Position numbers and translations under genes: made by a program | Source of the DNA: an uncultured Acidobacteriaceae bacterium | GTDB taxonomy: Bacteria; Acidobacteriota; Terriglobia; Terriglobales; Acidobacteriaceae | Reading direction: 5' to 3' | Assembly: GCA_963758135.1 (NCBI GenBank) | Contig: CAVWUF010000002.1 | Span: 110,822 to 174,821, forward strand | Length of the DNA: 64,000 nucleotides | Notes under the pieces: generated by a model | What the model was told of the DNA's origin: nothing | What the model saw: the letters and a program-made list of their open reading frames with translations, nothing else | Databases searched by the model: none | Shown here: in pieces, positions 1-64,000 of the stretch | Layout of the letters: every line of letters starts with the position of its first letter | How positions within the stretch are numbered: the first letter of the stretch is position 1

Positions 1-2285
1 AGCCGAAGCTGCTGTTTAATCACCAGGACGTTGGGGAACAGTCATTCGAGGCTATCATCGAAGCTACTTTGCGTTTGGGCAACCTCGGACTGGTTGACCT
101 TTTTGAGCAGGCACAGTTCACCGGCCAGGCAAATCTGCTTTTAGTTGTCGATCAGTTTGAAGAACTGTTCCGTTACAAGCCAACAGGGTCTGGCTTAACT
201 GGTGACGCGCAACAAATAGAGGAATCAGTCGCCTTCGTGAACTTACTGCTGAAGGCGGCCCAATCCGAGTTTCCCATCTACGTTGTACTTACGATGCGCT
301 CCGACTTCATCGGGGATTGCGCGCGTTTTCCCGGTCTGCCTGAGGCCGTAAATGAGGGACAATTCCTCATCCCCCGCCTCACCCGTGAAGAGAGAAGAGC
401 CGCGATTAGTGGCCCCGTCGCGGTCGCCGGCGGAAAAATCAGCCCCGTGCTACTCACCCGCCTCGTCAACGATGTAGGCGACAACCCCGATCAGCTCTCA
501 ATCCTTCAGCACGCTCTGAACCGCACCTGGGCGCAATGGCAGCGCGAGCGCCACGGCAACGAGCCCATTTCTCTTTCGCACTACGAAGCCATCGGCACCA
601 TGGCCCACGCGCTGGACCAGCATGCGGAAATGGCTTTTGCGGAATTAACGGAGCGTCTGCAGCGGATTTGCGAAGTGATCTTTCAGGCCCTCACGGAGAA
701 AGGCAGCGACGCTCGCGGAGTTCGTCGTCCAACCGACTTCGCGACGTTGTGCGCCATTACTGCGGCGGAACCTTTCGAAGTTGGCGCGGTTCTCGATGTC
801 TTTCGCCAACCGGACCGCTCATTCCTGATGCCGCCGGCCGACGAGCCCGTGGGGCCGAAAACGATCATCGACATTTCCCACGAAAGCCTGATGCGCGTTT
901 GGAATCGGCTGAAAGAGTGGGCCGAGCGCGAAGCGGACTCGGCGGCTCAGTATCGCCGCCTGGCTCAAAACGCCATGTTGCACGCCCGCGGATCAGCCGG
1001 GCTGATGACCGACCCCGAGCTTGCGCTGATGCTGGACTGGCAACGGACCTGGCAGCCAACTGCCGCCTGGGCTGAGCGCTATGGCTCTGATTTTTCTCAG
1101 GCAAGTGAGTTTCTGGAACGCAGCCGGAATGAGCGAGACCGCCTGCTCGACGAGCAGGAAACAGCGCGCAGGCGAAAGCTCAGGCAGACCCAGTTGTTGG
1201 CCTTCCTTCTTGCAGTCCTCGCGACCGCCGCTCTCTCGCTTGCCTATGTGGCCTGGAGACAAGAGAGTCGCGCGGATGCCAACTTGAAGGTGGCAAAGCA
1301 AGCCGTCGAAGCGAGCCTCTTGTCTGCGGGAAGTCAGCAAGCCCGTGAAGCCGCCGATCTGCCTGAAATGGAGTTATTTCGGAAAGAGCTGTTAGGCAAA
1401 GCCGAAACCTTCTATGCAAAAATCGCGGAACAAAACGCAGACAACGAGGAACTCCGCTTCGAAACCGCACAAGCACATTCAAGGCTCGGAGATATCAACC
1501 GCCTGATCGAGAAGCCAGAAAAAGCAATACAGGAGTACAACGAAGCGATTGCCAGTTTTGAAAGCCTGGTGAAAAATCATCCCGCCAACAAAACCTATCG
1601 TCAGGCGTTGGCCTATGCTCACAACTGGTCGGGGGAAACCATGCGGATAGCATTGGAGGATAAACGGCCCGCTCCGTTCAGCCGCGCCGATGCCGAAAAA
1701 CAATACGATGAAGCTTTGCGCCTGCAGCAGCAAATCCACGATGAAGCGCCTGCAGATCCAACCTATCAGCAGGAACTGGCCCGCACTTACTACAACCGCG
1801 GCATCCTCCACTTTCAGAGCGAGGACCGGATCAATGCGGAATCCGACTTCCGTCAGGCGATCAGGCTGCTCGAACCCATATCCGGCAAGACCGCTAATAC
1901 ATCGGAGGGAGACACCAATCCGCCACCAGCGCAGGACCTTGCCCGCGTCTGCAACGATCTGGCTTACCTGCTGGGAAGCGAGAGGAGAATGCTGCCGGAG
2001 GCCGTCCAGCTCTCCCAACGCGCCATTGGGATTCACGAAGAGCTTCGCAGCAGGGACCCAGCCAATCGAGAATACAAAATGGAACTGGGGCAGTTTTATC
2101 GCACCATGGCCAACTTGTTGATAGATGAAAACGAAATGCACGAGGCCGAGCAGATAAATCAAAAGTCGCTGGCTATCTTCGATGAGCTGGCCGCGCCGGC
2201 CCCTTCCCTTGCCTCCGAACTCGATGAAGCTCGGAAGCTTCACGAGTTCCTGCTCCTGGAAATGGACTCCGAAAAGAAGCGCTAG
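1..2285 (+). CDS. STAND-type NTPase (nSTAND1-like), 5' end outside window; one TM helix, then a C-terminal TPR array
   Basis: The reading frame is open from nt 3; the track ORF 69..2285 begins at an internal TTG. Motifs seen: Walker-B-like LLLVVDQFEELF, MRSDF, LSILQHALNRTW and ISHESLMRVWNRLKEW, as in nSTAND/NACHT-like ATPases. A hydrophobic helix LLAFLLAVLATAALSLAYVAW follows, then about 330 aa of TPR-like helices. Walker A would lie upstream of the window. Confidence 0.7.
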   Translation, partial: PKLLFNHQDVGEQSFEAIIEATLRLGNLGLVDLFEQAQFTGQANLLLVVDQFEELFRYKPTGSGLTGDAQQIEESVAFVNLLLKAAQSEFPIYVVLTMRSDFIGDCARFPGLPEAVNEGQFLIPRLTREERRAAISGPVAVAGGKISPVLLTRLVNDVGDNPDQLSILQHALNRTWAQWQRERHGNEPISLSHYEAIGTMAHALDQHAEMAFAELTERLQRICEVIFQALTEKGSDARGVRRPTDFATLCAITAAEPFEVGAVLDVFRQPDRSFLMPPADEPVGPKTIIDISHESLMRVWNRLKEWAEREADSAAQYRRLAQNAMLHARGSAGLMTDPELALMLDWQRTWQPTAAWAERYGSDFSQASEFLERSRNERDRLLDEQETARRRKLRQTQLLAFLLAVLATAALSLAYVAWRQESRADANLKVAKQAVEASLLSAGSQQAREAADLPEMELFRKELLGKAETFYAKIAEQNADNEELRFETAQAHSRLGDINRLIEKPEKAIQEYNEAIASFESLVKNHPANKTYRQALAYAHNWSGETMRIALEDKRPAPFSRADAEKQYDEALRLQQQIHDEAPADPTYQQELARTYYNRGILHFQSEDRINAESDFRQAIRLLEPISGKTANTSEGDTNPPPAQDLARVCNDLAYLLGSERRMLPEAVQLSQRAIGIHEELRSRDPANREYKMELGQFYRTMANLLIDENEMHEAEQINQKSLAIFDELAAPAPSLASELDEARKLHEFLLLEMDSEKKR

Positions 2286-2511
2286 CTGAATCTGAATCAC
2301 AGACGGCCAGTCGAGAGTGCGAAACAAAAGCCGCGGCCGTCCCCGGCATCCCGCACTCCCGGCTCCGGATATGTTAGCCTTTGGGGACCGCTCTCAGGAT
2401 GGTGCAATCCGGAGTCTGAAGCCAGCTCGCCGCAGTTCCTTGTGCGCTTGCAGGACGCCGTTCACGGTAGCCTGCGGGTATAAGAGGAGGAAGTTTGCGG
2501 GGTTACAAACG

Positions 2512-3645
2512 ATGAAGAAGCTGATCGTTGCTCTTGTCCTCCTCCTGCCAGTTACTCTGGCAGCACAGCAGACGGACTTCAGCTCGATCAGCAAGCCCGG
2601 GCCTGCCGCGCTGCTGCCCCTGGATCCGTCTTCAGGCGCATATGGATCATCTACCCCCTCCGCTTCTGAAACGGAGTCGAGTGATACGCCGAGTACCCAC
2701 TCAGCGAAGGAGAAAAAGACCAGCAAGCCTTCCCGGCCCCCCTCTGAAGGCAGCATGGTCGGCTATGTCGACGACGCAATCGTCGCCTCCCAGCTTCGGT
2801 TTCGCTTCGACGCCGGCTTTCACGACAATGCTCCCGATCGCGCCGAATTCTTCTATGCGCAGTATTCCGGCCTGAACGGACCCGGGCCGAACTCCGTTGT
2901 AGCGGACCTGAACTTCCAGCAAATTTACCTGCGTGGCGAATACGCTTCCAACCAGCGCGTTTCATTTTTTGCTGAGCTTCCGGTTCGTTGGGTTCAGCCA
3001 CAGCTGATTTTGGCCAACGTGACTCCGGCGTCCACTTTTACAAATCAGGCTGGCTTCAGCGACGTTGCGATTGGATTCAAATTGGCTGCGATTGCTTCGC
3101 CCAGACAATATCTCACTTTCCAGTTTCAGGCCCACCTCCCCTCCGGAAGTGCCTCTTCAGGACTGGGCACGGGTCACGCCACCGTGGAGCCAGCCCTGCT
3201 CTACTTCCGGAAACTTTCCGAAAAAGTAACGCTCGAAGCAGAAACCGGTGACTCCCATCCGATCGCAGGGTCCTCCTGCCGCAATCCCTGCGAGAGCACG
3301 AACCTCACCGGGCCAAAGACTCAGGGATTCGCAGGCGATGTCTTCTTCTACGGCCTGGGTCCGAGCTACGCAGCCTATCGAACCGAACACGTCCGGATCG
3401 CCCCCGTCATCGAGCTGGTCGGCTGGAGGATACTGGGCGGCCTTGAGACTACCTGTGGGCCCGAGGTGGACTGCGCCGACCAGATCGGCGTCAGCGCCGA
3501 CCGCACCAATATCGTGAACCTCAAAGCAGGAGCGCGCGCAATGGTCGGCGATCACAGCTCCTTCTATGCCGGATATGGGCATCAGTTAACCCACGAATTC
3601 TGGTACAAAGAAATCTTCCGCGCCGAATATCGCTACACATTCTGA
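2512..3645 (+). CDS. secreted protein, probable outer-membrane beta-barrel
   Basis: Track ORF 2317..3645. The plausible start is ATG 2512 (MKKLIVALVLLLPVTLAAQQ signal peptide). An S/T/P-rich linker follows, then alternating beta-strand-like sequence ending in aromatic YRYTF, as in OMPs. Family not identified with certainty. Confidence 0.55.
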   Translation: MKKLIVALVLLLPVTLAAQQTDFSSISKPGPAALLPLDPSSGAYGSSTPSASETESSDTPSTHSAKEKKTSKPSRPPSEGSMVGYVDDAIVASQLRFRFDAGFHDNAPDRAEFFYAQYSGLNGPGPNSVVADLNFQQIYLRGEYASNQRVSFFAELPVRWVQPQLILANVTPASTFTNQAGFSDVAIGFKLAAIASPRQYLTFQFQAHLPSGSASSGLGTGHATVEPALLYFRKLSEKVTLEAETGDSHPIAGSSCRNPCESTNLTGPKTQGFAGDVFFYGLGPSYAAYRTEHVRIAPVIELVGWRILGGLETTCGPEVDCADQIGVSADRTNIVNLKAGARAMVGDHSSFYAGYGHQLTHEFWYKEIFRAEYRYTF

Positions 3646-3658
3646 CCGGTGATCTCTC

Positions 3659-3679
3659 GGCTTCAGAAGTCCTGAAGCC
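3659..3679 (+). terminator. weak hairpin after the beta-barrel gene (no U-tract)
   Basis: ggcttcag (3659-3666) pairs with ctgaagcc (3672-3679) around a 5-nt loop, 14 nt after the stop codon. No T-run follows. Confidence 0.25.
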
Positions 3680-4054
3680 CGTAACGTCACGGTCTGCAGA
3701 ACCCCGTCCCCCCTGCGTTTCCGGTGTAATCGAGGCACGCTCGCCCTGGCACCCGCCCAGGGAAGAGCTCTTCTCCTTCGAGGGGTTGTGATTGCACCCA
3801 ACCGTCGTAACGGTATTTGAGTTACTGAAGGGGAATATCCGGGAAAGGGCTTAACGATTTACCTTAATTGAACTTCCCCTTCAGCAGACACGTTGGGACG
3901 TTCCTCAGAGTTGGGCGCAAGGTACACCGGTTACCCCCGGAGTGGGGAAAGGCGGCACAAAAACCGGTGCAGGCGACTATAACAAATGGAAAGCTTTCGA
4001 TTGGATGCCGGGGTTGACGCAGGTTGGCCGAGTCCAGGGTTTGGCGGTCCGGGT

Positions 4055-4082
4055 TTGACAGCCCGTTAGCAAACCCTAGGAT
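4055..4082 (+). promoter_or_regulatory. candidate sigma70-type promoter for the bcs locus
   Basis: TTGACA (4055-4060), 16-nt spacer, TAGGAT (4077-4082). It sits about 80 nt upstream of the bcsQ ATG at 4161. Sequence match only. Confidence 0.3.
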
Positions 4083-4160
4083 GACGCTCCGTTCACAAAA
4101 CACAGAAGCCGGAAGATCGAGGTTCCTGTTGCGCTCCGCAGGTGGTAAGGGGATGATGCG

Positions 4161-5642
4161 ATGAGGCAGGACCAGGACGACGTTGGCGCGGGGAAACCGG
4201 AAGGTGGTGAGCCGGCCGACGATGTCGCGACGCTGTATTCCTGGGCGAATCTGCACGGGGGCAAATACAAGGATTTCAGCGCATCGCGTGAGCAGGCGAG
4301 GGCGCAGATGCGCCAGCGGGCCCTGACGGATCAGGCGAAGGTGGCACGCGAGGAAGCGCAGAAGGGACCACCGCGGGAGAGTCCGCGATGGGACGATCTG
4401 CTGCCCGGGTGGGGCAGGCAGGCGGGGGCGGAGGGGCCGGTTCGCCACGAGATCCCGAGCGAGCAGGAAATCGAAAATCATGCGGCAAGAGAGCGGTCGA
4501 CGGGTACTTTGCCGGCTCCGGCGGAGGCAGGGGCGTCAGCGCGTGGATTGGGCGGGGCTTCGCGCGTTGGGGAAGAGCAGCCGCATGGTCGTGAGAGGGC
4601 CCAGGGGGAGCAGCGCATCGCTCCGGAGAGGCGGGCGGAGCCACCAGAAGCGGCGCCGGTGCGGCCGGCATGGCTGGCGGAGACGCTTCCCCAAGGTACG
4701 GCGCCGATTGCGGCCCCGGTGGGAGCGCCGATTGGGGCGCAGAATCCCGCGCAGCATCAAACGGCGGTTCCGGTTCCTCCGGCACGGGCGAATGAGGCGC
4801 CGCAGCCAGCGCGGGAGCGGGGTACGCCGCGGTGGTATGCGCTGCGCGGAATTTTTGGACGTGACCAGGAAGAAGTTCAGCCGGAGAACGGGGACGCTTT
4901 GGTTCCGGTGCTCACGTTTTTCTCGCTGGCGGGCGGGGTGGGCAAAACCAGCCTGGTGGCGGGCGTGGGCCGCGGTCTGGCGGGACGGGGGGAGCGTGTC
5001 CTGCTGACGGACACGAACTCGTTTGGCATCCTGCCGTTTTATTTTGGAGCGAGGGAAGTGAAGCCGGGAGTATTGCGGACGTTCAGTGGATGGACGAACG
5101 ATCCGCCGATACGGGTGCTGACACTGGAGGCGGGGCGATACGAGGCCGATCCCGATCTGCTGCGGCGGGAGATGACGCGCGGAGCTCGGGATGTGAGCCG
5201 GGTGGTGATCGATATAGGAAACGGGTCAGCGGGGATGCTGCGGCAGGCGATGCGGCTGTCGCCCACAATGGTGGTGCCGTTGGTTCCGGATTTGGCTTCG
5301 GTGGCGACGCTGCCGGCTCTGGAGACGCTTTTTCGCAACCACGACGGAATGAATGGCAAACCCCTGCAGGCGTGGTACCTGCTGAGCCAGTTCGATGTGT
5401 CGAGCGAACTGCACCATGATGTGCGGGAGGTTTTGCGGGAGCAACTGGGAGAACGGCTGCTGCCTTTCGCCGTTCGGCGAAGCGCGGCGGTAAGCGAGGC
5501 GCTGGCGGAGGGGATGACGGTGATCGATTACGCACCGAATTCGCCGGCGGCGGAAGACATGCTGGGCCTGGTCACGTGGATTCGCAGCATAGCGGTTGCG
5601 GCCGGCGGGGGACATCGTGGAGCGCGCTGGAGCGAGCGATGA
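4161..5642 (+). CDS. bcsQ: cellulose biosynthesis protein BcsQ (MinD/ParA-like ATPase) with a ~240-aa low-complexity N-terminal extension
   Basis: The C-terminal ~250 aa starts VLTFFSLAGGVGKTSLVAGVGRGLAGRGERVLLTDTN, a BcsQ/YhjQ-type deviant P-loop. The gene lies immediately upstream of, and ATGA-overlapping (5639-5642), the cellulose synthase gene. Confidence 0.8.
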   Translation: MRQDQDDVGAGKPEGGEPADDVATLYSWANLHGGKYKDFSASREQARAQMRQRALTDQAKVAREEAQKGPPRESPRWDDLLPGWGRQAGAEGPVRHEIPSEQEIENHAARERSTGTLPAPAEAGASARGLGGASRVGEEQPHGRERAQGEQRIAPERRAEPPEAAPVRPAWLAETLPQGTAPIAAPVGAPIGAQNPAQHQTAVPVPPARANEAPQPARERGTPRWYALRGIFGRDQEEVQPENGDALVPVLTFFSLAGGVGKTSLVAGVGRGLAGRGERVLLTDTNSFGILPFYFGAREVKPGVLRTFSGWTNDPPIRVLTLEAGRYEADPDLLRREMTRGARDVSRVVIDIGNGSAGMLRQAMRLSPTMVVPLVPDLASVATLPALETLFRNHDGMNGKPLQAWYLLSQFDVSSELHHDVREVLREQLGERLLPFAVRRSAAVSEALAEGMTVIDYAPNSPAAEDMLGLVTWIRSIAVAAGGGHRGARWSER

Positions 5643-8600
5643 CCCAAGCGGAAATGTGGGATGTCGTTGAGCCGGAGCGAGGGCCGGTTTTTCGGCTGAT
5701 GCGATTGGTTCTGATCGCCTTCGGCATGGTTGCGATGGTGTTCTTTGGGACGCTTGCCTTGTCGTGGCCGCAGCAGGCGGTGCTTGGGCTGCTGATTCTG
5801 CTGATTTGCGTGTGGCTGAGCCGGGTTTCGGATTCTTATCTGATCACGCTGACGCTGATGATGCTGTCGATGTTCGCGACGTTTCGCTACGCGTGGTGGC
5901 GGGTGAGCGCGATTGCGATTTTTCTCCAGGATCCGGGGAGCAAGTGGGACCGGGCGGATGTGTTTTTCATTTTTCTGCTGCTGGGCGCAGAGGTCTATGC
6001 GTTTTCCATTTTGTATCTGGGGTTTCTGCAGACGGTGTGGCCGCTGCGGCGCGCGCCGGTGCCGTTGCCGGACGATGCGGAGGACTGGCCTGAGATCGAT
6101 CTGCTGATTCCGACCTACAACGAGCCGCTGAATGTGGTGCGCTACACGGCTCTCGCTTCGCTGAATATTGACTGGCCAGCGGAGAAGCTGCACGTTTACA
6201 TCCTCGACGACGGGAACCGCGAGGAGTTTCGCGAATTCGCGCTGGAGGCGGGGATCGGCTACATGACGCGGGCCGATAACCTTCATGCGAAGGCCGGGAA
6301 CATCAATCACGCGCTGAAGAGCCTGAGCGCGCCGTACGTGGCGATCTTCGATTCCGACCACGTGCCGACGCGGAGTTTTCTGCAGATGACGGTAGGGTGG
6401 TTTTTAAGGGATCCGCGGCTGGGGATGCTGCAGACGCCGCATCATTTCTATTCGCCCGATCCGTTCGAGCGGAACCTGGGGCAGTTTCGGGTGATTCCGA
6501 ACGAAGGGGAGCTGTTTTACGGGATCGTGCAGGACGGGAACGATTTCTGGAATGCGGCATTCTTTTGCGGTTCGTGCGCGGTGTTGCGGCGCGAGGCGCT
6601 GGACGAGATCGGGGGAATTGCAGCAGAGACGGTTACAGAAGACGCGCACACCTGCCTGCGCATGCAGATTCGCGGGTGGAATACGGCGTACATCAATATT
6701 CCGCAGGCTGCGGGACTGGCGACGGAGCGGCTGTCGGCGCATGTGAAGCAGCGCATCCGGTGGGCGCGGGGGATGGTTCAGATTCTGCGGATCGAGAATC
6801 CTTTATTTGCGCCGAATCTGACGCTGGCGCAGCGGCTTTGCTATTTCAACGCGATGACGCACTTTCTGTACGCGCTGCCGCGGCTGATTTTTCTCACTGC
6901 GCCGCTCATTTATCTGATTTTCGGATTCACGAATGTGCCGGGGTACTGGATTGCGATTCTGGCTTATGCTTTGCCGCACCTGACGCTGTCGAGCGTTACG
7001 AACAGCAGGATTCAGGGCTACCATCGGCACTCGTTCTGGAACGAGATTTATGAGACGGTGCTTTCGCCGTATATTTTGCTGCCCACGCTGACGGCGCTTC
7101 TTAATCCGAAGCTGGGGAAGTTCAACGTAACGGCGAAGGGCGGTCTTGTAACGCAGACCTTCTTCGACGCGCGCATTGCGCGGCCGTTTATTGTGCTGCT
7201 GGCTTTCAACGTGCTGGGGTTGCTGATGGTGATCCCGCGCTTCGTGCATTTTCCCGGGCTGCTGGGTCCTCTGTGGGACGGAACGCATCCGGGGACGATT
7301 CTGACGAATGCGCTGTGGACTTGCTTCAACATTGTGATTCTGAGCGTGTGCGTGGCTGTGGCGCGGGAGGCGCGGCAGACGCGGCAGCATGTGCGCATCA
7401 ACTTTGCGGCACCGGTGCGGGTGCGGGTGCGGGAGGGGAGGATCGTTCCTGGGCAGACCATCGACGTATCGAGCGGCGGACTATCGATGGAGTTGCTGGA
7501 GGAGTTGCCGGCGATCCCTGGGGAAGCGCTCAAGGCGATTTTCCCGCTGCGCACCGGCGACGCGGAGCTGCCGGCCAGTGTGGTGAGCCTGACGAACGGA
7601 GTGCTGCGGCTGCAGTTCGATCCGCTGACGGTGGCCGAAGAAGAGCTGCTGACGATGGTGCTGTTTTCGCGAGCGGACTCGTGGCTGGGGTGGGGCGAGG
7701 CGCGCGAAGTGGATCAGCCGCTGCGGAGTCTGGGCCGGATTATTCAGATTGCGTTTCGCGGACTGGGGATGGCGATCGGGTCGATGAGACCTGGACGGAG
7801 TGACGGACGCAGAAGGAAGCCCTTGCCAGCGCAGAGCATGATGCTGCTTCTTGTGGTGGGCCTGGCTGCGTGGGGCACGGTGGCGAGGGCACAGAGCAAT
7901 GACGCGGGAGCGGCGGCGCAAACGCAGACGGGCGCGGCAGGCGGGGCTGCCGGGACGGGCGCAGCAGGCGGAGCGAAGAAAGAGGTCGATGACGCCGAGG
8001 GCGAGCCAGCGACGCAGGAAGGGGCACTGGCGGCCGGGACACAGAGCGCGGCGGGCGGCAACGCCGGCACTGCGAAGCCCGTGGCGGGCACTTTCAGCAC
8101 GGAGGAGAATCTTTTCGATCTGGGAGTGCCGGGGCCCATCAACCTGCGCGGGACGGACTCGTTCAACACGACGTATTTTGCGATTCCGCAGAACGAGGTG
8201 GTGAAGCAGGCGTCGATGCACGTTTACTATCACGTTTCTCCGAGCCTGATTCCGTCGCTGAGCCACATCAAAGTGATGCTGAACGGGACGTTGTTCGCAA
8301 CGTTGCCGGTTCCGGAGACACCGACCAATGGCGCGACGATCGAGCGGGATGTGGTGGTTCCGGCAGAGCTGCTGGTGCGGAACAATCAGCTGACCTTTGA
8401 GTTTATCGGGCACTACACGCAGACGTGCGAGGACCCTGAGAACTCCACGTTGTGGGCGCACGTGGATCCGAACACGCGGATCATGATTGCGGGGGATTTT
8501 CTCCCGCTGATCGACGACCTGAGGCTGTTGCCGCTGCCTTTTTTCGATGCGAAGCTGGCGCGGCCGGCGGTGATCCCTGTGGTGTTTGGAGCGGCGCCTT

Positions 8601-10186
8601 CGCTGAAGGGGCTGGAAGCGGCGGGAGTGGTCACATCCTGGTTTGGGGTTCTGGGCGACTACCGTGCGATGCGGTTTCCGGTGTCGGTGGGAACGATGGC
8701 GCCGGGCAACGTGATTCTGATCGCGGAGGGCGCGAGCGCGATGCCGCCGGGGCTGAGCGTGCCGGGTGTGGAGGCGCCGACGCTGGCGGTGCGGGTGAAT
8801 CCAGTCGATCCCTATGGGAAGGTGCTGATCGTGACGGGGGCGGACGCCGAACAGACGCTCGAGGCTGCGCAGGCGCTGGCGACGGGCTGGCCAGGACTGC
8901 AGGGAGCGACGGCCGCGGTTACCGAGCTGAATTTGCCGGCTAAGAGCAATGCGGACGATGCGCCGCGCTGGCAGGAGCCGGGTGGCAAGGCGCAGTTGTG
9001 GAACTACAGCTCGACTGATTCTCTGCAGGGAGACGGCAATGCGCCGATGACGGCGTACTACCATGTGCCGCCGGATCTGTTCTACGGGGATAAGCAGAAC
9101 GCGCTGCTGCACCTGGACTATCGCTATAACTCGATTCCTATCGGACCTATTTCGAGCATGCAGGTGGAATCGAACGATGCGTATCTGGGGTCGGTCCCGC
9201 TGATTCCCGGAAAAGAGGCCTCGAGGGATACTTCGGTGAATCTGGCGATTCCTGTGGTGAACCTGCGGCCGTTCTCGAACTCGATGAAGTTCATGCTGAC
9301 GTTTGAACTGGTGAAGAGCGGGAATTGTCAGGATACGACGCCCATCAATTTGATGGGGTCGATCCTGAGGAGCTCGTATCTGGATCTGAGCGGGCTGCCG
9401 CACTGGGCCGCGATGCCGAATCTGGAGTTGTTCTCGAATGCGGGATTTCCATTCACGCGGTTTGCGGACCTGAGCCAGACGGAAATTGTGTTGCCGGAGC
9501 AGCCGTCGCAACAGGAGATTGAGATTTACCTGACGATGATGGGGCACTTCGGCGCCGAGACTGGTTATCCCGCGCTTCGTGTCACGGTGGCGGGTCCGGA
9601 GGCACTGCGTGCGGGCGCGGCGGAAGATTTTTTGGTGATCACGACGGGGCAGAGCAACGGGGCCGTGGGAAAACTGGCGGCGGGGATGCCGGTGACGTTC
9701 GGGGAACACAGCCTCAAGGTGCAGGACACGCGTGGATTCTTCTCGATGTTTCACAATATGTGGTGGAAGATACCGGCGACGGATCAATTGTCTTCCGGAG
9801 AGATTGGAACGAACGGGGTTCCGGATGCGCTGATCGAGGAGATTGAGTCGCCGTATGCGAGCGGGCGGACGGTGGTGCTGATCGACATGAAGAGCGCGGC
9901 AAACTTCGAGCCGATGATGAAGTCGTTCATGGAAAGCTCACAATCGAGCGCGGTGTCGGGAACCGTGGCCCTGCTGGAAGGGACGCATTTCGAGAGCTAC
10001 CGGATCGGCAACAATGTGTATCATGTCGGAGTTCTGCCGTGGTGGACGGCGCTGGGGTTGTGGTTTACGCAGGTTCCCTGGATGGTGGACCTGGTGGTTT
10101 TGGCAATCAGCTTCGTTTTCGCGATCTGGATACGGGGGTGGTTGCGTGCGCAGGCGCGGCGGCGGCTCCAGGTGATGGAGGGATAG
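5639..10186 (+). CDS. bcsA: cellulose synthase catalytic subunit BcsA fused in frame to the periplasmic subunit BcsB
   Basis: GT2 signatures are present: LDDGNREEF, FDSDHVP, TEDAHT, QRIRWARG (QxxRW). PilZ motifs RQTRQHVR and DVSSGG follow. Then come the TM-like MMLLLVVGLAAWGTVARA, an A/G-rich linker and about 730 aa of BcsB-like sequence with a C-terminal TM anchor. No stop codon separates the parts. The likely start is ATG 5639 (track ORF starts at 5576). Confidence 0.9.
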   Translation: MTQAEMWDVVEPERGPVFRLMRLVLIAFGMVAMVFFGTLALSWPQQAVLGLLILLICVWLSRVSDSYLITLTLMMLSMFATFRYAWWRVSAIAIFLQDPGSKWDRADVFFIFLLLGAEVYAFSILYLGFLQTVWPLRRAPVPLPDDAEDWPEIDLLIPTYNEPLNVVRYTALASLNIDWPAEKLHVYILDDGNREEFREFALEAGIGYMTRADNLHAKAGNINHALKSLSAPYVAIFDSDHVPTRSFLQMTVGWFLRDPRLGMLQTPHHFYSPDPFERNLGQFRVIPNEGELFYGIVQDGNDFWNAAFFCGSCAVLRREALDEIGGIAAETVTEDAHTCLRMQIRGWNTAYINIPQAAGLATERLSAHVKQRIRWARGMVQILRIENPLFAPNLTLAQRLCYFNAMTHFLYALPRLIFLTAPLIYLIFGFTNVPGYWIAILAYALPHLTLSSVTNSRIQGYHRHSFWNEIYETVLSPYILLPTLTALLNPKLGKFNVTAKGGLVTQTFFDARIARPFIVLLAFNVLGLLMVIPRFVHFPGLLGPLWDGTHPGTILTNALWTCFNIVILSVCVAVAREARQTRQHVRINFAAPVRVRVREGRIVPGQTIDVSSGGLSMELLEELPAIPGEALKAIFPLRTGDAELPASVVSLTNGVLRLQFDPLTVAEEELLTMVLFSRADSWLGWGEAREVDQPLRSLGRIIQIAFRGLGMAIGSMRPGRSDGRRRKPLPAQSMMLLLVVGLAAWGTVARAQSNDAGAAAQTQTGAAGGAAGTGAAGGAKKEVDDAEGEPATQEGALAAGTQSAAGGNAGTAKPVAGTFSTEENLFDLGVPGPINLRGTDSFNTTYFAIPQNEVVKQASMHVYYHVSPSLIPSLSHIKVMLNGTLFATLPVPETPTNGATIERDVVVPAELLVRNNQLTFEFIGHYTQTCEDPENSTLWAHVDPNTRIMIAGDFLPLIDDLRLLPLPFFDAKLARPAVIPVVFGAAPSLKGLEAAGVVTSWFGVLGDYRAMRFPVSVGTMAPGNVILIAEGASAMPPGLSVPGVEAPTLAVRVNPVDPYGKVLIVTGADAEQTLEAAQALATGWPGLQGATAAVTELNLPAKSNADDAPRWQEPGGKAQLWNYSSTDSLQGDGNAPMTAYYHVPPDLFYGDKQNALLHLDYRYNSIPIGPISSMQVESNDAYLGSVPLIPGKEASRDTSVNLAIPVVNLRPFSNSMKFMLTFELVKSGNCQDTTPINLMGSILRSSYLDLSGLPHWAAMPNLELFSNAGFPFTRFADLSQTEIVLPEQPSQQEIEIYLTMMGHFGAETGYPALRVTVAGPEALRAGAAEDFLVITTGQSNGAVGKLAAGMPVTFGEHSLKVQDTRGFFSMFHNMWWKIPATDQLSSGEIGTNGVPDALIEEIESPYASGRTVVLIDMKSAANFEPMMKSFMESSQSSAVSGTVALLEGTHFESYRIGNNVYHVGVLPWWTALGLWFTQVPWMVDLVVLAISFVFAIWIRGWLRAQARRRLQVMEG

Positions 10187-10350
10187 ACACGGGTTGAGAG
10201 CCTGAATCGAGCCCGGCGGTTCAGGCTTCGATTTGCACAGATTCGCGCGGGGGCGGGCGCAAACTGTAGTTGCATCTGCTGCGTTGGATGGCGAAGATGG
10301 ATTCACAGTCGAATCGCTGAAGTGAGGACCCTTCGTTGAGAGGCAAGGGC

Positions 10351-13300
10351 ATGTTCCGCACGCTGGTGAGGTTCTTGAGCCTGGCTGCGGTTCTTTGCCT
10401 GGGCGCGGGGCCGTTGCAGGGGCAATCCGCGGCGGAGAAGGCGCTGCTCGAGAAGGCGCGATCTCTGGACCAGTCGGGGCACCTCGACCTGGCGGCGCAG
10501 ACCTGGCAACAGATTCTTCTTTCCGATCCTAATAATCAGGATGCGCTGGCAGGGCTGGGACGTTGGGCGAAGCTGAGCGGGAACGACGCGGAAGCGGAGA
10601 CCTACATCGAGCGCCTGCGGGCTGTGAATCCGAACAGCCCGGAGATTGCGAAGATCCAGGCGCTGGTGAGCAGCAAGGCACAGAACCAGTTGCTGCAGCA
10701 GGCCGCGGAGCTCGCGAGGAACGGGCACAACGAAGAGGCACTGAAAATCTACCGGCAGGCGTTCGGGGAACATCCACCGGACAACTGGGCGCTGGCGTAT
10801 TACGACGCGGAGGCGGGGGTTCCGTCGATGCGGCCAGACGCTGTCAATGGCCTCAAGAGGCTGGTAGTGAAGTATCCGAGCGACTCGCAGTATTCGATCG
10901 ATCTGGGGCGCGTGCTCAGCTACGATGCTTCGACGCGGGCCGAGGGGGAGAGGATTCTGAGCCAATATCCGCAGGATGCGGCGGCGCAGGCGGCGCTGCG
11001 GGCGGCGCTGGTGTGGGATGTGCAGAATCCGGCGTCGTGGGCGGCGGTTCGGCAATATCTGAAGCTGCATCCCGATCCTGAACTGGCGAAGGAACTGGCG
11101 GAGACGGAGGCGCGGCAGGCGACCGCAATGACGGGGATTGCGCGGACCGCGGCGGAGCAGGCGGCGTTCCGGCAACTGGCGGCGAATCATCTGGCAGTGG
11201 CGGAGGCGGCGTTTGCCGCACTGAATGCTCAGCAGCCGGCGAATCCGCGGGTGCTGGCGGGGCTCGGCTTTGTGCGGATGAAGCAGAGCAATTTCAGCGA
11301 GGCGGTGCAGTTCTTCGAGCAGGCCGAGGCGAACGGACTCCGCAGCCCTCTGATCGCGGTGTCGCTGTGGACTTCCCGGTTCTGGAACGCGATGCAGCAG
11401 GGCACCGAGGCGCTGAACGCGAACCGGCTGGATGAGGCGGTGAAACAGTACAAGGCGGCGCTCGCGCTGCGACCATTGAGCGTGGACGCGCTGATCGGGG
11501 AAGCCGGCGCTTACATGAAGATGCAGGAGCCGGAGCAGGCGGTTCCGCTGTATCGGCAGCTGGTTCGCCGGCAGCCGAGACTGGCGGCGGCATGGATTGG
11601 GCTGGTGTCAGCCGAGACCGAGGCTGGACAGGGGAAAGCGGCGATCGCGACGGCGAGGCAGTTTCCGCCAGCGGTGCGAAGGAGTGCGGCGAAGGATCCG
11701 GCATACTTGCAGACTCTGGCCAGGGCGTATGTGGAAGCTGGGCAGAATGCGCAGGCAGAGCGCAGTCTGGCGCAGGCGATGAACCTGCATTATGGGGCAA
11801 GCCAGGAGAATCTCAAGACCGGGATTGCCTTGCAGTATGCAGCTCTGTTGGGGCAGGACAAGAACTATGCGCAGGCGGCGACGATCTACCGCGGAGTTCT
11901 GCACGGCGATCCGAATAACGTGAGTGCATGGCAGGGGATGGTATCGCTGGAGCATCTGGCGGGACGCGACGCGGATGCGATTGCGATGGTCGAGCGGATG
12001 CCGCCCGAGGCTTACGACAGCGCGCTGCGGGACGGAGGCTTCCTGTCGATGCTGGCGGCGATTTATCAGAGCCAGAATCATCCGGATGTTGCGGAGGGGT
12101 TTCTGGAGCGCGCGATCAGGATTTATGAGGGCAATGGGCAGCCGTTGCCGATTCCTCTGCAACTGCAGGTGGCGGCGGTCGATCTGGAACGTAATCATCC
12201 AGACGCGGCGTACCGGATTTACCGGAGCGTGCTGACGGAGCATCCGGGGAGGCTGGATGCGTGGAAGGGTCTGCTGGCGGCGATGCACGCGACGGATCAC
12301 GACACGGATGCGCTGGCGCAGATTCAACAGATACCGCCGGCGGTACGGAAGGCGCTGGCGACAGACGTAGAGTACGAGCAGACGCTCGCGGCCATCTACG
12401 CGGCGAATGGCGATGAGCGCGGAGCGTTGGCGTTGCTGACGGAAGTGGAGGACTACTACCGGGGCGAGGGCCGTATGGCGCCGGTGAATGTCGACATCGA
12501 GGATGCGTGGACGCTGTTCAATGTGGGCGACGATCGAGAACTTTACCGGCAGTTGATGAGGCTGGGCGATCGCCAGGGCATGACGGACGACGAGCGGCGC
12601 GAGGTGCAGACGATCTGGGCGTCGTGGGCGCAGCGAAGAGCGGCGCAGGCGGCAGCGGCTGGGAATCCGCGGCGCGCGGTCGACATACTGATGGCGGCGG
12701 CAGCGGCGTTTCCTGGGAACCCGGCGGTGAGCAAGGCACTGGCGGTGGGATTTGTGCAGGCTGGGCAGCCGAAGGATGCCATGGCAATCTACCAGGCGCT
12801 GGATATGACGAATGCATCAGCTTCGGATTATCAGAGCATGGTGGGCGCGGCGGTGGCCGTCGAGAACATGAAGCAGGCGGAGGCGTGGCTGCGGCTGGGG
12901 CTGCAGAAATTCCCGAACGATCCGAAGGTGCTGGCAGCGGCGGCGCAATTCGAGCAGGCGCGCGGAGATCGCGCGAAGGCTGAAGACTACTGGAGGGCTT
13001 CGCTGAAGGCGATGCCGCCAGTTTCTCCGGCGACAAATCTGGCGCACCAGCTGGACCAGCCGGACGTGGTGAAGCAGACGAGGCCGGGCAAGCCGTCTGA
13101 TCTGGTGGACCTGCTGAATCCGGACAGAGAGCCGGGGATGGAGGCAGGCGGCAGCGCGGTGGCGTTGCCGAGTTACAGCAACCCGAATCCGAGCCGGGCG
13201 AGCGCTCAACAGTATGGGCCCGATCCTTATTACATGGGGACGGCTCCGGTTGAGATCAACAACGGAGCTGGGCAGAAGCCTGAGGGGAACGGCGAGCTGC

Positions 13301-15102
13301 CGGATCCGCTTGTGTTTTCCCCGGCTCCTTCGACTGGCGGTGCGGGGCTTGGGAGTGGGTCGGGCGTGTCTGCGGCAGGGACCGCGGGCGGGGCATCTGC
13401 AGGGAGCGGCGCGACTGCTCGGCCCGCGACGACGACACGCACGACTCACGGTAAGGCGAAGCCGGACACGACACCGGGATCAAAGCCGGGGACGAAAGCG
13501 CCAAAGCCATCGCCGGTGAAGCCGTATGTTCCGCAGGCGTCGGCGCCAGCGAGTAATGGGGGAACCCGAGCTGGCATTCCGGTGGAACAGCCTCAGGAGC
13601 TTGGACTGGAGACAGGTCCGGCGCTGAGGTCGCTGCCGAATGCGGGGGATGCGGGGACGCAGGCGCGAGCAGCGCTCGATACGGCGAAGAAGCCGGTCGA
13701 TCCATCGATGGCTTCGACCCAGTACGACGCGCAAGGCAAGGAGATTGAACCGGAGCCGGAACCAGGAGCTCCATCGAGCGAGCAAAAGCCGGATTATTTC
13801 GAGCGGCCTCCGGCCCCGAGTGGCGGCGCGACGGACGATGACCTGATGCGGGAGAATCTGCCGCCGCTGCGTGGGCCTTATGAGCGCCCGGCGATTGTAC
13901 GGCAGCAGAATTTGCGGGAGCAGGCGCAGATGCAGCTGGGGTACATCATGGCTGGGTATAGTCCGTGGCTGGGTGGCACCGGGTTTGTGAATCATCGCAG
14001 CGGGACGGCAGGGTTCGATTCGCTCACCGCGCTGGACGCGCCGTTCGAGGCTTCGGCGTCGCTGGGCCGGGGCGCGAGGATCACGGTTGTTTCGAACCCG
14101 GTGTTTCTGGATTCGGGTGCGCCAACCACGTCGCCGATACTTCCAGGGGGCGTCGTGGAGCGGCTGGGCACGGCGCCGGCTAGCGCTGTGCTGAACCAGC
14201 AGAACGCGACGGGCATAGGCGGCGAGGTGCAGCTGGCGACTTCGAATTTCGCCGTGAGCGGCGGTTATTCGCCGTATGGATTTCTGGTTTCGAATGTGAT
14301 TGGAAGGCTGAACTGGAAGCCGGCGAACGGGCCATTTACGTTTACGGCTACTCGCGATTCGATCAAGGATTCGCAGCTATCGTATTCGGGTTTGCACGAT
14401 CCGGGGTCGGCGGGGCCTGGATACGAGGGGAACACCTGGGGCGGAGTGATCGCGACCGGCGGAGATGTGCAGTTCGGCGCCAGCCAGCCCAACTCCGGAT
14501 TTTATGTCAGCGGCGGTGGGCAGTACATCAACGGCGTTCACGTCCAGACCAATCACCGGTACGAGGGAGACGCAGGCGCTTACTGGCGGGTGAAGGAGGT
14601 TCCCGACGAAGGCAACCTGACGCTGGGTGTCAATTTCTTCGGGATGCACTATACGTATAACTCGAATTTCTTCACCTATGGTCAGGGTGGGTACTTCAGC
14701 CCGCAGGCTTACTACCTGGCAGACGTGCCGTTCTCCTTCCAGGGGCGATATGGGGCGAACGTTCACTATAGCGTGGTCGCGGCATTTGGGGTTGAGGCAT
14801 TCCAGCAGGATAGCGCGCCGTTTTTCCCGCTGGATACCGCGCTCGAGGTTGGGAATAACAATCCCTCCTATTCCGCGGAGACGGTGGTGAGCGGGAACTA
14901 CGACTTTCACGGCGAGATGGCCTATCACCTGAGCGATCACTGGTTCGCGGGGGGCTTTCTGGCGCTGAACAACACGCGGAACTACGACAACCAGGTGGTT
15001 GGGTTCTTCGTGCGGTGGGATTCGAAGGAACAGAGGGAATCGGACCTCGGGCCTACGGGCCTTTATCCCTGGGATGGGTTGCGGCCTTATCTGGCTCCTT
15101 AG
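10351..15102 (+). CDS. bcsC: cellulose synthase operon protein BcsC (TPR array plus C-terminal outer-membrane beta-barrel)
   Basis: Signal peptide MFRTLVRFLSLAAVLCLGAGPLQG. About 900 aa of TPR repeats, a ~280-aa P/G/S/T-rich insert, then a beta-barrel-like C-terminus (GYSPWLGGTGFVNHRSG ... GFFVRWD). Alternative TTG start at 10336. Confidence 0.85.
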   Translation: MFRTLVRFLSLAAVLCLGAGPLQGQSAAEKALLEKARSLDQSGHLDLAAQTWQQILLSDPNNQDALAGLGRWAKLSGNDAEAETYIERLRAVNPNSPEIAKIQALVSSKAQNQLLQQAAELARNGHNEEALKIYRQAFGEHPPDNWALAYYDAEAGVPSMRPDAVNGLKRLVVKYPSDSQYSIDLGRVLSYDASTRAEGERILSQYPQDAAAQAALRAALVWDVQNPASWAAVRQYLKLHPDPELAKELAETEARQATAMTGIARTAAEQAAFRQLAANHLAVAEAAFAALNAQQPANPRVLAGLGFVRMKQSNFSEAVQFFEQAEANGLRSPLIAVSLWTSRFWNAMQQGTEALNANRLDEAVKQYKAALALRPLSVDALIGEAGAYMKMQEPEQAVPLYRQLVRRQPRLAAAWIGLVSAETEAGQGKAAIATARQFPPAVRRSAAKDPAYLQTLARAYVEAGQNAQAERSLAQAMNLHYGASQENLKTGIALQYAALLGQDKNYAQAATIYRGVLHGDPNNVSAWQGMVSLEHLAGRDADAIAMVERMPPEAYDSALRDGGFLSMLAAIYQSQNHPDVAEGFLERAIRIYEGNGQPLPIPLQLQVAAVDLERNHPDAAYRIYRSVLTEHPGRLDAWKGLLAAMHATDHDTDALAQIQQIPPAVRKALATDVEYEQTLAAIYAANGDERGALALLTEVEDYYRGEGRMAPVNVDIEDAWTLFNVGDDRELYRQLMRLGDRQGMTDDERREVQTIWASWAQRRAAQAAAAGNPRRAVDILMAAAAAFPGNPAVSKALAVGFVQAGQPKDAMAIYQALDMTNASASDYQSMVGAAVAVENMKQAEAWLRLGLQKFPNDPKVLAAAAQFEQARGDRAKAEDYWRASLKAMPPVSPATNLAHQLDQPDVVKQTRPGKPSDLVDLLNPDREPGMEAGGSAVALPSYSNPNPSRASAQQYGPDPYYMGTAPVEINNGAGQKPEGNGELPDPLVFSPAPSTGGAGLGSGSGVSAAGTAGGASAGSGATARPATTTRTTHGKAKPDTTPGSKPGTKAPKPSPVKPYVPQASAPASNGGTRAGIPVEQPQELGLETGPALRSLPNAGDAGTQARAALDTAKKPVDPSMASTQYDAQGKEIEPEPEPGAPSSEQKPDYFERPPAPSGGATDDDLMRENLPPLRGPYERPAIVRQQNLREQAQMQLGYIMAGYSPWLGGTGFVNHRSGTAGFDSLTALDAPFEASASLGRGARITVVSNPVFLDSGAPTTSPILPGGVVERLGTAPASAVLNQQNATGIGGEVQLATSNFAVSGGYSPYGFLVSNVIGRLNWKPANGPFTFTATRDSIKDSQLSYSGLHDPGSAGPGYEGNTWGGVIATGGDVQFGASQPNSGFYVSGGGQYINGVHVQTNHRYEGDAGAYWRVKEVPDEGNLTLGVNFFGMHYTYNSNFFTYGQGGYFSPQAYYLADVPFSFQGRYGANVHYSVVAAFGVEAFQQDSAPFFPLDTALEVGNNNPSYSAETVVSGNYDFHGEMAYHLSDHWFAGGFLALNNTRNYDNQVVGFFVRWDSKEQRESDLGPTGLYPWDGLRPYLAP

Positions 15103-15323
15103 GCGTAACTCAAGCGAAAACGTGCATGGCAGGGAGGTTATGCCCGCCCTATCACCAGCGCATGCGCGATAGGGCCGAGCAAGGCGTGTAGCGAAATTTT
15201 ATCTTGCATAAGTGGCCCCGGAGGACTTACAAAGAGGGAACATCATTCCCCCAAATAGCCATTGCGGATGCTGAGGTATCCGTGTGGAATTTCGGAATTA
15301 TCGTCCGAATTGCGAGGCCTGCC

Positions 15324-17348
15324 GTGGTTCGATCGCTGCGTCGCCCCTGTTTATTTCCGATCGTTTGTCTACTCCTGGCCGCGTCGATCCGGGCGTTTGG
15401 CGCTCCCACCTGGACCGATCCCACCCCCGACGAACTGAAGATGACCACCGATCCGGCAGCCCCGGATGCGCCCGCGATCTTTCTCTTCCGCGAGGAGACG
15501 GTGGACGATAACCTCCACTACCACCGCCTCTACGCGCGGATCAAGATTCTGACGGAAAAGGGGAAGCAGGACTACAGCGATGTAGAGATTCCCTATGAAG
15601 CCGGGGTCGCGAATGTTCGGGCTGTGGAGGGGCGCACGATCCATTCCGATGGAACGGTGATTCCGTTCAGCGGCAAGCCTTACAGCAAGGAGCTGCAGAA
15701 GAACGGCGAGCAGAAGATCATGGCGAAGGTCTTCAGCATGCCGGACGTACAGGTCGGCAGCATTCTGGAATACCGGTATGACCTCGAATACGAAGATAAC
15801 TGGTACATGCCGCCGTACTGGTACATCCAGCAGCCGGTTTTTGTGCGCAAGGCGCATTATCACTTCGTCCCATTGAATCTGGCTGCCACTTTTAAGGTTC
15901 TGACGAGTAAGGATGCGTTTGGGAAAGAAACAGTGGCGAACCGGCTGCTTTTCTATGCGGGGCTGCCGCCGGGCGTGAAAGTGCGGGAAGGGATGGATGG
16001 GTATGACCTCGCCGTAGACAACATTCCGCCGCTCGCGCACGAGGAATTCTCGCCCCCGCTGGATAGCTATTCCTACCGGCTGATCTTCTACTACTCCGAA
16101 GCGTCGGGCGAGGTGGACTTCTGGAAGGCGGAGGCGAAAGTCTGGGCAAAGGATGTGGATCGGTTTGCCAACCCGTCGGACAAGATAAGGCAGGCGGTGG
16201 CAGGAATTGTGGCCCCCGGGGACACGGACGATCAGAAGCTGCGCAAGATTTATGCCGCTGTGATGGCTTTGGAGAACACACGGTTCACACGAGAGCACTC
16301 GCAGGCGGAGAACAAGGCGGCGGGGTTGCGCGTGAAGACCGCGAGCGACATCTGGGAGCAAAAAAGGGGAAGCGACGACGAACTCGCGCGGCTGTTCATT
16401 TCGATGGCGCGGGCCGCGGGGTTCAAGGCTTATGCGATGGCGGTGACGGAGCGGGACCGCAATGCACTGAACCCGGGATATCTGGACTGGGGGCAGTTCG
16501 AAGATGAGATCGCGATTGTGAACGTGGGGGGCAAGGATGTGCTTTTCGATCCTGGGCAGCGTTACTGCGAATACGGGAAGCTGCACTGGATGCACACGCA
16601 GGTGGTCGGTATCCGGCAGAACGACAACGGCGGGGGAGTGCTGGAGACACCGTCGGCGGGCTACCAGGATAACCCTATACATCGGATGGCCGATCTGGAG
16701 TTGAGCGGCGACGGGACCCTGAAGGGGACCATACGCGTCACGATGAATGGCGCGGATGCGCTGCGCTGGCGGCAGGAGGCGCTGCGCTCCGACGAAGAGG
16801 AAGTGAAGAAGGATTTCGATGAGGTGATGCGGCGCGAGGTTCCGGACGGCGTCCAGGTAAAGACGAGTCACTTCGTGGGGTTGACCGACAGCACAGCCGG
16901 GCTGATGGTGGTAGCCGATGTGAGCGGGAGCCTGGGCACGCGCACTGGAAAGCGGGTGGTGCTGCCGAGCGCGTTTTTCGAGGCGAGAACCAGGCCATTG
17001 TTCGCCGAAGAGAAGCGGGAGAACCCTGTGGACCTGCGCTATCCGTACATTGCGCAGGACAGCGTGAGTCTGAAGCTGGCGCCGGGTTTGACGGTGGAGA
17101 GCCTCCCCAACAAGTCTGAGTTCACGATGAAGCAGGCAGCGGCCTACAAGGCGAGTTACAGCTTCAAGGACAACGCCTACACTCAGGAACGGGTTCTGGC
17201 GGTGGGGCTCACTCGTTATAAGAAAGAGGAGTATCCACAGCTGCGCGATTTCTTTCAAAAGACGGGAGCCCAGGACCAGGAACAACTGGTGCTGAAGCAG
17301 GCCGCGGTGACGGCCACTGCGGCTGGTGGCTCGGGACAAAGCGAGTAA
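15324..17348 (+). CDS. DUF3857 / transglutaminase-like / DUF3858-type secreted protein, paralogue 1 (catalytic Cys and His absent)
   Basis: Track ORF 15204..17348. GTG 15324 gives the signal peptide VRSLRRPCLFPIVCLLLAASIRAFGA. N-terminal DUF3857-like region (YHRLYARIKILTEKGK ... PDVQVGSILEYRY). The transglutaminase-core position reads KRGSDDELARLFISMARAAGFKA. Confidence 0.75.
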   Translation: MVRSLRRPCLFPIVCLLLAASIRAFGAPTWTDPTPDELKMTTDPAAPDAPAIFLFREETVDDNLHYHRLYARIKILTEKGKQDYSDVEIPYEAGVANVRAVEGRTIHSDGTVIPFSGKPYSKELQKNGEQKIMAKVFSMPDVQVGSILEYRYDLEYEDNWYMPPYWYIQQPVFVRKAHYHFVPLNLAATFKVLTSKDAFGKETVANRLLFYAGLPPGVKVREGMDGYDLAVDNIPPLAHEEFSPPLDSYSYRLIFYYSEASGEVDFWKAEAKVWAKDVDRFANPSDKIRQAVAGIVAPGDTDDQKLRKIYAAVMALENTRFTREHSQAENKAAGLRVKTASDIWEQKRGSDDELARLFISMARAAGFKAYAMAVTERDRNALNPGYLDWGQFEDEIAIVNVGGKDVLFDPGQRYCEYGKLHWMHTQVVGIRQNDNGGGVLETPSAGYQDNPIHRMADLELSGDGTLKGTIRVTMNGADALRWRQEALRSDEEEVKKDFDEVMRREVPDGVQVKTSHFVGLTDSTAGLMVVADVSGSLGTRTGKRVVLPSAFFEARTRPLFAEEKRENPVDLRYPYIAQDSVSLKLAPGLTVESLPNKSEFTMKQAAAYKASYSFKDNAYTQERVLAVGLTRYKKEEYPQLRDFFQKTGAQDQEQLVLKQAAVTATAAGGSGQSE

Positions 17349-17383
17349 GCAACAGGTTCTTGTTTAATTTTGGGGTCAATGCT

Positions 17384-19399
17384 ATGGGATTTGCGATGCG
17401 CCGTTCCTGTCTGCTGTTGAGTCTGCTTTTTGGCCTGCCTTCTTTTGGAGCCACGAACTGGAGGCAGCCGACCCAGGAAGAGTTGCAAATGACCTCGGAC
17501 CCGAAGGCTCCGGATGCCCCTGCGGTGTATCTGAACCGTGATGAGTACATGGATGTGAAAGGACATTACGATCGTATTTATGCGCGCATCAAGATTCTGA
17601 CCGAAAAAGGAAGGATTCAGTTCAGCGACGTCGAGATTCCCTATCGGGCTGGAGTGCTGAACGTAAGGGGCCTTGAGGGACGGACCATCCACAGCGACGG
17701 CACGATTATTCCGTTCTCGGGCCAGGCTTACAGCAAGGAACTGGTGAAGACCGGGGGCGTGCGGGTGATGGCAAGAGTCTTCAGCATGCCGGATGTGCAG
17801 GTGGGCAGCATTCTGGAGTATCAGTTTGAGCTGCAGTACGACGATCGCTGGATCTTCTGGCCGGAATGGACGCTGCAGGAGCGGGCTTTCGTGCACGATG
17901 CGCATTACCATTTCATACCGGCGCCGCTGGATGTGAACAGCACCTATGAGATTGCGGTACCCGATCCGCAGGGGAAGCTGACACCCGCGACCCGCTTGCA
18001 ATACGATGCGTCACTGCCGCCGGGAGCAAAGCTGCAGGACCTGCCGAGCGGGACCGATCTGGTGATGAAGGATGTGCCGCCGATTCCTGACGAGCCTTAT
18101 TCGCCGCCATTAGACAGCTTCTCGTACCGGCTCTTTTACTACTACACGGGAAACTATACAGCTCAGGATTACTGGAAGGGCGCGGGAAAGAGCTGGTCAC
18201 AGAAACTGGACAAGTTCGCGACTACGTCGGATGCGATCAACAAGGCTGTGGCGGGAATTGTGGCGCCGGCGGACACCGAAGACCAGAAGCTGAAGAAGAT
18301 CTATGCCGCGGTGATGACGATAGAGAATACGCAGTTCACGCGCAAGCATTCCGACGAGGAGAAGAAGGCGGAGGGAGTACAGGTCAAGACCGCAGCGGAC
18401 ATCTGGGGACAGAAGCGTGGGACGCCGAACGAAATTACACGTTTGTTCATTGCCATGACGCGGGCCGCCGGGCTGAAGGCTGCGGCAATGATCGTAACCG
18501 AGCGCGACCAGCGCGTATTGAATGCCAACTACCTGCACTGGGATCAGCTGACGGATGAAATTGCCATTGTGACGGTTGGCGGCAAAGAGGTCTACCTCGA
18601 TCCTGGGCAGCGGTACTGCGATTACGGCAAGCTGCACTGGAAGCACACGCAGGTGTTGGGAATCCGGCAGACAGAGGGCGGCACGGAGGCGGTCCTGACT
18701 CCCGCTGCGGATTATAAGGACAGCGTGGTGGAGCGCAAGGCAGCGTTGCAGCTGGGACCCGACGGGAAGATCGACGGGACGGTCACGCTTTCGATGACGG
18801 GCGTGGAAGCTCTGCGTTGGCGGCAGGTTGCGCTTCGCGACGACGAGGATGAGGCAAAGAAGCAGATTGGAGATGAACTACAGCAGCTGGTTCCGGATGG
18901 GGTGCGCGTGAAAACGACAGGCTTGACGGGACTTGCCGACTTTTCGCAGCCGCTGGTTGCGACGCTGGGGGTGAGCGGCAGCATGGGCACGGCGACGGGA
19001 AAGAGAATCCTGCTGCCGAGTGCGTTCTTCGAGGCCAATGCAAAGCCGCTGTTCCCCGAGCAGAGGCGTGAGAATCCGGTGGATATGCACTACCCCAGCG
19101 CGGTGCGCGACTCGGTGAAGGTCACGCTGGCGCCGGGATTGACGGTGGGGAGCGTTCCGGCGAACGCGCAGATCCCGTTTCCGAAGAGCGCCGAATACGT
19201 TGCGAAGTATGCGGGTTCCGGCAGCACTTACCAGCAGGCTCGGCTGATGGCGCTGGGCAAAACGGTTTACAGCAAAGAGGAGTATCCGGAGCTGCGCGAT
19301 TTTCTTCAGAAGACGGGCGCGCAGGATCAGCAGCAGGTGGTGCTGGAGCGAGCGCCGGTTGCCGCCAGCGCGGCAGGTGGATCAGGAGCGAATGAATGA
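17384..19399 (+). CDS. DUF3857 / transglutaminase-like secreted protein, paralogue 2 (catalytic Cys and His absent)
   Basis: Colinear with paralogue 1 along its whole length. Signal peptide MGFAMRRSCLLLSLLFGLPSFGA. The core position reads KRGTPNEITRLFIAMTRAAGLKA. Start uncertain: 17360, 17384 or 17396. Confidence 0.75.
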   Translation: MGFAMRRSCLLLSLLFGLPSFGATNWRQPTQEELQMTSDPKAPDAPAVYLNRDEYMDVKGHYDRIYARIKILTEKGRIQFSDVEIPYRAGVLNVRGLEGRTIHSDGTIIPFSGQAYSKELVKTGGVRVMARVFSMPDVQVGSILEYQFELQYDDRWIFWPEWTLQERAFVHDAHYHFIPAPLDVNSTYEIAVPDPQGKLTPATRLQYDASLPPGAKLQDLPSGTDLVMKDVPPIPDEPYSPPLDSFSYRLFYYYTGNYTAQDYWKGAGKSWSQKLDKFATTSDAINKAVAGIVAPADTEDQKLKKIYAAVMTIENTQFTRKHSDEEKKAEGVQVKTAADIWGQKRGTPNEITRLFIAMTRAAGLKAAAMIVTERDQRVLNANYLHWDQLTDEIAIVTVGGKEVYLDPGQRYCDYGKLHWKHTQVLGIRQTEGGTEAVLTPAADYKDSVVERKAALQLGPDGKIDGTVTLSMTGVEALRWRQVALRDDEDEAKKQIGDELQQLVPDGVRVKTTGLTGLADFSQPLVATLGVSGSMGTATGKRILLPSAFFEANAKPLFPEQRRENPVDMHYPSAVRDSVKVTLAPGLTVGSVPANAQIPFPKSAEYVAKYAGSGSTYQQARLMALGKTVYSKEEYPELRDFLQKTGAQDQQQVVLERAPVAASAAGGSGANE

Positions 19400-21459
19400 G
19401 GGATCGGGATAAGGATCAAAGATCGGAGCTCAGAGCACAGAAATCGTCGCTCGATGATCGCCGGGCCGGGAAGGCGGAGCGGCCCGCCATGCGGGCCACA
19501 GTTGTTTGGGCGGGCGCCCTGCTGGTGCTGGGATGCGCGGGCGCCGCACACGCGTCGAAGGATGTGCAGCTGCCGGACTGGGTGACGCAGGCGGCGACCG
19601 ATGCTCCGCTGAAGGCGGAGTGGCGGGATGCGAAGGCGGTGTATCTGCTGGAAGACACGCTGGTGAGTTTTGACTCCGGCGGGCGGGTGGTGGAGCGCTA
19701 TCGCGCGGTGGTAAAGATTCTGCGGCCGCAGGGGCGGGAGTATGCGCACCCGTCGGCCTGGTTTTCTAAGGATGAAAAGCTCGAGTCTTTTCATGTATGG
19801 AGCATTGGGCAGGACGGGCATCATTATGCGATGAAGGACGCAGAATATGTCGAGACGGGCGATGTAGGCGCAGGGGAAGGCGTTCTCTATGGGGATTTGC
19901 GGGCGAGGATAGCATCGCCGCCGGGAGCCGACCCGGGCGGAGTGGTGGCGTGGGAATTCGTCAAGCAGTTGCCGCCGTATTTTGCCGAGGACACATGGGG
20001 ATTTCAGAATCCGGTGCCGACGGTTCGGTCAGTATACGAGCTTGATTTGCCGGCGGGGTGGCATGAGGAGGCGGTTTGGTCGCGGCATCCGCGCATTGAG
20101 CCAGCGCAGACGATGCCCGGTCACTTTCGGTGGGAACAAACGAATATCGACGGAATCGATTTAACCGATGTACCGCTGGCGCCGGAGTGGGCGTCTCTGG
20201 CGGGGAGGATGACGGTGCATTTCGGGTCGGATCCGCTGCCGGAGGGGGACGCACTGTGGTCGAAGATCGGCAACTGGTATTACAACCTGGCGGCGCCGCG
20301 AAGCGAGGGTGGGGGAGAGGTGGCGACCACGGCGCGGACGCTGGCCGCGGATGGCGACTTCATGGCGCGGTTGACGAAGGTCGCCGACTTTATGCAGCAA
20401 CAGATTCGATATGTGGCGGTGGAGATCGGCATTGGAGGATGGCAGCCGCACGCGGCGCAGGATATTTTCCGGAGCCGGTATGGAGATTGCAAGGACAAGG
20501 CAACGCTGACGGTGGCTATGCTGGACGCGGTAGGAATTCGCGCGGGGTGGGTGAGCGTAGACGTCCGGCGGGGAGTGATCGATCCGGATGCGCCTTCTCT
20601 TTTCGGCAACCACATGATTGCGGCGATCGAGATTCCGAAGGGGTATGAGAACCCACGGCTGCAGGCGGTGGTGACGACGCATTCGGGGAGACGTTATCTG
20701 ATCTTCGATCCGACGAATCCGTATGTGCCGGTGGGGCAGTTGCCGGACTATGAACAGGGCAGCTATGGAGTGCTGGCGGCGGGGGAGGACAGCCAGCTGA
20801 TCCATCTGCCGATTCTGAATCCGGATGCGGAGTCGATCGATCGGAAGGCCAAATTTGAACTGGCAGGGGATGGAACGCTCAGCGGAGACATCACGGTGCT
20901 TCGTTATGGAGCGCTGTCGGACCGGATGCGGGGCCGCTTGGCGATGGGCACGGACAAGGACCAGCGGGAGCTGGTGGAGCGATCGCTGCAACGGGATTTT
21001 TCGACGTTCACGCTGGGCAGCGAGAAGGTGGCGCATGTACGCGAGCTGGACCAGCCGCTGGAGATGGATTACCAGGTAACGGCGCCGCTCTACGCAAAAA
21101 CAGCAGGGGGCTTGCTATTGGTGCGGCCGCGGGTCGTTGGCAGCGATGCGGAGGGTCTGGACGACAAGCCGCGCAAGGTACCGATCAGTTTTGAAGGGGT
21201 GGGGACGTGGCGGGACGATTTCGACGTGAAGATTCCGGCGGGATACGCCGTGGACGATATGCCCGATCCAGTGAGCATGGATGTTGGATTCGCGACCTAC
21301 CACAGCGAAGTGAAGGCCGAGGGCGGCGCACTGCATTACAAGCGCGAATATGTGCTCAAGAAGGTGGAACTGGAGCCTGGGGAGTACGCGAGGCTGCGCA
21401 AGCTGGAGGCAGCGATTGCGGCGGATGAGAACAGCGACGCGGTGCTGAAGAAGCAGTAG
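19396..21459 (+). CDS. DUF3857 / transglutaminase-like secreted protein, paralogue 3 (Cys-His-Asp triad intact)
   Basis: Core motifs RYGDCKDKATLTVAMLDAVGIRAGW, GNHMIAAIE and LIFDPTNP match a transglutaminase/cysteine-protease fold. ATG 19396 overlaps the previous stop as ATGA. Alternative start ATG 19489 lies just before the signal peptide MRATVVWAGALLVLGCAGAAHA and has GGAG 9 nt upstream. Confidence 0.75.
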   Translation: MRDRDKDQRSELRAQKSSLDDRRAGKAERPAMRATVVWAGALLVLGCAGAAHASKDVQLPDWVTQAATDAPLKAEWRDAKAVYLLEDTLVSFDSGGRVVERYRAVVKILRPQGREYAHPSAWFSKDEKLESFHVWSIGQDGHHYAMKDAEYVETGDVGAGEGVLYGDLRARIASPPGADPGGVVAWEFVKQLPPYFAEDTWGFQNPVPTVRSVYELDLPAGWHEEAVWSRHPRIEPAQTMPGHFRWEQTNIDGIDLTDVPLAPEWASLAGRMTVHFGSDPLPEGDALWSKIGNWYYNLAAPRSEGGGEVATTARTLAADGDFMARLTKVADFMQQQIRYVAVEIGIGGWQPHAAQDIFRSRYGDCKDKATLTVAMLDAVGIRAGWVSVDVRRGVIDPDAPSLFGNHMIAAIEIPKGYENPRLQAVVTTHSGRRYLIFDPTNPYVPVGQLPDYEQGSYGVLAAGEDSQLIHLPILNPDAESIDRKAKFELAGDGTLSGDITVLRYGALSDRMRGRLAMGTDKDQRELVERSLQRDFSTFTLGSEKVAHVRELDQPLEMDYQVTAPLYAKTAGGLLLVRPRVVGSDAEGLDDKPRKVPISFEGVGTWRDDFDVKIPAGYAVDDMPDPVSMDVGFATYHSEVKAEGGALHYKREYVLKKVELEPGEYARLRKLEAAIAADENSDAVLKKQ

Positions 21460-21484
21460 GGGATATCAGAAGTTCGCCAAAAAG

Positions 21485-21514
21485 AAGAGGCGGCTCCTCG
21501 GCCGCCTCTTTTGC
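21485..21514. terminator. rho-independent terminator between convergent genes (probably bidirectional)
   Basis: Perfect 10-bp stem aagaggcggc (21485-21494) / gccgcctctt (21501-21510) with a 6-nt loop. A T-run follows on the plus strand and an A-run precedes it. Confidence 0.7.
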
Positions 21515-21528
21515 CTGCTGAAGCCGGA

Positions 21529-22524
21529 TTATTGCGGGCGTTTCACGTGGTCTCCGACCGTGGGCTTGCCGGAGCCGCTGAATTTGCCGACCGCCGAATC
21601 GGCATCGACGCTGGTAATGGTGAGGGTGCCGACGGGTGAGTCGATGGTGCGCAGGACTTTGCCGGTCGCGGGATCTTTGACGGTGCGCAGGACGCGAGTG
21701 ACAGCAAGGGTGTCGCCGACTTTGACGCCCGCGGCCCCACCTACGTTGATGATGATTTCATCGCTGGAGGCGTCGGCCACGAGGCCGTCGATCGGGGCTG
21801 GAGGTGGAGCAGCGGCGACGGGAAGGGTCGCGGCTTTGCCGTCGAGGCCGGTGGCCACGTCGACGACCGAGGCTTTGGTGGCCTCGCCGATGATGGTCTG
21901 CGCGAAGTTCGAGCTGCCCATGTCGAGGTGACCTCCGCCGCCTGTCCAGCCGGAGCCGCCGCCGCCCAGCATGTCGGCACCGTTGCGCTTGGATTCACCG
22001 CGGCCCGTTACCGAGGCGAGGATTTCGCCGGTGTTGACGTCGATCATGCGGGCGGTGATTTCAACGACGGCTTTGGATTTATGAATGCCGAGTCCGCCGA
22101 CCCCATAGTGGCCCCAGTTGCCACCTCCCCCGCCGGCGCCGTAGTTCTTGTCGTCGCGTCCGAAGGTAGTGATGTCGCCAACGATGATGGTGTCCACACC
22201 GAGGACGGCGCCGATTTTGGCTGCAGTCGCAGGATTGGCGCGGTCGCTGTTGGAGAAATTCTGCTCGTTGATGATCTTATCGATGGCCGCGCGCTCGATG
22301 ACGCGATAGGTGCCGTCGTTCACGAGCTGATTGACGAGCATGTCGGTGATGCCCTTGCCAATGTCCTGGTTGGTGCCGAAGATTGCCTGGACGCTGGTCA
22401 TGACGGTGGCGTAACCGAAATCGAGGACGGCGACACGGCGTTTTTCCTGAGCGGATGCGGGCAGCAGGGAGAGAAAACCGAGCAGGCCGAGGAGGAGTAC
22501 CGAGGGGGTCTTGCGCATAACCAT
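21529..22524 (-). CDS. CsgG-family secreted protein with a C-terminal extra domain
   Basis: Signal peptide MVMRKTPSVLLLGLLGFLSLLPASA. Then RRVAVLDFGYATV ... ITDMLVNQLVNDGTYRVIERAAIDKIINEQNFS ... AAKIGAVLGVDTIIVGDITTFG, typical of the CsgG fold. Gly-rich loops and a ~100-aa C-terminal beta-rich domain follow. The upstream 183 codons of track ORF 21529..23073 overlap the kdpD-like gene and are rejected. Confidence 0.7.
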   Translation of the reverse strand: MVMRKTPSVLLLGLLGFLSLLPASAQEKRRVAVLDFGYATVMTSVQAIFGTNQDIGKGITDMLVNQLVNDGTYRVIERAAIDKIINEQNFSNSDRANPATAAKIGAVLGVDTIIVGDITTFGRDDKNYGAGGGGGNWGHYGVGGLGIHKSKAVVEITARMIDVNTGEILASVTGRGESKRNGADMLGGGGSGWTGGGGHLDMGSSNFAQTIIGEATKASVVDVATGLDGKAATLPVAAAPPPAPIDGLVADASSDEIIINVGGAAGVKVGDTLAVTRVLRTVKDPATGKVLRTIDSPVGTLTITSVDADSAVGKFSGSGKPTVGDHVKRPQ

Positions 22525-22726
22525 CCATCTCCATTGCGTGGGTTGTAACTGCCATTTGAGGGAGAGCCGTCCGCGAGGTCCGGGAGCGAGACGGCGGTTC
22601 CACAGGGAACAGTAATGCGAGAGCCAGAGAACAAGAGCCAGGCCAGGAACTGGGAGCACTATAACGCGGCTGGAAAACAAGGACAACAGAAATCGGCCAG
22701 GTGACGGGGAACGAAGAGGTGTGCCA

Positions 22727-23884
22727 CTATTTGCGGTCTTTCTGAACCGGGACGACCTGGACGGTGGTTTCGCGCATTTCGGTAAGGAAGCGGTTGATAA
22801 TGGAGCCGCGCAGGAGGATGTCCCAGCGCGAGCGCGCGGACTGACCGAAGACGACGTGCGAGATGTTTTCTTTGCGGGCGAACTCAATGAGGGCGTCGGC
22901 GACTTTCTTGTCGCGCAGGTTGATGACCTGAGCGCCGAGATCGCGGGCCATACGCTCATATTCTTCGAGGCGCGCAAAGGCGGCCGGATCGCCATGGCGA
23001 TGGTCGGAGTCGGGGGTTTCGACATAGACGACGTACCAGTTGGTGGCGAGGCGGCCGGCGATGCGGGCGCCAACGCGCACGAGGCGCTCCATACCGGCGC
23101 GGGGTGAGAGGCAGACCATCACTTTTTCGGGGATGGGCGCCTGCTCGAGTCCCTGGGTACGGCGGTATTCGGCGGCGGCGGTGCCGACCTGCTCGGCAGT
23201 CGTGCGCAGGGCGAGCTCGCGGAGCATGTTGAGGTTGCCCTTGCGGAAGAAGTTGGCGAGGGCCTGCTCGACTTTTTCGGGGGCGTAGATCTTGCCCTGG
23301 CGGAGGCGGTCGCGGAGCTCGTCGATGGTGATGTCGACATTGACGACCTCGTTGGCGCGCCGCAGAAAGCTGTCAGGGACGGTTTCGCGAATCTGTGTGC
23401 TCGATGACCGCGCGACCGCGTCGTTCAATGTCTCGAGATGTTGGACGTTCATCGCGGTCATCACGTTGATGCCGGCGTCGAGCAGCTCCAGAACATCCTC
23501 GTAGCGTTTGCGATTGCGGGAGCCCGGGACGTTGCTGTGGGCGAGCTCGTCGACCACGCACCAGGTGGGGCGCCGCGCGAGGATGGCCTCGACATCCATT
23601 TCGCGCAGGGTGACGGAGCGGTACTGAACCTCTCTGAGCGGAATGATTTCAAGGCCCTCGATGAGGGCGGCGGTGTCCGCGCGGCCGTGCGCCTCGATGA
23701 GGCCGATGGCTACGTCGATGCCCTGTCGGCGCATGAGGTGCGCGTCTTCGAGCATGCGGTAGGTTTTGCCGACGCCAGGCGCAGCGCCGAGGTAGACGCG
23801 GAGGCGCCCTGGCTCCGGAGTGTCGTGATGCTTCGGAGTGAGGTCGGTGGGGATGGGCGTCGGAGTGTCAGGTAGCGTGGTCAT
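22727..23884 (-). CDS. stand-alone KdpD N-terminal sensor domain plus USP domain protein (no TM or kinase part)
   Basis: LRVYLGAAPGVGKTYRMLEDAHLMRRQGIDVAIGLIEAHGR matches the KdpD N-terminal P-loop domain. The C-terminal half is USP-like (KVMVCLSPRAG ... HVVFGQSARSRW). The protein ends after 385 aa. Confidence 0.85.
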   Translation of the reverse strand: MTTLPDTPTPIPTDLTPKHHDTPEPGRLRVYLGAAPGVGKTYRMLEDAHLMRRQGIDVAIGLIEAHGRADTAALIEGLEIIPLREVQYRSVTLREMDVEAILARRPTWCVVDELAHSNVPGSRNRKRYEDVLELLDAGINVMTAMNVQHLETLNDAVARSSSTQIRETVPDSFLRRANEVVNVDITIDELRDRLRQGKIYAPEKVEQALANFFRKGNLNMLRELALRTTAEQVGTAAAEYRRTQGLEQAPIPEKVMVCLSPRAGMERLVRVGARIAGRLATNWYVVYVETPDSDHRHGDPAAFARLEEYERMARDLGAQVINLRDKKVADALIEFARKENISHVVFGQSARSRWDILLRGSIINRFLTEMRETTVQVVPVQKDRK

Positions 23885-25705
23885 TTATCCGACCTCCACC
23901 GGATGGCGGTCGGGCTCGGCGACGGAGATGGGAAGGGTGAAGCGGAAGGTGGTGCCCGTGCCGAGGCGGCTTTCTACGGAGACCTGGCCGCCTTGCGACT
24001 CCACGAGACGGCGGACCAGGGCGAGACCGAGGCCGGAGCCGCCGCTGGCAGGGTCGCCGGTGAATCTGCCGAAGATCGTAGGCAGACGTTCGGTCTCGAT
24101 GCCGCGGCCGTTGTCGTGGACGAAGAACTGGACGCGCTCCTGCTGTTCTGTCGCGCCGAGGCGAACATGGCCGCCCTCCGGGGTATAGCGGAGGGCATTG
24201 CTGATGAGGTTGTCGAGAATGGTGCGGAGGGCTCGGCGGTCGGCCTGGACCCAGGCGACGTCTTCGAAGGCGAGCAGCTCGATATCGATGTTCTTTTGAT
24301 GGGCAGCATCGCGGCAGCGAATGACAGCGTCGCGAAGGGCATCGATCGGGCGGACCTTTTCAATACGGAGCTGGCGACGGCCGGTTTCGAGTTCGGCGAC
24401 CTCGATGAGGTCGAGGATGAGATCGTCGAGCTGCTCAGCCTCCTGGGCGGCGCTGGTCGCGAGTTCCAGCTGGAGGGGTTTGAGATCGCCAGCGTGGCTT
24501 TGGGTGAGCGCGTAGAGCGAGAGGCGCAGGCGGCGGATCGGATCGCGGAGTTTTTGCGAGGCAACGGAGAGAAAGCGTGATTTGAAGCGATCGACTTCGG
24601 CGATTTCCGTCACGTCTTCAAGAAGAGTGACGGCCCCCAGAAGCTTGCCTTCGCTGTCGCGCATGGGGGTGGTACGGAGGCGATAGCTGCGTTCAGCCTG
24701 GCCGATGCGCATAGGCAGGAGAGCGGCCTGGCCTTCGGTGGCGGCTGTGGTGCGTTGCATAGAGACGGCGGCGCGAATGGCGTCGAGAATTTTGTCGCCG
24801 CCGGGGGTGCTGGCGAGGACCATGCGGTCGACTCCGGCGCCCTCGGGGGCGTTGACGAGGCCGAAGAGTTCCATAGCGGCCTGATTCAGCTTGAGCACCT
24901 GGCCTTTGCCGTCGGTGACAATGACCGGCTCGAAGATGGAGCGGACGACGGCGTCAATGAGCTGGAACTCCATCTGGCGTCGGCCGGATTCGGTTTCGCG
25001 CAGGTCGCGCAGGCGGATGGCCAGGCGATTGAGTTCAGTTGCGATCGTGCCGAGATCGTCTTTGGAGCGCCATTCGACGCGCTGGTGGAGATCGCCCTGC
25101 CCGATGCGGCGAGCTATACGCGCGGTGTGGCGCAGAGGAGCGATAACGAGCAGGAGCATGACAGCGGAGATGATGGCGGCGGCGGCAATGGAGAGTCCGC
25201 AGGCGGCGATGAGACGGCTGCGCAGCTGATTCTGCTGGCCGCGCAGGGCGGTGACGACGGTAGAGCGACGCGTGGAGAGCTGATCGAGTTCCTGGCGTAG
25301 CTCGATGTGAAGGCCTTCGAGGGAGCGGGTCAGCTCGATCGAGTCGGAGGGCGGATCTTGCGCGAGCCGCGTGTGTTCCTCGGCCAGGCGCTCGATGGGA
25401 AGGGAGGGATCGAAAGTGTGCACGTCGTCAACGGCAGCGCGGAGGAGGATTTGGGTACGGCTGGCCTGATCGCGTAACTGGGAGAGGGTAGCGTTACCGG
25501 TGGAGATGCGGGCGGCGATCAGCTCTTCATGCGCAACGGCGCCCTGAGCTGAGGCGAGCGATGCGACCGCGGCTTCGGCGACGTGAACCTGGGCATCGAG
25601 CGCGGCGAGACGCACGAAGGAGGTGCGCACCAGGAAGCTGACTGTGGTGACCAGCGCGATGAGCAGGAGACAACCCAGAAACAGCCGTTGGTAGAGGCTC
25701 AGCAT
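23885..25705 (-). CDS. membrane sensor histidine-kinase-like protein (2 TM, HAMP, PAS, DHp, HATPase_c) with H-box His replaced by Gln
   Basis: N box LDNLISNALRYTP, G1 DNGRGI and G2 GGSGLGLALV are present. The H-box position reads FLSVASQKLRDPI where SHELRTPL is expected. The stop TAA directly abuts the ATG of the KdpD-N gene. Confidence 0.85.
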   Translation of the reverse strand: MLSLYQRLFLGCLLLIALVTTVSFLVRTSFVRLAALDAQVHVAEAAVASLASAQGAVAHEELIAARISTGNATLSQLRDQASRTQILLRAAVDDVHTFDPSLPIERLAEEHTRLAQDPPSDSIELTRSLEGLHIELRQELDQLSTRRSTVVTALRGQQNQLRSRLIAACGLSIAAAAIISAVMLLLVIAPLRHTARIARRIGQGDLHQRVEWRSKDDLGTIATELNRLAIRLRDLRETESGRRQMEFQLIDAVVRSIFEPVIVTDGKGQVLKLNQAAMELFGLVNAPEGAGVDRMVLASTPGGDKILDAIRAAVSMQRTTAATEGQAALLPMRIGQAERSYRLRTTPMRDSEGKLLGAVTLLEDVTEIAEVDRFKSRFLSVASQKLRDPIRRLRLSLYALTQSHAGDLKPLQLELATSAAQEAEQLDDLILDLIEVAELETGRRQLRIEKVRPIDALRDAVIRCRDAAHQKNIDIELLAFEDVAWVQADRRALRTILDNLISNALRYTPEGGHVRLGATEQQERVQFFVHDNGRGIETERLPTIFGRFTGDPASGGSGLGLALVRRLVESQGGQVSVESRLGTGTTFRFTLPISVAEPDRHPVEVG

Positions 25706-25782
25706 GAGCGGGACGTTTGGCGTAATCCTCGAATCTTGAGCGTAGTGTTGCGGGGCGGGCGATGCAAGGGGTCGATGCGAAG

Positions 25783-27615
25783 CTATTCGCCGCCCTGATA
25801 GCGGCGGAGAACGTCATCGAGGGTGAGCATGCCTTCGAGGGTTCCGCGGCTGGCGCGGTTGAGGACCGGGAGCAGCGGCCAGCGAGGGAAATAATGGAGC
25901 GCCGAATCGAGAGGCATATCGGGGAAGAGCAGCGGCGTCCGATCCGGCTTGAGCGCGCGCTGGATTGGCGTTTCAGGCGTGAGGGTGGCAGACGCGCTGG
26001 TCAGCTCGTCCGCGCTCATCGCGTACCAGGATCCATCGATGAGGCGGACCAGGAAGGCGGTTGCGTGTGTTTCAGCGATGGTCCGGGAAGCCGCCTGGAG
26101 GGTGTCGCTCCCCGTCACGAGGGGGACAGTAGCGGGCTGAAGCGCGTCTTCGATGTGGAGGACAGCTTCCTCGCGTTGTTCTTCCATGGAAGGAAGGTCG
26201 AGGCCATCCTGCTGCGTGAAGGTCTCAAAGATGCCGACGGGCTGGAGGCTCCGCGAGATCAGAAAGGCCAGTGTATTGGCAAGGATGATGGGCATCACGA
26301 TGGAGTAATTGCCGCTGACTTCGAGGACCATGAAGACCGAGGTGAGGGGGACGCGCAGAAATCCAGCGAAGAGTACACCCATGCCGACGAGCGAGTAAGC
26401 GCCGACGGTGCCGGTGAGGTGGGGAAAGAAGTGTTTTTCGAAGGCCCCGACCGCGCCACCCAGCATCGCTCCGATGAAGAGGGTGGGCGCGAACATGCCG
26501 CCCGGGGTTCCGCTGGAGAACGAGAGCGTGGTGGCGAGCAGCTTGAGGAAAACGAGGGCCAGAAGAATCTGCCAGACGAACTGGCCGTGGAGGGCCTGAT
26601 CGATGACGTCGTAGCCGGTTCCCATAACCTGGGGGAAGCCGAAGAAACCGATGGCTCCGACGAGAACGCCGGCGACGGCCGGCTGAAGGAAAAGCGTCCA
26701 GCGGGGGAGAGCGCGCAGGCGAGGGCGCAGGTAGCCGAGAATGAGGGAAAAAACGGGGGCGAGAAGGCCGCCGAAGACCCCGAGGACGGCATACGCCATG
26801 AGCTCCCGCGGGTCGCGCACGGTGATGGAGGGAATCCGAAACAAAGGCTCGGGTCCCCAGAACCAGCGCGCGACCACGACGCTGGAGATGGCGGAGAGCA
26901 CCAGAGAACCGAGGACGGCGGCGCTCCAGCTGCCGATGACTTCTTCAATGACGAAGAGGATGGCGGAAATAGGGGCGTTGAAGGCGGCGGCGAGTCCTGC
27001 CGCCGCGCCGATGGGGGCAAACATGCGCAGGCGGCGGCGGGAAAGGTTGAGATTGCGGGCGACGATAGATGCGACGCCAGCGCCGATCTGGAGGGATGGA
27101 TCTTCCGGTCCCAGCGAGTGGCCGCTGCCAATGGCGAGCGCGGAAGTGAGGAACTTGCCGATGACCGTGCGAAAAGAAATGTAACCGTCGTAGATATATA
27201 AAGCGGCCTTGGTTTGGTTGACGCCGCTGCCGCGCGCGGCGGGGAAAAACCAGATGACGAGGGCGGCGACAACGAGGCCGGCCAGGGCCGGGGCGACAAG
27301 CAGCCGATACTGGCCACCATGCGGGGCGGACCCCAAACTGAGCAGCCGGATCCAATCGATTGCAATGCGGAAGGCCACGACGAGCGTGCCGGAGATCACG
27401 CCGATGAAGATGGAAAGGACAAGGAAGAGCCGTTCGTCGCGCGTGGGGGCAATTCTCTCGATGGTCGCGGAAAGACTCGTGCGCGGATGCGGTTCGAGAG
27501 GCAGTCCGGGAGGTGGTGATGGGGGAGGAGGGGAAGAGATGCCGGAGGCGGCTATTTCTGCAACGGTGGCGCCAGAAGGAGGAATTGCCGCGATTTGTAT
27601 CGGTGGGTCTGGCAT
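25783..27615 (-). CDS. ClC-family chloride channel/antiporter with C-terminal CBS pair
   Basis: ClC signatures GSGVNQTK, GPEDPSLQIGAG and GTPGGMFAPTLFIGAMLGG across about 10 TM segments, then a CBS-like C-terminus. The start is taken at ATG 27615, because the longer track ORF (to 27903) would overlap the upstream TPR gene. Confidence 0.85.
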   Translation of the reverse strand: MPDPPIQIAAIPPSGATVAEIAASGISSPPPPSPPPGLPLEPHPRTSLSATIERIAPTRDERLFLVLSIFIGVISGTLVVAFRIAIDWIRLLSLGSAPHGGQYRLLVAPALAGLVVAALVIWFFPAARGSGVNQTKAALYIYDGYISFRTVIGKFLTSALAIGSGHSLGPEDPSLQIGAGVASIVARNLNLSRRRLRMFAPIGAAAGLAAAFNAPISAILFVIEEVIGSWSAAVLGSLVLSAISSVVVARWFWGPEPLFRIPSITVRDPRELMAYAVLGVFGGLLAPVFSLILGYLRPRLRALPRWTLFLQPAVAGVLVGAIGFFGFPQVMGTGYDVIDQALHGQFVWQILLALVFLKLLATTLSFSSGTPGGMFAPTLFIGAMLGGAVGAFEKHFFPHLTGTVGAYSLVGMGVLFAGFLRVPLTSVFMVLEVSGNYSIVMPIILANTLAFLISRSLQPVGIFETFTQQDGLDLPSMEEQREEAVLHIEDALQPATVPLVTGSDTLQAASRTIAETHATAFLVRLIDGSWYAMSADELTSASATLTPETPIQRALKPDRTPLLFPDMPLDSALHYFPRWPLLPVLNRASRGTLEGMLTLDDVLRRYQGGE

Positions 27616-27631
27616 CGATTTTCCTGTTCCG

Positions 27632-28861
27632 CTATTCCTGTTCCACGGCGGCCGGGTGTTGGGCGATGCGCAGCAGGAGAGCGTCATTTCCAGCAGGCGG
27701 GCCACAAACCTGGGCGGTGAGAGTTTCGGTGTCCCAGACGAGTTGGGTGACGGTCTGTTCCAGAGGGGGCTGTTGTTCGAGCTGACGCCGCGTGAGCTGG
27801 GTTGGGAGCTGATCCCAGCGAGAAACCAGGCCGGCAAGCTTTGGGGGAGCAGCGGGATTGGAACTGGCGCAATCGGTGAGCCGCTGCCTGGCGGTTCGCT
27901 CAATGGCGAGGATACGCTCGGCGCGGTTCCAGGGGGCGAGGTCGAAGGCGGGATAAAGCAGAAGGATGTTCTGCGCGGTGTCGAGCATATTGCGTGCGGT
28001 CACTTTTTCATTTTCCGGGACCTGGGCGTCCAGAGGGGTGGCCAAAGCGCGCCCCAGGGAGTCGGCGGCAACACGATACATGCTAAGGGCGAAGGCAGTA
28101 CGACCAGCGCCGAGGAGAGCTGCGACAGGCGGATTGCGAAGTGCGGTGATGGAACGGTAGAGGCCAAGGGCATCCTGAATGGCAGTGGCTTGTTCCAGCA
28201 GGCCGGCGATTTTGAGCTTGATGGCGGGGTTGTCGGGCGCATTGCCGGCAGCGATGAGGAGTTGGGTGCGCGCTGGATTGAATTCGCGGCGGGAAATGAG
28301 GTAGCGCGCCAATTCGAGGCGAACCTCGCGGCGGCGGTCGTATCCATTGCCCTGCCAGGTACCGTCGAGCGCCGATTGGTAGTGGAAGAGGGCCTGGGAT
28401 TCGTTGCCCTCTTTTGCAGCGAGGCGGGCCAGCTGGAGGTTGATGGTGCCGTCGCCGGGCGCGGATTCCCAGAGAGTGGTGAAGTAGACGGTCGCTTCCT
28501 GGGTCTTGCCCGCGTCTGCGAGCGCGGTGGCGAGTTCGATCTCGGTATCGCGGCTGGGCACGTACGCCAGCGCCGAGCGGAGGTCATCGATGGCAATTTC
28601 CGGATGGCCGGCGTGCAGAGCGCTTTCGCCGCGGGCCTTCCAGCGGGCCCCGAGTTCCTGGCGGTGGTTGGTGAAGGAGCGGAACAGAAGGAGGGTGAGG
28701 ATGAAGAGGATAGCGGTAATGAGAAAAAGGCTGATGAGGGATACGGCATCGCGCAGGATCAGCCGCCTCCGGGCCAGCCGTTCTTCCGGGGTGAGGATCG
28801 TGCCCGCGTGCATTGTCGCCATTGTCTCTATCTTCCCAGATTTATGGCGTCTTTCGAGCAT
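27632..28861 (-). CDS. membrane-anchored TPR repeat protein
   Basis: N-terminal TM LISLFLITAILFILTLLLF followed by TPR-like repeats (AIDDLRSALAYVP ..., ATVYFTTLWESAP ..., ALFHYQSALDG ...). The start may be the internal ATG 28822 or 28813. Confidence 0.6.
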   Translation of the reverse strand: MLERRHKSGKIETMATMHAGTILTPEERLARRRLILRDAVSLISLFLITAILFILTLLLFRSFTNHRQELGARWKARGESALHAGHPEIAIDDLRSALAYVPSRDTEIELATALADAGKTQEATVYFTTLWESAPGDGTINLQLARLAAKEGNESQALFHYQSALDGTWQGNGYDRRREVRLELARYLISRREFNPARTQLLIAAGNAPDNPAIKLKIAGLLEQATAIQDALGLYRSITALRNPPVAALLGAGRTAFALSMYRVAADSLGRALATPLDAQVPENEKVTARNMLDTAQNILLLYPAFDLAPWNRAERILAIERTARQRLTDCASSNPAAPPKLAGLVSRWDQLPTQLTRRQLEQQPPLEQTVTQLVWDTETLTAQVCGPPAGNDALLLRIAQHPAAVEQE

Positions 28862-28908
28862 CTCAGCATGAGGCGTGAAATTTCCAATGACAGGGTCCGC
28901 GGGGTAGG

Positions 28909-29778
28909 ATGACGGGTATGGATCGCGCGGTCATGGATCTGGAGAAGAAAGACGCGGCGCTTAAACAGCAGCTGCGGAAGCTGGGCAGCGTGATCGTGGC
29001 GTACTCCGGGGGCGTGGATTCGGCGTACCTGGCGTGGGCGGCGCATCGGGTTCTGGGAGATTCAATGTTGGCCGCCATCGCAGATTCAGCTTCGCTGGCG
29101 CGCAGTCATTATCGTGACGCGGTTGGGTTCGCTGAGGATCATGCGATTCCGCTGCTGGTTCTGGAGACGCGGGAGCTGGAGCGCGAGGCTTACGCGGCCA
29201 ATAACGGCGATCGCTGCTTTCATTGCAAGGATGAGCTGTTTACGGCGCTCGAAGCGGAACGGGCTCGTCGCGGTTTTGGGGCGGTTGCTTACGGATTGAA
29301 TATGGATGATGGGAAGGATTTTCGCCCTGGCCAGCGGGCGGCGGCCGAACACTGTGTAGCGGCGCCTCTTGCCGATGCTGGGCTGAACAAGGCGGAGATT
29401 CGGGCGCTGGCGCAGGCGGCGGGGCTGCGGGTTTGGGACAAGCCGGCGTCGGCGTGCCTTTCGTCGCGCATCGAATATGGACGGCGGGTGACGACGGAGG
29501 CGCTGCGCCAGGTGGAGGATGCCGAGGAGGCGCTGCGTGCGCTGGGGCTGAGGCGGTTCCGGGTGCGGCACCACGGGAGCGTGGCGCGCATTGAAATTGC
29601 GGAGGAGGAGCTGGCGGGGGCGCTTGATCCGGAGTTTTTTCGCAGAATGGCCGGGGCGGTGCGGAGCGCGGGCTTTCCCTATGTCGCAGTGGATTGCGAT
29701 GGGTATCGGTCAGGATCGATGAATGAGTTGCTGCCCGCGGAGATGCTTGCGGGAACTGCGTCTGTCCGGGTTTCGTGA
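28909..29778 (+). CDS. larE: LarE, ATP-dependent sacrificial sulfur transferase (PP-loop)
   Basis: PP-loop VAYSGGVDSAYL, conserved DFRPGQRA, sulfur-donor Cys context PASACLSSRIEYG, and C-terminal VDCDGYRSGSMN. Colinear with LarE as I remember it. Confidence 0.85.
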   Translation: MTGMDRAVMDLEKKDAALKQQLRKLGSVIVAYSGGVDSAYLAWAAHRVLGDSMLAAIADSASLARSHYRDAVGFAEDHAIPLLVLETRELEREAYAANNGDRCFHCKDELFTALEAERARRGFGAVAYGLNMDDGKDFRPGQRAAAEHCVAAPLADAGLNKAEIRALAQAAGLRVWDKPASACLSSRIEYGRRVTTEALRQVEDAEEALRALGLRRFRVRHHGSVARIEIAEEELAGALDPEFFRRMAGAVRSAGFPYVAVDCDGYRSGSMNELLPAEMLAGTASVRVS

Positions 29779-29800
29779 TTTCGTTGTCCTGAATTCTCCT

Positions 29801-31114
29801 ATGAAGATTGGACAGATCGAGTGTTTTGCCGGAATTTCCGGCGATATGCTGCTGGGTGCGCTGATCGATATCGGCGTGCCGCTGGAGCTGCTGCAAAATG
29901 CAGCTGCGGCGTTGGGTATCGGGGCTGAATTGCGGATTCGATCTGTGACTCGCAGCGGGATTCGGGCGACGAAGGTGGATGTGCTGGAGCACGGAGTGCT
30001 CGCCGAAAATGCCGGCCCCGGACGTGCCGACCGCCAGCACACCCATCACGGCGAAGAGGGACACTCGCACAGCCACGAGCATTCACACGTCGGGAGGCAC
30101 GGTGATGCGCACGGGCGAAACTGGCCGCAGATCCGCGCGCTGATCTCAGGCGCCGAGTTGCCGGAGCCGGCGAAGAAGATTGCGCTGCGGGCGTTCGAGT
30201 TGCTGGCCGAGGCTGAGGCGAAGGTGCACGGCATTGCGCCGGAGGAGGTTCATTTTCACGAGGTGGGCGCCGTGGACACGATTACGGACATCGTGTGCGC
30301 CTCAGTGGGATTAGCCTCGCTGGGAGTGGAGACGTGGCGCTGCTCGCCGGTGAATACGGGTAGCGGCTTCGTAAATTGCGCGCATGGACGGATGCCGGTG
30401 CCGGCTCCCGCGACTGCGGAGTTGCTGAAAGGCGTACCGGTGTATGCCGCGGGACCAGCGGTGGAGCTGACCACGCCAACGGGAGCCGCCATGCTCCGGG
30501 CTCTTGAGTGCGCCTTCGATGCGGACAGCCAGGAGGTTGTGGCGACCGCAATTGGCTATGGCGCGGGAGGTCGCGATCCCGAGGGGTTTGCCAATGTGCT
30601 GCGGTTGTCGATTGGGACGCGGGCGGAGACGGGGATGGGAAAGCGGCCGTTTTCAGGGGATCGGGTTGTGGTGCTTGAATGCGCATTGGACGACGCGACG
30701 CCGCAGATTCTGGCGCACGCGATGGAGTTGGCGCTCGAGCATGGCGCCCTCGATGCCATGGCTGCGCCCGTAACGATGAAAAAGGGACGCCTGGGAACGC
30801 TGCTGACGGTGCTTTGCGGGCCGGAGAACGAAGAAGAATTGCAGCGACTGCTGTTTCGAGAGACGACGACGCTGGGGATTCGGCGGCGTGACGAAGCCCG
30901 CGCGATCCTCGAACGTGAATTTGTAACAGTGGATACGCAATTTGGAAGCGTTCGGATGAAGATCGCCTCCGCGGCCGGGGAAATTCTGAACGCAATGCCG
31001 GAATACGAAGACTGCCGGCGCGCGGCGCGGGAGCACGCGGTTGCGCTGCGAGCAGTGATGGAAGCGGCTGTAGCTGCATATGCGGAATTGAAGACGATTA
31101 AGGAAAACGCATGA
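29801..31114 (+). CDS. larC: LarC, nickel insertion cyclometallase (DUF111), single unsplit ORF
   Basis: N-terminus MKIGQIECFAGISGDMLLGALIDIGVP, His-rich tract HTHHGEEGHSHSHEHSHVGRHGDAH, and HFHEVGAVDTITDIV. The track ORF starts at 29723; ATG 29801 fits the family N-terminus. Confidence 0.85.
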   Translation: MKIGQIECFAGISGDMLLGALIDIGVPLELLQNAAAALGIGAELRIRSVTRSGIRATKVDVLEHGVLAENAGPGRADRQHTHHGEEGHSHSHEHSHVGRHGDAHGRNWPQIRALISGAELPEPAKKIALRAFELLAEAEAKVHGIAPEEVHFHEVGAVDTITDIVCASVGLASLGVETWRCSPVNTGSGFVNCAHGRMPVPAPATAELLKGVPVYAAGPAVELTTPTGAAMLRALECAFDADSQEVVATAIGYGAGGRDPEGFANVLRLSIGTRAETGMGKRPFSGDRVVVLECALDDATPQILAHAMELALEHGALDAMAAPVTMKKGRLGTLLTVLCGPENEEELQRLLFRETTTLGIRRRDEARAILEREFVTVDTQFGSVRMKIASAAGEILNAMPEYEDCRRAAREHAVALRAVMEAAVAAYAELKTIKENA

Positions 31115-31935
31115 CGCGCGAGATGATTCTGCAACTGCTGGAGAGCGTGCAAGCGGGGGAGACAACCCCGGCATCGGCGCTGCGCGATCTGGCAAAGATG
31201 CCGTATGAGGATGCGGGGTTCGCGCGGATCGATCATCATCGTGCATTGCGGCTCGGATTGCCGGAGGTGATTTACGCGGCGGGGAAAACTCCGGCGCAGG
31301 TGGCGGAGATATTCTCGCGCATGGCGGCCGCCGGCGGCAGCGTTCTGGCGACCCGCGCCGATGCGGATGCGTACGCGGCGGTGCAGGCGCGCGTTCCCGG
31401 TGCTGCGTATCATGAGCAGGCGCGGATCATCGGGTTGCGATCGGGCGAACGAACCGAAAAGGTTGGGCCCATCGCGGTTGTTTGTGCCGGCACGAGCGAT
31501 CTGCCGGTCGCCGAAGAAGCTGCGACGACCGCGGAGTATCTGGGACTTGAGGTCTCGCGGATTTGGGACGTTGGAGTGGCCGGTCTCCATCGCATCCTTG
31601 CCGCGCGCGAAGGCCTGACGACGGCGCGGGTAGTGATTGTGTGCGCCGGCATGGAAGGCGCGCTTCCCAGCGTAGTAGGGGGATTGGTGGCTGCGCCGGT
31701 AATTGCTGTGCCTACAAGCATCGGGTATGGCGCGGCCTTTGGGGGCATCGCGGCCCTGCTGGGGATGCTGAATTCATGCTCGCCCAATGTGTGCGTCGTG
31801 AATATCGACAACGGATTTGGCGCGGCTTATGTGGCGGCGATGATGGTGAGGCAAATTACCGCGAACACTGTTCAGGGCCCGGACGCGGCGGAGGCCGCAA
31901 ATGGCGCCTCCGCCGCCTCGTCCAATCATCGTTAG
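31111..31935 (+). CDS. larB: LarB, pyridinium-3,5-biscarboxylic acid mononucleotide synthase (PurE-like)
   Basis: PurE-like core IAVVCAGTSDLPVAEEA ... VIVCAGMEGALPSVVGGL ... PVIAVPTSIGYG. ATGA overlap with larC at 31111-31114. Confidence 0.85.
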   Translation: MTREMILQLLESVQAGETTPASALRDLAKMPYEDAGFARIDHHRALRLGLPEVIYAAGKTPAQVAEIFSRMAAAGGSVLATRADADAYAAVQARVPGAAYHEQARIIGLRSGERTEKVGPIAVVCAGTSDLPVAEEAATTAEYLGLEVSRIWDVGVAGLHRILAAREGLTTARVVIVCAGMEGALPSVVGGLVAAPVIAVPTSIGYGAAFGGIAALLGMLNSCSPNVCVVNIDNGFGAAYVAAMMVRQITANTVQGPDAAEAANGASAASSNHR

Positions 31936-32843
31936 GCGACGAGCAGTACTTTGCCCCTGGGGTGGTCGTGTTCGGCAAAGTCCTGGGCCTTGCGCGCTTC
32001 TTCCAGACGAAAAACCTTTGCGATGGGGATATTGAACTCGCCGCGGGCAACGTCCTCCGCCAGTTCGTAGAGGCGTGAGGCATCAGGTTGCGCAAAGACC
32101 GCGTGGACCTGGATGTTTTTGCCGGCAGCTTCTTTTGGCTCGCCAAGAACGGAGCCGAGCACGCCGCCGGGTTTGATGGCTTGCAGCAATTTGGCGATGG
32201 TTTCGCCACCGACGGTGTCTGCGATGGCGTCGAGGTCACGCAAGGTCGCAATATCCTTTTCATCATCGAGCGCCACGACGCGTTCGGCGCCGAGCTTTGC
32301 GGCTTCCTCACGCTGCGAAGATTTAACGCCGGCGATAACGTGAGCGCCATGTTTGCGTGCGACGTAAACAGCGGTGCGGCCGACGCCGCCAATTGCTCCG
32401 GTGACGAGGATGGTCCAGCCGGGCTGCGGTTTGACACCACGCTCGATGAGTTGTGCGCCGGTGGTCAGGACCAGCGGCAATGCCGCGGCCTGCTCGAAGC
32501 TGAGCTTGTCTGGAATGGGGGCGAGAACATCCGCCTTTACGGTGGTGAACTCGGCATAGGTGCCGTTGGCGAGGGCCATCACACGCTGACCCCTTTTGAA
32601 TCCGGTGACGTCGCGCCCGAAGTCGACGACTTCGCCCGCCAGATCGCGGCCGAGGATTGCGGGAAATTCGATGGGCATGCGCGCGCGGGCTGCGCCGCTG
32701 CGCAGCTTCCAGTCAATGGGATTGATGCTCGTCGCGCGAACTCGCACCCGGACCTCGTTCGGGCCGAAGGGCGGTTCCTGCTGATTGGTTTCGTACTGAA
32801 GCTTATCGGTATCGCCGTATTCGTAAAGAACAACCGCTTTCAT
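31932..32843 (-). CDS. NADPH:quinone oxidoreductase / zeta-crystallin-type MDR dehydrogenase
   Basis: MKAVVLYEYGDTDKLQYE ... VRVRVRATSINPIDWKLRSG ... ILVTGAIGGVGRTAVYVAR. AGGAGA lies upstream of ATG 32843. The track ORF extends to 32987, but that extension overlaps the SCO1 gene end. Confidence 0.8.
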   Translation of the reverse strand: MKAVVLYEYGDTDKLQYETNQQEPPFGPNEVRVRVRATSINPIDWKLRSGAARARMPIEFPAILGRDLAGEVVDFGRDVTGFKRGQRVMALANGTYAEFTTVKADVLAPIPDKLSFEQAAALPLVLTTGAQLIERGVKPQPGWTILVTGAIGGVGRTAVYVARKHGAHVIAGVKSSQREEAAKLGAERVVALDDEKDIATLRDLDAIADTVGGETIAKLLQAIKPGGVLGSVLGEPKEAAGKNIQVHAVFAQPDASRLYELAEDVARGEFNIPIAKVFRLEEARKAQDFAEHDHPRGKVLLVA

Positions 32844-32922
32844 CGGGGAATCTCCTCTGCTGTTGGGATGAGGGATCGTGCGGAGGAGTCGCTTTGTTTT
32901 CGGAGCGCAGTCCAGTGACAAA

Positions 32923-33792
32923 TCACACGCCGACCGGCATGTTTTTAGGCTTTTTCGAGAGCAGATAAAGCATGAAGAGAACGGCAAGTAGCGAGCCTAA
33001 ACCGGCGAGCCCGAGGATGCGCAGAATCGCAACGGTGTAGCGGCCCTGGGTGAGGGAATAGCTGCAGCAGTAGAGAAGTACCAGGTCGCTAAGAGTTCCG
33101 ATGCGGTGAGTGCTGGCCTCTATGAGGGCAAGGCGCACGTCCCGCGGCTGGTAGTCGATGCCGAAGAGGTACTTCGACAACCGGCCGTCGGGCGTGGCGA
33201 TCATGATGACGCTGGAATGGGCGAACTGCGTCATCTTGCCATCGGGGCCTGGGACGCGAACGTAATGGAAGCCAGTGGCCTCGGCCAGGTCGGTGATGGA
33301 GGCTTGCGCGCCGGTGAGGAAGTGGACGGAGCTGGCCGCGGGGCCTGAGACGGGCAAATCGATCATGGAGAGGAAGTGCTGTTTTTCGGCTGCTGCATCC
33401 GCGGGCGTGTCAGCGGGGTCAATGCTGGCGACGACAACGTCGTATTCGTGCCCGGCATGAAAGCCGCTCTGGCGCAGGGCCGACGCCATGCCTCGGAGCA
33501 CCTGAGGGCAGAGCATCTGGCAGTTGTAGTACATCAACGCCAACATGACGGGGCGATTGTGGTTGAAGTCGTCGCCGAGCTTTATCTCACGGCCGGATTC
33601 ATCTCTAAAGATGTCGCGGAGGGGCAGCGGCCGGTTGAGGTTCTGTTCGATGCCTGCGTTCTTTTGCCATGCAGGCGCCTGCTGCGCCGTTGCGCCGACG
33701 GGGCGATCGGCCGCGTATTGAGCGCGGGCCGCGATCGGCGCAAGGACGCTGGCAAGAATGAGGAGGCTGAAAGTGGCGCGGCGAAGGATCAC
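32923..33792 (-). CDS. SCO1/SenC-family copper chaperone/thiol-disulfide protein with C-terminal TM
   Basis: Signal peptide, thioredoxin-like fold with the CxxxC motif YYNCQMLCPQVL, conserved His in FAHSSVIMIATPDG, and a C-terminal hydrophobic segment. Confidence 0.8.
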   Translation of the reverse strand: MILRRATFSLLILASVLAPIAARAQYAADRPVGATAQQAPAWQKNAGIEQNLNRPLPLRDIFRDESGREIKLGDDFNHNRPVMLALMYYNCQMLCPQVLRGMASALRQSGFHAGHEYDVVVASIDPADTPADAAAEKQHFLSMIDLPVSGPAASSVHFLTGAQASITDLAEATGFHYVRVPGPDGKMTQFAHSSVIMIATPDGRLSKYLFGIDYQPRDVRLALIEASTHRIGTLSDLVLLYCCSYSLTQGRYTVAILRILGLAGLGSLLAVLFMLYLLSKKPKNMPVGV

Positions 33793-33820
33793 ACCTCAGA
33801 ATACGCCGTGGAACACGACA

Positions 33821-34939
33821 TCAGGGCAGCGGGTGAAGGAGCACGGTTTTTCCCGTGCGCGCGGACTGGCGGGCCGCGTCGAGGATTTGCATGACGATGA
33901 TGTTGGTTTCGAGCGAGGTGAGGTCGTGGTCCGGATCGAGCTCTCCACGAACGACGGCGGCGAGATAGTGGAGGGAGGTGTCCCGCGGTGGAGAAAGCGG
34001 TGGGATGGTCAGTGGGACTTCGGGTGAAGCTTCGGCGACGCGCTCGCGAATCTGATTGGGGTTAATGGCGATGGCGTACCCCGACGTTCCGTAGACTTCC
34101 ATATCTTTGCGACCGAAGGTCCAGTCCCAGGAAGGCATGAGCACGGCCTGCGCATGCGGGTAGCGCAGGATGATCGTGGCGTCGTCATCGACGTGCGGGT
34201 AGATCTGCGGCTTGTCGGTTTGCGTGACGGCCGTGACGCTGAGCGGAGCCTCGCCGTGCATGAGCCATGTCATCAGGTCGGCGCCATAGCAGCCGAAGTC
34301 GTAGAGTGCGCCCGCGCCGTCCTGGGCGGGGTCGGTGAGCCACTCGAGGAATTCGGGCTGAACGCCGATTTCTTTCGGTCCCTGGTGGCCGTCGTGGATG
34401 ACGACTTTGCGAATTTCTCCGAGGCGGTTTTCCTTGAGCAGATCGTAGACAGCTCGATTGCTCGAATACCAGGTGGTTTCGTAATTCACCAGAACCTGGA
34501 TGTGGCGCTCGCTGGCGACCCTACGGATGGCAAGGGCGTCGTCGAGGGAAAGAGTCAGGGGCTTCTCCACCATCACGTCGACGCCGTGGGCGGCGGCGGC
34601 TTCTATGATCCGGCGATGCTGCCCGATGGAGGTATAGACGAGCAGGGCCTGCGGATGCTGGTGGGCGAAGAGGTCATCGAGGGTTGGGTAGAAGAGATCG
34701 GGGTCCAACTGAAATTGCTGCTGGTATTTGGCGCGGAGATTGGGATCGGCGTCGACGATGCCGACCAGTTGCGTCTCGTTTTGCTTCGGGAATTGCTGGA
34801 GAAAGCCGGTGACGTGGCCGTGCTCCAGACCGACGATGGCAACGCGGACAGGCTGCTGGGCGGAGAGCTGGGAAGCGGCGAATACGAGAAGAGCGACGAG
34901 GAGCGAACTCTGTATGAATCTTGACGGCATCAGCGCCAT
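33821..34939 (-). CDS. Gfo/Idh/MocA-family oxidoreductase with signal peptide
   Basis: MALMPSRFIQSSLLVALLVFAASQLSA, then the Rossmann start VRVAIVGLEHGHV and VMVEKPL. The track ORF starts at 35044; ATG 34939 precedes the signal peptide. Confidence 0.8.
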   Translation of the reverse strand: MALMPSRFIQSSLLVALLVFAASQLSAQQPVRVAIVGLEHGHVTGFLQQFPKQNETQLVGIVDADPNLRAKYQQQFQLDPDLFYPTLDDLFAHQHPQALLVYTSIGQHRRIIEAAAAHGVDVMVEKPLTLSLDDALAIRRVASERHIQVLVNYETTWYSSNRAVYDLLKENRLGEIRKVVIHDGHQGPKEIGVQPEFLEWLTDPAQDGAGALYDFGCYGADLMTWLMHGEAPLSVTAVTQTDKPQIYPHVDDDATIILRYPHAQAVLMPSWDWTFGRKDMEVYGTSGYAIAINPNQIRERVAEASPEVPLTIPPLSPPRDTSLHYLAAVVRGELDPDHDLTSLETNIIVMQILDAARQSARTGKTVLLHPLP

Positions 34940-35049
34940 GTTACCTCTTGCGTGTTCCCGCGAGTGCGAGTCGTTGCCACGCTTCTTTGCCGGATGGTAG
35001 GGTGATGCTTTGACCTTTCCAAAGAAAATCGCGAAGGAAATCAACCCAC

Positions 35050-36450
35050 ATGCAAACCAGTTATAACGGATTGGCCCTGCCCAAAGACGGCGCGGCGATC
35101 CAGTATGCGAACGGAAAGTACACGGTTCCCGATCATCCGATTATTCCTTTTATCGAGGGCGACGGCACGGGACGAGACATCTGGCGTGCTTCGCAGCGGG
35201 TTTTTGACGCCGCTGTCGAGAAGGCTTACGGCGGGAGGCGCGCGGTGCAGTGGTTCGAGATTTTCGCCGGCGAAAAGGCCTTTCGCGAATTCAAAAATTG
35301 GCTGCCGGACGATTCGGTAAAGGCGGCGACGGATTTTCGCGTGTCGATCAAAGGGCCGCTGACGACGCCCGTGGGCGGGGGGATTCGCTCGCTGAATGTC
35401 GCACTGCGACAGATTATGGATTTATATGCCTGCGTTCGGCCAGTGAAGTACTACGCTGGCGTGCCCAGTCCTGTGAAGCGGCCGGAGAAACTGGACGTGG
35501 TGATCTTCCGCGAAAACACGGAGGACGTGTATGCGGGCATCGAGTTCAAGGAGGGTACGGCGGACGCGAAGAAGCTGATCGACTTTTTGAACAACGAGAT
35601 GCTGAAGGGCGGGAAGAAGCGGGTTCGCGAGGATTCAGGCGTGGGCATCAAGCCGATTTCGATCACGGGGACGAAGCGGCTGGTGCGGTATGCGATCCGG
35701 CACGCGATTTCGACGCGGCGGAAGTCGGTGACGCTGGTACACAAGGGGAATATTCAGAAGTTCACGGAGGGTGCGTTTCGCGAGTGGGGCTATGAGGTCG
35801 CGGTCGAGGAATTCCGCAACGACGTGGTGACGGAGCGTGAGAGCTGGATTCTTGGGAATGTGGAAGCGAATCCGGGGCTGACCGTGGAGCAGAATGCGGC
35901 GATGATTGAGCCTGGGCTGGAGTTTGGGAACGACGAATTTCGCCAGGGCCTCTATGCCGAAATCAAGGGAGTGCTGGATGCGATCGCGAAATCGCATGGC
36001 AATGGGCAGTGGAAGAAGAAGCTGCTGATCAACGACCGCATCGCCGATTCGATTTTTCAGCAGGTGATCATTCGGCCGGAGGAATACAGCATCCTGGCGT
36101 GTCCAAATCTCAATGGCGATTACATTTCGGATGCTTGCGCCGCGCAGGTCGGGGGACTTGGGATTGCACCCGGTGCGAATATCGGCGATGGCTATGCGGT
36201 GTTTGAAGCGACGCACGGAACCGCGCCGAAGTATGCCGACAAAGATGTGATCAACCCTGGCTCGGTGATGCTTTCGGGCGTAATGATGTTCGAGTTTCTG
36301 GGCTGGCCTGAGGCGGCGAAGCTGATTGAAAGCTCGCTGGAAAAGACGATCCAGCAGAAGTATGTGACGTACGATTTCGAGCGGCAGATGCAGGGCGCGA
36401 CCAAGGCGAAGACCAGCGAGTTTGCAAGCCGCATGATTGAGAATATGTAA
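35050..36450 (+). CDS. icd: NADP-dependent isocitrate dehydrogenase
   Basis: [37 protein letters not shown] and [10 protein letters not shown] are classical homodimeric IDH motifs along the full length. Confidence 0.95.
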
Positions 36451-36579
36451 GCCGGTAGCCTGTAGCTGGGAGCTGAGAGGCGAAGGCGCGTTGAGGCGCA
36501 CTTTCGGCTCCTATACCGGACGGACTTCAACCGGGCGTGGGTTCAAGTAGCAGTAATTGTTACGTAATTGAGGAGAATC

Positions 36580-37506
36580 ATGCGGAAGAAAGTGACGATC
36601 GTAGGTGCGGGCAATGTGGGCGCTACGGCGGCTCACTGGATCGCGTCGAAAGAACTGGCGGATGTGGTGTTGATCGATGTGGTCGAGGGGATTCCTCAAG
36701 GCAAGGCGCTCGACCTGCTGGAGGCGATGCCGATTGCGAAGATGGATTGCAGCATTATCGGCACGAATGACTACGCGGACACGGCGAATTCCGACATTGT
36801 TGTGATTACGGCGGGGATTCCGCGCAAGCCGGGCATGAGCCGCGACGATTTGCTGCAGACGAATTACAAAATCATGTCGGATGTGGTGGGGAAGGTCACG
36901 GCCCATTCGCCGAACTGCATCCTGATTGTCGTTTCCAATCCGCTGGACGCGATGGCGCAGGCGGCGTTCCGCCAGGCGAAGTTCAATCGCGAGCGGGTGA
37001 TTGGAATGGCCGGAGTGCTCGATTCGGCCCGGTTTCGGACGTTTATCGCAGAGGAACTGAAGGTCTCAGTCGAAAATGTTACGGCGTTCGTGCTGGGCGG
37101 ACATGGAGACACGATGGTTCCGCTGGCGCGCTATTCGACGGTGGCGGGGATTCCGATCACGGAGTTGATTGCAAAGGAGCGGATCGAAGCCATTGTGCAG
37201 CGCACGCGAGATGGGGGTGCTGAGATTGTGAAGCATCTGAAGACAGGCAGCGCGTATTATGCGCCTTCGGCGGCGACGGTGGAGATGGTGGAGGCGATTC
37301 TGAAGGACAAGAAGAAGATTCTCCCCTGCGCGGCGTATCTTGAGGGCGAGTATGGCATTCATGGCTATTACATCGGCGTGCCGTGCAAGCTGGGCTCGCG
37401 TGGTCTGGAGCAGATTATCGAGATCAAGCTGACGCCGGAAGAAGATGCAGCGCTGAAGAAGAGCGCCGAGGCGGTGAAGGAGTTGTGCGCGGTCATTGGG
37501 GTTTAA
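36580..37506 (+). CDS. mdh: malate dehydrogenase (LDH-like family)
   Basis: [33 protein letters not shown] and [17 protein letters not shown] (36571-36576) lies upstream of ATG 36580. Confidence 0.95.
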
Positions 37507-37607
37507 CCACGCCGATGAAGCTAAGAAGCGGGCAGCTAAGAACCGGTCAGCTAAAGGCCGGTCAGCGGAAGAGCATCTTTAGAAGCGGTTTCCCAAAGAA
37601 ACGACGC

Positions 37608-37865
37608 TCAGCCCGCAGCGGCTGTTTCACGGCGAAGTGTACTCCGCAGGCCATGCAGCATTCGTCCGATCTCTGCGGCCTCTGCTAAGAGACCCTCTGC
37701 GCATTCGTTCGGCATCATTCCGAGATTGCGAGCCAGTTCAACTTGTGTTTCCAGTTCGTAGAACGAGCCACTCGGCTGGTTCACGAAGTGAACAAAGCTC
37801 TTCTCCGAATCTCGCCCCTGCCCTTCGGCGATGTTGCTCGGGACGGAAACAGTAGCTAACTTCAT
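37608..37865 (-). pseudogene. N-terminally truncated four-helix-bundle protein (23S rRNA IVS protein family) fragment
   Basis: The 85-aa ORF starts right at the family motif SVPSNIAEGQGR and continues GSFYELETQVELA. As I recall the family, members are about 115-125 aa with this motif near residue 50, so roughly 45 N-terminal residues are missing. The ATG overlaps the upstream gene stop (ATGA, 37862-37865). Confidence 0.5.
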
Positions 37866-39115
37866 CCCCGTGCGCGCAGGAACGCGATAACATGATCCGC
37901 CTCAACAACGCCTACCAGCTTGCCTGCTTTGTCGACGACGGGCAGAGCGCGGAGATTGTATTTGTCGAACAGCTCGGCGACTTCGTTTTCGTGCTGATCG
38001 GCGCGGACTGAGATGAAGCGGGGTTCAGCGAGGACTTCGAGGCGGGTTTCCGGGCGGGCGAGAACCAGTCGCGCGAGGGGAACGACTCCGTGGAGAACTT
38101 CGCTGGAGTCGATCAGATAGATTTCAGTAATAGTTTCGGGATCGCCTTCGAATCCGCGGAGGGCGCGAATGCCATCGGCGACGGTGGCAGTTTGCGGAAC
38201 CGCGACGTATTCGGTGGTCATGCGCCCTGCGGCCGAATCTTCGCGGAATTCGAGCAGCTCCTTGACTTCCTCGCGCTCCTCGGGGTCCATTTCATCCAGG
38301 ATGGCTTCGGAGCGCTCTTCTGAGAGCTCGGCGAGAAGGTCGGCGGCGGCGGAGGGATCCATCTCTTCGACGATGCCGGCGGCGGTTTCCGAATCGAGCG
38401 CCTGCACGAGGGATTTCTGGAGCTTCGGCTCCACTTCCTCCAGAGTCTCCGCGGCCACTTCCTCATCGAGCGTCCGCAGGACCGCTTCGCGTTCGGCGGG
38501 GGCGAGGTCTTCGAGGATGTCGGCGATGTCGGAGGGGTGGAGTTGGGCAAGGCGTTCGTGTTCGATGTTCAGCTTGACGCGGCGGGCCGGGTCGACCTCG
38601 ACCATGTCGACGAAGTTCCAGGGGATGACCCGAGCGGGCAGTTTATGGACGAGGCTTTCAAGGGCGCGCTTCGGCATCGTCCCGCTCAGCAGGCGGCGTA
38701 CGGCGCCGCGCAGGCCGACTTCGACCTCTGAGACGCAGAGATGCTCGTTGCCATTCGAATGCCAGCGCAGATTGACGTCGTTAACGCGGACGACTTTGCG
38801 ACCGTGGACGTCGATGATCTGTCGATCCAGCAAATCCTGGCGGAGGAGGATGAAACTGCCATCCTCCTCAAAGGGATTCAGCGTAGCTTCAGGACGCAGC
38901 TCCAGGGCGCCGCTGGGCGTCCAGAGAACGTCTTTTGAGGCGACAATCTCGAGGCCTTTGCGGGTTTTGAGCACGAGACCCGCGACATGGCCGGCGTCTG
39001 CGCCTGTTCCAACGGCGACATCCTTGAGACGGCCACGCATGCGTCCTCGGGCGCTTGTGATCGGCGTGCCGAGCATAGCGGTGAGGGACCGCAATGCAAC
39101 ATCGTCTTCGGTCAT
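37862..39115 (-). CDS. PRC-barrel-like / MgtE N-terminal domain / CBS-pair protein, no MgtE membrane domain
   Basis: LHPSDIADILEDLAPAEREAVLRTL ... AAGIVEEMDPSAAADLLAEL matches the MgtE_N acidic helical domain. Two CBS motifs follow. The protein ends after the CBS pair with no TM segments. Confidence 0.8.
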   Translation of the reverse strand: MTEDDVALRSLTAMLGTPITSARGRMRGRLKDVAVGTGADAGHVAGLVLKTRKGLEIVASKDVLWTPSGALELRPEATLNPFEEDGSFILLRQDLLDRQIIDVHGRKVVRVNDVNLRWHSNGNEHLCVSEVEVGLRGAVRRLLSGTMPKRALESLVHKLPARVIPWNFVDMVEVDPARRVKLNIEHERLAQLHPSDIADILEDLAPAEREAVLRTLDEEVAAETLEEVEPKLQKSLVQALDSETAAGIVEEMDPSAAADLLAELSEERSEAILDEMDPEEREEVKELLEFREDSAAGRMTTEYVAVPQTATVADGIRALRGFEGDPETITEIYLIDSSEVLHGVVPLARLVLARPETRLEVLAEPRFISVRADQHENEVAELFDKYNLRALPVVDKAGKLVGVVEADHVIAFLRARG

Positions 39116-39229
39116 GGTTGCAATCTCGGCATGAGTGTACCAGTCTGCTTTACCCGCCGGGGCGTGAGGGGCCAGCGAAATTCGAACCGGCTAAATATCC
39201 CCGGCAGTGCCGGGGCCTCCTATGGTTCG

Positions 39230-40252
39230 TCAGTTGATCATTGGCGGTTTTACCGTCGTGATGAACGTCGTGGCCTTCAGCAGTCGTGGGATCAGGTTCC
39301 GTGCGACGCGAGGATCGGGGTCCATGTTGAGCCCTGTCAGAGTGCGCCCCAGCACCCTTTCCGCGGCCACACCGGCTTCGAGTAACAGCGCTTCGTTCAC
39401 GCGCTCGATGCGTCCCTCTGCATCCATCTGAATCATCGCCATCGGCGCCCGATCGAAACAGGGGCGCTGATGCTCAATCTCTTCGGCGGCTTGTCGATGC
39501 ATGCGATGGGATGCATCCCGCAGCGTGATCGCGTATCCCCGGTGCTCACCGTCGCTGTCGGTCAGCGCTGCCAGAGAAACATCCACATAGGTCCTGGCTC
39601 CGCCGGGCTGGGCAACAGCACAGCCCAGCCACTCTCCCCCCTTCAAATCGCTGGTCCAGCTATTCAGAGAAGGCACCTCGTTATTCTGAAAACCGCACCA
39701 CCGCAATACTTCCTCGACCGGCCTGCCTTTGGCGCTGGAAGCGTTCCAGCCCGCCAGCTTCTCTGCCGCGTAGTTCATGAACCGGACATTCCCCTTACAA
39801 CTAATCGTGATGATTCCTTCCGGTATTCCGTTAAATGTCTCGGTAACCTGCTCATGTTCCTCTTTCTCGCGGGCATCGGCTCGGGCGTGTTCCAGAGCCA
39901 TCCGCAACGTCGCCTTCAGCTCAGCGCTCTTGAACGGCTTCGTGAGATAGCCATACGGCATCGTTCGCGCCGCTCGCACCAGGGTGCCGTCGTCGCAGTA
40001 GGAAGTCAGAAAGATGGATGGCACCCGGTACCAGTGCCGCAGAGCCCGCGCGGTCTGAATTCCGTCCATACTGCCCACAATCCCGATGTCCATAAGAGCG
40101 AAATCCGGTACCGCGTCCTGGACAATCTTCAGCGCGTCGTCGGCGCTCTCCGCCACACCCACCACTTCGTAGCCGAAATCCTGAACCTCCTGCTTCAGGT
40201 CCATAGCCACGATTGGCTCATCCTCAACGATCAGCACTTTCCCTTTCTCCAT
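39230..40252 (-). CDS. response regulator with receiver domain and PAS domain(s), no DNA-binding output
   Basis: KVLIVEDEPIVAMDLK ... FALMDIGIVGSMDG ... YLTKPF (REC), followed by PAS-like segments (IITISCKGNVRFMNYAAEKLAGW ...; MIQMDAEGRIERVNEALLLEAG). Confidence 0.85.
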   Translation of the reverse strand: MEKGKVLIVEDEPIVAMDLKQEVQDFGYEVVGVAESADDALKIVQDAVPDFALMDIGIVGSMDGIQTARALRHWYRVPSIFLTSYCDDGTLVRAARTMPYGYLTKPFKSAELKATLRMALEHARADAREKEEHEQVTETFNGIPEGIITISCKGNVRFMNYAAEKLAGWNASSAKGRPVEEVLRWCGFQNNEVPSLNSWTSDLKGGEWLGCAVAQPGGARTYVDVSLAALTDSDGEHRGYAITLRDASHRMHRQAAEEIEHQRPCFDRAPMAMIQMDAEGRIERVNEALLLEAGVAAERVLGRTLTGLNMDPDPRVARNLIPRLLKATTFITTVKPPMIN

Positions 40253-40970
40253 ATACGCTCCGCGCCTGCTCCATTGTTGATATCTTGATCATCGGCTCGC
40301 GCAGGAAGCGCATTAGGTTCTTCTAATAAGTTGTCCGCGCGCCTCCTGCTGCTATGCATCAATATGGGAATCCTATAATCTTCCCTATCGTGGACGGCCC
40401 GCAATCGCGCGCAGGCTATCGCCTCATTTCCCGTCAGTTGCAGTCAGCGCAGATGCTGGCCGCCTCGCCGGTTCGCCTTCCACACACAAGTCTATGTTTT
40501 CGAACCGGCGCTGGATTAGTTCCCTGGGCCTCGAGGCAGTGAATCCAACGATCGGTCGGTTGCGGAAACCCGCGCATTTCTCACTCACGTTCTCCTCCGA
40601 ACGAATGGCTTCCTCAATCCTCTCCCGGACAGAACAAAATCTGCGGCTCTATTCCTGACACCTCACCCCCCGGGGGAGAGGTCGACACTGCCTCAGCCAT
40701 TCGGCCGTGGAAGGGGCTGTGAGAGTCGAGGTTTTGCGCCCCCGCGATGACCTTCCAGGACGAGAGGTGACTCCGTGACCTGTCAGTGGGAGCAGCCTGC
40801 GATTAAGCCCCCCCTCCGTGCACCCGATAGTTCTATTGACAAGCCGCACCAACCCGCAAAATCTCTCTTTTAGCGATGCATCTAAAGGACTTCCTCAAGT
40901 TCCCACGATAACGCTGAAGTAACCACCACCAAAGTACATCTATCCCGTCTCCACAGTGCCTTTTCTGAAG

Positions 40971-41012
40971 CACCAAAGAGTGATTGACGCCTTCTCGCTG
41001 GACCATCAGTAT
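40971..41012 (+). promoter_or_regulatory. candidate promoter of giant gene A: CACCAAAGA-N4-TTGACG-17-CAGTAT
   Basis: -35 TTGACG (40984-40989), 17-nt spacer, -10 CAGTAT (41007-41012), about 140 nt upstream of ATG 41152. The same architecture recurs upstream of genes B and C. Confidence 0.4.
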
Positions 41013-41151
41013 TCAGGCTAGAGTTCCCAGGTACGAAAGTTTATTCAGCGTCTGGATTATCGTGGCCAGCGCCTGGGAAAAGCCAGAAACGTTCGCCCCG
41101 CGAAGACCGGTAGGGCGACACACGTTTCGATTTCCCCCTGAGGTGCTTCTT

Positions 41152-42036
41152 ATGTCTGCCGAACAGTCCCCGGGTTCTTCTCGTCTTTCCCGTTTCCTCG
41201 GGAATGGCCGTTGGCTCGCTCCAATGCTTCTGGTGGCGATGGCAGGCGCCGCGCATGCGACGGACACCTTCACGGTAAACTCGCTTTCGGACGATGCCAG
41301 CGGAGTCGCGGCGAACTGCCCCGCCAACGCCGTCCCCTCCGGGACCTGCACCCTGCGGGATGCCGTTGCCGCAACGAACGCCGACTCGAACCCCAGCACG
41401 ATCCAGTTCTCCGTCTCGGGAACCATCGTTGTCGCGTCCAATATCCTCATTAACAACGCCAGCGCAGCCCTGACCATTACCAATCAATCGGGGACGGGGC
41501 CCATTACGCTTTCCGGCAATAATGCCACCACTGTGTTCGGTTTGTTCCCGGGCACCGTGACTCTCTCCTACCTGACGATTACCAACGGCAACGGCGGTTC
41601 GGGCGACGCTGGCGCCATCTATAACGAGGCTCATCTCACCCTGAACAATGTCGTCCTCGAAAACAACACCACGACGGCCGGATTCGGCGGCGGCGCCATT
41701 TATAACGCCAGCGGCGCGACGCTCACCGCAAATTACTGCGCGTTTTACAACAATTCCGAAGCCAACACCGGAGCCGTCGGCGGCGCCATCGAAAACGCCA
41801 GCGGCGCCAGCATCACCGTGAACGGCAGCACATTTTACGGCAATACCGCGTTTCAGGGCGCCGCTATTGAGAACGACAGCTCCAACGCCGTCACCGTTAC
41901 CAACACGACCTTCGTCAACAATACGGTCATCTACGCTGCCAGCGCGATCTATAACAACGGCCCTGCTCTCAACGTCTACAACAGTACCTTCTGGGAAACA
42001 ACCAGGATAGCATTGCCTACGCCGGCAGTGCCCTGA
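41152..42036 (+). CDS. giant secreted beta-helix protein A, N-terminal part (ends at a frameshift)
   Basis: MSAEQSPGSSRLSRFLGNGRWLAPMLLVAMAGAAHA leader, CTLRDAVAATNA motif, GGAIYN/GGAIEN and FxxN repeats. Colinear with the start of gene B. The frame is lost at the G-run 41993-41995. Confidence 0.8.
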   Translation: MSAEQSPGSSRLSRFLGNGRWLAPMLLVAMAGAAHATDTFTVNSLSDDASGVAANCPANAVPSGTCTLRDAVAATNADSNPSTIQFSVSGTIVVASNILINNASAALTITNQSGTGPITLSGNNATTVFGLFPGTVTLSYLTITNGNGGSGDAGAIYNEAHLTLNNVVLENNTTTAGFGGGAIYNASGATLTANYCAFYNNSEANTGAVGGAIENASGASITVNGSTFYGNTAFQGAAIENDSSNAVTVTNTTFVNNTVIYAASAIYNNGPALNVYNSTFWETTRIALPTPAVP

Positions 42037-42161
42037 ATATCTATAACAGCCTGTTTGACAAGAGCAGTGCATGCGCTTCCGCCGGGCCAGCATGCCCCTC
42101 CACCGGCGATGGACATGGCAACGTCGTAGCGCCCACCAATTCGGTCAGCGGAAGGCCGGCT

Positions 42162-45100
42162 ATGCTGCCTCTTGGCAATTACGGCGGACCTACGCAAACC
42201 ATGCTGCCGATGCCGGGCAGTTCCGCTATCTGCGCGGGCATCTACAGCGATGTCCCCGGCGGCGTGACCACCGACCAGCGCACTTTCCCGATCAAGTCTT
42301 CATGCGTGGACGCGGGCGCGGTGCAATCCAATTACATCGCCGTGACCAGTGGCGCCGACGATGCCACCGGTGTCCCGGCGAACTGCCCTGGGTCTGGATG
42401 CGAGCTTCGCGATGCAGTCTCTTCAGCTAACGCCGCGGGTGACGCCGATATTGATTTCTCCACCGGTGTGAGCACCGTCACGCTCACATCGGCGGGTCCG
42501 GCCACGACTGGCAATGTCAATGTCGTAGGACCAGGTGCGAACTCTCTGACCATCACCGGTCAGAATGAGTACGCCCTTCTCAGCACATCCGGCGGGAGCG
42601 CCTTCCTGTACGGGATGACTTTTGCCAACGGCTCTGCGAGCACTGGCGGCGCCATCTACAACCAGGACGCCCTCACCCTCAGCGGAATGAGCTTTACCGG
42701 CAATACCGCCACCACCGCCGGGGGCGCCATCTACAACCAGAGCGGAACGGTCACGGTCCTCAACAGCAGCTTCACAAACAATACGGCGCCCAATGGCAGC
42801 GCGCTCTACAATCACAGCACCAGTGGCGCGGTCACAGCCGAATACAGCACCTTTGCGAACAATACCGCCGCCACCGCCGCCGCCGTCTACACCGTGGGCG
42901 GCGCCCCTCTTAGCCTGTACAACACCACCCTCTCGGGCAATACCGGCGGCGGCATCGATTTCGCAGGCAGCTCCGCACTGGTCGTGGAGAACAGCATCCT
43001 GGGCGAATCGACCGAGTGCACCGTCTCCGGCGGGGCCGCATGCCCCACCACGGGAACCCTCGGCAACGTCGTAACTCCCACCAACTCGAACACGGGTATG
43101 GCCGCCCTTTCCGCGCCCGGCAGCTACAGCGGGACCAATACGCTCTATTCCACTCAGTCCGTCCTGCCCGAGCCGGGAAGCTCCGCGATCTGCGCCGGTT
43201 CAGCCACGCTGATTCCATCCGGCATTAGTACCGATCAACGCGGTTTCTCGAATGAGAATCTCACCTATACCGGCTATTCCAGCGGCCATCCTTGTGTCGA
43301 CGCTGGCGCCGTCCAGACTAATTACACCTCCGCCCAGTTCGTCGGCACACCTCCTTATGCCGGCACTGCGAATACACCCGGAACGACGCCGCCGGTGATC
43401 GTGTCGGTAACCGAGAACAGTCAGAATGTCGGCGGAGTGCAGGTGCCCCTCACTTTCAGCGGGACCGGCACAGCGACCGGTCTGACCGCCACCACCGTCG
43501 AAGGCACTGGCGCAACCTTCTCCAGCATCAATGTGCCCCAGCCTTCCGGCGGATCGCCTGACACGCTCTCCACCAGCATGACCGTGGTCGGCACCGATAC
43601 ACTCACCGCTGGCCCTGTCAACTTGACGATGGCCGCGGGCACTCCGACTCCCCCCACTATTACCAGCGCCAATAGCGCCACATTCACAACCGGCGCGTCA
43701 GGCACCTTCACCGTGACGGCATCGGGCTATCCCGCGTCTACTTTCAGCGGATCCGGCACTCTGCCCAGCGGCGTTTCGCTGACCACTGCCGGAGTTCTGT
43801 CCGGCACGCCGGCCGCGGGGACCGGCGGCAGCTATCCGATCACCATTACGGCGTCGAACGGAAATACTCCGAATGCCACGCAGAGCTTCACATTAACCGT
43901 CAACCAAACGCCAGCCATCACCAGCGCCAACACCACAAGCTTTGCCGCCGGAACAGCCGGCACCTTCACCGTAACCGCGACTGGCTATCCTGCCCCCACA
44001 TTCACCGAAACCGGCACTCTGCCCAGCGGCGTTACGCTGACCACTGCCGGGGTCCTCTCCGGCACGCCAGCGGCTGGAAGCGGCGGCAGCTATCCGATCA
44101 CCATTACGGCGTCGAACGGAGTTAGCCCCAACGCCACCCAGAGCTTCACCCTCACCGTCAGCCAAACGCCAGCCATCACCAGCGCCAGCACCACAAGCTT
44201 TGCCGCGGGAACCGCGGGGACCTTCACCGTAACCGCGACTGGCTATCCTGCCCCCACCTTCACCGAAACCGGCACTCTGCCCAGCGGCGTTACGCTGACC
44301 GCTGCCGGAGTCCTCTCCGGCACACCGGCGGCTGGAAGCGGCGGCAGCTATCCGATTACCATCACCGCCCAGAACGGAAATACTCCTAACGCAACACAGA
44401 GCTTCACGCTGACTGTGACTCAGCCTCCAGCCTTCACCAGCGCCAGCACCACAAGCTTTGCCGCGGGAACCGCGGGCACCTTCACCGTAACCGCGACTGG
44501 ATATCCCGCGCCCACTTTCACCGAAACCGGCACTCTGCCCAGCGGCGTTACGCTGACCACTGCCGGAGTCCTCTCCGGCACGCCAGCCGCGGGAAGCGGC
44601 GGCAGCTATCCGATCACCATTACGGCGTCGAACGGAGTTAGCCCCAACGCTACGCAGAGCTTCACCCTCGCCGTCAGCCAAACGCCAGCCATCACCAGCG
44701 CCAGCACCACAAGCTTTGCCGCGGGAACCGCGGGCACCTTCACCGTAACCGCGACTGGATACCCCGCGCCCACCTTCACAGAAACCGGCACTCTGCCCAG
44801 CGGCGTTACGCTGACCACTGCCGGAGTCCTCTCCGGCACGCCAGCCGCTGGAAGCGGCGGCAGCTATCCGATCACCATTACGGCGTCGAACGGAAATGCT
44901 CCTAACGCCACCCAGAGCTTTACATTAACCGTCAACCAAACGCCAGTCATCACCAGCGCCAGCACCACAAGCTTTGCGGCGGGAACCGCGGGCACCTTCA
45001 CCGTAACCGCGACTGGATACCCTGCCCCCACTTTCACCGAAACCGGCCCTCTGCCCAGCGGCGTTACGCTGACCACTGCCGGAGTCCTCTCCGGCACCCC

Positions 45101-48100
45101 AGCGGCTGGAAGCGGCGGCAGCTATCCGATCACTATTACGGCCCAGAACGGAAATACTCCTAACGCCACCCAGAGCTTTACATTAACCGTCAACCAAACG
45201 CCAGCCATCACCAGCGCCAGCACCACAAGCTTTGCCGCGGGAACAGCGGGCACCTTTACCGTAACCGCGACTGGCTATCCCGCGCCCACCTTCACCGAAA
45301 CCGGCACTCTGCCCAGCGGCGTTACGCTGACCAGCGGAGGGGTTCTGTCCGGCACCCCGGCGGCTGGAAGCGGCGGCAGCTATCCAGTCACCATCACCGC
45401 GCAGAACGGAAATGCTCCTAACGCAACACAGAGCTTTACATTAACCGTCAACCAAACGCCAGCCATCACCAGCGCCAGCACCACAAGCTTTGCCGCGGGA
45501 ACCGCGGGTACCTTCACCGTAACCGCGACTGGATACCCTGCCCCCACTTTCACCGAAACCGGCCCTCTGCCCAGCGGCGTTACGCTGACCAGTGCCGGAG
45601 TGCTGTCCGGCACCCCAGCGGCTGGAAGCGGCGGCAGCTATCCGATCACTATTACGGCCCAGAACGGAAATACTCCTAACGCAACACAGAGCTTCACGCT
45701 GACTGTGACTCAGCCTCCAGCCATTACCAGCGCCAGTAGCGCCGCCTTCGCTCTGGGAACTGCGGGGACCTTCACAGTTACCGCGACTGGATACCCCGCG
45801 CCCACCTTCACAGAAACCGGCACTCTGCCCAGTGGCGTTACGCTGACCACTGCCGGGGTCCTCTCCGGCACGCCAGCCGCAGGGTCGGCGGGCGCTTACC
45901 CGATCACCATCACCGCGCAGAACGGAAACACCCCTAACGCCACCCAGAGCTTTACATTAACCGTCAACCAAACGCCAGCCATCACCAGCGCCAGCACCAC
46001 AAGCTTTGCCGCGGGAACAGCGGGCACCTTCACCGTAACCGCGACTGGCTATCCTGCCCCCACCTTCACCGAAACCGGCACTCTGCCCAGCGGCGTTACG
46101 CTGACCACTGCCGGAGTCCTGTCCGGCACACCGGCGGCTGGAAGCGGCGGCAGCTATCCGATCACCATTACGGCGTCGAACGGAGTTAGCCCCAACGCTA
46201 CGCAGAGCTTCACCCTCACCGTCAGCCAAACGCCAGCCATCACCAGCGCCAGCACCACAAGCTTTGCCGCGGGAACCGCAGGCACCTTCACCGTGACCGC
46301 GACTGGATACCCCGCGCCCACCTTCACCGAAACCGGCCCTCTGCCCAGCGGCGTTACGCTGACCACTGCCGGAGTCCTCTCCGGCACGCCAGCCGCTGGA
46401 ACCGGCGGCAGCTATCCGATCACTATTACGGCCCAGAACGGAAATACTCCCAACGCAACACAGAGCTTTACATTAACCGTCAGCCAAACGCCAGCCATCA
46501 CCAGCGCCAGCACCACAAGCTTTGCCGCCGGAACCGCAGGCACCTTCACCGTAACCGCGACTGGCTATCCTGCCCCCACCTTCACCGAAACCGGCCCTCT
46601 GCCCAGCGGCGTTACGCTTACCACTGCCGGAGTCCTCTCCGGCACGCCAGCCGCGGGAAGCGGCGGCAGCTATCCGATCACCATTACGGCGTCGAACGGA
46701 AATACTCCTAACGCCACCCAGAGCTTCACGCTGACTGTGACTCAGCCTCCAGCCATTACCAGCGCCAGTAGCGCCGCTTTCGCTCTGGGAACTGCGGGCA
46801 CCTTCACAGTTACGGCGACTGGATACCCCGCGCCCACCTTCACCGAAACCGGCACTCTGCCCAGCGGCGTTACACTGACCACGGCCGGAGTCCTCTCCGG
46901 CACGCCAGCCGCGGGGTCGGGCGGTACGTACCCCATCACTATCACAGCGCAGAATGGCTCTAGTCCCAACGCCACACAGTCCTTCACACTAACTATCGGC
47001 TCGCCGACGCCGATCGTTCCCTACATCCAGGATGTGCAAGCCAACAGCGGAGCCTGGCAAGGAGTATCGAATCTCTCCGTGACCTACGGCGACACGGTGA
47101 ACATCGGTCCGCAGCCGGCGAGCGGCGGTTCCTGGAGCTGGACCGGTCCCAATGGCTTCACAGCTACTTCGCGGGAAATTGACCACATTGCGCTGCCGTC
47201 GGCCACCAATGTCTACACCGCCACTTACACCAATTCCATCGGTCTTACGAGCACACAGGTTTTCACCATCACGATCAGCCCCACGCCGATCGTTCCCTAT
47301 GTCCAGGATCTCCAGCAGAACGGTGGAGCGTTCCAGCAAGTCTCCACCCTCGCCGCGAATTATGGCGACACGGTGAACATCGGCCCGCAGCCGGCGAGCG
47401 GCGGTTCCTGGAGCTGGACCGGCCCCAATGGCTTCACAGCCAGCACGCGCGCCATCTCCGGCATTGCCCTGCCTTCGCCCTCCAATGTTTACACCGCAAC
47501 CTACACCAACCCCGCCGGAGCGACCAGCACCCAGGCCTTTACCATCACCGTCAACCCCACCCCGATTGTTCCCTACATCGAGGTGAACGGAGGAGCCTGG
47601 CAGAGCGTTGCCAGTGTCACGGTCAATGCAGGCAGCACGGTCAACCTCGGCCCGGCGCAACAGAACGGCGGTTCCTGGAGCTGGACCGGTCCTAACGGCT
47701 TTACTTCCACCTCGCGGGAGCTCGACGCCATTGCCCTGCCTGCGGCCACCAATGTCTACACCGCCACTTACACCAATCCCGCCGGAGCGACCAGCACCCA
47801 GACGTTTACCATTTCCTTCGCATCGACACCTATCGTTCCTTATATCCAGGATCTCCAGCAGAACGGCGGAGCGTTCCAGCAAGTCTCCACCCTCGCGGCG
47901 AATTATGGCGACACCGTGAACATCGGCCCGCAGCCGGCGAGCGGCGGTTCCTGGAGCTGGACCGGTCCCAATGGCTTCACAGCCAGCACGCGCGCCATCT
48001 CCGGCATTGCCCTGCCTTCGCCCTCCAATGTCTACACCGCCACTTACACCAACCCGCAGGGAGCCACGAGCACGCAGGCCTTTACCATCACCGTCAACCC

Positions 48101-50006
48101 CACCCCGATCGTTCCCTACATCGAGGTGAACGGAGGAGCCTGGCAGAGCGTTGCCAGCGTCACGGTCAATGCAGGCAGCACGGTCAACCTCGGCCCGGCG
48201 CAACAGAACGGCGGTTCCTGGAGCTGGACCGGTCCTAACGGCTTTACTTCCACCTCGCGGGAGCTCGACGCCATTGCCCTGCCTGCGGCCACCAATGTCT
48301 ACACCGCCACTTACACCAATCCCGCCGGAGCGACCAGCACCCAGACGTTTACCATTTCCTTTGCATCGACACCCATCGTTCCTTATATCCAGGATCTCCA
48401 GCAGAACGGCGGAGCCTACCAGCAAGCCGCCAGCCTCACGGCGAATTATGGCGACACGGTGAACATCGGTCCGCAGCCGTCGAGCGGCGGTTCCTGGAGC
48501 TGGACCGGTCCCAATGGCTTCACTTCCACCTCGCGGGAGCTCGACGCCATTGCCCTGCCTTTGCCCTCCAATGTCTACACCGCCACTTACACCAACCCGC
48601 AGGGAGCCACGAGCACACAGGCCTTTACCATCACGATCAGCCCCACGCCCATCGTTCCCTATATCCAGGATCTCCAGCAGAACGGCGGAGCGTTCCAGCA
48701 AGTCTCCACCCTCGCGGCGAATTATGGCGACACGGTGAACATCGGCCCGCAGCCGGCGAGCGGCGGTTCCTGGAGCTGGACCGGCCCCAATGGCTTCACA
48801 GCCAGCACGCGCGCCATCTCCGGCATTGCCCTGCCTTCGCCCTCCAATGTCTACACCGCAACCTACACCAACCCCGCCGGAGCGACCAGCACCCAGGCCT
48901 TTACCATCACCGTCAACCCCACCCCGATCGTTCCCTACATCGAGGTGAACGGAGGAGCCTGGCAGAGCGTTGCCAGTGTCACGGTCAATGCAGGCAGCAC
49001 GGTCAACCTCGGCCCGGCGCAACAGAACGGCGGTTCCTGGAGCTGGACCGGTCCTAACGGCTTTACTTCCACCTCGCGGGAGCTCGACGCCATTGCCCTG
49101 CCTGCGGCCACCAATGTCTACACCGCCACTTACACCAATCCCGCCGGAGCGACCAGCACCCAGACGTTTACCATTTCCTTCGCATCGACACCCATCGTTC
49201 CTTATATCCAGGATCTCCAGCAGAACGGCGGAGCCTACCAGCAAGCCGCCAGCCTCACGGCGAATTATGGCGACACGGTGAACATCGGTCCGCAGCCGTC
49301 GAGCGGCGGTTCCTGGAGCTGGACCGGTCCCAATGGCTTCACTTCCACCTCGCGGGAGCTCGACGCCATTGCCCTGCCTTTGCCCTCCAATGTCTACACC
49401 GCTACTTACACCAACCCGCAGGGAGCCACGAGCACACAGGCCTTTACCATCACGATCAGCCCCACGCCCATCGTTCCCTATATCGACGATCTCCAGCAGA
49501 ACGGCGGAGCCTACCAGCAAGTCTCCACCCTCGCGGTGAACTACGGCGACACCGTCGACATTGCCCCGTGGCCGCAGACCGGTGGTTCCTGGAGTTGGAT
49601 TGGCCCCAATGGGTTTACTTCCAATGTGCGGGAAATCGACAGCATCCCCCTGGCGTCGGCGTCCAATGTCTTCACGGCGACTTACACCAACCCCGCCGGA
49701 GTGACCAGCACGCAGGCCTTTACCATTACCGTTAACCCCACCACCATCGCTCCCTACCTTGAGGTGGACGGAGGAGCCTGGCAAAATGCTGCCAGCGTCA
49801 CTGTCAACCCGGGCGACATAGTGAACCTCGGTCCGCAGCCGCAGAACGGCGGTTCCTGGAGCTGGAGCGGTCCAAACGGCTTCTCCTCCAATGCGCGGGA
49901 AATTGACAACATTCCACTGGCCGTGGGTACTAATACCTATGTGGCTACTTACACCAATCAGGCTGGGGTCACGAGTTCGCAGATTTATGTCATCACCCTC
50001 AACTAA
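42162..50006 (+). CDS. giant secreted beta-helix protein A, main part (homology in this frame already starts at ~41994)
   Basis: Continues the gene B-like sequence (LPLGNYGGPTQT ...). Contains a second CELRDAV + GGAIYN beta-helix module, then 13 He_PIG-like repeats and 11 GGSWSWTGPNGF repeats. Together with 41152..42036 it gives about 2950 aa. Confidence 0.85.
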   Translation: MLPLGNYGGPTQTMLPMPGSSAICAGIYSDVPGGVTTDQRTFPIKSSCVDAGAVQSNYIAVTSGADDATGVPANCPGSGCELRDAVSSANAAGDADIDFSTGVSTVTLTSAGPATTGNVNVVGPGANSLTITGQNEYALLSTSGGSAFLYGMTFANGSASTGGAIYNQDALTLSGMSFTGNTATTAGGAIYNQSGTVTVLNSSFTNNTAPNGSALYNHSTSGAVTAEYSTFANNTAATAAAVYTVGGAPLSLYNTTLSGNTGGGIDFAGSSALVVENSILGESTECTVSGGAACPTTGTLGNVVTPTNSNTGMAALSAPGSYSGTNTLYSTQSVLPEPGSSAICAGSATLIPSGISTDQRGFSNENLTYTGYSSGHPCVDAGAVQTNYTSAQFVGTPPYAGTANTPGTTPPVIVSVTENSQNVGGVQVPLTFSGTGTATGLTATTVEGTGATFSSINVPQPSGGSPDTLSTSMTVVGTDTLTAGPVNLTMAAGTPTPPTITSANSATFTTGASGTFTVTASGYPASTFSGSGTLPSGVSLTTAGVLSGTPAAGTGGSYPITITASNGNTPNATQSFTLTVNQTPAITSANTTSFAAGTAGTFTVTATGYPAPTFTETGTLPSGVTLTTAGVLSGTPAAGSGGSYPITITASNGVSPNATQSFTLTVSQTPAITSASTTSFAAGTAGTFTVTATGYPAPTFTETGTLPSGVTLTAAGVLSGTPAAGSGGSYPITITAQNGNTPNATQSFTLTVTQPPAFTSASTTSFAAGTAGTFTVTATGYPAPTFTETGTLPSGVTLTTAGVLSGTPAAGSGGSYPITITASNGVSPNATQSFTLAVSQTPAITSASTTSFAAGTAGTFTVTATGYPAPTFTETGTLPSGVTLTTAGVLSGTPAAGSGGSYPITITASNGNAPNATQSFTLTVNQTPVITSASTTSFAAGTAGTFTVTATGYPAPTFTETGPLPSGVTLTTAGVLSGTPAAGSGGSYPITITAQNGNTPNATQSFTLTVNQTPAITSASTTSFAAGTAGTFTVTATGYPAPTFTETGTLPSGVTLTSGGVLSGTPAAGSGGSYPVTITAQNGNAPNATQSFTLTVNQTPAITSASTTSFAAGTAGTFTVTATGYPAPTFTETGPLPSGVTLTSAGVLSGTPAAGSGGSYPITITAQNGNTPNATQSFTLTVTQPPAITSASSAAFALGTAGTFTVTATGYPAPTFTETGTLPSGVTLTTAGVLSGTPAAGSAGAYPITITAQNGNTPNATQSFTLTVNQTPAITSASTTSFAAGTAGTFTVTATGYPAPTFTETGTLPSGVTLTTAGVLSGTPAAGSGGSYPITITASNGVSPNATQSFTLTVSQTPAITSASTTSFAAGTAGTFTVTATGYPAPTFTETGPLPSGVTLTTAGVLSGTPAAGTGGSYPITITAQNGNTPNATQSFTLTVSQTPAITSASTTSFAAGTAGTFTVTATGYPAPTFTETGPLPSGVTLTTAGVLSGTPAAGSGGSYPITITASNGNTPNATQSFTLTVTQPPAITSASSAAFALGTAGTFTVTATGYPAPTFTETGTLPSGVTLTTAGVLSGTPAAGSGGTYPITITAQNGSSPNATQSFTLTIGSPTPIVPYIQDVQANSGAWQGVSNLSVTYGDTVNIGPQPASGGSWSWTGPNGFTATSREIDHIALPSATNVYTATYTNSIGLTSTQVFTITISPTPIVPYVQDLQQNGGAFQQVSTLAANYGDTVNIGPQPASGGSWSWTGPNGFTASTRAISGIALPSPSNVYTATYTNPAGATSTQAFTITVNPTPIVPYIEVNGGAWQSVASVTVNAGSTVNLGPAQQNGGSWSWTGPNGFTSTSRELDAIALPAATNVYTATYTNPAGATSTQTFTISFASTPIVPYIQDLQQNGGAFQQVSTLAANYGDTVNIGPQPASGGSWSWTGPNGFTASTRAISGIALPSPSNVYTATYTNPQGATSTQAFTITVNPTPIVPYIEVNGGAWQSVASVTVNAGSTVNLGPAQQNGGSWSWTGPNGFTSTSRELDAIALPAATNVYTATYTNPAGATSTQTFTISFASTPIVPYIQDLQQNGGAYQQAASLTANYGDTVNIGPQPSSGGSWSWTGPNGFTSTSRELDAIALPLPSNVYTATYTNPQGATSTQAFTITISPTPIVPYIQDLQQNGGAFQQVSTLAANYGDTVNIGPQPASGGSWSWTGPNGFTASTRAISGIALPSPSNVYTATYTNPAGATSTQAFTITVNPTPIVPYIEVNGGAWQSVASVTVNAGSTVNLGPAQQNGGSWSWTGPNGFTSTSRELDAIALPAATNVYTATYTNPAGATSTQTFTISFASTPIVPYIQDLQQNGGAYQQAASLTANYGDTVNIGPQPSSGGSWSWTGPNGFTSTSRELDAIALPLPSNVYTATYTNPQGATSTQAFTITISPTPIVPYIDDLQQNGGAYQQVSTLAVNYGDTVDIAPWPQTGGSWSWIGPNGFTSNVREIDSIPLASASNVFTATYTNPAGVTSTQAFTITVNPTTIAPYLEVDGGAWQNAASVTVNPGDIVNLGPQPQNGGSWSWSGPNGFSSNAREIDNIPLAVGTNTYVATYTNQAGVTSSQIYVITLN
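43650..47003 (+). repeat. 13 in-frame tandem repeats of 258 bp (86 aa), He_PIG-like putative Ig domain
   Basis: Exact 258-nt periodicity (43650, 43908, 44166 ... 46746). Unit consensus: TPAITSASTTSFAAGTAGTFTVTATGYPAPTFTETGTLPSGVTLTTAGVLSGTPAAGSGGSYPITITASNGNTPNATQSFTLTVNQ. Confidence 0.9.
47004..50003 (+). repeat. 11 in-frame tandem repeats of 261-276 bp (87-92 aa) carrying the GGSWSWTGPNGF motif, with an 819-bp higher-order repeat
   Basis: Unit starts (the P of PIVPY): 47010, 47286, 47562, 47829, 48105, 48372, 48648, 48924, 49191, 49467, 49743. Units 4-5-6 (47829..48647) are repeated as units 7-8-9 (48648..49466). Confidence 0.9.
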
Positions 50007-50032
50007 ACGGCCACGTCACCGAAAGATTTGTT

Positions 50033-50063
50033 ACCTTTTGCACGCCGCGGGCTTGCAAAAGGT
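50033..50063 (+). terminator. hairpin after gene A (no U-tract)
   Basis: Perfect 10-bp stem accttttgca (50033-50042) / tgcaaaaggt (50054-50063), starting 27 nt after the stop codon. No T-run follows. Confidence 0.3.
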
Positions 50064-50137
50064 GACGCGGCGGAGCTTAACATTCGCAACTACAACCAAA
50101 GTGCGCTGCGGATGTCTCTACAGTCTTCTGACGGATG

Positions 50138-50179
50138 CACCAAAGATTCGTTGACTTCGCCCCGCTTGACCATCAGTAT
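50138..50179 (+). promoter_or_regulatory. candidate promoter of giant gene B: CACCAAAGA-N4-TTGACT-17-CAGTAT
   Basis: -35 at 50151-50156, -10 at 50174-50179, about 141 nt upstream of ATG 50320. The block gaccatcagtattca is identical to the one upstream of gene A. Confidence 0.4.
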
Positions 50180-50319
50180 TCAACCAGCGGTTCCTGTGAT
50201 CGAAGTGTAGTCAGCGGCTGGTTTCTCTTTGCCAGCGCACAGTGACAATCTGGGAAACGGTCGCCCGGCAAGAACCAAGGGCGGAAACGTTTCGATAATC
50301 CCCTGAGGAGTCTCTCTTT

Positions 50320-53300
50320 ATGTCTGCTGAACTATCCCTGGGTTCTTCTCGCAACTCCCGCTTTGTTTCCCGGCTCATCGGGAATGGCCGTTGGCTCGCT
50401 GCCCTGCTGCTGCTCGCGGTGGCAGGGGCTGCGCACGCTGCGGACACCTTCACGGTGAACTCCCTCAATGACGATGCGAGTGGCGTCGCGGCGAACTGCC
50501 CGGCTAACGCCGTCCCCACAGGGACATGCACCCTGCGCGATGCCATCGCTGCGGCGAACGCCGATGCGAATGCGAGCACGATCCAGTTCTCCGTGTCAGG
50601 GACCATCGTGGTGTCTTCGACTCTCACGGTCAATAACTCCAAAGTAGCCGTGACCATCAGCAATCAGTCAGGCTCGGGGGCCATTGCGATTTCAGGCAAT
50701 AACGCTCAGCAGGTCCTCGGTGTGCTTCCCGGCACAGCGACGTTTTCCTACATCACGATCGAAAACGGGAATGGAGGCTCGACGACTGCCGGCGGTATCT
50801 ACAACGAAGGCAATCTAACCCTCAGCAACGTCGTTCTCCAAAACAACACCACCACAGCCGGGATCGGAGGCGGGGGTGTCTATAACAAAAGCGGCGCGAC
50901 GCTCACCGTGGCATACAGCTCGTTTTACGGCAATTCCGACACAAAAACCGGCACAACGGGCGGCGCGATCGAAAATGCCAGCGGCGCTACGCTCAGCGTG
51001 AGCGGGAGCACGTTTTACGGCAACTCCTCTTATCAGGGCGGCGCCATTGAAAACGACAGCGCTAATGCGCTCACCATTACCAACAGCACCTTCGACGGCA
51101 ATACTGCATCGTACCAGGCCAGTGCAATTTACAGCGGCAACGGCGCAGCTCTCAACATCTACGACAGCACGTTCTATGGAAACAACAAAACCGGGATCGC
51201 CTACGGCGGTTCCAGCCAGCTGAATGTTTACAACAGCCTTTTTGACGCAAGCGGGGAGTGCGGCACTGCCGCCCCGGCGGCTTGCCCCACCAATGGCACC
51301 AAGGGCAACATCGTGGCGCCCACCAATTCGGTTTCCGGCAGGCCGGCCGTGTTACCGCTCGGCAATTACGGCGGCCCAACTCAGACCCTGATGCCGATGC
51401 CGGGGAGCTCCGCCATCTGCGCGGGGCTGTCAGCCGATGTTCCGAACGGCGTAACCATTGACCAGCGCACCTTCCCGTTCAATAGCGCCTGTGTGGATGC
51501 CGGTGCGGTTCAAACCAATTACATCACCGTCACCACGGGCAGCGATCATACCGCTAGCGCGGCTAACTGCCCCGGTTCCAACTGTGCATTTCGCGATGCG
51601 GTCGCGGCAGCCAACGCCGCGTTCAACGGCGACATCGCCTTCGCGAACACAGTATCGACTGTCACCCTTACGGCGGAAGGTCCCACCAACCTTTACAACA
51701 CCAATATCATCGGACCTGGGGCCAGTTCTCTCGCCGTCAACGGACAGGGCACCAATGTGCTCTATGGCTCATTCGGCGGAAACGTCTTCATGTACGGAAT
51801 GACCTTTGAGAACGGCTATAACAGCAGCGACCAAACCGGTGGCGCCATTTATAACCAGACGAACCTCACCGTGAGCAATATGGTTTTCACGGGCAACGTT
51901 GCGTTAGCCGCCGGCGGAGCGATCTATACCAAGCAGGGCAGTCTCACGGTTCTCAACAGCAGCTTTATAAACAATACGGCCCCCCAGGGAAGCGCTCTTT
52001 ACAACAACACCACGAACGGCCCGCTCGTCGCTGAATACAGCACCTTTGCCAACAACGACGCTACCACCAACGAAGGCGGCGCCATCTTCTCCGCCTACGG
52101 CGCCCCGATGAGCCTCTACAACACGACGCTCTCCGGCAATATCAACACCGGCATTATCTTCGCCGGCAGCGGTGCCCTGGTGGTGGAGAACAGCGTCCTG
52201 GACAGCAGCGCTGAGTGCATCGCCGACAGCCCCGCCGCTTGCCCGACCACGGGTACCCTCGGCAACGTCGTGGGCCCCACCAACTCTAACGCCGGAGTGG
52301 CGCCCCTCTCCGCGCCCGGCAATTACAGCGGGACCAATTCACAGTACTCTACTCAATCCGTCCTGCCCGAGCCCGGAAGCTCCGCAATCTGCGCCGGTTC
52401 CTCGACTTTGATTCCAGCCGGGGTCACAACCGATCAGCGCGGCTTTTCGAACGAGAACATCACCTACACAGGCTATTCGGCCAGTAAGATTTGCGTCGAC
52501 GCCGGCGCCGTCCAGACCAACTACACCTCTGCCCAGTTTGTCGGGGCCCCTTATACCGGCACTTCAAATACACCAGGGGCAACACCGGCCGTGATCGCAT
52601 CGGTTACTGAGAACGGTCAGAATGTCGGCGGAGTCCAGATACCTCTTACCTTCAGCGGAGCCGGAACAGCATCGGGAACAACGGCGACCACGGTCGAAGG
52701 CACCGGCGCAACCTTCTCCAGCATCGAGGTGAATCAACCCAGCGGCTCTTCGCCTGACACCCTCTCGATCAGTCTTCCTGTCGTCGGAACCGACAAGCTC
52801 GCCGCCGGACCGGTCAACTGGACAGTGTCCTCGCAAATTGTTCCCTATATCCGGGATCTCCAGGCGAACGGGGGAGCGTGGGAGAATGCCTCCACTCTCA
52901 CGGTGAACTATGGTGACACCGTTGACATCGGCCCGCAACCGGCAACTGGCGGTTCGTGGAGCTGGACCGGTCCCAATGGGTTTACCTCCACTTCGCGGGA
53001 AATCGACGGCATTTCGGTGGCTTCGGCCTCGAACGTTTACACGGCAACTTACACCGATCCGGGTGGCGTCAAGAGCACGCTCGCATTCACAATCACGGTC
53101 GGCCCCACCACCATCGTTCCTTATATCCAGGATGTCCAGGAGGACGGAGGGGCCTATCAGCAGGTCGCCGGCATCACAGCGGCTTACACCGACACGGTAA
53201 ACCTTGGACCCCAACCCCAGACTGGCGGCTCCTGGAGCTGGACCGGTCCCAATGGGTTCACCTCCACTTCCCGGCAGCTCAACGCCGTTGGGTTGCCTTC

Positions 53301-54201
53301 ACCCACAAATACCTACACCGCCACCTACACCAATCCGGCCGGCGTCAAGAGCTCGATGGCACTGACGATTACCGTCAGCCCCACAGCCATCGTTCCCTAT
53401 ATCCAGGATCTGCAGCTGAACGGGGGGGCCTATCAGCAGGTTTCCACCCTCTCGGTCAATTACGGCGACACCGTGAATCTTGGCCCGCAACCCGAGAGCG
53501 GCGGTTCGTGGAGCTGGACTGGTCCTAATAACTTCACCGCCAACACGCGGCAAATCAGCAATATCCCCCTCACTTCGGCCTCGAATGTCTACACCGCAAC
53601 TTACACCAATCCGGCTGGAGTTACGAGCACTCAGCAATTCACCATCACCATAAACCCCACCACGATCGTTCCCTACATCCAGGATGTGCAGGCCAACAGC
53701 GGAGCCTGGCAGAATGTCGCCACTCTTACGGTGAACTATGGCGACACGGTGAACATCGGCCCCCAACCCGTCAACGGTGGTTCGTGGAGCTGGACTGGCC
53801 CCAATAACTTCACCGCCAACACACGGCAAATCAGCAGTGTCCCGCTCAATTCAACCTCAAATGTCTTCACGGCGACTTACACTAATCCAGCGGGAGTCAC
53901 GAGCACACAGCAATTTACCATCACCGTCGGTCCAACCCCGATTGTTCCCTATATCGAGGTGAACGGCGGAGCCTGGCAGAATGTCGCCACCGTAACCGTC
54001 GCCTCCGGCAGCACGGTGAACATCGGTCCCCAACCCCTGAACGGTGGCACCTGGAGCTGGACCGGTCCCAATAACTTCTCGGCCCATACCCGCGAAATCG
54101 ACAGCATCCCGCTCAGCGGAGGCTCCAATGTCTTCACTGCAACTTATACCAATCCGGCCGGGACCGCGAGTACCCAGCAATTCACCATCACGGTTCAGTA
54201 A
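50320..54201 (+). CDS. giant secreted beta-helix protein B (1293 aa)
   Basis: Same leader and two CxLRDA + GGAI/FxxN beta-helix modules as A, then 5 GGSWSWTGPNGF/GPNNF repeats. No He_PIG-like repeats. Confidence 0.85.
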   Translation: MSAELSLGSSRNSRFVSRLIGNGRWLAALLLLAVAGAAHAADTFTVNSLNDDASGVAANCPANAVPTGTCTLRDAIAAANADANASTIQFSVSGTIVVSSTLTVNNSKVAVTISNQSGSGAIAISGNNAQQVLGVLPGTATFSYITIENGNGGSTTAGGIYNEGNLTLSNVVLQNNTTTAGIGGGGVYNKSGATLTVAYSSFYGNSDTKTGTTGGAIENASGATLSVSGSTFYGNSSYQGGAIENDSANALTITNSTFDGNTASYQASAIYSGNGAALNIYDSTFYGNNKTGIAYGGSSQLNVYNSLFDASGECGTAAPAACPTNGTKGNIVAPTNSVSGRPAVLPLGNYGGPTQTLMPMPGSSAICAGLSADVPNGVTIDQRTFPFNSACVDAGAVQTNYITVTTGSDHTASAANCPGSNCAFRDAVAAANAAFNGDIAFANTVSTVTLTAEGPTNLYNTNIIGPGASSLAVNGQGTNVLYGSFGGNVFMYGMTFENGYNSSDQTGGAIYNQTNLTVSNMVFTGNVALAAGGAIYTKQGSLTVLNSSFINNTAPQGSALYNNTTNGPLVAEYSTFANNDATTNEGGAIFSAYGAPMSLYNTTLSGNINTGIIFAGSGALVVENSVLDSSAECIADSPAACPTTGTLGNVVGPTNSNAGVAPLSAPGNYSGTNSQYSTQSVLPEPGSSAICAGSSTLIPAGVTTDQRGFSNENITYTGYSASKICVDAGAVQTNYTSAQFVGAPYTGTSNTPGATPAVIASVTENGQNVGGVQIPLTFSGAGTASGTTATTVEGTGATFSSIEVNQPSGSSPDTLSISLPVVGTDKLAAGPVNWTVSSQIVPYIRDLQANGGAWENASTLTVNYGDTVDIGPQPATGGSWSWTGPNGFTSTSREIDGISVASASNVYTATYTDPGGVKSTLAFTITVGPTTIVPYIQDVQEDGGAYQQVAGITAAYTDTVNLGPQPQTGGSWSWTGPNGFTSTSRQLNAVGLPSPTNTYTATYTNPAGVKSSMALTITVSPTAIVPYIQDLQLNGGAYQQVSTLSVNYGDTVNLGPQPESGGSWSWTGPNNFTANTRQISNIPLTSASNVYTATYTNPAGVTSTQQFTITINPTTIVPYIQDVQANSGAWQNVATLTVNYGDTVNIGPQPVNGGSWSWTGPNNFTANTRQISSVPLNSTSNVFTATYTNPAGVTSTQQFTITVGPTPIVPYIEVNGGAWQNVATVTVASGSTVNIGPQPLNGGTWSWTGPNNFSAHTREIDSIPLSGGSNVFTATYTNPAGTASTQQFTITVQ
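52831..54198 (+). repeat. 5 in-frame tandem ~91-aa GGSWSWTGPN(G/N)F repeats in gene B
   Basis: Units begin QIVPYIRDLQ, TIVPYIQDVQ, AIVPYIQDLQ, TIVPYIQDVQ, PIVPYIEVNGG. They are more diverged from each other than those in gene A. Confidence 0.85.
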
Positions 54202-54232
54202 CCCCTTTTCTTTCTCCTGAGAGTATGCCCCC

Positions 54233-54266
54233 GGCGGCTATTGCGGCTTAAGCTGCGATAGCCGCC
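54233..54266 (+). terminator. imperfect 17-bp palindrome/hairpin after gene B (no U-tract)
   Basis: ggcggctattgcggctt / aagctgcgatagccgcc with 2 mismatches, starting 32 nt after the stop codon. Confidence 0.3.
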
Positions 54267-54688
54267 AGTGCACTCTACAAAACCACTTCCATCCAAACGA
54301 ACTTGGCGAGCCGCTCCCATGCCGCGCCTCTTTAGCGCCCACGCCAGCGCCAATGAAACACGGTTCCGCCATGCTTCCATCCTTGGTACCACCAGGAATG
54401 CCTTACATCGACCTCAATCGAGTGTCGTCCTGCACACCTGCACATTCCCATCCAAGCTGACCTTCTGTCGAACTGGCGCATATCGGACCTGTCCGCGTGA
54501 CTCCGAAGGTAATCCAGCGTCGGAAACATCCCTCCCTTCTGCAGCCGAAGGTTTTCTTCACGAGTTGATGCAAACTGAATTCTCCCTCTACGCGAAGCAA
54601 GCAAAAGACTTCGACAGTTCTTATTCCCACTCTGCGGTAACTCCCACCAAAGTGCTTACCGGGCGAGTCCGCAGTCCCCTTCCCGCGC

Positions 54689-54731
54689 AACCAAAGATCG
54701 GTTGACGTAAAGCACCTCTCCCCATGACTAT
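54689..54731 (+). promoter_or_regulatory. candidate promoter of giant gene C: AACCAAAGA-N4-TTGACG-18-GACTAT
   Basis: -35 at 54702-54707, -10 at 54726-54731, about 129 nt upstream of ATG 54860. The ACCAAAGA block sits 13 nt upstream of TTGAC, as for genes A and B. Confidence 0.35.
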
Positions 54732-54859
54732 CAACAGAGTAGTCCCGTTGAATTTGCAGTTAACAACCGGGTCCCTCTCCCAGCGCACGGGAACAGAACG
54801 AAACCGTCACCTGCGCGTTTACCGGTGGCGAAATATAAAGATCTTCTGAGGTGCTTTCG

Positions 54860-57800
54860 ATGCCTGCCAAATCGTCCCTGGATTCTGCGCGCCGCTTCTC
54901 GCCATCGCGCCTGTTCTCTCTGTTCATCGTCTCTTGCGTGTGGCTCGTCCCCATGTTGCTGCTCGGCACCGCCGCCAGCGCGATGGCTGCGGACACCTAT
55001 ACGGTGACCGTGCTTACCGACGACTATGCTGGAGGCGGCAATCTGAACGGCACCACCTCCAACTGTCCGGCCAACGGCCTCGGTAGCAACTGCTCTCTGC
55101 GCGACGCTATGACCGCGGCCAATGCTGACCCGGGAAGCAGCGTCATATTTCGTTCGGGGCTTTCAGGGCGCATTCCCGTGGGCTTTGTGCTTCCTGAGAT
55201 TGTCGTGAACATGACCGTCGATGGGGGCTCAGCGATTATCCTCGACGGCCTGAACGGAACCACACCATTCGCGGTGTATAACGCTCCGTCCGCCACGCCG
55301 ATCAACGTCACCATCCAAAACTTCACCCTGCAGAACGGCAACGGCCAGAGTCTGGCCGCAACCGGTGGCATCCAGAACCAGTATGCCAACCTCACCGTGA
55401 ATAACGTCGCCTTCCTGAACGTCACAGCCGGCAGTTCCGGATTCGGCGGCGCCATTTATAACAATGGAACTCTGACCGTCAACAACTCCTTTTTCTTCAA
55501 CTGCACTGCCAATAACGGCGGCGCTATTTACAACGATACCGGCGGCAACCTGACCGTCAACGGCAGCACCTTCAACAAGCTCTACGCCACGCAGTCCGCC
55601 AGCATCTTCCAGTACAGCACCACGCTGCTGGTTGTTACCAACAGCACTTTCACCGGAAATTCCGCCATTTATGGCGCCGGCATTTACAGCATTAACAACG
55701 CCAACCTCACCGTGAAAGACAGCACGTTCTTCGGCAACACGGCGGAAGACGGCGGCGGCGTCTCCTATACCGGCGACCCCACAAAACCAACAGTGGTCAC
55801 GCTCGAAAACAACTACTTTGCGGAAAACAACGAGTGCTATGCCGATCCCGGTGCGCCGATCTGCCCAACCAATGGCCAGTACGGGAACTACGTAGGGCCC
55901 AGCTCCTCGACGACCCTGGCTGCAGCCGGCCTGCTGCCGCTCAGCTACTATGGCGGCCTCACCCCGACCATGCTGCCCATGCCGGGTAGCCCGGGGATCT
56001 GCGCCGGCATTGCCGCCGATGTCCCCACCGGAGTCACCAAAGACCAGCGCGGCTTCCCGCTCAAAACTTCGTGCGTCGACGCCGGCGCGGTTCAGACTAA
56101 CTATCTCACTGTGAGCAAGGCCGGCGATGATGCCACCGGTATTGCTGCTAACTGCCCTGGTTCATCGTGCGGCTTGCGCGACGCCATCGCATATGCAAAT
56201 GCCGCGGGCTACGGCGACATCGATTTCGCGAACGGCTTAGCCAGCATCGCGCTTACCTCGGCCGGTCCCTCCGTGGGCCCCAGCGTAAATATCGTCGGCC
56301 CCGGCGCGGGTTCACTCACCGTCTCCGGCGCTAACCAATACCCAATCCTCGAGACCTCCGGTGGAAGCGCGTCCGTGTTCGGGATGACTTTCGCCAACGG
56401 CAATAACACCGCGAACGGCACCGGCGGCGCTATCGACAATCTGGCGAACCTCACCGTGAACGGGATGTACTTTACCGGAAACTCCGCGGCTACCTCCGGC
56501 GGCGCCATCTACAACGACGGCTCCGGGTCGGTTACTGTTATCGACAGCACCTTCGCCAACAACACGGCCCCCGACGGCAGCGCAATCTACGACAACAGCG
56601 CGACGGGTGGCCTGCTGATGAAATACAGCACCATCGCGAACAACACTGCTTCCGCCGACGGCGCTATCTACAGCGGCAGCGGCGCAGCGGTCAACGTCTA
56701 TAACAGCACCCTGGCCGGCAACACCGGCGGCGGCATCGTTATCGGCGGCGGTTCTACTCTGACGGTGGAAAACAGCATCCTGGGCGAGAGCACAGAGTGC
56801 TCCGGCTCAACCTCCTGCCCCGCCACAGGGACTCTGGGCAACGTCGTCGCCCCAACCAATCTCACCAGCGGCATTCCGGCCCTCTCCGCGCTTGGCTATT
56901 ACAGCGGCACGAGTGCTCTGTTCTCCACGCCAACCATTCTTCCCGAACCGGGCAGCTCAGCCATCTGCGCAGCCTCTGCCACGTTGATTCCTTCCGGCAT
57001 CAACACCGACCAGCGCGGCTTCCTTAACGAGAACTACACCTACCCCGGCTATCCGTACACCGCCCCCTGCTACGACGCGGGCGCCGTACAGACGGATTAC
57101 ACGTCGGCGCAGTTTGTCGGCGCTCCTTATTCCGCTGCTGCGAACTCTAACGGAGCAACTCCGCCCGTGATCGTTTCGGTCACAGAAAACGGCCAGAACG
57201 TTGGCGGAGTGACCGTACCGCTGAGCTTCACTGGAACCGGAACCGCCACCGGCCTGACGGCAACCACCGTCGAAGGCACGGGCGCCACCTTCTCCAGCCT
57301 CAATGTCAACCAGGCCAGCGGCGCCTTGCCTGACACTCTCTCCACCAGCATTCCGGTTATCGGCACCTTTGCCCTGACCGCCGGTCCGGCCAGCCTGACT
57401 GTGCAAGCGCAGGTCGTTACCTGGCCGGCACCGTCAGCAATAACCTATGGCACCGCACTCAGCGCAACTCAGCTGGATGCGACATCCACCGTGAACGGCT
57501 CCTTCTCTTACTCTCCGGCCGCCGGCACGGTTCTTACCGCTGGGACTCACATCCTCGTTGCGACCTTCACACCATCCAACGGAAGCCTGGGAACACTCAC
57601 CAACACGGTGACGATAACCGTTAACAAGGCGACTCCCGTCATCACGTGGGCGGCTCCGGCGGCTATCACCTCCGGTACCGCGCTCAGTTCCACCCAGCTG
57701 GATGCGACCGCCAGCGTAGGTACCGCCAACGTAGCCGGGACCTTTGCTTACTCCCCGGCTGCAGGCACCATCCCCTCTGTCGGAACAGATACGCTGTCGG

Positions 57801-59962
57801 TCACCTTCACTCCCACCGACACCACCGACTACAACACGGCAACCGCCTCCGTCAGCCTCGTGGTCAACCAGGGCGCGGCGCCAACCATCACCTGGCCAAC
57901 ACCGTCGGCAATCACCTACGGTACTGCACTCAGCGCAACCCAGCTGGATGCTACCGCCAGTGTTAATGGCAGCTTCTCTTACTCTCCGATGGCCGGCACG
58001 CTTCTCACCGCTGGGTCGCACGTCATTACTGCCACCTTCACACCATCCAACGCGAGCCTGGGCACAGTCACCACCACTGTAACCATAACCGTGAACAAGG
58101 TGACACCCGTCATCACGTGGGCGGCTCCGGCGGCTATCACCTCCGGTACCGCGCTCAGCTCCACCCAGCTGGATGCGACCGCAAGCGTAGGCACCGCCAG
58201 CGTAGCCGGTACCTTTGCTTACACCCCGGCTGCAGGCACCATCCCATCCGCCGGAACAGACACTCTGTCGGTGACTTTCACTCCCACCGACACCACCGAC
58301 TACAACACGGCAACCGCCTCTGTCAGCCTCGTGGTCAATCAAAGTGGTTCGACGCCGACCATCACGTGGCCGACCCCGGCGGCAATCACCTACGGCACCG
58401 CACTCAGCGCAACCCAGCTGGATGCGACCGCAAGCGTTTCAGGCACCTTCACTTACTCTCCGGCCGCAGGCACCGTGCTGAAGGCTGGGTCGCAGACTTT
58501 ATCCGCGACCTTTAAGCCGAGCAGCTCCAGCCTGAGCTCGGTCACCACCACCGTCACGCTGACCGTTAACCAGGCGAATCCGGTTATCACCTGGACGAAT
58601 CCTCCGAACATTGTCTACGGCACACCGATCACCACTGCCGAGCAGAACGCAACCGCCAACGTCCCGGGCAGCTACGTCTACACTGCTCCGCTCGGAACCG
58701 TCTACACGGCAGGTGTGCATCCCCTCGGCGTCGCGTTCTTCCCGACCGACCAGGTAGACTACGCCGATGTTTCGGGCTACGCCTACGTCACCGTCACCAA
58801 AGCTACTCCGGTCATCAGCTGGGCAACACCGGCTGCGATCCTCTACGGCACCACGCTCAGCTCTACCCAGCTGAACGCCACCGCCAACGTTGCAGGAACC
58901 TTCGCCTACTCCCCGGCTGCCGGTACCGTGCCGGCCGTTGGTACTGACACTCTGACGGTCACCTTCACGCCCAGCGACACCACAGACTACAACGCGACGA
59001 GCGCCGCCGTACTGCTGACGGTGGCCTCGCCTGCAACTCCAATCGTTCCTTACATTCAGGTGAACGGCGGAGCCTGGCAGAACATCTCCAGTGTCACGGT
59101 CGCCGCCGGCAGCACAGTCAATCTTGGACCTCAACCCTCAACCGGTGGTTCGTGGAGCTGGACTGGCACCGCTGGTTTCACCTCGACTTCACGCCAGATC
59201 ACCAGCATTCCGCTGCTCTCCGGCGTCAACACCTACGTCGCAACCTACACCAATACCTCTGGTGTAACCACCACCCAGACCTTCACCATCACCGTTACCG
59301 GCTGGCAGCAGATCGGCACCAGCGTGAGCAACATGTCAGTTGGTTCCGACGGCACACTGGTGGTGGTCAACTCGTCAGCATCGACAATCTGGGAGTTCAC
59401 AGCGGCGACAGGCGCCTGGACGCAGCTGCCCGGTACCGCCAAAGAGGTTGCCGTCGTCAACGCCAATAGCATCTGGTCAATCGGCACCAACCGCAATGTC
59501 TATCACCTCGTCAGCGGGGCATGGGTTCAGGTCGGCGTCAGTGCCGACGCGATCGCCGCCGGCTCCGATGGAACGGTCATCGCCGCCGATTACCCCAACC
59601 AGACCATCTGGAAGTATGTGTCCGGCTCTAACTGGACCCAGGTTCCCTTTGGCCTCTCGTCCCAGGTGTCGGTCGTCAGGAACAATGACTACTTCATCCT
59701 CGGCAACGGTCCCGGATACTGGCTGTGGAATTACAACGGAAGCGCCTGGTCCGCTGTTGGACAATCAGCCTACAGCTGGGTCTCCTCCGCCTCCGACGGG
59801 ACAGTCATCACCACCACCAGCGCCGGTAACATCTACCAGTACGTATCGCACGGCAACTTCACCCAGATAACCGGAACCATGAAAGAAGTGGTTGTGCAAA
59901 AAGCCGGCGCCTATTACGCCATCGGAGAAGACGGCAACGTCTACGGTTACGGCACTCACTAA
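54860..59962 (+). CDS. giant secreted beta-helix protein C (1700 aa) with MBG-like repeats and a C-terminal tectonin-like beta-propeller
   Basis: Leader MPAKSSLDSARRFSPSRLF ... LLGTAASAMA (alternative GTG at 54851). CSLRDAMTAANA and CGLRDAIAYANA modules with GGAIYN repeats. Then 7 ITYGTALSATQLDAT-type repeats, one GGSWSWTG unit and six W-x-Q-[IV/LP]-G blades. Confidence 0.85.
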   Translation: MPAKSSLDSARRFSPSRLFSLFIVSCVWLVPMLLLGTAASAMAADTYTVTVLTDDYAGGGNLNGTTSNCPANGLGSNCSLRDAMTAANADPGSSVIFRSGLSGRIPVGFVLPEIVVNMTVDGGSAIILDGLNGTTPFAVYNAPSATPINVTIQNFTLQNGNGQSLAATGGIQNQYANLTVNNVAFLNVTAGSSGFGGAIYNNGTLTVNNSFFFNCTANNGGAIYNDTGGNLTVNGSTFNKLYATQSASIFQYSTTLLVVTNSTFTGNSAIYGAGIYSINNANLTVKDSTFFGNTAEDGGGVSYTGDPTKPTVVTLENNYFAENNECYADPGAPICPTNGQYGNYVGPSSSTTLAAAGLLPLSYYGGLTPTMLPMPGSPGICAGIAADVPTGVTKDQRGFPLKTSCVDAGAVQTNYLTVSKAGDDATGIAANCPGSSCGLRDAIAYANAAGYGDIDFANGLASIALTSAGPSVGPSVNIVGPGAGSLTVSGANQYPILETSGGSASVFGMTFANGNNTANGTGGAIDNLANLTVNGMYFTGNSAATSGGAIYNDGSGSVTVIDSTFANNTAPDGSAIYDNSATGGLLMKYSTIANNTASADGAIYSGSGAAVNVYNSTLAGNTGGGIVIGGGSTLTVENSILGESTECSGSTSCPATGTLGNVVAPTNLTSGIPALSALGYYSGTSALFSTPTILPEPGSSAICAASATLIPSGINTDQRGFLNENYTYPGYPYTAPCYDAGAVQTDYTSAQFVGAPYSAAANSNGATPPVIVSVTENGQNVGGVTVPLSFTGTGTATGLTATTVEGTGATFSSLNVNQASGALPDTLSTSIPVIGTFALTAGPASLTVQAQVVTWPAPSAITYGTALSATQLDATSTVNGSFSYSPAAGTVLTAGTHILVATFTPSNGSLGTLTNTVTITVNKATPVITWAAPAAITSGTALSSTQLDATASVGTANVAGTFAYSPAAGTIPSVGTDTLSVTFTPTDTTDYNTATASVSLVVNQGAAPTITWPTPSAITYGTALSATQLDATASVNGSFSYSPMAGTLLTAGSHVITATFTPSNASLGTVTTTVTITVNKVTPVITWAAPAAITSGTALSSTQLDATASVGTASVAGTFAYTPAAGTIPSAGTDTLSVTFTPTDTTDYNTATASVSLVVNQSGSTPTITWPTPAAITYGTALSATQLDATASVSGTFTYSPAAGTVLKAGSQTLSATFKPSSSSLSSVTTTVTLTVNQANPVITWTNPPNIVYGTPITTAEQNATANVPGSYVYTAPLGTVYTAGVHPLGVAFFPTDQVDYADVSGYAYVTVTKATPVISWATPAAILYGTTLSSTQLNATANVAGTFAYSPAAGTVPAVGTDTLTVTFTPSDTTDYNATSAAVLLTVASPATPIVPYIQVNGGAWQNISSVTVAAGSTVNLGPQPSTGGSWSWTGTAGFTSTSRQITSIPLLSGVNTYVATYTNTSGVTTTQTFTITVTGWQQIGTSVSNMSVGSDGTLVVVNSSASTIWEFTAATGAWTQLPGTAKEVAVVNANSIWSIGTNRNVYHLVSGAWVQVGVSADAIAAGSDGTVIAADYPNQTIWKYVSGSNWTQVPFGLSSQVSVVRNNDYFILGNGPGYWLWNYNGSAWSAVGQSAYSWVSSASDGTVITTTSAGNIYQYVSHGNFTQITGTMKEVVVQKAGAYYAIGEDGNVYGYGTH
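57413..59026 (+). repeat. 7 in-frame tandem ~74-83-aa MBG-like (YG-type Ig-like) repeats, with a 471-bp two-unit higher-order repeat
   Basis: Unit pattern: P(V/T)ITW..P.AIT(Y/S)GTALS.TQLDATA.V.G(S/T)F.YSPAAGT ... FTP(S/T) ... V.L.VN. Units 1+2 are repeated as units 3+4; the off-frame track ORFs 57646.. and 58117.. have matching translations. Confidence 0.8.
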
Positions 59963-60022
59963 ACACTAAACCGGAAACCCCGGCCGCCGATAAGCGGTGG
60001 CCGGATTGATTCACCACTCACC

Positions 60023-60055
60023 AGGGGCGAGCTTCCATGCTCGCCCCTCTTTTTT
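60023..60055 (+). terminator. rho-independent terminator after gene C
   Basis: Perfect 10-bp stem aggggcgagc (60023-60032) / gctcgcccct (60039-60048), 6-nt loop, then cTTTTTT. Confidence 0.8.
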
Positions 60056-60267
60056 GCACTCGGTCGAACGCTGCAAGCCCACCCCCAAAAGCATCATCAC
60101 CCTCTACTACTCAGGTAACCAAATCAGGGACACCGCCTCCCTGAAAGTGGGATACCACCGGCATCCCCACCTCCCTATAGTCCGAGTTAGATTCGCACTC
60201 CGGAAAGCACTGAAGCCTGCTGGGCTTCTCCGCTCTCCTGGGTACGGTGATCGTGGTGCCTCCCGTT

Positions 60268-60984
60268 ATGAAAAGCCTGTTGTCCGGACATTCTGCTTTG
60301 GTCTCTCCGCGTGTGTTGCTCGGCGTGGGCCTCGTCGCCTCGATGGCTCTTTTCGCTGGAACAGGGTGCACCTCGCGCTCGCTCACCGGACTCACCATCC
60401 AGCCCGCCATCGGACTTACCTGCGTAGTCCCCGGTGTCTCGGCGCAGTTTAAGGCCTACGGCACTTACACTGAAGGCGGACACTCCGCCGAAACCGAAGA
60501 CATCACTTCGCTGGTGACCTGGTCCTCCACCATTCCTGCCGTTGCTACCGTTAACTCCTCGGGCCTGGCCACCGGCGTCAACCTCGGATCCACCGGCATC
60601 ATCGCCAGCATCCAGGGACCCTTCGGAAACGTCAACGCCACTTCAAACATCGATGTCGAGAGTCCCTGCACCGTGACGGGCGCGGTCGCCAAACCGCTGA
60701 CCCTCACCGTGATTCCCGCCAGTCAGACCCTCACCTCCATAGGCCAAACCGCACGCCTTCTTGCCATCGCCACGTACGACGGCGGAACAAAGACCTCCGA
60801 TTTCTCCCGGCAGGCCGCCTGGGAATCCAGCGACGAGCGCGTCGCCACGGTGGATGGGGCCGGCCTGGTTACCGGCGTTGGGCCCGGCGATGCCGTCATT
60901 ACCGCTCGCGTGAAGATCCCCGGTGGAGACGCCGTTTCCGCTGCACAGACAGTTCACTTCCTCGCCGAGGGCCAGGACAAGTAG
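60268..60984 (+). CDS. secreted (possibly lipo-)protein with two bacterial Ig-like (Big_2) domains
   Basis: Signal peptide MKSLLSGHSALVSPRVLLGVGLVASMALFAGTGC. Big_2-type motifs VATVNSSGLATGVNLGSTGIIASI and VATVDGAGLVTGVGPGDAVITARV. The track ORF starts at 60247. Confidence 0.75.
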   Translation: MKSLLSGHSALVSPRVLLGVGLVASMALFAGTGCTSRSLTGLTIQPAIGLTCVVPGVSAQFKAYGTYTEGGHSAETEDITSLVTWSSTIPAVATVNSSGLATGVNLGSTGIIASIQGPFGNVNATSNIDVESPCTVTGAVAKPLTLTVIPASQTLTSIGQTARLLAIATYDGGTKTSDFSRQAAWESSDERVATVDGAGLVTGVGPGDAVITARVKIPGGDAVSAAQTVHFLAEGQDK

Positions 60985-61028
60985 CCAACGTTAACCCGCA
61001 CTGCAACGTAAGATCGTGGGTTCGAAAA

Positions 61029-61063
61029 AGCGTCTGCCAAACAGCAGGCGCTTTCTGTTTTTT
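61029..61063 (+). terminator. rho-independent terminator after the Big_2 gene
   Basis: Stem agcgtctgc (61029-61037) / gcaggcgct (61044-61052) with one G-U pair and a 6-nt loop, followed by ttctgtttttt. Confidence 0.65.
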
Positions 61064-61164
61064 GCCCGAATCCCCCCCTCTGGTCCCGATAGCCCCTTCC
61101 CCAGCCCAGAAGCCCCGGGCTTTGTCCATTCCACTTTGGTGGGCGAAATCCCCCCAGGTATCAA

Positions 61165-62241
61165 GTGTCTAAATACCCCCTTGCATTCCAGACAAATAAC
61201 TTTCGATACACTGGTGCTCCTGTGGAACGAAACGAACCCATTTACGCCCGCGATCTCTACGACGCATTGACAGATCGCTTTCGTGCTAATGCCGAGAAAG
61301 CCGAGATCACCCTCACTGGCGGAGGCGTCCAATGGAGATGTTCCGCTCAACTGGGCAACAGAACCTGCTGGGTGGGCTGTTTCGAGGTCGGCGGTCCAGA
61401 GTACCTCACCTTCTTCGAAGAGGACGGCAGAAGGATCGCCACCGGGCGAACGCCCCTGCGCACGGAAACTGTGAATGCCGTCTGGCACTGGCTCGAAGGC
61501 GTCGCTCTCGATGCACTCTATCGTCAATTCTGCTTCGTCGACTGGGAGAAGCGCCAAATCCTCGCCATCCGCGAATCTGTCCTCGCCTCTGCCCCTGACA
61601 TCGCGATGGCGGCCAGCAACGTACTCAGCGTTACCGGCTCCGGGGTCTCCCACCTCTGGTTTCACACCGACAAACGGTCGGCCCACATCCATTTCGCTTC
61701 GCGCCACGAATTTCCCCAGGCCGTCTTCCACTGGGATCAAAGCGAGCTCTTTCGTTTCGATGCAGCCGACAAACGATCCCTTGCCGCGGTCCTCGCGCGT
61801 TGGCTTGCCGATAATGCGCCGCCCTCCAAACTCCGTAAGGAATTTCCCTGGCTTCAGATCGGTCCTCTCGCCGACTACTACGAGAAAGGCAATCCCGTCG
61901 AAGGCGAGTTCATTGAGAGCTGGGATCAGACCGAGCGCGTCTACGAGGGCTCCCGTTTCCCGCCCCGAAACCTCATTCTTCCCTTTATTTCCGACCTCCG
62001 CCGCGCCGGATTCGATCGCAAAATGCGAGCCGGCCAGTCCGTCTGGTCCCTTATCATTTCGCGCTCGCGTCGCCCCCGTCTGCGCCCCGAACAACCCCTT
62101 GTTTCCTTCCAGTTTCGCGAGAGCAGCATGGAAGTCTTCACCCGCAATCAGGAGGAACACCGCATCTCCGTGCTTCCCATCGAGATGTCGGATACGGTGG
62201 AACGGGCCCTCTCACGGCTCGCCCAACAACCCATCGATTAG
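61165..62241 (+). CDS. hypothetical protein, no family recognised
   Basis: 358-aa ORF with a GTG start and balanced, W/F/Y-containing composition. The competing minus-strand ORF 60991..62160 runs through the terminator at 61029-61063 and has an antisense-shadow composition. Coding status rests on ORF length and composition only. Confidence 0.5.
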   Translation: MSKYPLAFQTNNFRYTGAPVERNEPIYARDLYDALTDRFRANAEKAEITLTGGGVQWRCSAQLGNRTCWVGCFEVGGPEYLTFFEEDGRRIATGRTPLRTETVNAVWHWLEGVALDALYRQFCFVDWEKRQILAIRESVLASAPDIAMAASNVLSVTGSGVSHLWFHTDKRSAHIHFASRHEFPQAVFHWDQSELFRFDAADKRSLAAVLARWLADNAPPSKLRKEFPWLQIGPLADYYEKGNPVEGEFIESWDQTERVYEGSRFPPRNLILPFISDLRRAGFDRKMRAGQSVWSLIISRSRRPRLRPEQPLVSFQFRESSMEVFTRNQEEHRISVLPIEMSDTVERALSRLAQQPID

Positions 62242-62352
62242 CCGGCAGCGGCGGTTCGGAGCCCCGCCTTCCTTTCTGCTGACCCTCCACTTGGCCTCCG
62301 CTCCCGCGCGCGGCATATACTGTCCCCTGCTGTTTCGCCGCAGGAGAAATGG

Positions 62353-63336
62353 ATGTCCTTATCGCGTCGTGAATTCTTGGGCGGCCTCGCGGCAGCGGGC
62401 GCCATGACTGCTCTGCCCCAAACCTCTTCCTCACTCGCTCTCGACCCCGTACCAGCCACCTGCCCTTTCCGGCTTTCGGTCATCAACGACGAAATCTCTC
62501 AGGACTTCGACCACGCCTGCTCCGTCGCCGCTCACGACTTCGGCCTGCACTGGATCGAACTCCGCAGCATGTGGAGCAAAAACGTAACCGACCTCGACGC
62601 CGCTCAGCTGGCTGAAGCCCAGCGCATCCTTAAAAAGTACGACCTGCGCGTAACCGATATCGCCAGCCCGCTCTACAAGGTCGACTGGCCCGGCGCGCCT
62701 CGCAAAGACGGACAGGAGCGCGATCAGTTCCACGCCGCCGACAACGATTTCGCCAAACAGGATGCGCTGCTCGAGCATTGCATCGATCTCACCCGAGCCT
62801 TCGATACGAATCGCATCCGCTGCTTCGATTTCTGGCGCCTCGACGATCAGAAACCGTACCGCGCCGCCATCAACGCAAAGCTCGCGCAGGCCGCCGAAGT
62901 CTGCGCTAAGCACAACGTCATCCTTCTGCTCGAAAACGAAATGTCCTGTAACACCGCGACTGGCGAAGAGGCAGCCGCCGCGCTCAAAGCCATCCCAAAT
63001 AAAAACTTCATGCTCAACTGGGATCCCGGCAACGCTGGAACCTTCCCGGACGCAGTCCCGTTTCCCAACGGCTACGACCTCCTGCCCAAAGACCGCATCG
63101 GTCATTGCCACGCCAAGAATGTAACCCGTCAGCCAGGCGGCAAATACGAATGGCAGCCGGTCGGCGCCGGAGTCGTCGATTGGGTCGGCCAGCTGCGCGC
63201 ACTCCGCCAGGATGGCTATCGCTATGCGGTCAGCCTCGAAACCCACTGGCGCGGCGCCGGAACACCCGAAGCCTCCTCGCGCATCAGCATGGCCGATTTG
63301 AAAAAAGCCCTTGCGCAATCGGGCGCAACCTGCTGA
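62353..63336 (+). CDS. Tat-signal sugar phosphate isomerase/epimerase (xylose isomerase-like TIM barrel)
   Basis: Twin-arginine leader MSLSRREFLGGLAAAGAMTALP, then IELRSMW ..., ILLLENE ..., HCHAKN ..., VSLETHW, typical of the AP_endonuc_2/TIM-barrel family. Confidence 0.8.
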   Translation: MSLSRREFLGGLAAAGAMTALPQTSSSLALDPVPATCPFRLSVINDEISQDFDHACSVAAHDFGLHWIELRSMWSKNVTDLDAAQLAEAQRILKKYDLRVTDIASPLYKVDWPGAPRKDGQERDQFHAADNDFAKQDALLEHCIDLTRAFDTNRIRCFDFWRLDDQKPYRAAINAKLAQAAEVCAKHNVILLLENEMSCNTATGEEAAAALKAIPNKNFMLNWDPGNAGTFPDAVPFPNGYDLLPKDRIGHCHAKNVTRQPGGKYEWQPVGAGVVDWVGQLRALRQDGYRYAVSLETHWRGAGTPEASSRISMADLKKALAQSGATC

Positions 63337-63369
63337 ACGCGGTAGACGACTTACTTTCAGGGAGACATC

Positions 63370-64000
63370 ATGATCACACGTCGCGAGTTCCTCGACACGA
63401 TGGCGCTGGGTGCGGCCGGTCTGGCCATCAACAGCACTGCGAAAAGTTACGCCCAGATCATGGGCTCCAACGACCGCCTCAACTTCGCCATCATCGGACT
63501 CCACAGCCGCGGCTACGCCCATCTGTCCGCCCTCGCAGCGAACCATGACACCGCGCGCGTCGCCTGGATTTGCGATGTGGAGAGCAACTTCATGGCGAAG
63601 TTTGCCGACGAAGCCCAGAAGGAGCTCGGCTACGCGCCCCAGACTGAAAGCGACTTCCGAAAGCTTCTCGAGCGCAAAGACATCGATGCCGTTTCCATCG
63701 CCACCCCCGACCACTGGCATGCGCCGATGGCTATCGCGGGAGTCGAGGCCGGCAAGCACGTCTATGTCGAAAAGCCCTGCAGTCATAACCCCGCCGAAGG
63801 TGCGCTCCTCATCGCCGCCCAAAAGAAGTACGGCAAGCTTGTGCAAATGGGAACGCAACAGCGCTCCTCGCCCCACACCATCGAAATTGTCCAGAAGATT
63901 CACGACGGAGTTATTGGGCGTGCTTATTACGCGATGGCCTGGTATGTGAACACGCGTAAGTCAATCGGCTACGGGAAGCCGGCGCCCGTCCCGCCGACTC
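63370..64000 (+). CDS. Tat-signal Gfo/Idh/MocA-family oxidoreductase, 3' end outside window
   Basis: Not in the ORF track (no stop in the window); I translated it by hand from ATG 63370, which has GGAGA at 63361-63365. Sequence: MITRREFLDTMALGAAGLAI ... LNFAIIGLHSRGYAH ... DAVSIATPDHWH ... HVYVEKPCSHN. Open to nt 64000. Confidence 0.8.
   Translation, partial: MITRREFLDTMALGAAGLAINSTAKSYAQIMGSNDRLNFAIIGLHSRGYAHLSALAANHDTARVAWICDVESNFMAKFADEAQKELGYAPQTESDFRKLLERKDIDAVSIATPDHWHAPMAIAGVEAGKHVYVEKPCSHNPAEGALLIAAQKKYGKLVQMGTQQRSSPHTIEIVQKIHDGVIGRAYYAMAWYVNTRKSIGYGKPAPVPPT

Follow-up and report, generated by a model that had tools for sequence, protein, structure and literature searches.

The cellulose locus known from acidobacteria has the gene order bcsQ-bcsAB-bcsZ-bcsC (Rawat et al. 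2012; Naumoff et al. 2022, PMC9693552). The locus analysed here lies in a 64-kb stretch of DNA from an uncultured member of the Acidobacteriaceae (referred to as the window) and shares with the known type the order bcsQ, fused bcsAB and bcsC, the intact catalytic and PilZ motifs of BcsA and a BcsC made up of TPRs and a beta-barrel, but it lacks the GH8 gene bcsZ which, placed between bcsAB and bcsC, marks the acidobacterial locus type. In Acidisarcina polymorpha, which is also without bcsZ, a GH5 gene precedes bcsQ; in the window that position is taken by an outer-membrane protein gene and a STAND NTPase gene. Downstream of bcsC are three genes for DUF3857/transglutaminase-fold proteins, here called P1, P2 and P3, giving six genes on the forward strand. 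A preliminary description of this DNA had named all six and noted their tight arrangement, with ATGA overlaps at 5639-5642 and 19396-19399 and a 35-nt gap between P1 and P2; all of this was confirmed, the identities by Pfam and NCBIfam, and gene calls on a near-identical contig (L001) gave the same coordinates. We consider it likely that the region consists of two neighbouring and separable units with a conserved position, whose adjacency is inherited gene order without a dedicated role as cellulose accessories.

Unit 1, bcsQ-bcsAB-bcsC (4161-15102), would by its gene content be a complete operon of the acidobacterial type, without bcsZ, for c-di-GMP-activated cellulose synthesis and export. 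The product of bcsQ (4161-5642) is a MinD/ParA-type ATPase matching Pfam CBP_BcsQ (68 bits) and TIGR03371 (147 bits, which falls below the cut-off of 157.85); this domain covers residues 249-476 and is preceded by a 248-residue extension, rich in proline, alanine and arginine, for which there was no Pfam match. A candidate promoter upstream of bcsQ (TTGACA-16-TAGGAT, 4055-4082) was found by consensus scan only (10/12 matches) and is weak, since shuffled sequence is expected to contain as many such sites as this region does. The bcsAB gene (5639-10186) has GT2, PilZ and BcsB domains, and in its product the catalytic subunit of a c-di-GMP-dependent cellulose synthase is fused to the periplasmic co-catalytic one. 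Its BcsA part scores 799 bits against TIGR03030 CelA (cut-off 699) and carries the GT2 D,D,D,QxxRW motifs and a C-terminal PilZ domain (RxxxR, DxSxxG), with HAKAGN, DSD, FFCGS, TED, QRIRW, RQHVR and DVSSGG all intact; its BcsB part (PF03170, 584 bits) occupies residues 846-1436 of the fusion protein and is followed, at residue 1472 of 1515, by a hydrophobic segment as expected of the C-terminal membrane anchor of BcsB. The bcsC gene (10351-15102) encodes a TPR-rich periplasmic scaffold and outer-membrane beta-barrel export porin with a BCSC_C domain (PF05420, 281 bits), multiple TPR matches and a signal peptide.

The gap between bcsAB and bcsC is merely 165 nt and so holds no bcsZ, a tblastn search with acidobacterial BcsZ found no GH8/bcsZ gene within the 64-kb window (best E 0.41), and no Bcs component was seen among the flanking genes scanned, in agreement with the earlier observation that bcsZ, bcsD and bcsE/F/G are missing. 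The GH8 gene is lost in the clade of acidobacterial bcs operons that includes this one, and it is present in four relatives (L067, L073, L090 and L097) which carry the DUF3857 genes as well, so these genes are no replacement for bcsZ.

P1, P2 and P3 all have predicted signal peptides and a DUF3857 domain (PF12969, 35-58 bits, above cut-off) lying N-terminal of a Transglut_core domain (PF01841), the 25-28 bits of which barely exceed the cut-off of 23. The earlier account of three secreted DUF3857/transglutaminase-fold genes therefore stands as regards the domains, but they are not a uniform trio: P2 (17384-19399) is a tandem paralogue of P1 (15314-17348 including the Shine-Dalgarno sequence, with a GTG start at 15324) and is 57% identical to it, whereas P3 (19396-21459) is only 21% identical to P1. 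In a profile-profile alignment P1 has Asp and P2 has Pro where the catalytic Cys would be, a position that varies across the P1-type family; no His is aligned and only the Asp of the triad is kept, and both secreted proteins are predicted to be catalytically dead, of the pseudoenzyme type. P3 has a Cys-His-Asp triad (C334, H375 and D407, numbered from the 19489 start) which is invariant in 16 orthologues, as are the motifs YGDCKDKATL, GNH and FDPTN, and of the module's proteins it is probably the active enzyme. Conservation among orthologues does not extend to the first 30-45 residues of P3, and its true start may therefore be the ATG at 19489, from which the product would begin with a signal peptide (MRATVVWAG...), instead of the overlapping ATG at 19396. 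All three proteins would be exported via Sec, P3 acting as a cysteine peptidase or transamidase in the periplasm or envelope and the dead P1-type paralogues as its substrate-binding or regulatory partners. No Pfam carbohydrate-binding domain was found in P1, P2 or P3.

Unit 2, P1-P2-P3 (15204-21512), appears to be an operon in which a promoter-like element of its own, some 90 nt of leader and a Shine-Dalgarno sequence precede the genes and a terminator follows them. The spacer directly after bcsC (15103-15203) is variable in an intergenic alignment and contains a weak hairpin (15147-15174, 7-bp stem, 14-nt loop) with no T-tract; shuffled sequence folds just as well as 15103-15200 (z +0.34), in keeping with the earlier view that this is no real terminator. 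A canonical terminator follows bcsC in only one of 22 related loci examined, and none was found in the other 21 or in the window, so read-through from bcs into P1-P3 is plausible. A strong terminator had also been noted downstream of P3, which we place at 21483-21512, where a 13-bp G+C-rich stem stands between an A-run and a T-run (-25.3 kcal/mol, z -3.7), forming a bidirectional intrinsic terminator common to P3 and a convergent CsgG-like gene.

While the distal half of the intergenic region varies among relatives, the roughly 140 nt nearest to P1 are conserved and include a bipartite promoter-like element (15204-15233, forward strand), consisting of TTGCAT (15204-15209), an 18-nt spacer and TACAAA (15228-15233) with an A/T-rich tract ahead, in which the hexamers are kept and the spacer sequence varies. 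Defined as TTGCNN-N17/18-TAnnAA behind an A/T-rich tract, the motif lies some 120 nt ahead of the P1 orthologue whether or not bcs is upstream. In its strict form it occurs 27 times in 4.46 Mb, 23 of these 110-180 nt upstream of an HSP of a P1-type gene, and three further occurrences, the window's own included, likewise precede a P1 start; of the 49 loci without bcs, 27 have it in a relaxed form at -140 to -105, compared to an expected 0.18 (P ~5e-53). The distance from the element to the P1 orthologue is fixed despite an extra paralogue between the element and bcsC (L008, L014, L068 and L081), and the 35-nt gap between P1 and P2 has no promoter motif. From these sequence patterns the element probably has promoter activity, and the P1-P3 unit may thus have a promoter of its own; between bcsC and P1 there is a promoter-like motif but no terminator. 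The P1 leader further contains a stem-loop or palindrome of 7 bp (15264-15283, GCGGAUG...UAUCCGU), predicted by RNAalifold on 16 leaders, the 7 pairs being mostly invariant or showing G-U changes with little covariation, and the Shine-Dalgarno sequence GAGG is at 15314-15317.

How steadily the two units occur together was seen from a sample of about 150 related loci, using one set of 76 species-level loci seeded from DUF3857 genes and one of 80 metagenome loci seeded from bcsC. Over the 76 loci the conserved unit is one to five P1-type genes and then one P3-type gene (the latter found after the P1-type genes in 66 of the 69 loci with enough downstream sequence), and on this comparison a unit of the same type as Unit 2 is conserved across the Acidobacteriaceae. 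The bcsC gene is upstream of the module in only 24/62 loci, the other 38 being without bcs upstream, and the upstream neighbours in non-bcs loci are mixed, with the commonest ORF family shared by only 6 loci (Silvibacterium bohemicum has ATP-grasp and GalT genes there). Module presence in the bcsC-seeded set was counted in 49 loci, binned by BcsC_C identity: the module follows bcsC in 9/13 loci above 65% identity and 2/2 at 55-65%, but in 0/26 at 45-55% and 0/8 below 45%, that is in 11/15 close bcs loci compared to 0/34 distant acidobacterial ones, leaving 38/49 without it. Genes for DeoC and an M1 peptidase come after bcsC in one close relative (L088, BcsC 76% identical), in three loci (L124, L126 and L132) bcsC directly adjoins kdpD-N/HK with the module absent, and in four (L040, L067, L073 and L090) unrelated genes interrupt the bcsC/P1 junction. 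All four combinations of presence and absence of bcs and module are seen at locus level. The linkage of bcsC and the DUF3857 genes is therefore partial and broken both ways, and it does not amount to the steady adjacency with bcsA, bcsB or bcsC that marks a Bcs accessory (24/62 and 11/49 loci by the two seedings). Convergent kdpD-N/HK genes adjoin the module in 38/56 loci, more frequently than bcs, and serve as a control for plain synteny, as they are convergent and cannot be co-transcribed with it. The bcs-linked loci are scattered on the P3 tree, including deep branches (L067, L030, L040 and L073), showing that the adjacency is old and was kept in several lineages; it would reflect inheritance of a syntenic block of bcs, the DUF3857 module and convergent kdpD-N/HK.

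It is unlikely, in our view, that P1-P3 are lineage-specific cellulose accessory factors, expressed at least in part by read-through from bcsC and processing envelope or matrix proteins of the cellulose layer. Six genes on one strand with no terminator after bcsC, adjacency kept in most close bcs loci as well as in several deep lineages on the P3 tree, signal peptides on all three proteins and the loss of bcsZ in the clade would suit such a role, but the module is often found without bcs and bcs without the module, its promoter-like element is conserved whatever stands upstream, unrelated genes can enter the bcsC/P1 junction, bcsZ is retained in four module-bearing loci, the adjacency is weaker than that to the convergent kdpD-N/HK genes, and the proteins have no Pfam carbohydrate-binding domain. 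The partial linkage and P1's own promoter-like motif count against the preliminary reading of P1-P3 as a co-transcribed Bcs accessory set, on the two points that had been named as able to overturn it, and a functional tie to cellulose is unsupported. That the module is an envelope or matrix protein-processing partner of bcs, its ancestral place beside bcs reflecting a true partnership, is quite unlikely; it might, for example, trim proteins or cross-link them into the sheath or saccular envelope that some Acidobacteriaceae make on a cellulose base, and its expression might be coupled to cellulose synthesis by read-through in lineages with the linkage, though if true this partnership would be a new kind of Bcs-associated accessory.

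Two other readings concern what flanks or precedes P1-P3. The frequent presence downstream of kdpD-N/HK, often no more than 30 nt from the P3 stop codon, could be taken to mean that the module works with this convergent split sensor kinase (KdpD-N/Usp and HAMP-PAS-HK), being regulated by it, for instance, or being one of its envelope-stress outputs. This is highly improbable, given that convergent genes are not co-transcribed, that the kinase genes can directly follow bcsC where the module is absent, that variable genes (CsgG-like and others) lie between module and kinase and that there is no adjacent response regulator. The element upstream of P1 has, we estimate, only a slim chance of being no promoter but an RNA-level site for processing, stability or translation control in a longer transcript begun farther upstream. 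Its -35 hexamer agrees with the E. coli TTGACA at 3/6 positions only, a generic sigma-70 scan did not flag it, there is no upstream terminator, and a 7-bp stem that includes G-U pairs is conserved in the leader. Conserved hexamers with a variable spacer and an upstream A/T-rich tract are a promoter pattern, however, the leader stem is almost without covariation, and many unrelated genes, in either orientation, stand ahead of the element in one locus or another, which makes a common upstream transcript unlikely.

The Acidobacteriaceae are abundant and poorly studied soil bacteria, and from the neighbourhood alone the DUF3857 genes would be named cellulose accessory factors, a mis-annotation that the comparative data prevent. 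The module can now be defined as one to five copies predicted to be catalytically dead and then one apparently intact enzyme, behind a promoter-like element and leader found family-wide, and this widespread secreted transglutaminase-fold module gives functional studies a concrete target. The clade without bcsZ bears on whether cellulose export in these bacteria needs a periplasmic cellulase.

The 2015 catalogue of Bcs accessory subunits by Romling and Galperin, which PMC9693552 cites, reportedly comprises BcsD, E, F, G, H, O, P, R, S, Z and K, and none of these is known to have a DUF3857 domain or transglutaminase fold. The DUF3857 genes resemble catalogued accessories in following bcsC directly and on its strand, but differ in that their linkage to bcs is neither general nor exclusive; in the literature searched no paper tied bcsC to transglutaminase-like proteins, and only two mentioned DUF3857. 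The best full-length fold match in Foldseek for both P1 (E 2e-24) and P3 (E 1e-24) is PDB 3KD4, which is BDI_1141 of Parabacteroides distasonis, a ‘putative protease’ and the founding structure of Pfam DUF3857/DUF3858, with target-normalised TM-scores of 0.45-0.47 for structure models of moderate quality (pLDDT 67-69). These models suggest the same three-domain layout of DUF3857, transglutaminase-like core and C-terminal domain, but sequence identity to 3KD4 is only 13-14%, with no sequence-detectable match to P1 or P3, and two of the triad residues, Cys and His, are missing from P1 and P2. Within the transglutaminase-like cysteine peptidase superfamily (PF01841), P1 and P2 differ in being apparently dead, and all three proteins score just above the cut-off. 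P3 may carry out proteolysis, transamidation or deamidation, and like other members of the superfamily it has its triad in the expected order inside the Transglut_core match.

The region from 4161 to 21459 is occupied by six open reading frames, all on one strand. BcsQ carries the CBP_BcsQ/TIGR03371 domain at residues 249-476, bcsAB (5639-10186) encodes a BcsA-BcsB fusion (TIGR03030 at 799 bits, a PilZ domain and BcsB at 584 bits) with the full set of BcsA catalytic and c-di-GMP-binding motifs intact, and bcsC (10351-15102) encodes TPR repeats and BCSC_C (281 bits), while the three genes for secreted proteins that lie 3' of it, P1 (15324-17348), P2 (17384-19399) and P3 (19396-21459), each carry DUF3857 and Transglut_core domains (all assignments by Pfam and NCBIfam). 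Identical gene calls on a near-identical public contig fix the coordinates of bcsAB, bcsC, P1, P2 and P3. This confirms the six-gene same-strand array of the preliminary description, and its other sequence observations were confirmed too: both ATGA overlaps and the 35-nt gap between P1 and P2 are present, the hairpin after bcsC is weak (7-bp stem, 14-nt loop, no T-tract, the fold of the region being no stronger than that of shuffles, z +0.34) and the terminator after P3 is strong (21483-21512, -25.3 kcal/mol, z -3.7). The BcsQ domain is preceded by an extension of 248 amino acids (4161-4904), rich in Pro, Ala, Arg and Gly and without a Pfam match, which seems to be kept in the window's lineage as BcsQ matches of similar full length occur in relatives (L079, L081, L088, L089 and L094). 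Directly upstream of bcsQ, at positions 1-4000, lie a STAND NTPase-TPR gene (69-2285) and a gene for a MetA-pathway-type outer-membrane protein (2317-3645); the G+C of this stretch (0.575) is below that of the remaining window, from which its near-zero skew also differs. This may be acquired or inverted DNA.

P1, P2 and P3 had been described as three DUF3857/transglutaminase-fold proteins, which holds for their domains but not for a uniform trio: P1 and P2 are 57% identical, P3 and P1 only 21%, and a Cys-His-Asp triad is found in the P3 type alone, where it is invariant among orthologues (motifs YGDCKDKATL, GNH and FDPTN). In copies like P1 and P2 (P1-type) the place of the Cys is taken by Asp or Pro or varies, and no His aligns, leaving Asp as the sole triad residue. 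PDB searches by sequence (with P3 as query and with a P1 profile) gave no useful match, so a fold search was needed; moderate AlphaFold models of both types (pLDDT 67-69) matched PDB 3KD4, a DUF3857/DUF3858 "putative protease", along their entire length with E about 1e-24, a likeness of fold found with models of that quality. Each of the three proteins begins with a signal peptide, and P3 would be a cysteine peptidase or transamidase of the periplasm or envelope, with the pseudoenzymes as its partners. The long P3 reading frame is not conserved over its first 30-45 residues, nor are the 31 codons 5' of ATG 19489 in orthologues, and therefore the true P3 start may be ATG 19489; a G+C-rich hairpin, GGCCCGCCATGCGGGCC (19481-19497), encloses this alternative start codon. 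DUF3857 is mentioned by just two papers of the literature searched, where no link between bcsC and transglutaminase-like proteins was found either.

A P1-type alignment scanned against one genome per GTDB species gave 76 loci, all Acidobacteriaceae or Terriglobales, onto which the window proteins were placed by tblastn. One, two, three, four or five P1-type genes were present at 52, 15, 6, 2 and 1 loci respectively, and were followed by a P3-type gene at 66 of the 69 with enough downstream sequence; the conserved unit (hereafter the module) is one to five P1-type genes, then one P3-type gene. Singleton P1-type genes without a P3 partner (L028, L071, L075) and a second complete module in some genomes (L041 and L043 are from one MAG) suggest that the family is expanding and dispersing within genomes.

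The preliminary description had proposed that these genes form one extended, co-transcribed cellulose locus, with the trio as possible accessory factors. The synteny check on bcsC and the DUF3857 genes showed a linkage that is only partial. BcsC lies upstream of the module at 24 of the 62 loci with at least 3 kb of upstream sequence, and loci without bcs have heterogeneous genes there (ATP-grasp and GalT in Silvibacterium bohemicum), with no shared upstream partner found among them; a literature search on bcs in Silvibacterium gave nothing useful. A convergent pair of split sensor kinase genes, kdpD-N/HK, lies downstream of the module at 38 of 56 loci. This pair is unable to share the module's transcript and yet adjoins it more often than bcs does, which makes the pair a built-in control for plain synteny. 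In the window the pair (22727-25705, minus strand) consists of a KdpD-N and Usp gene followed by a HAMP-PAS-HisKA-HATPase kinase gene; it looks like a split KdpD sensor and is the module's most constant neighbour. A CsgG/FlgT_C-like lipoprotein gene (21529-22518, minus strand) converges on P3, with a bidirectional terminator common to both, and is a variable insertion that separates P3 from kdpD-N in only about 9 related loci.

Seen from the other side, a BcsC barrel alignment searched against metagenomes yielded 80 loci; among those where the sequence extends 2.5 kb or more beyond bcsC, the module followed bcsC at 9 of 13 with BcsC_C identity to the window above 65%, at 2 of 2 at 55-65%, at 0 of 26 at 45-55% and at 0 of 8 below 45%, and hence at none of the 34 at 55% or less. 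Four loci (L084, L086-L088) have BcsC 76-77% identical yet lack the module, one of them (L088) with genes for DeoC and an M1 peptidase in its place, and in three others (L124, L126, L132) bcsC lies straight against the convergent kdpD-N/HK with no module between. Insertions between bcsC and P1 comprise a Big_2 lipoprotein (L073 and L090) and a secreted protein of 277-289 aa (L040 and L067), the latter present at too few loci to be informative. At L040 (Paracidobacterium acidisoli) the module is preceded by just a BcsC-like gene (6090-8921, TPR repeats and barrel, 50% identity), and the fetched sequence upstream of this gene shows no bcsAB; a decayed bcs operon may have left the gene behind. 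All four presence and absence combinations of bcs and module thus occur within one backbone of bcs, module and kdpD-N/HK. The bcs-linked loci are spread over a P3 tree, deep branches included, suggesting that the adjacency is probably ancestral and was repeatedly lost.

Phylogenetic footprinting of the intergenic sequence between bcsC and P1 at 15 loci showed that the bcsC-proximal half cannot be aligned, while some 140 nt next to P1 are conserved in the order A/T-rich tract, TTGCAT (15204-15209), variable 17-18-nt spacer, TA(C/A)AAA (TACAAA, 15228-15233), a leader with a 7-bp stem (15264-15283), GAGG (15314-15317) and the GTG start of P1 (15324). In 4.46 Mb of fetched loci the strict motif occurs 27 times, 23 of them 110-180 nt upstream of a P1-type gene, and three more, the window's copy included, are also 5' of a P1 start; it was never found 5' of P2 or P3. 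At four loci (L008, L014, L068, L081) it stays with the P1 orthologue despite an extra paralogue between this and bcsC. A relaxed form (TTGNNN-N16-19-TANNA[AT], starting at -140 to -105) is present at 27 of 49 loci without detected bcsC, with 0.18 expected from background (P about 5e-53). Conserved hexamers, a free spacer, a fixed distance and no dependence on the upstream gene suggest that this element is the module's own promoter. The hexamers match the E. coli consensus modestly (3/6 and 4/6 positions), and a generic sigma-70 consensus scan did not flag the site, which came from footprinting alone; a sigma-54 reading of TTGCAT was ruled out by inspection, as the -24 position lacks GG. The stem of the orthologous leaders (GCGGAUU...AAUCCGU, 7 bp) has G-U variants and almost no compensatory changes, so that an RNA element is not claimed in spite of its conservation; this palindrome may form an RNA hairpin or bind a protein. 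In a permissive Rfam scan of 3500-22600 none of the junctions showed a riboswitch or other known RNA.

The tight layout favours an extended cellulose locus, as does the lack of a transcript boundary: no canonical terminator follows bcsC in the window, as had been stated, and one was seen at just 1 of 22 loci (L097). Read-through from bcs is therefore possible and may add to transcription from the putative P1 promoter. Against this stand the partial linkage and the promoter-like element, which follows P1 even to loci without bcs and speaks against the idea that the trio has no separate promoter, and that P1-P3 are true cellulose-accessory factors appears unlikely to us. We consider it probable that these are two adjacent units, a cellulose operon without bcsZ and an autonomous, family-wide operon for secreted proteins of the 3KD4 fold, in which catalytically dead copies come before a single intact Cys-His-Asp enzyme.

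Elsewhere in the window, plus-strand GC skew runs at +0.17 to +0.24 between about 4 and about 38 kb, irrespective of coding strand, and flips to -0.13 to -0.23 from about 39.5 kb; this unusually strong switch near 38500-39500 looks like converging replication arms, so the terminus probably lies within the window. A LarE/LarC/LarB-like set with NAD_synthase-like, Ni_insertion and AIRC domains (28909-31935, plus strand) suggests nickel-pincer cofactor synthesis, and three giant proteins (2614, 1293 and 1703 aa), secreted and encoded in tandem (42162-59962, plus strand), which carry beta-helix, He_PIG, Ig-like and Tectonin repeats, probably act as adhesins or surface proteins.

The families and their genomic context were already known, so novelty is low and interest modest; the main value lies in correcting the annotation and in defining a module that later work can take up. 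The module as a replacement for bcsZ was ruled out by loci carrying both. The published acidobacterial cellulose locus has the order bcsQ-bcsAB-bcsZ-bcsC (PMC9693552). Compared with this type the window lacks the GH8 gene bcsZ, as had been noted, with a gap of just 165 nt between bcsAB and bcsC and no match to an acidobacterial BcsZ query anywhere in the 64 kb. Between bcsAB and bcsC a GH8 gene of about 1.15 kb is kept in deeper-branching relatives (L067, L073, L090, L097) and in the majority of the distant acidobacterial loci, so the window's clade has lost bcsZ from the known type of bcs operon.

Follow-up and report, generated by a model that had tools for sequence, protein, structure and literature searches.

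Three neighbouring genes for giant choice-of-anchor-Q proteins with a common beta-helix core and unrelated C-terminal domains in an Acidobacteriaceae bacterium

Gene layout and transcription signals

The window, i.e. the whole 64,000-nucleotide stretch of DNA from an uncultured Acidobacteriaceae soil bacterium that was analysed, contained three neighbouring genes of the same family, designated A, B and C (Table 1). Together they spanned 18.8 kb, or 29% of the window; the open reading frames and this share, both given earlier by a first-pass annotation made from the sequence, were reproduced when the frames were read again. A tandem-repeat scan revealed arrays with periods of 258, 276 and 471 nt within the locus. 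A bcs operon was located 26 kb upstream.

A box of the form ACCAAAGA-N4-TTGAC was found approximately 165−180 nt 5' of A, B and C, as well as 5' of homologues that were just 40−44% identical. This candidate promoter-like box, recognized by sequence conservation, was new in this analysis, and a generic sigma-70 scan of the + strand found no promoter at the locus. The TTGAC-containing box and a hairpin accompanied each gene, in agreement with the earlier claim of an own promoter-like element and a trailing hairpin for every member. The conserved box and the hairpin supported the view that A, B and C would be independent transcription units.

Table 1. Features of the A-B-C locus (positions within the window)
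Feature	Gene	Position	Strand	Remarks
Upstream box ACCAAAGA-N4-TTGAC (-35-like)	A	40972..40988	+	180 nt before ATG; conserved leader after box
Gene	A	41152..50006	+	2951 aa after one G restored at 41990-41993; ORF reading, BLASTP, orthologues; intact in L079
Core (two beta-helix modules + Ig)	A	41152-43661	+	
Frameshift site	A	41990..41993	+	TGGG in window, TGGGG in L003/L004/L005 orthologues and L079
He_PIG Ig-like array	A	43662..47012	+	13 units of 86 aa (258 nt); DNA identity 69-97%
GGSWSWTGPNGF modules (PKD/Ig-like)	A	47013..50003	+	11 modules
Hairpin 3' of gene	A	50030..50066	+	24 nt past stop; 17-nt arms, 88% complementary
Upstream box ACCAAAGA-N4-TTGAC	B	50139..50155	+	
Gene	B	50320..54201	+	1293 aa; ORF reading, BLASTP, profile matches, motif counts
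Core	B	50320-52836	+	
GGSWSW modules	B	52837-54198	+	Five modules
Hairpin 3' of gene	B	54233..54266	+	32 nt past stop; 17-nt arms, 88% complementary
Upstream box ACCAAAGA-N4-TTGAC	C	54690..54706	+	
Gene	C	54860..59962	+	1700 aa; ORF reading, profile matches, motif counts
Core	C	54860-57409	+	
ASH/HYDIN-type Ig modules	C	57416-59041	+	Seven modules, ITW-type
GGSWSW module	C	59042-59311	+	One module
Tectonin propeller	C	59312-59959	+	Six-bladed; blade count read from sequence
Intrinsic terminator 3' of gene	C	60023..60048	+	Canonical; 10-bp perfect stem then T run

The common core, the back ends and known systems

The three proteins shared a colinear core of ~835 aa. The core had been proposed earlier, and pairwise BLASTP of the first 900 aa showed significant colinear similarity among all three N-terminal regions, with identities of 67% (A-B), 53% (A-C) and 49% (B-C) at E = 0 and a drop at about residue 835. 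As read from motifs and profiles, the core starts with a predicted signal peptide, continues with two modules of the CSLREA / PMP-like beta-helix / choice-of-anchor-Q type and ends with a single Ig domain. The hydrophobic leader stretch ending in A-x-A in each protein was consistent with a Sec-type signal peptide, which in A comprised aa 1−36 with AHA at its end. Each module began with a CSLREA-like cap, proceeded through a PMP-like right-handed beta-helix and closed with a Cys-rich choice-of-anchor-Q cap that contained a conserved DQR...DAGAVQ element; an intimin-like Ig domain stood between the second beta-helix module and the variable array. The motifs CxLRDA and DAGAVQ were each counted twice per protein, and six conserved Cys residues were found per beta-helix module.

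Profile searches supported the earlier choice-of-anchor-Q, PMP-like beta-helix, He_PIG and tectonin assignments and, at borderline scores, the CSLREA assignment. The choice_anch_Q profile (NF041518, cut-off 25) scored 50.5, 50.1 and 44.6 bits in A, B and C, with two matching stretches in A, two in B and one in C. The CSLREA_Nterm profile (TIGR04214) gave 25.1 bits in B, 23.4 in C and 19.1 in A, so that its cut-off of 25 was reached in B only. Chlam_PMP scored 25.3 bits in B (cut-off 20.6) and POMP_repeat 16.3−16.5 bits in A, B and C (cut-off 15); there was a match to the Beta_helix profile as well.

Behind the core the back ends were unrelated, as had been described: 13 He_PIG and 11 GGSWSW modules in A, 5 GGSWSW modules in B, and 7 Ig modules, 1 GGSWSW module and a tectonin propeller in C. 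He_PIG (PF05345) matched the first six units of A with 144 bits (cut-off 24), the 13 units being counted by motif, and the GGSWSW region of A held an 819-nt higher-order repeat (47832-48650 vs 48651-49469, 98.2% identical). Tectonin (PF19193) reached 53.3 bits at residues 1528−1605 of C and onward (cut-off 30). The label "MBG-like" given to the seven modules of C was not upheld. Two of these modules showed no match to MBG_2 (PF18676, cut-off 25) even at E ≤ 1, while an MBG positive control in a relative (L007) scored 63.5 bits; the modules matched Ig_CFAP65_4th, HYDIN_VesB and ASH profiles and were of the ASH/HYDIN Ig type. Ig_2 scored 52 bits summed over B and 21.6 bits for a single GGSWSW module (cut-off 27).

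Structure prediction, suggested for core and tips by the first-pass annotation, yielded a confident model for the core of B (pLDDT 88.4, pTM 0.85), and a GGSWSW module was modelled as a PKD/Ig-like sandwich (pLDDT 92). The latter resembled PKD, Y_Y_Y and GhpA domains at TM 0.58−0.70, with Foldseek values of E ≥ 1e-3. The best PDB match of the core model was RbtA (E 3e-7, TM 0.51−0.54), which was also the sole significant match of the beta-helix core profile against PDB sequences (E 7e-10).

RbtA (Rhombotarget A of Acinetobacter baumannii; PDB 9CDV/9CDU; TIGR04212) likewise carries at its N-terminus a CSLREA cap that leads into a right-handed beta-helix with GGxIxN-type coils. However, it is a 617-aa protein with one helix module, whereas A−C possess two modules and 450−2100 aa of Ig/lectin domains without a sorting signal. 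The anchor of RbtA is a C-terminal GlyGly-CTERM/rhombosortase signal. The TIGR04212 equivalog profile gave A−C 27 bits against a cut-off of 295, and their C-termini were Ig or tectonin; the relation to RbtA is one of distant homology and fold similarity only. RbtA has been described as a cell-surface protein (PMC12643943), and the proteins that A. baumannii secretes in a T2SS-dependent manner include a CSLREA protein (bioRxiv 10.1101/2022.02.01.478765).

Chlamydial Pmp proteins share with A−C the GGA(I/L/V) and FxxN repeat coils, and both are multi-paralogue surface-protein families. The Pmp proteins, however, are autotransporters with a C-terminal beta-barrel, while A−C end in Ig/lectin domains, and a profile search of A, B and C found no autotransporter barrel or PMP_M match at E ≤ 0.01. 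Long Ig/PKD-like arrays are also present in the GhpA grappling hook of Aureispira and in intimin/invasin stalks. GGSWSW modules were 24−26% identical to GhpA domains (TM 0.61−0.67), and the core Ig domain matched intimin D00-D0. The likeness was confined to the domain fold, as these systems differ in head domains, secretion (T9SS, T5SS) and anchors.

Relatives and the proposed function

At least 679 homologues were found, in the family Acidobacteriaceae. The family is already named "CSLREA / choice-of-anchor Q" in databases, where homologues 40−90% identical carry these NCBIfam names, and A, B and C are new members; for the Acidobacteriaceae proteins the names are annotation labels only. Many homologues had the two-module core followed by Ig-type domains, and the C-terminal Pfam families differed widely across the family. 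The 24-domain He_PIG and GGSWSW array, the ASH-Ig and tectonin end and the tandem trio were particular to this lineage.

Orthologues were found in four other genomes, and the gain, loss and swapping of cassettes anticipated by the first-pass annotation was seen directly in relatives. The A and B proteins of close relatives terminated in FG-GAP propellers. In one of these relatives (L003), A consisted of the core, five He_PIG units and an FG-GAP propeller, B of the core, one He_PIG unit and an FG-GAP propeller, and C had the architecture of the window (95% nt). In another (L006), a C-like gene ended in Big_3_5 domains at the place of the tectonin. Repeat numbers varied among relatives, and gene A was inverted in one of them. 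The family had been called diversifying, which held for domain replacement and copy number but not for codons, where dN/dS of 0.09−0.20 indicated purifying selection. As judged from these comparisons, variation proceeds by domain replacement rather than by positive selection. Within any genome, A and B carried one back-end type, and their synonymous divergence was 3−4 times that of the neighbouring gene C. The back ends of A and B were about as diverged as their cores within each genome, which gives no order or timing for the replacements.

It was proposed that A−C, which belong to the acidobacterial CSLREA / choice-of-anchor-Q family, are fibrous proteins that are exported, contain disulfide bonds, probably lack enzymatic activity and form long adhesive surface or matrix fibres (probability of about 0.6). 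Their most likely role would be to act as adhesive or matrix-binding fibres, tens of nm long, at the surface of the cell or within its EPS/cellulose matrix; tectonin and FG-GAP propellers are typical ligand-binding modules, which was counted in favour of this reading. A profile search of the neighbourhood recognized no secretion partner genes beside A, B and C, as had been noted earlier. Passage through the outer membrane would depend on machinery whose genes lie in another part of the genome; type II secretion, the route of the CSLREA protein in Acinetobacter, is the most plausible candidate. A, B and C would be paralogues of old origin, and every gene would have a promoter and a hairpin of its own. 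Repeat number would shift by recombination between units 86−98% identical, and whole C-terminal domain sets would be replaced where the core Ig domain ends or further along; purifying selection acts on the codons.

The orientation of such fibres may be the reverse of the "common stalk, variable tip" layout put forward earlier. According to this possible, although not favoured, arrangement, the conserved double beta-helix would work as the head at the distal end, with the Ig repeats as its stalk, and the variable C-terminal end (a tectonin or FG-GAP propeller or the last Ig modules) would attach the protein non-covalently to the producer's own LPS, EPS or cellulose in lieu of a sorting signal. 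A paralogue in two relatives (L007 and L009) had a core of the A−C type and ended in a domain that is a putative C-terminal anchor, invert_tail of NCBIfam (NF058595; 54 bits against a cut-off of 37); together with the C-terminal GlyGly-CTERM anchor of RbtA, it would place the beta-helices distally. The choice-of-anchor-Q domain is defined in NCBIfam by its position before alternative C-terminal anchors, and constraint is strongest on the beta-helix core, the conserved portion of the proteins; both were counted for the reversal. However, lectin propellers and Ig arrays that vary among close relatives are a classic sign of an outward-facing specificity end, the binding of tectonin or FG-GAP to the producer's own surface is an assumption, and in the window A and B have no propeller but terminate in plain Ig modules. 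Searches of A, B and C for PEP-CTERM, LPXTG, T9SS CTD, GlyGly-CTERM and other C-terminal anchor or sorting signals gave no match at E ≤ 0.01, a result that, like the negative search for secretion genes nearby, was counted against the fibre reading.

The fibre reading was also weighed against secreted polysaccharide-active enzymes, in which the beta-helices would be a lyase, hydrolase or epimerase and the Ig/lectin tail would serve as carbohydrate-binding targeting modules. The core may have enzymatic activity, as its fold search also returned polysaccharide lyases PL6 (two-domain alginate lyases), PL9 (Pel9A) and VexL, a rhamnogalacturonan lyase and tailspike depolymerases, and Acidobacteriaceae are polysaccharide degraders. 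However, these matches were weak (PL6, TM ~0.2; Pel9A, TM 0.53, E 1e-3) and below that of RbtA, and no lyase or hydrolase family of Pfam or NCBIfam matched A, B or C. Among 51 homologues, no conserved Asp, Glu, Lys, Arg or His was found on the helix coils (residues 95−310 and 450−630). There was no sign of an active site because the conserved charged residues were confined to the caps, and the Ca-binding acidic cluster and Lys/Arg base of the PL1/PL6/PL9 type were not matched, as far as an alignment can tell. An enzymatic function was thus considered quite unlikely.

A speculative extension of the fibre reading, to which we gave a low probability, is a co-regulated surface-fibre repertoire. 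The conserved box and a structured leader of ~130−150 nt (a length that assumes a transcription start just past the box) would control many paralogues, and the lectin-type propellers would be exchangeable, serving either as non-covalent anchors or as heads that set specificity, and would pass between lineages in blocks. The common back-end type of A and B within a genome and their higher synonymous divergence relative to C were counted for such an exchange.

Acidobacteria rank among the most abundant soil bacteria. Their giant exported proteins have been proposed since the first genomes, without evidence, as a basis of biofilm formation and soil aggregation (PMC4885859). The A-B-C observation is real and well described and concerns a known, though uncharacterised, kind of protein; so far it refines annotation and does not reveal a new kind of system. 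The locus offers a clean, assembly-verified case with a confident core model and a solved distant relative, RbtA, and close relatives with an equal core and differing back ends constitute a natural experiment. The shared candidate promoter and leader, the core model and these relatives make the function testable, namely what is bound at either end, by which route the proteins leave the cell and how they are controlled.

Reading frame of gene A and integrity of the locus

The frame of gene A was broken at about 41993, where the window had TGGGA and the orthologues TGGGGA; when one G was added, a single computed ORF was obtained. An independent assembly (L079), 99.93% identical to the window, differed from it by 14 mismatches and 2 single-base indels over 23.7 kb and contained an intact gene A, so the frameshift was not confirmed as a true trait of the gene. 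This loss of one G from a G4 homopolymer was most likely a sequencing error.

It was also considered that gene A might be a phase-variable contingency locus, switched on and off by slippage of the G tract, with recombination of the tandem copies producing surface variation within the population. The two assemblies differed by G3 vs G4 exactly at the frameshift, the directly repeated cores would permit deletion or duplication, and the inversion in one relative fits as well. Nevertheless, this explanation was highly improbable: known slippage tracts are far longer than 3−4 nt, the second indel between the assemblies was also in a homopolymer, at 40808 in non-coding DNA, as expected from long-read error, and the paralogue cores were at most 83% identical in any 150-nt window, with no recent exchange seen.

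An assembly artefact or a decaying pseudogene cluster, as highly repetitive DNA with one frameshift might suggest, was very unlikely, with a negligible probability, given the orthologues in four other genomes, dN/dS of 0.1−0.2 and repeats 86−98% identical without collapse; the independent assembly reproduced the complete locus with the identical A-B-C layout, so the three copies do not stem from misassembly.

Architecture of the proteins encoded by genes A, B and C

Over their first 900 residues, the proteins encoded by the three neighbouring genes (Table) were found to be colinear in pairwise alignments (E = 0), with identities of 67% for A-B, 53% for A-C and 49% for B-C. The alignment stopped at about residue 835 and the sequences beyond it were unrelated, as described in the first-pass annotation. 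The recount of the motifs agreed exactly with the earlier numbers: CxLRDA and DAGAVQ occurred twice in each protein, 13 He_PIG units were counted in A, GGSWSW modules numbered 11 in A, five in B and one in C, and C also had seven ITW-type modules and a propeller. Six Cys residues were conserved per helix module. The repeat arrays had periods of 258, 276 and 471 nt (TRF).

Positions of the three genes and of the conserved upstream element (box) in the window
Feature	Position	Strand	Remarks
Gene A	41152-42036, 42162-50006	+	two ORF pieces (ORF listing, translation)
Gene B	50320-54201	+	1293 aa (ORF listing, translation)
Gene C	54860-59962	+	1700 aa; ORF opens with GTG at 54851
Box ACCAAAGA-N4-TTGAC ahead of A	40972-40988	+	
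Box ACCAAAGA-N4-TTGAC ahead of B	50139-50155	+	
Box ACCAAAGA-N4-TTGAC ahead of C	54690-54706	+	

The expected beta-helix, Ig and propeller profiles were matched in Pfam and NCBIfam: choice_anch_Q at 45-50 bits (cut-off 25), Beta_helix in A and B, POMP_repeat in A, B and C, He_PIG at 144 bits and Tectonin at 53 bits. Chlam_PMP was above its cut-off in B only, and CSLREA_Nterm was at the cut-off in B and slightly under it in A and C. The seven modules of gene C matched Ig_CFAP65, HYDIN_VesB and ASH. Their former label, MBG-like, was wrong, since they gave no MBG_2 match even at E <= 1, while an MBG-bearing control from a relative (L007) scored 63 bits.

The Ig_2 match of the GGSWSW module was weak. 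A model built from 17 window copies reached a pLDDT of 92 and superposed on PKD, Y_Y_Y and GhpA Ig-like domains with TM values of 0.58-0.70; as modelled, the module is an Ig/PKD-like sandwich. At the search sensitivity used, it was almost confined to Acidobacteriota. Most proteins returned by the database search were acidobacterial fragments of short length, along with a few weakly matching ones of the Ig_2/PF19081 or T9SS-tail (PF18962) kind, and no informative catalytic partner domain was found among the GGSWSW-bearing matches.

An AlphaFold model of residues 1-835 of B was computed from 51 homologues (pLDDT 88.4, pTM 0.85). It consisted of two beta-helix modules followed by an Ig domain, each module being capped by a helical element N-terminally and by a Cys-rich one C-terminally. 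The core is a distant homologue of rhombotarget A (RbtA), an Acinetobacter surface protein: the RbtA crystal structures 9CDV and 9CDU were its top PDB matches (E 3e-7, TM 0.51-0.54, 19-20% identity), and RbtA was also found by sequence with the family profile (E 7e-10). The PL6 and PL9 lyases, VexL and phage tailspikes ranked lower as fold matches, and the Ig domain matched intimin D00-D0.

The charged residues conserved in the 51 sequences (D51, R73, D381, R383, D393, D409, R425, D426, D438, D705, R707 and D727) all sit in the caps and none on the helix coils; N, S, T, G or A made up about 60% of the residues. An enzymatic core was considered a minority possibility. Because the conserved charges are confined to the caps, the sequence pattern speaks against a conserved active site of the lyase type on the face of the helix, and a function of the caps would still be compatible with it.

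Integrity and variation of the locus

An exact-protein look-up of B led to an independent ENA assembly (ERZ25039472, contig_50224, 78.8 kb; L079), which was colinear with positions 40322-64000 of the window at 99.93% identity, with 14 mismatches and two indels over 23.7 kb. Hence, the trio is not an assembly artefact. Its repeats are 86-98% identical to one another, and because the copies differ, they were resolved rather than collapsed.

Both indels were single bases missing from homopolymers of the window, namely a C run at 40808 and a G run at 41993. The second lies in the break of gene A (41990-41993), where the window has TTCTGGGAAAC and the orthologues from three further genomes have TTCTGGGGAAAC or TTCTGGGGGAAC. 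One restored G turned gene A into a single ORF of 2951 aa, and the gene was intact in L079. Therefore, the frameshift previously ascribed to gene A was probably an artefact. Since the only two indels were single-base homopolymer losses, the window's assembly probably carries long-read homopolymer errors, and caution is due over its other apparent frameshifts. With the MBG label and the frameshift corrected, the first-pass observation was accurate and the locus real. Twelve of the 14 mismatches fell inside gene C (56584-59850), seven of these in the repeated Ig modules, and none in A or B; the excess reflects either differences between strains that cluster in C or noise from the polishing of repeats.

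The suggested comparison across related genomes revealed replacement of the back ends. The same locus was present in the MAG MFD04780.bin.1.17 (L003), where the A orthologue (4516-9291, minus strand) was inverted relative to B and C and so divergent from B. Its product of 1591 aa comprised the core, five He_PIG units, an NP-repeat linker and an FG-GAP propeller. The DNA past its 3' end had no match in the window, which places a rearrangement breakpoint at the locus. The B orthologue carried one He_PIG unit and an FG-GAP propeller after the core, replacing the five GGSWSW modules, and gene C, unchanged in architecture, was colinear together with the downstream genes at 95% nucleotide identity. 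In two other MAGs (L001, L002, L004, L005), GGSWSW arrays were found in both A-like and B-like genes, and a further C-like gene (L006) ended in Big_3_5 domains, replacing GGSWSW and tectonin. Across the window and three relatives, the back-end type was alike for A and B within each genome and different between genomes. Within-genome homogenisation of the back ends was considered and rejected, as the A and B back ends (70-74%) and cores (67-69%) were about equally diverged. Recent gene conversion between the paralogue cores, sought as a handle for swapping, was not found: no 150-nt window exceeded 83% nucleotide identity.

Between the window and L003, synonymous divergence was 0.43 in the A core and 0.65 in the B core versus 0.15 in C (0.25 in the downstream Big_2 gene). 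These values point to a history of the A-B part that is deeper than, and different from, that of C, and it fits block exchange or allelic replacement. The dN/dS ratio was 0.09-0.20 in all genes compared, and no positive selection was detected by 140-codon block (0.02-0.27 in every block), indicating purifying selection on the genes. The family, formerly called diversifying, thus varies among close relatives in its modular back ends, but is under purifying selection at the codon level.

Transcription signals

The stretches of about 240 nt ahead of A, B and C were mutually homologous and included the box listed in the Table. Exactly three boxes occurred in the window, each 165-180 nt before an ATG, where none was expected by chance. 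The box was strictly conserved upstream of family genes in 16 matching loci (L001-L006, L008, L010-L015, L017, L018 and L023), at a distance of about 177 nt in most; in L017 and L023 the distance reached about 235 nt. It was common to genes with only 40-44% protein identity. A second ACCAAAG copy lay about 47 nt upstream of it, and CAGTAT, GACTAT or TAAGGT followed 17-18 nt after TTGAC. The predicted transcription start lies some 130-150 nt 5' of the ATG. The promoter-like element noted earlier was thus present before each gene, though a generic sigma-70 scan gave no promoter on the plus strand, its only signal being the terminator after C.

In single-sequence folds, a GC-rich hairpin between about -65 and -25 from the ATG formed in most leaders, with a stem sequence varying between groups and z-scores of only 0 to -3.4. 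For five leaders, RNAalifold predicted a weak structure containing a single compensatory pair, and for 18 it found no consensus structure, because MAFFT misaligned the two sequence groups; the leader RNA structure is at most suggestive. No Rfam match was obtained for the whole window at the gathering threshold, and the sole match of a permissive scan of 40300-41200 was a spurious lncRNA.

The trailing hairpins were confirmed 3' of A and B, and a canonical terminator was found 3' of C. Given a box, a leader and a trailing hairpin or terminator for each gene, each appears to be transcribed as a separate unit, with one control element common to all three. Judged from sequence, the box may serve as an activator site and the leader as a regulatory 5' UTR.

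Distribution, possible role and neighbourhood

The core search returned at least 679 proteins at E <= 1e-5. The named ones were "CSLREA domain-containing" or "choice-of-anchor Q domain-containing" proteins from Acidobacteriaceae, Silvibacterium and other Acidobacteriota MAGs, and a genome scan also found the core in Terracidiphilus, Bryobacterales, Granulicella and Tunturiibacter. Cultured relatives with family members include Tunturiibacter gelidiferens M8UP28 (L055) and Granulicella sp. L60 (L069). Of 78 loci, 19 had two or more separate core-like matches, representing tandem genes or multi-helix-module proteins. The precomputed C-terminal Pfam domains of the homologues were very diverse (Big_3_5, MBG_2, He_PIG, PF18998, TIG, fn3, FG-GAP, Tectonin and ASH-type Ig among them). 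The family is database-recognised, common in Acidobacteriaceae and functionally unstudied. Giant surface proteins usually vary in modular back ends; the analysis adds the RbtA link, documented cases of replaced back ends and of an inverted gene among near relatives, and a promoter and leader that are conserved.

As read from the sequence, the N-terminal hydrophobic stretch ends in A-x-A, which suggests export by Sec, and the six conserved Cys per module suggest an oxidised extracytoplasmic state. The T2SS-dependent secreted proteins of Acinetobacter baumannii include a CSLREA protein (10.1101/2022.02.01.478765), and by analogy the outer membrane may be passed via a T2SS. As noted before, no partner secretion genes were found adjoining the trio (T1SS, TpsB, autotransporter barrel or T9SS), nor were any T2SS genes. 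As long fibres, the proteins probably act in adhesion or in the matrix.

A fourth paralogue, about 2700 aa long, with He_PIG, MBG_2 and Big_3_5 domains and no upstream box, was found in relatives (L007, 9773-17863; L009, 9950-17863). Its C-terminal tail matched NF058595 (invert_tail), an NCBIfam putative C-terminal anchoring domain, with a hydrophobic segment, a basic cluster and a lipobox-like LSGC in succession. This anchored paralogue and the analogy with RbtA suggest a possible cell-proximal C-terminus, the beta-helices forming a distal head. In that case, the tectonin and FG-GAP propellers might serve as non-covalent anchors and not as outward tips.

The surroundings are those of an acidobacterial chromosome, with MgtE and REC-PAS regulator genes directly upstream of A, and KdpD and icd/mdh also in the window. 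Immediately 3' of gene C, a small lipoprotein with the lipobox FAGTGC and two Big_2 domains is encoded (60247-60984), its position being kept in L003 and L079. Unknown genes follow; the downstream ORFs (60991-63903) and an intergenic ORF (54268-54705) had no Pfam or NCBIfam matches.

A cellulose synthase operon occupies 4161-15102 and encodes a BcsQ-like ATPase (bcsQ), a 1536-aa BcsA-BcsB fusion with PilZ and a 1588-aa TPR-rich BcsC. Directly after bcsC lie three tandem DUF3857 and transglutaminase-like paralogues of about 680-714 aa each (15204-21459), and a gene for a CsgG-like lipoprotein that carries an FlgT_C domain is at 21529-23073 on the minus strand. LarE, LarC and LarB act in maturation of the nickel-pincer cofactor of lactate racemase; LarE-, LarC- and LarB-like genes were found at 28909-31935, the matches being to Ni_insertion, AIRC and, weakly, an NAD_synthase-like profile.

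The GC skew was about +0.2 between 4 and 38 kb, whichever strand the genes were on, changed sign at about 39100-39400 and was roughly -0.15 to -0.2 from 39.4 kb on. This flip would fit a replication terminus with converging forks just 5' of the trio; no E. coli-type dif site was found near it. At the left edge (69-2285), an nSTAND1 NTPase with TPR repeats is encoded, and the GC skew there is unlike that of the next 34 kb.

Follow-up and report, generated by a model that had tools for sequence, protein, structure and literature searches.

In an uncultured soil Acidobacteriaceae genome, a giant open reading frame that we call gene A is split by the absence of one base from a short run of G. Gene A constitutes one gene, about 2950 codons long, that is predicted to encode a secreted CSLREA / choice-of-anchor-Q beta-helix protein, and alignment with relatives indicates that the break is a derived, private one-nucleotide contraction, not a conserved arrangement. 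For annotation, this means one gene in place of a 270–294-aa protein plus a 2614-aa protein. Two causes carry most of the weight, an error in the consensus sequence and a real, young null allele, and the cause is ordinary under both; the G run needs to be checked in the reads before gene A is counted as a pseudogene. Coordinates without a contig label refer to the window, the whole stretch of 64,000 nucleotides that was analyzed.

Break site and predicted product of gene A

At the break the window reads TTCTGGGAAAC, and the run at 41993–41995 is GGG (G3). The upstream ORF, which opens with ATG 41152 (MSAEQ...), reads ...NVYNSTFWETTRIALPTPAVP; it follows the frame of gene A until ...NVYNSTFW and then runs through 13 unrelated codons to a premature TGA (Table 1). 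The −1 frame is open for 2683 codons and reads LLGNNQDSIAYAGSALNIYNSLFD...; its stretch GNNQDSIAYAGSALNIYNSLFD... is colinear with the neighboring paralogue B (50320..54201) and, more loosely, with paralogue C (54860..59962). In alignment with orthologues exactly one base is absent (TTCT-GGGAAAC in the window vs. TTCTGGGGAAAC elsewhere), and homology changes frame at a single column. Because 2683 codons are open in the other frame and the homology switches frame at one column, the frame break is far beyond chance. When the frames and the colinearity with B were re-read from the sequence, the two-frame layout agreed in every detail with the preliminary description, including the statement that the shift required of a ribosome is −1. 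Public gene calls divide the locus into a 270-aa product that starts at an internal Met (MLLVAMAG) and a 2614-aa product that starts at ATG 42162.

The start at 41152 is followed by a leader, MSAEQSPGSSRLSRFLGNGRWLAPMLLVAMAGAAHA/TDTF, which is Sec-type by inspection and ends AHA/TD. Two NCBIfam models match the intact gene A allele above their cut-offs of 25 bits: TIGR04214 (CSLREA_Nterm; 55.8 bits) and NF041518 (choice-of-anchor Q; 26.5 bits), the latter domain starting just past the break. Paralogue B has the same two matches. Pfam adds Beta_helix and He_PIG, plus a sub-threshold match to Chlam_PMP. Taken together with the tandem arrays in Table 1, the product is a putative giant secreted surface-type protein. 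Gene A is one member of a three-gene tandem family (A, B, C), and contig C4 of this genome has further copies. The closest species searched was G022, a Microflora Danica MAG of an uncultured Acidobacteriaceae bacterium; at C18:186–192 kb its gene A orthologue is only 1604 aa long, with fewer repeats, and is inverted so that it stands head to head with the orthologue of B, while A, B and C are co-directional in the window genome.

Table 1. Sequence features at and around the gene A break. Positions are those of the window.
Feature	Position	Strand	Remark
C7 tract, 338 nt upstream of the gene A start codon	40808..40814	+	
N-terminal fragment of gene A: Sec-type leader, CSLREA motif (CTLRDA), first beta-helix/PMP-like repeats, 13 out-of-frame codons	41152..42036	+	294 aa + TGA
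−1 frame, gene A continued from 41994: choice-of-anchor Q domain, second beta-helix, He_PIG and Ig-like arrays	41955..50006	+	
Frameshift site, G3 run; the orthologues and three near-identical assemblies all have G4	41993..41995	+	
Premature TGA, upstream frame	42034..42036	+	
258-nt tandem array, 12.8 copies, He_PIG Ig-like domains	43701..46993	+	
276-nt tandem array, 9.8 copies, C-terminal Ig-like repeats common to paralogues B and C	47088..49756	+	

Intact alleles in relatives

The G022 orthologue is one uninterrupted ORF, and G005, a second species of the genus, also has single ORFs; in both, the junction is TTCTGGGGAAAC (G4), which translates to F-W-G-N-N. G4 in G022 is confirmed by a JGI metagenome contig with 99.993% identity to it. 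The alignment of Ga0182012_10000079 (JGI) to G022:C18 extends over 13.9 kb at this identity with no gaps, a match that shows apparently near-clonal spread of the G022 lineage as well as good local accuracy of the Danish MAG.

Copies of the locus much closer to the window were found via exact-protein look-ups in three ENA assemblies, which are 99.2–99.96% identical to it over the aligned stretches. All three read G4, with one frame through the junction. Only two of them hold the whole gene, ERZ25039472 (99.93% identical over 23.7 kb) and ERZ25039486, each with gene A at 2927 aa; the third, ERZ25039529, has a 1430-aa product that runs straight across the junction. Between window positions 40322 and 56583, an interval that includes all of A and B, there are zero substitutions relative to ERZ25039472. 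The sole differences are C8 to C7 at 40808 and G4 to G3 at 41993, the window being shorter at both. G4 and an open frame in the relatives are what mark the break as derived and private, and they remove the two-gene and programmed-frameshift readings discussed below. The proposal in the preliminary description that gene A is one gene, which lost a single nucleotide in the G run, is thus borne out by the GGGG and the unbroken frame of the orthologues and of all three near-identical assemblies. As part of the contrary evidence to look for, it had named relatives with two genes naturally split at this point; the relatives have single genes. Elsewhere in the window, ERZ25039486 differs by 34 clustered SNPs in mgtE (37901–39119) with identical flanks, which looks like a recombination tract between strains.

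That the two ORFs might be naturally separate genes is suggested by the automatic calls on the contig (the 270-aa and 2614-aa products) and by a GGAAGG 6 nt upstream of ATG 42162. The downstream product, however, would have no signal peptide and would begin within the choice-of-anchor Q domain, and all relatives have one ORF across the break. We regard this reading as scarcely credible and, given one ORF in every relative searched, as already refuted. The chance that programmed −1 ribosomal frameshifting or transcriptional slippage joins both ORFs is likewise close to nil. In its favor are the position of the downstream frame, −1 from the upstream one, a GGGAAAC string, and a hairpin of moderate stability that begins 7 nt downstream (MFE −33.4 kcal/mol, z = −2.0, not distinctive). 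GGGAAAC, however, is phased for the wrong frame, and no X XXY YYZ heptamer occurs in the upstream frame within 41950–42036, a range that covers the overlap. Nor is there a long A/T run on which the polymerase could slip. The arrangement is missing from the orthologues and from the 99.2–99.96% identical genomes, which encode F-W-G-N-N directly; lacking conservation, programmed −1 frameshifting is effectively refuted.

Consensus error, null allele or phase variation

The likeliest cause, with about an even chance of being correct, is a Nanopore consensus undercall: a G4 run would have been miscalled as G3 in a long-read (Nanopore-type) consensus without short-read polishing. The organism would then make an intact protein, and no biological event would take place at the site. 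This account depends on a Nanopore-only origin of the MAG and on undercalling reads, both of which we infer. That this genome was built from long reads is implied by its contiguity, with eight contigs reaching 1.25 Mb, and by the intact assembly of an 8-kb near-identical tandem array. Its relatives are MFD long-read MAGs, produced with Nanopore R10.4.1 and Flye, one round of Medaka and no short-read polishing (PMC12313526). According to the same group, such consensus sequences retain homopolymer indels and hence frameshifts, and bins below ~40-fold coverage need short-read polishing; against an undercall, consensus sequences from R10.4 reportedly resolve short homopolymers well (PMC9262707).

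The event itself, a G4-to-G3 contraction relative to G022, G005 and the three near-identical assemblies, has private counterparts of the same type in two sister assemblies. ERZ25039472 reads G3 at 33415, where its SCO1/SenC-like gene is split into 142 + 147 aa. In ERZ25039529, a short contig, three private contractions (C4 to C3, C3 to C2 and G4 to G3) fall within gene A and lead to the truncation at 1430 aa. This genome and its sister long-read assemblies thus each have private one-base contractions of G or C runs that split conserved genes, and therefore their frameshifts should not be taken as biology without read support. At 33415–33418 the window reads G4, and its SCO1/SenC-like gene (289 aa; ORF 32923..33792, minus strand) is whole, a mirror image of the gene A break; an identical copy of the 289-aa protein is present in a Logan contig, and homologues of 288–289 aa in JGI data. 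Another run, at 36533–36535 in the icd-mdh intergenic spacer 5.4 kb upstream, is G3 in the window vs. G4 in ERZ25039472. Over 45.6 kb compared with ERZ25039472, excluding the aroC patch described below, there are 32 SNPs and five one-base indels. Three of the five indels break genes, a proportion expected without selection and unlike real variation. Polarity of indels was taken from named genes checked in the near-identical assemblies, since reading it against G022 from the longest spanning ORF was noisy (shadow ORFs in a genome of 61% G+C).

Housekeeping genes of this genome have further irregularities. In rlmN (C2:933394) a private +A causes a frameshift that is absent from ERZ25039472, GCA_964572765.1, JGI Ga0439243_0053346 and G022, and an exact-protein look-up of the truncated RlmN fragment found no record. 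The sole copy of aroC (C2:938484–939690) has eight one-base indels and 44 mismatches relative to ERZ25039472, to which its flanks are otherwise 99.97% identical; 27 of the 35 coding mismatches are at third codon positions. The patch resembles a genuine divergent allele whose assembly picked up indel noise, and its sequence suggests strain mixture and locally thin support. Across the whole genome, with contigs as oriented, C runs outnumber G runs by 17–30% (13,926 vs. 11,112 runs of four; 3,126 vs. 2,404 runs of five), probably through gene-strand bias in contig orientation. We rejected this asymmetry as an error signal, as consensus errors should be strand-symmetric.

The main evidence for a real allele comes from a second dataset. 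The exact 294-aa truncated product has one further record, on a Logan contig (k-mer assembly, 6549 nt) from run ERR11571142. This contig has G3 and C7 and aligns to the window without gaps, with two SNPs (38779 and 38812), and aroC from the same run is clean and intact, one mismatch from ERZ25039472, in contrast to the noisy consensus of this genome. Since a different method also gives G3 together with a clean aroC, G3 cannot be put down to the polishing of this assembly alone and represents the majority k-mer state in run ERR11571142. Look-ups with def, icd and intact rlmN, aimed at other disputed homopolymers, yielded no further Logan contig.

A real and very recent loss-of-function allele, in which this lineage lost one G from G4, with the intact allele still segregating among sister populations, has somewhat less than an even chance. 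It would be a commonplace null-allele polymorphism in a dispensable, giant surface protein. In its favor, G3 occurs in two datasets whose nearby haplotypes differ (C-C in the window, T-T in the Logan contig at 38779/38812), and the ERR11571142 data do not copy the aroC noise of this genome and agree with the majority at C7 (40808). The intact SCO1-like protein, too, is found in a Logan contig (its run was not named). A context-driven miscall is not expected when three assemblies with identical flanks, presumably of the same chemistry, read G4. On the other side, ERR11571142 may consist of Nanopore reads of the same sample, in which case the G3 calls are not independent; MFD long-read data are deposited in ENA and MFD Illumina data in NCBI SRA, which makes this origin plausible. 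Should the run prove to be Illumina, or its sample a different one, G3 would be real. The private contractions that break conserved genes in each sister assembly, and the other private housekeeping-gene frameshifts in this genome, raise the prior for error.

No second disabling change was found in the 2683 codons after the break, and no substitution relative to ERZ25039472 across A and B. We counted this absence for consensus error; it also fits a recent event. A real allele would mean loss of function without later decay, and therefore a very recent one: secretion would be limited to an N-terminal stub of 294 aa, and the other 2650 codons would have no leader and would start inside the Q domain. 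We put the prior for a real coding frameshift of this kind in this genome at roughly two to three in ten (our own estimate), and estimate that the Logan contig favors reality by a factor of 2.5–4. The balance between consensus error and a real young null allele is close to even because the class of event strongly resembles consensus error, yet the second dataset also has G3.

The preliminary description had also raised slippage-type on/off switching of a surface protein. As a contingency locus, gene A would have slipped-strand changes between G3 and G4, possibly together with C7/C8 changes in the upstream tract, that toggle the adhesin-like protein within populations, and we consider this improbable. 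In the 40808 tract ERZ25039472 has C8, and C7 is shared by the window, ERZ25039486, ERZ25039529 and the Logan contig, a difference that could be a miscall or a real length polymorphism in the promoter region. Variation of both tracts among otherwise near-identical assemblies is what switching would produce, and phase variation is common in genes like this one, which encodes a giant secreted surface-type protein and belongs to a three-gene paralogue family. Nanopore error, however, typically produces such tract-length differences too and explains the variation equally well. High slippage rates need tracts of ~7–8 or more, as in contingency genes of Neisseria, Haemophilus and Campylobacter; a run of 3–4 nt is far below such lengths, and only the upstream C7/C8 tract comes near. 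Furthermore, G4 is kept as plain Trp-Gly codons in the orthologues, and paralogue B has TATGGA at this position. With a tract of only three or four G, no slippery site and a break that is not conserved, on/off switching thus finds poor support. Were both tracts real recurrent switches, natural populations of this peat and soil Acidobacteriaceae lineage would be mosaic for a 2950-aa adhesin-like protein controlled by unusually short tracts, which we think very doubtful. To our knowledge, phase variation is essentially undescribed in this phylum. Upstream of an ABC-2 permease gene elsewhere in this genome (C3:124290–124400) is a run of 7-nt repeats (CCCTGTT, CCCTGCA, AACCTGT) that differs from G022 by one 7-nt unit.

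Comparison with known systems

Of the systems with which the break can be compared, dnaX-type programmed −1 frameshifting shares the layout of two overlapping ORFs in a −1 relation; unlike dnaX, gene A has no in-phase slippery heptamer, and its layout is not conserved. Poly-G/poly-C contingency loci (opa and pilC of Neisseria, poly-G genes of Campylobacter) are similar in that the length of a G run sets the frame of a surface-protein ORF, here with a second tract, of C, upstream. They differ in having tracts of ~7 nt or more vs. 3–4 nt in gene A, where the tract consists of plain codons in relatives.

The two closer parallels are young null alleles and consensus errors. Young frameshift null alleles of surface or adhesin genes resemble gene A in that a single indel interrupts a long, repeat-rich gene for a secreted protein that is otherwise intact, and in that the gene is intact in near-identical strains; the gene A contraction, however, is known here from base calls alone. 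Indel errors in Nanopore-only consensus sequences (Sereika et al., 2022; PMC9262707) differ from the present case in two respects, as the gene A run is only 4 nt, a length usually resolved by R10.4, and a k-mer assembly also has G3. They are alike in that a one-base contraction of a G or C run breaks a gene call, and in that sister assemblies have different private events of this kind; the relatives were assembled from Nanopore reads with Flye and Medaka and no short-read polishing.
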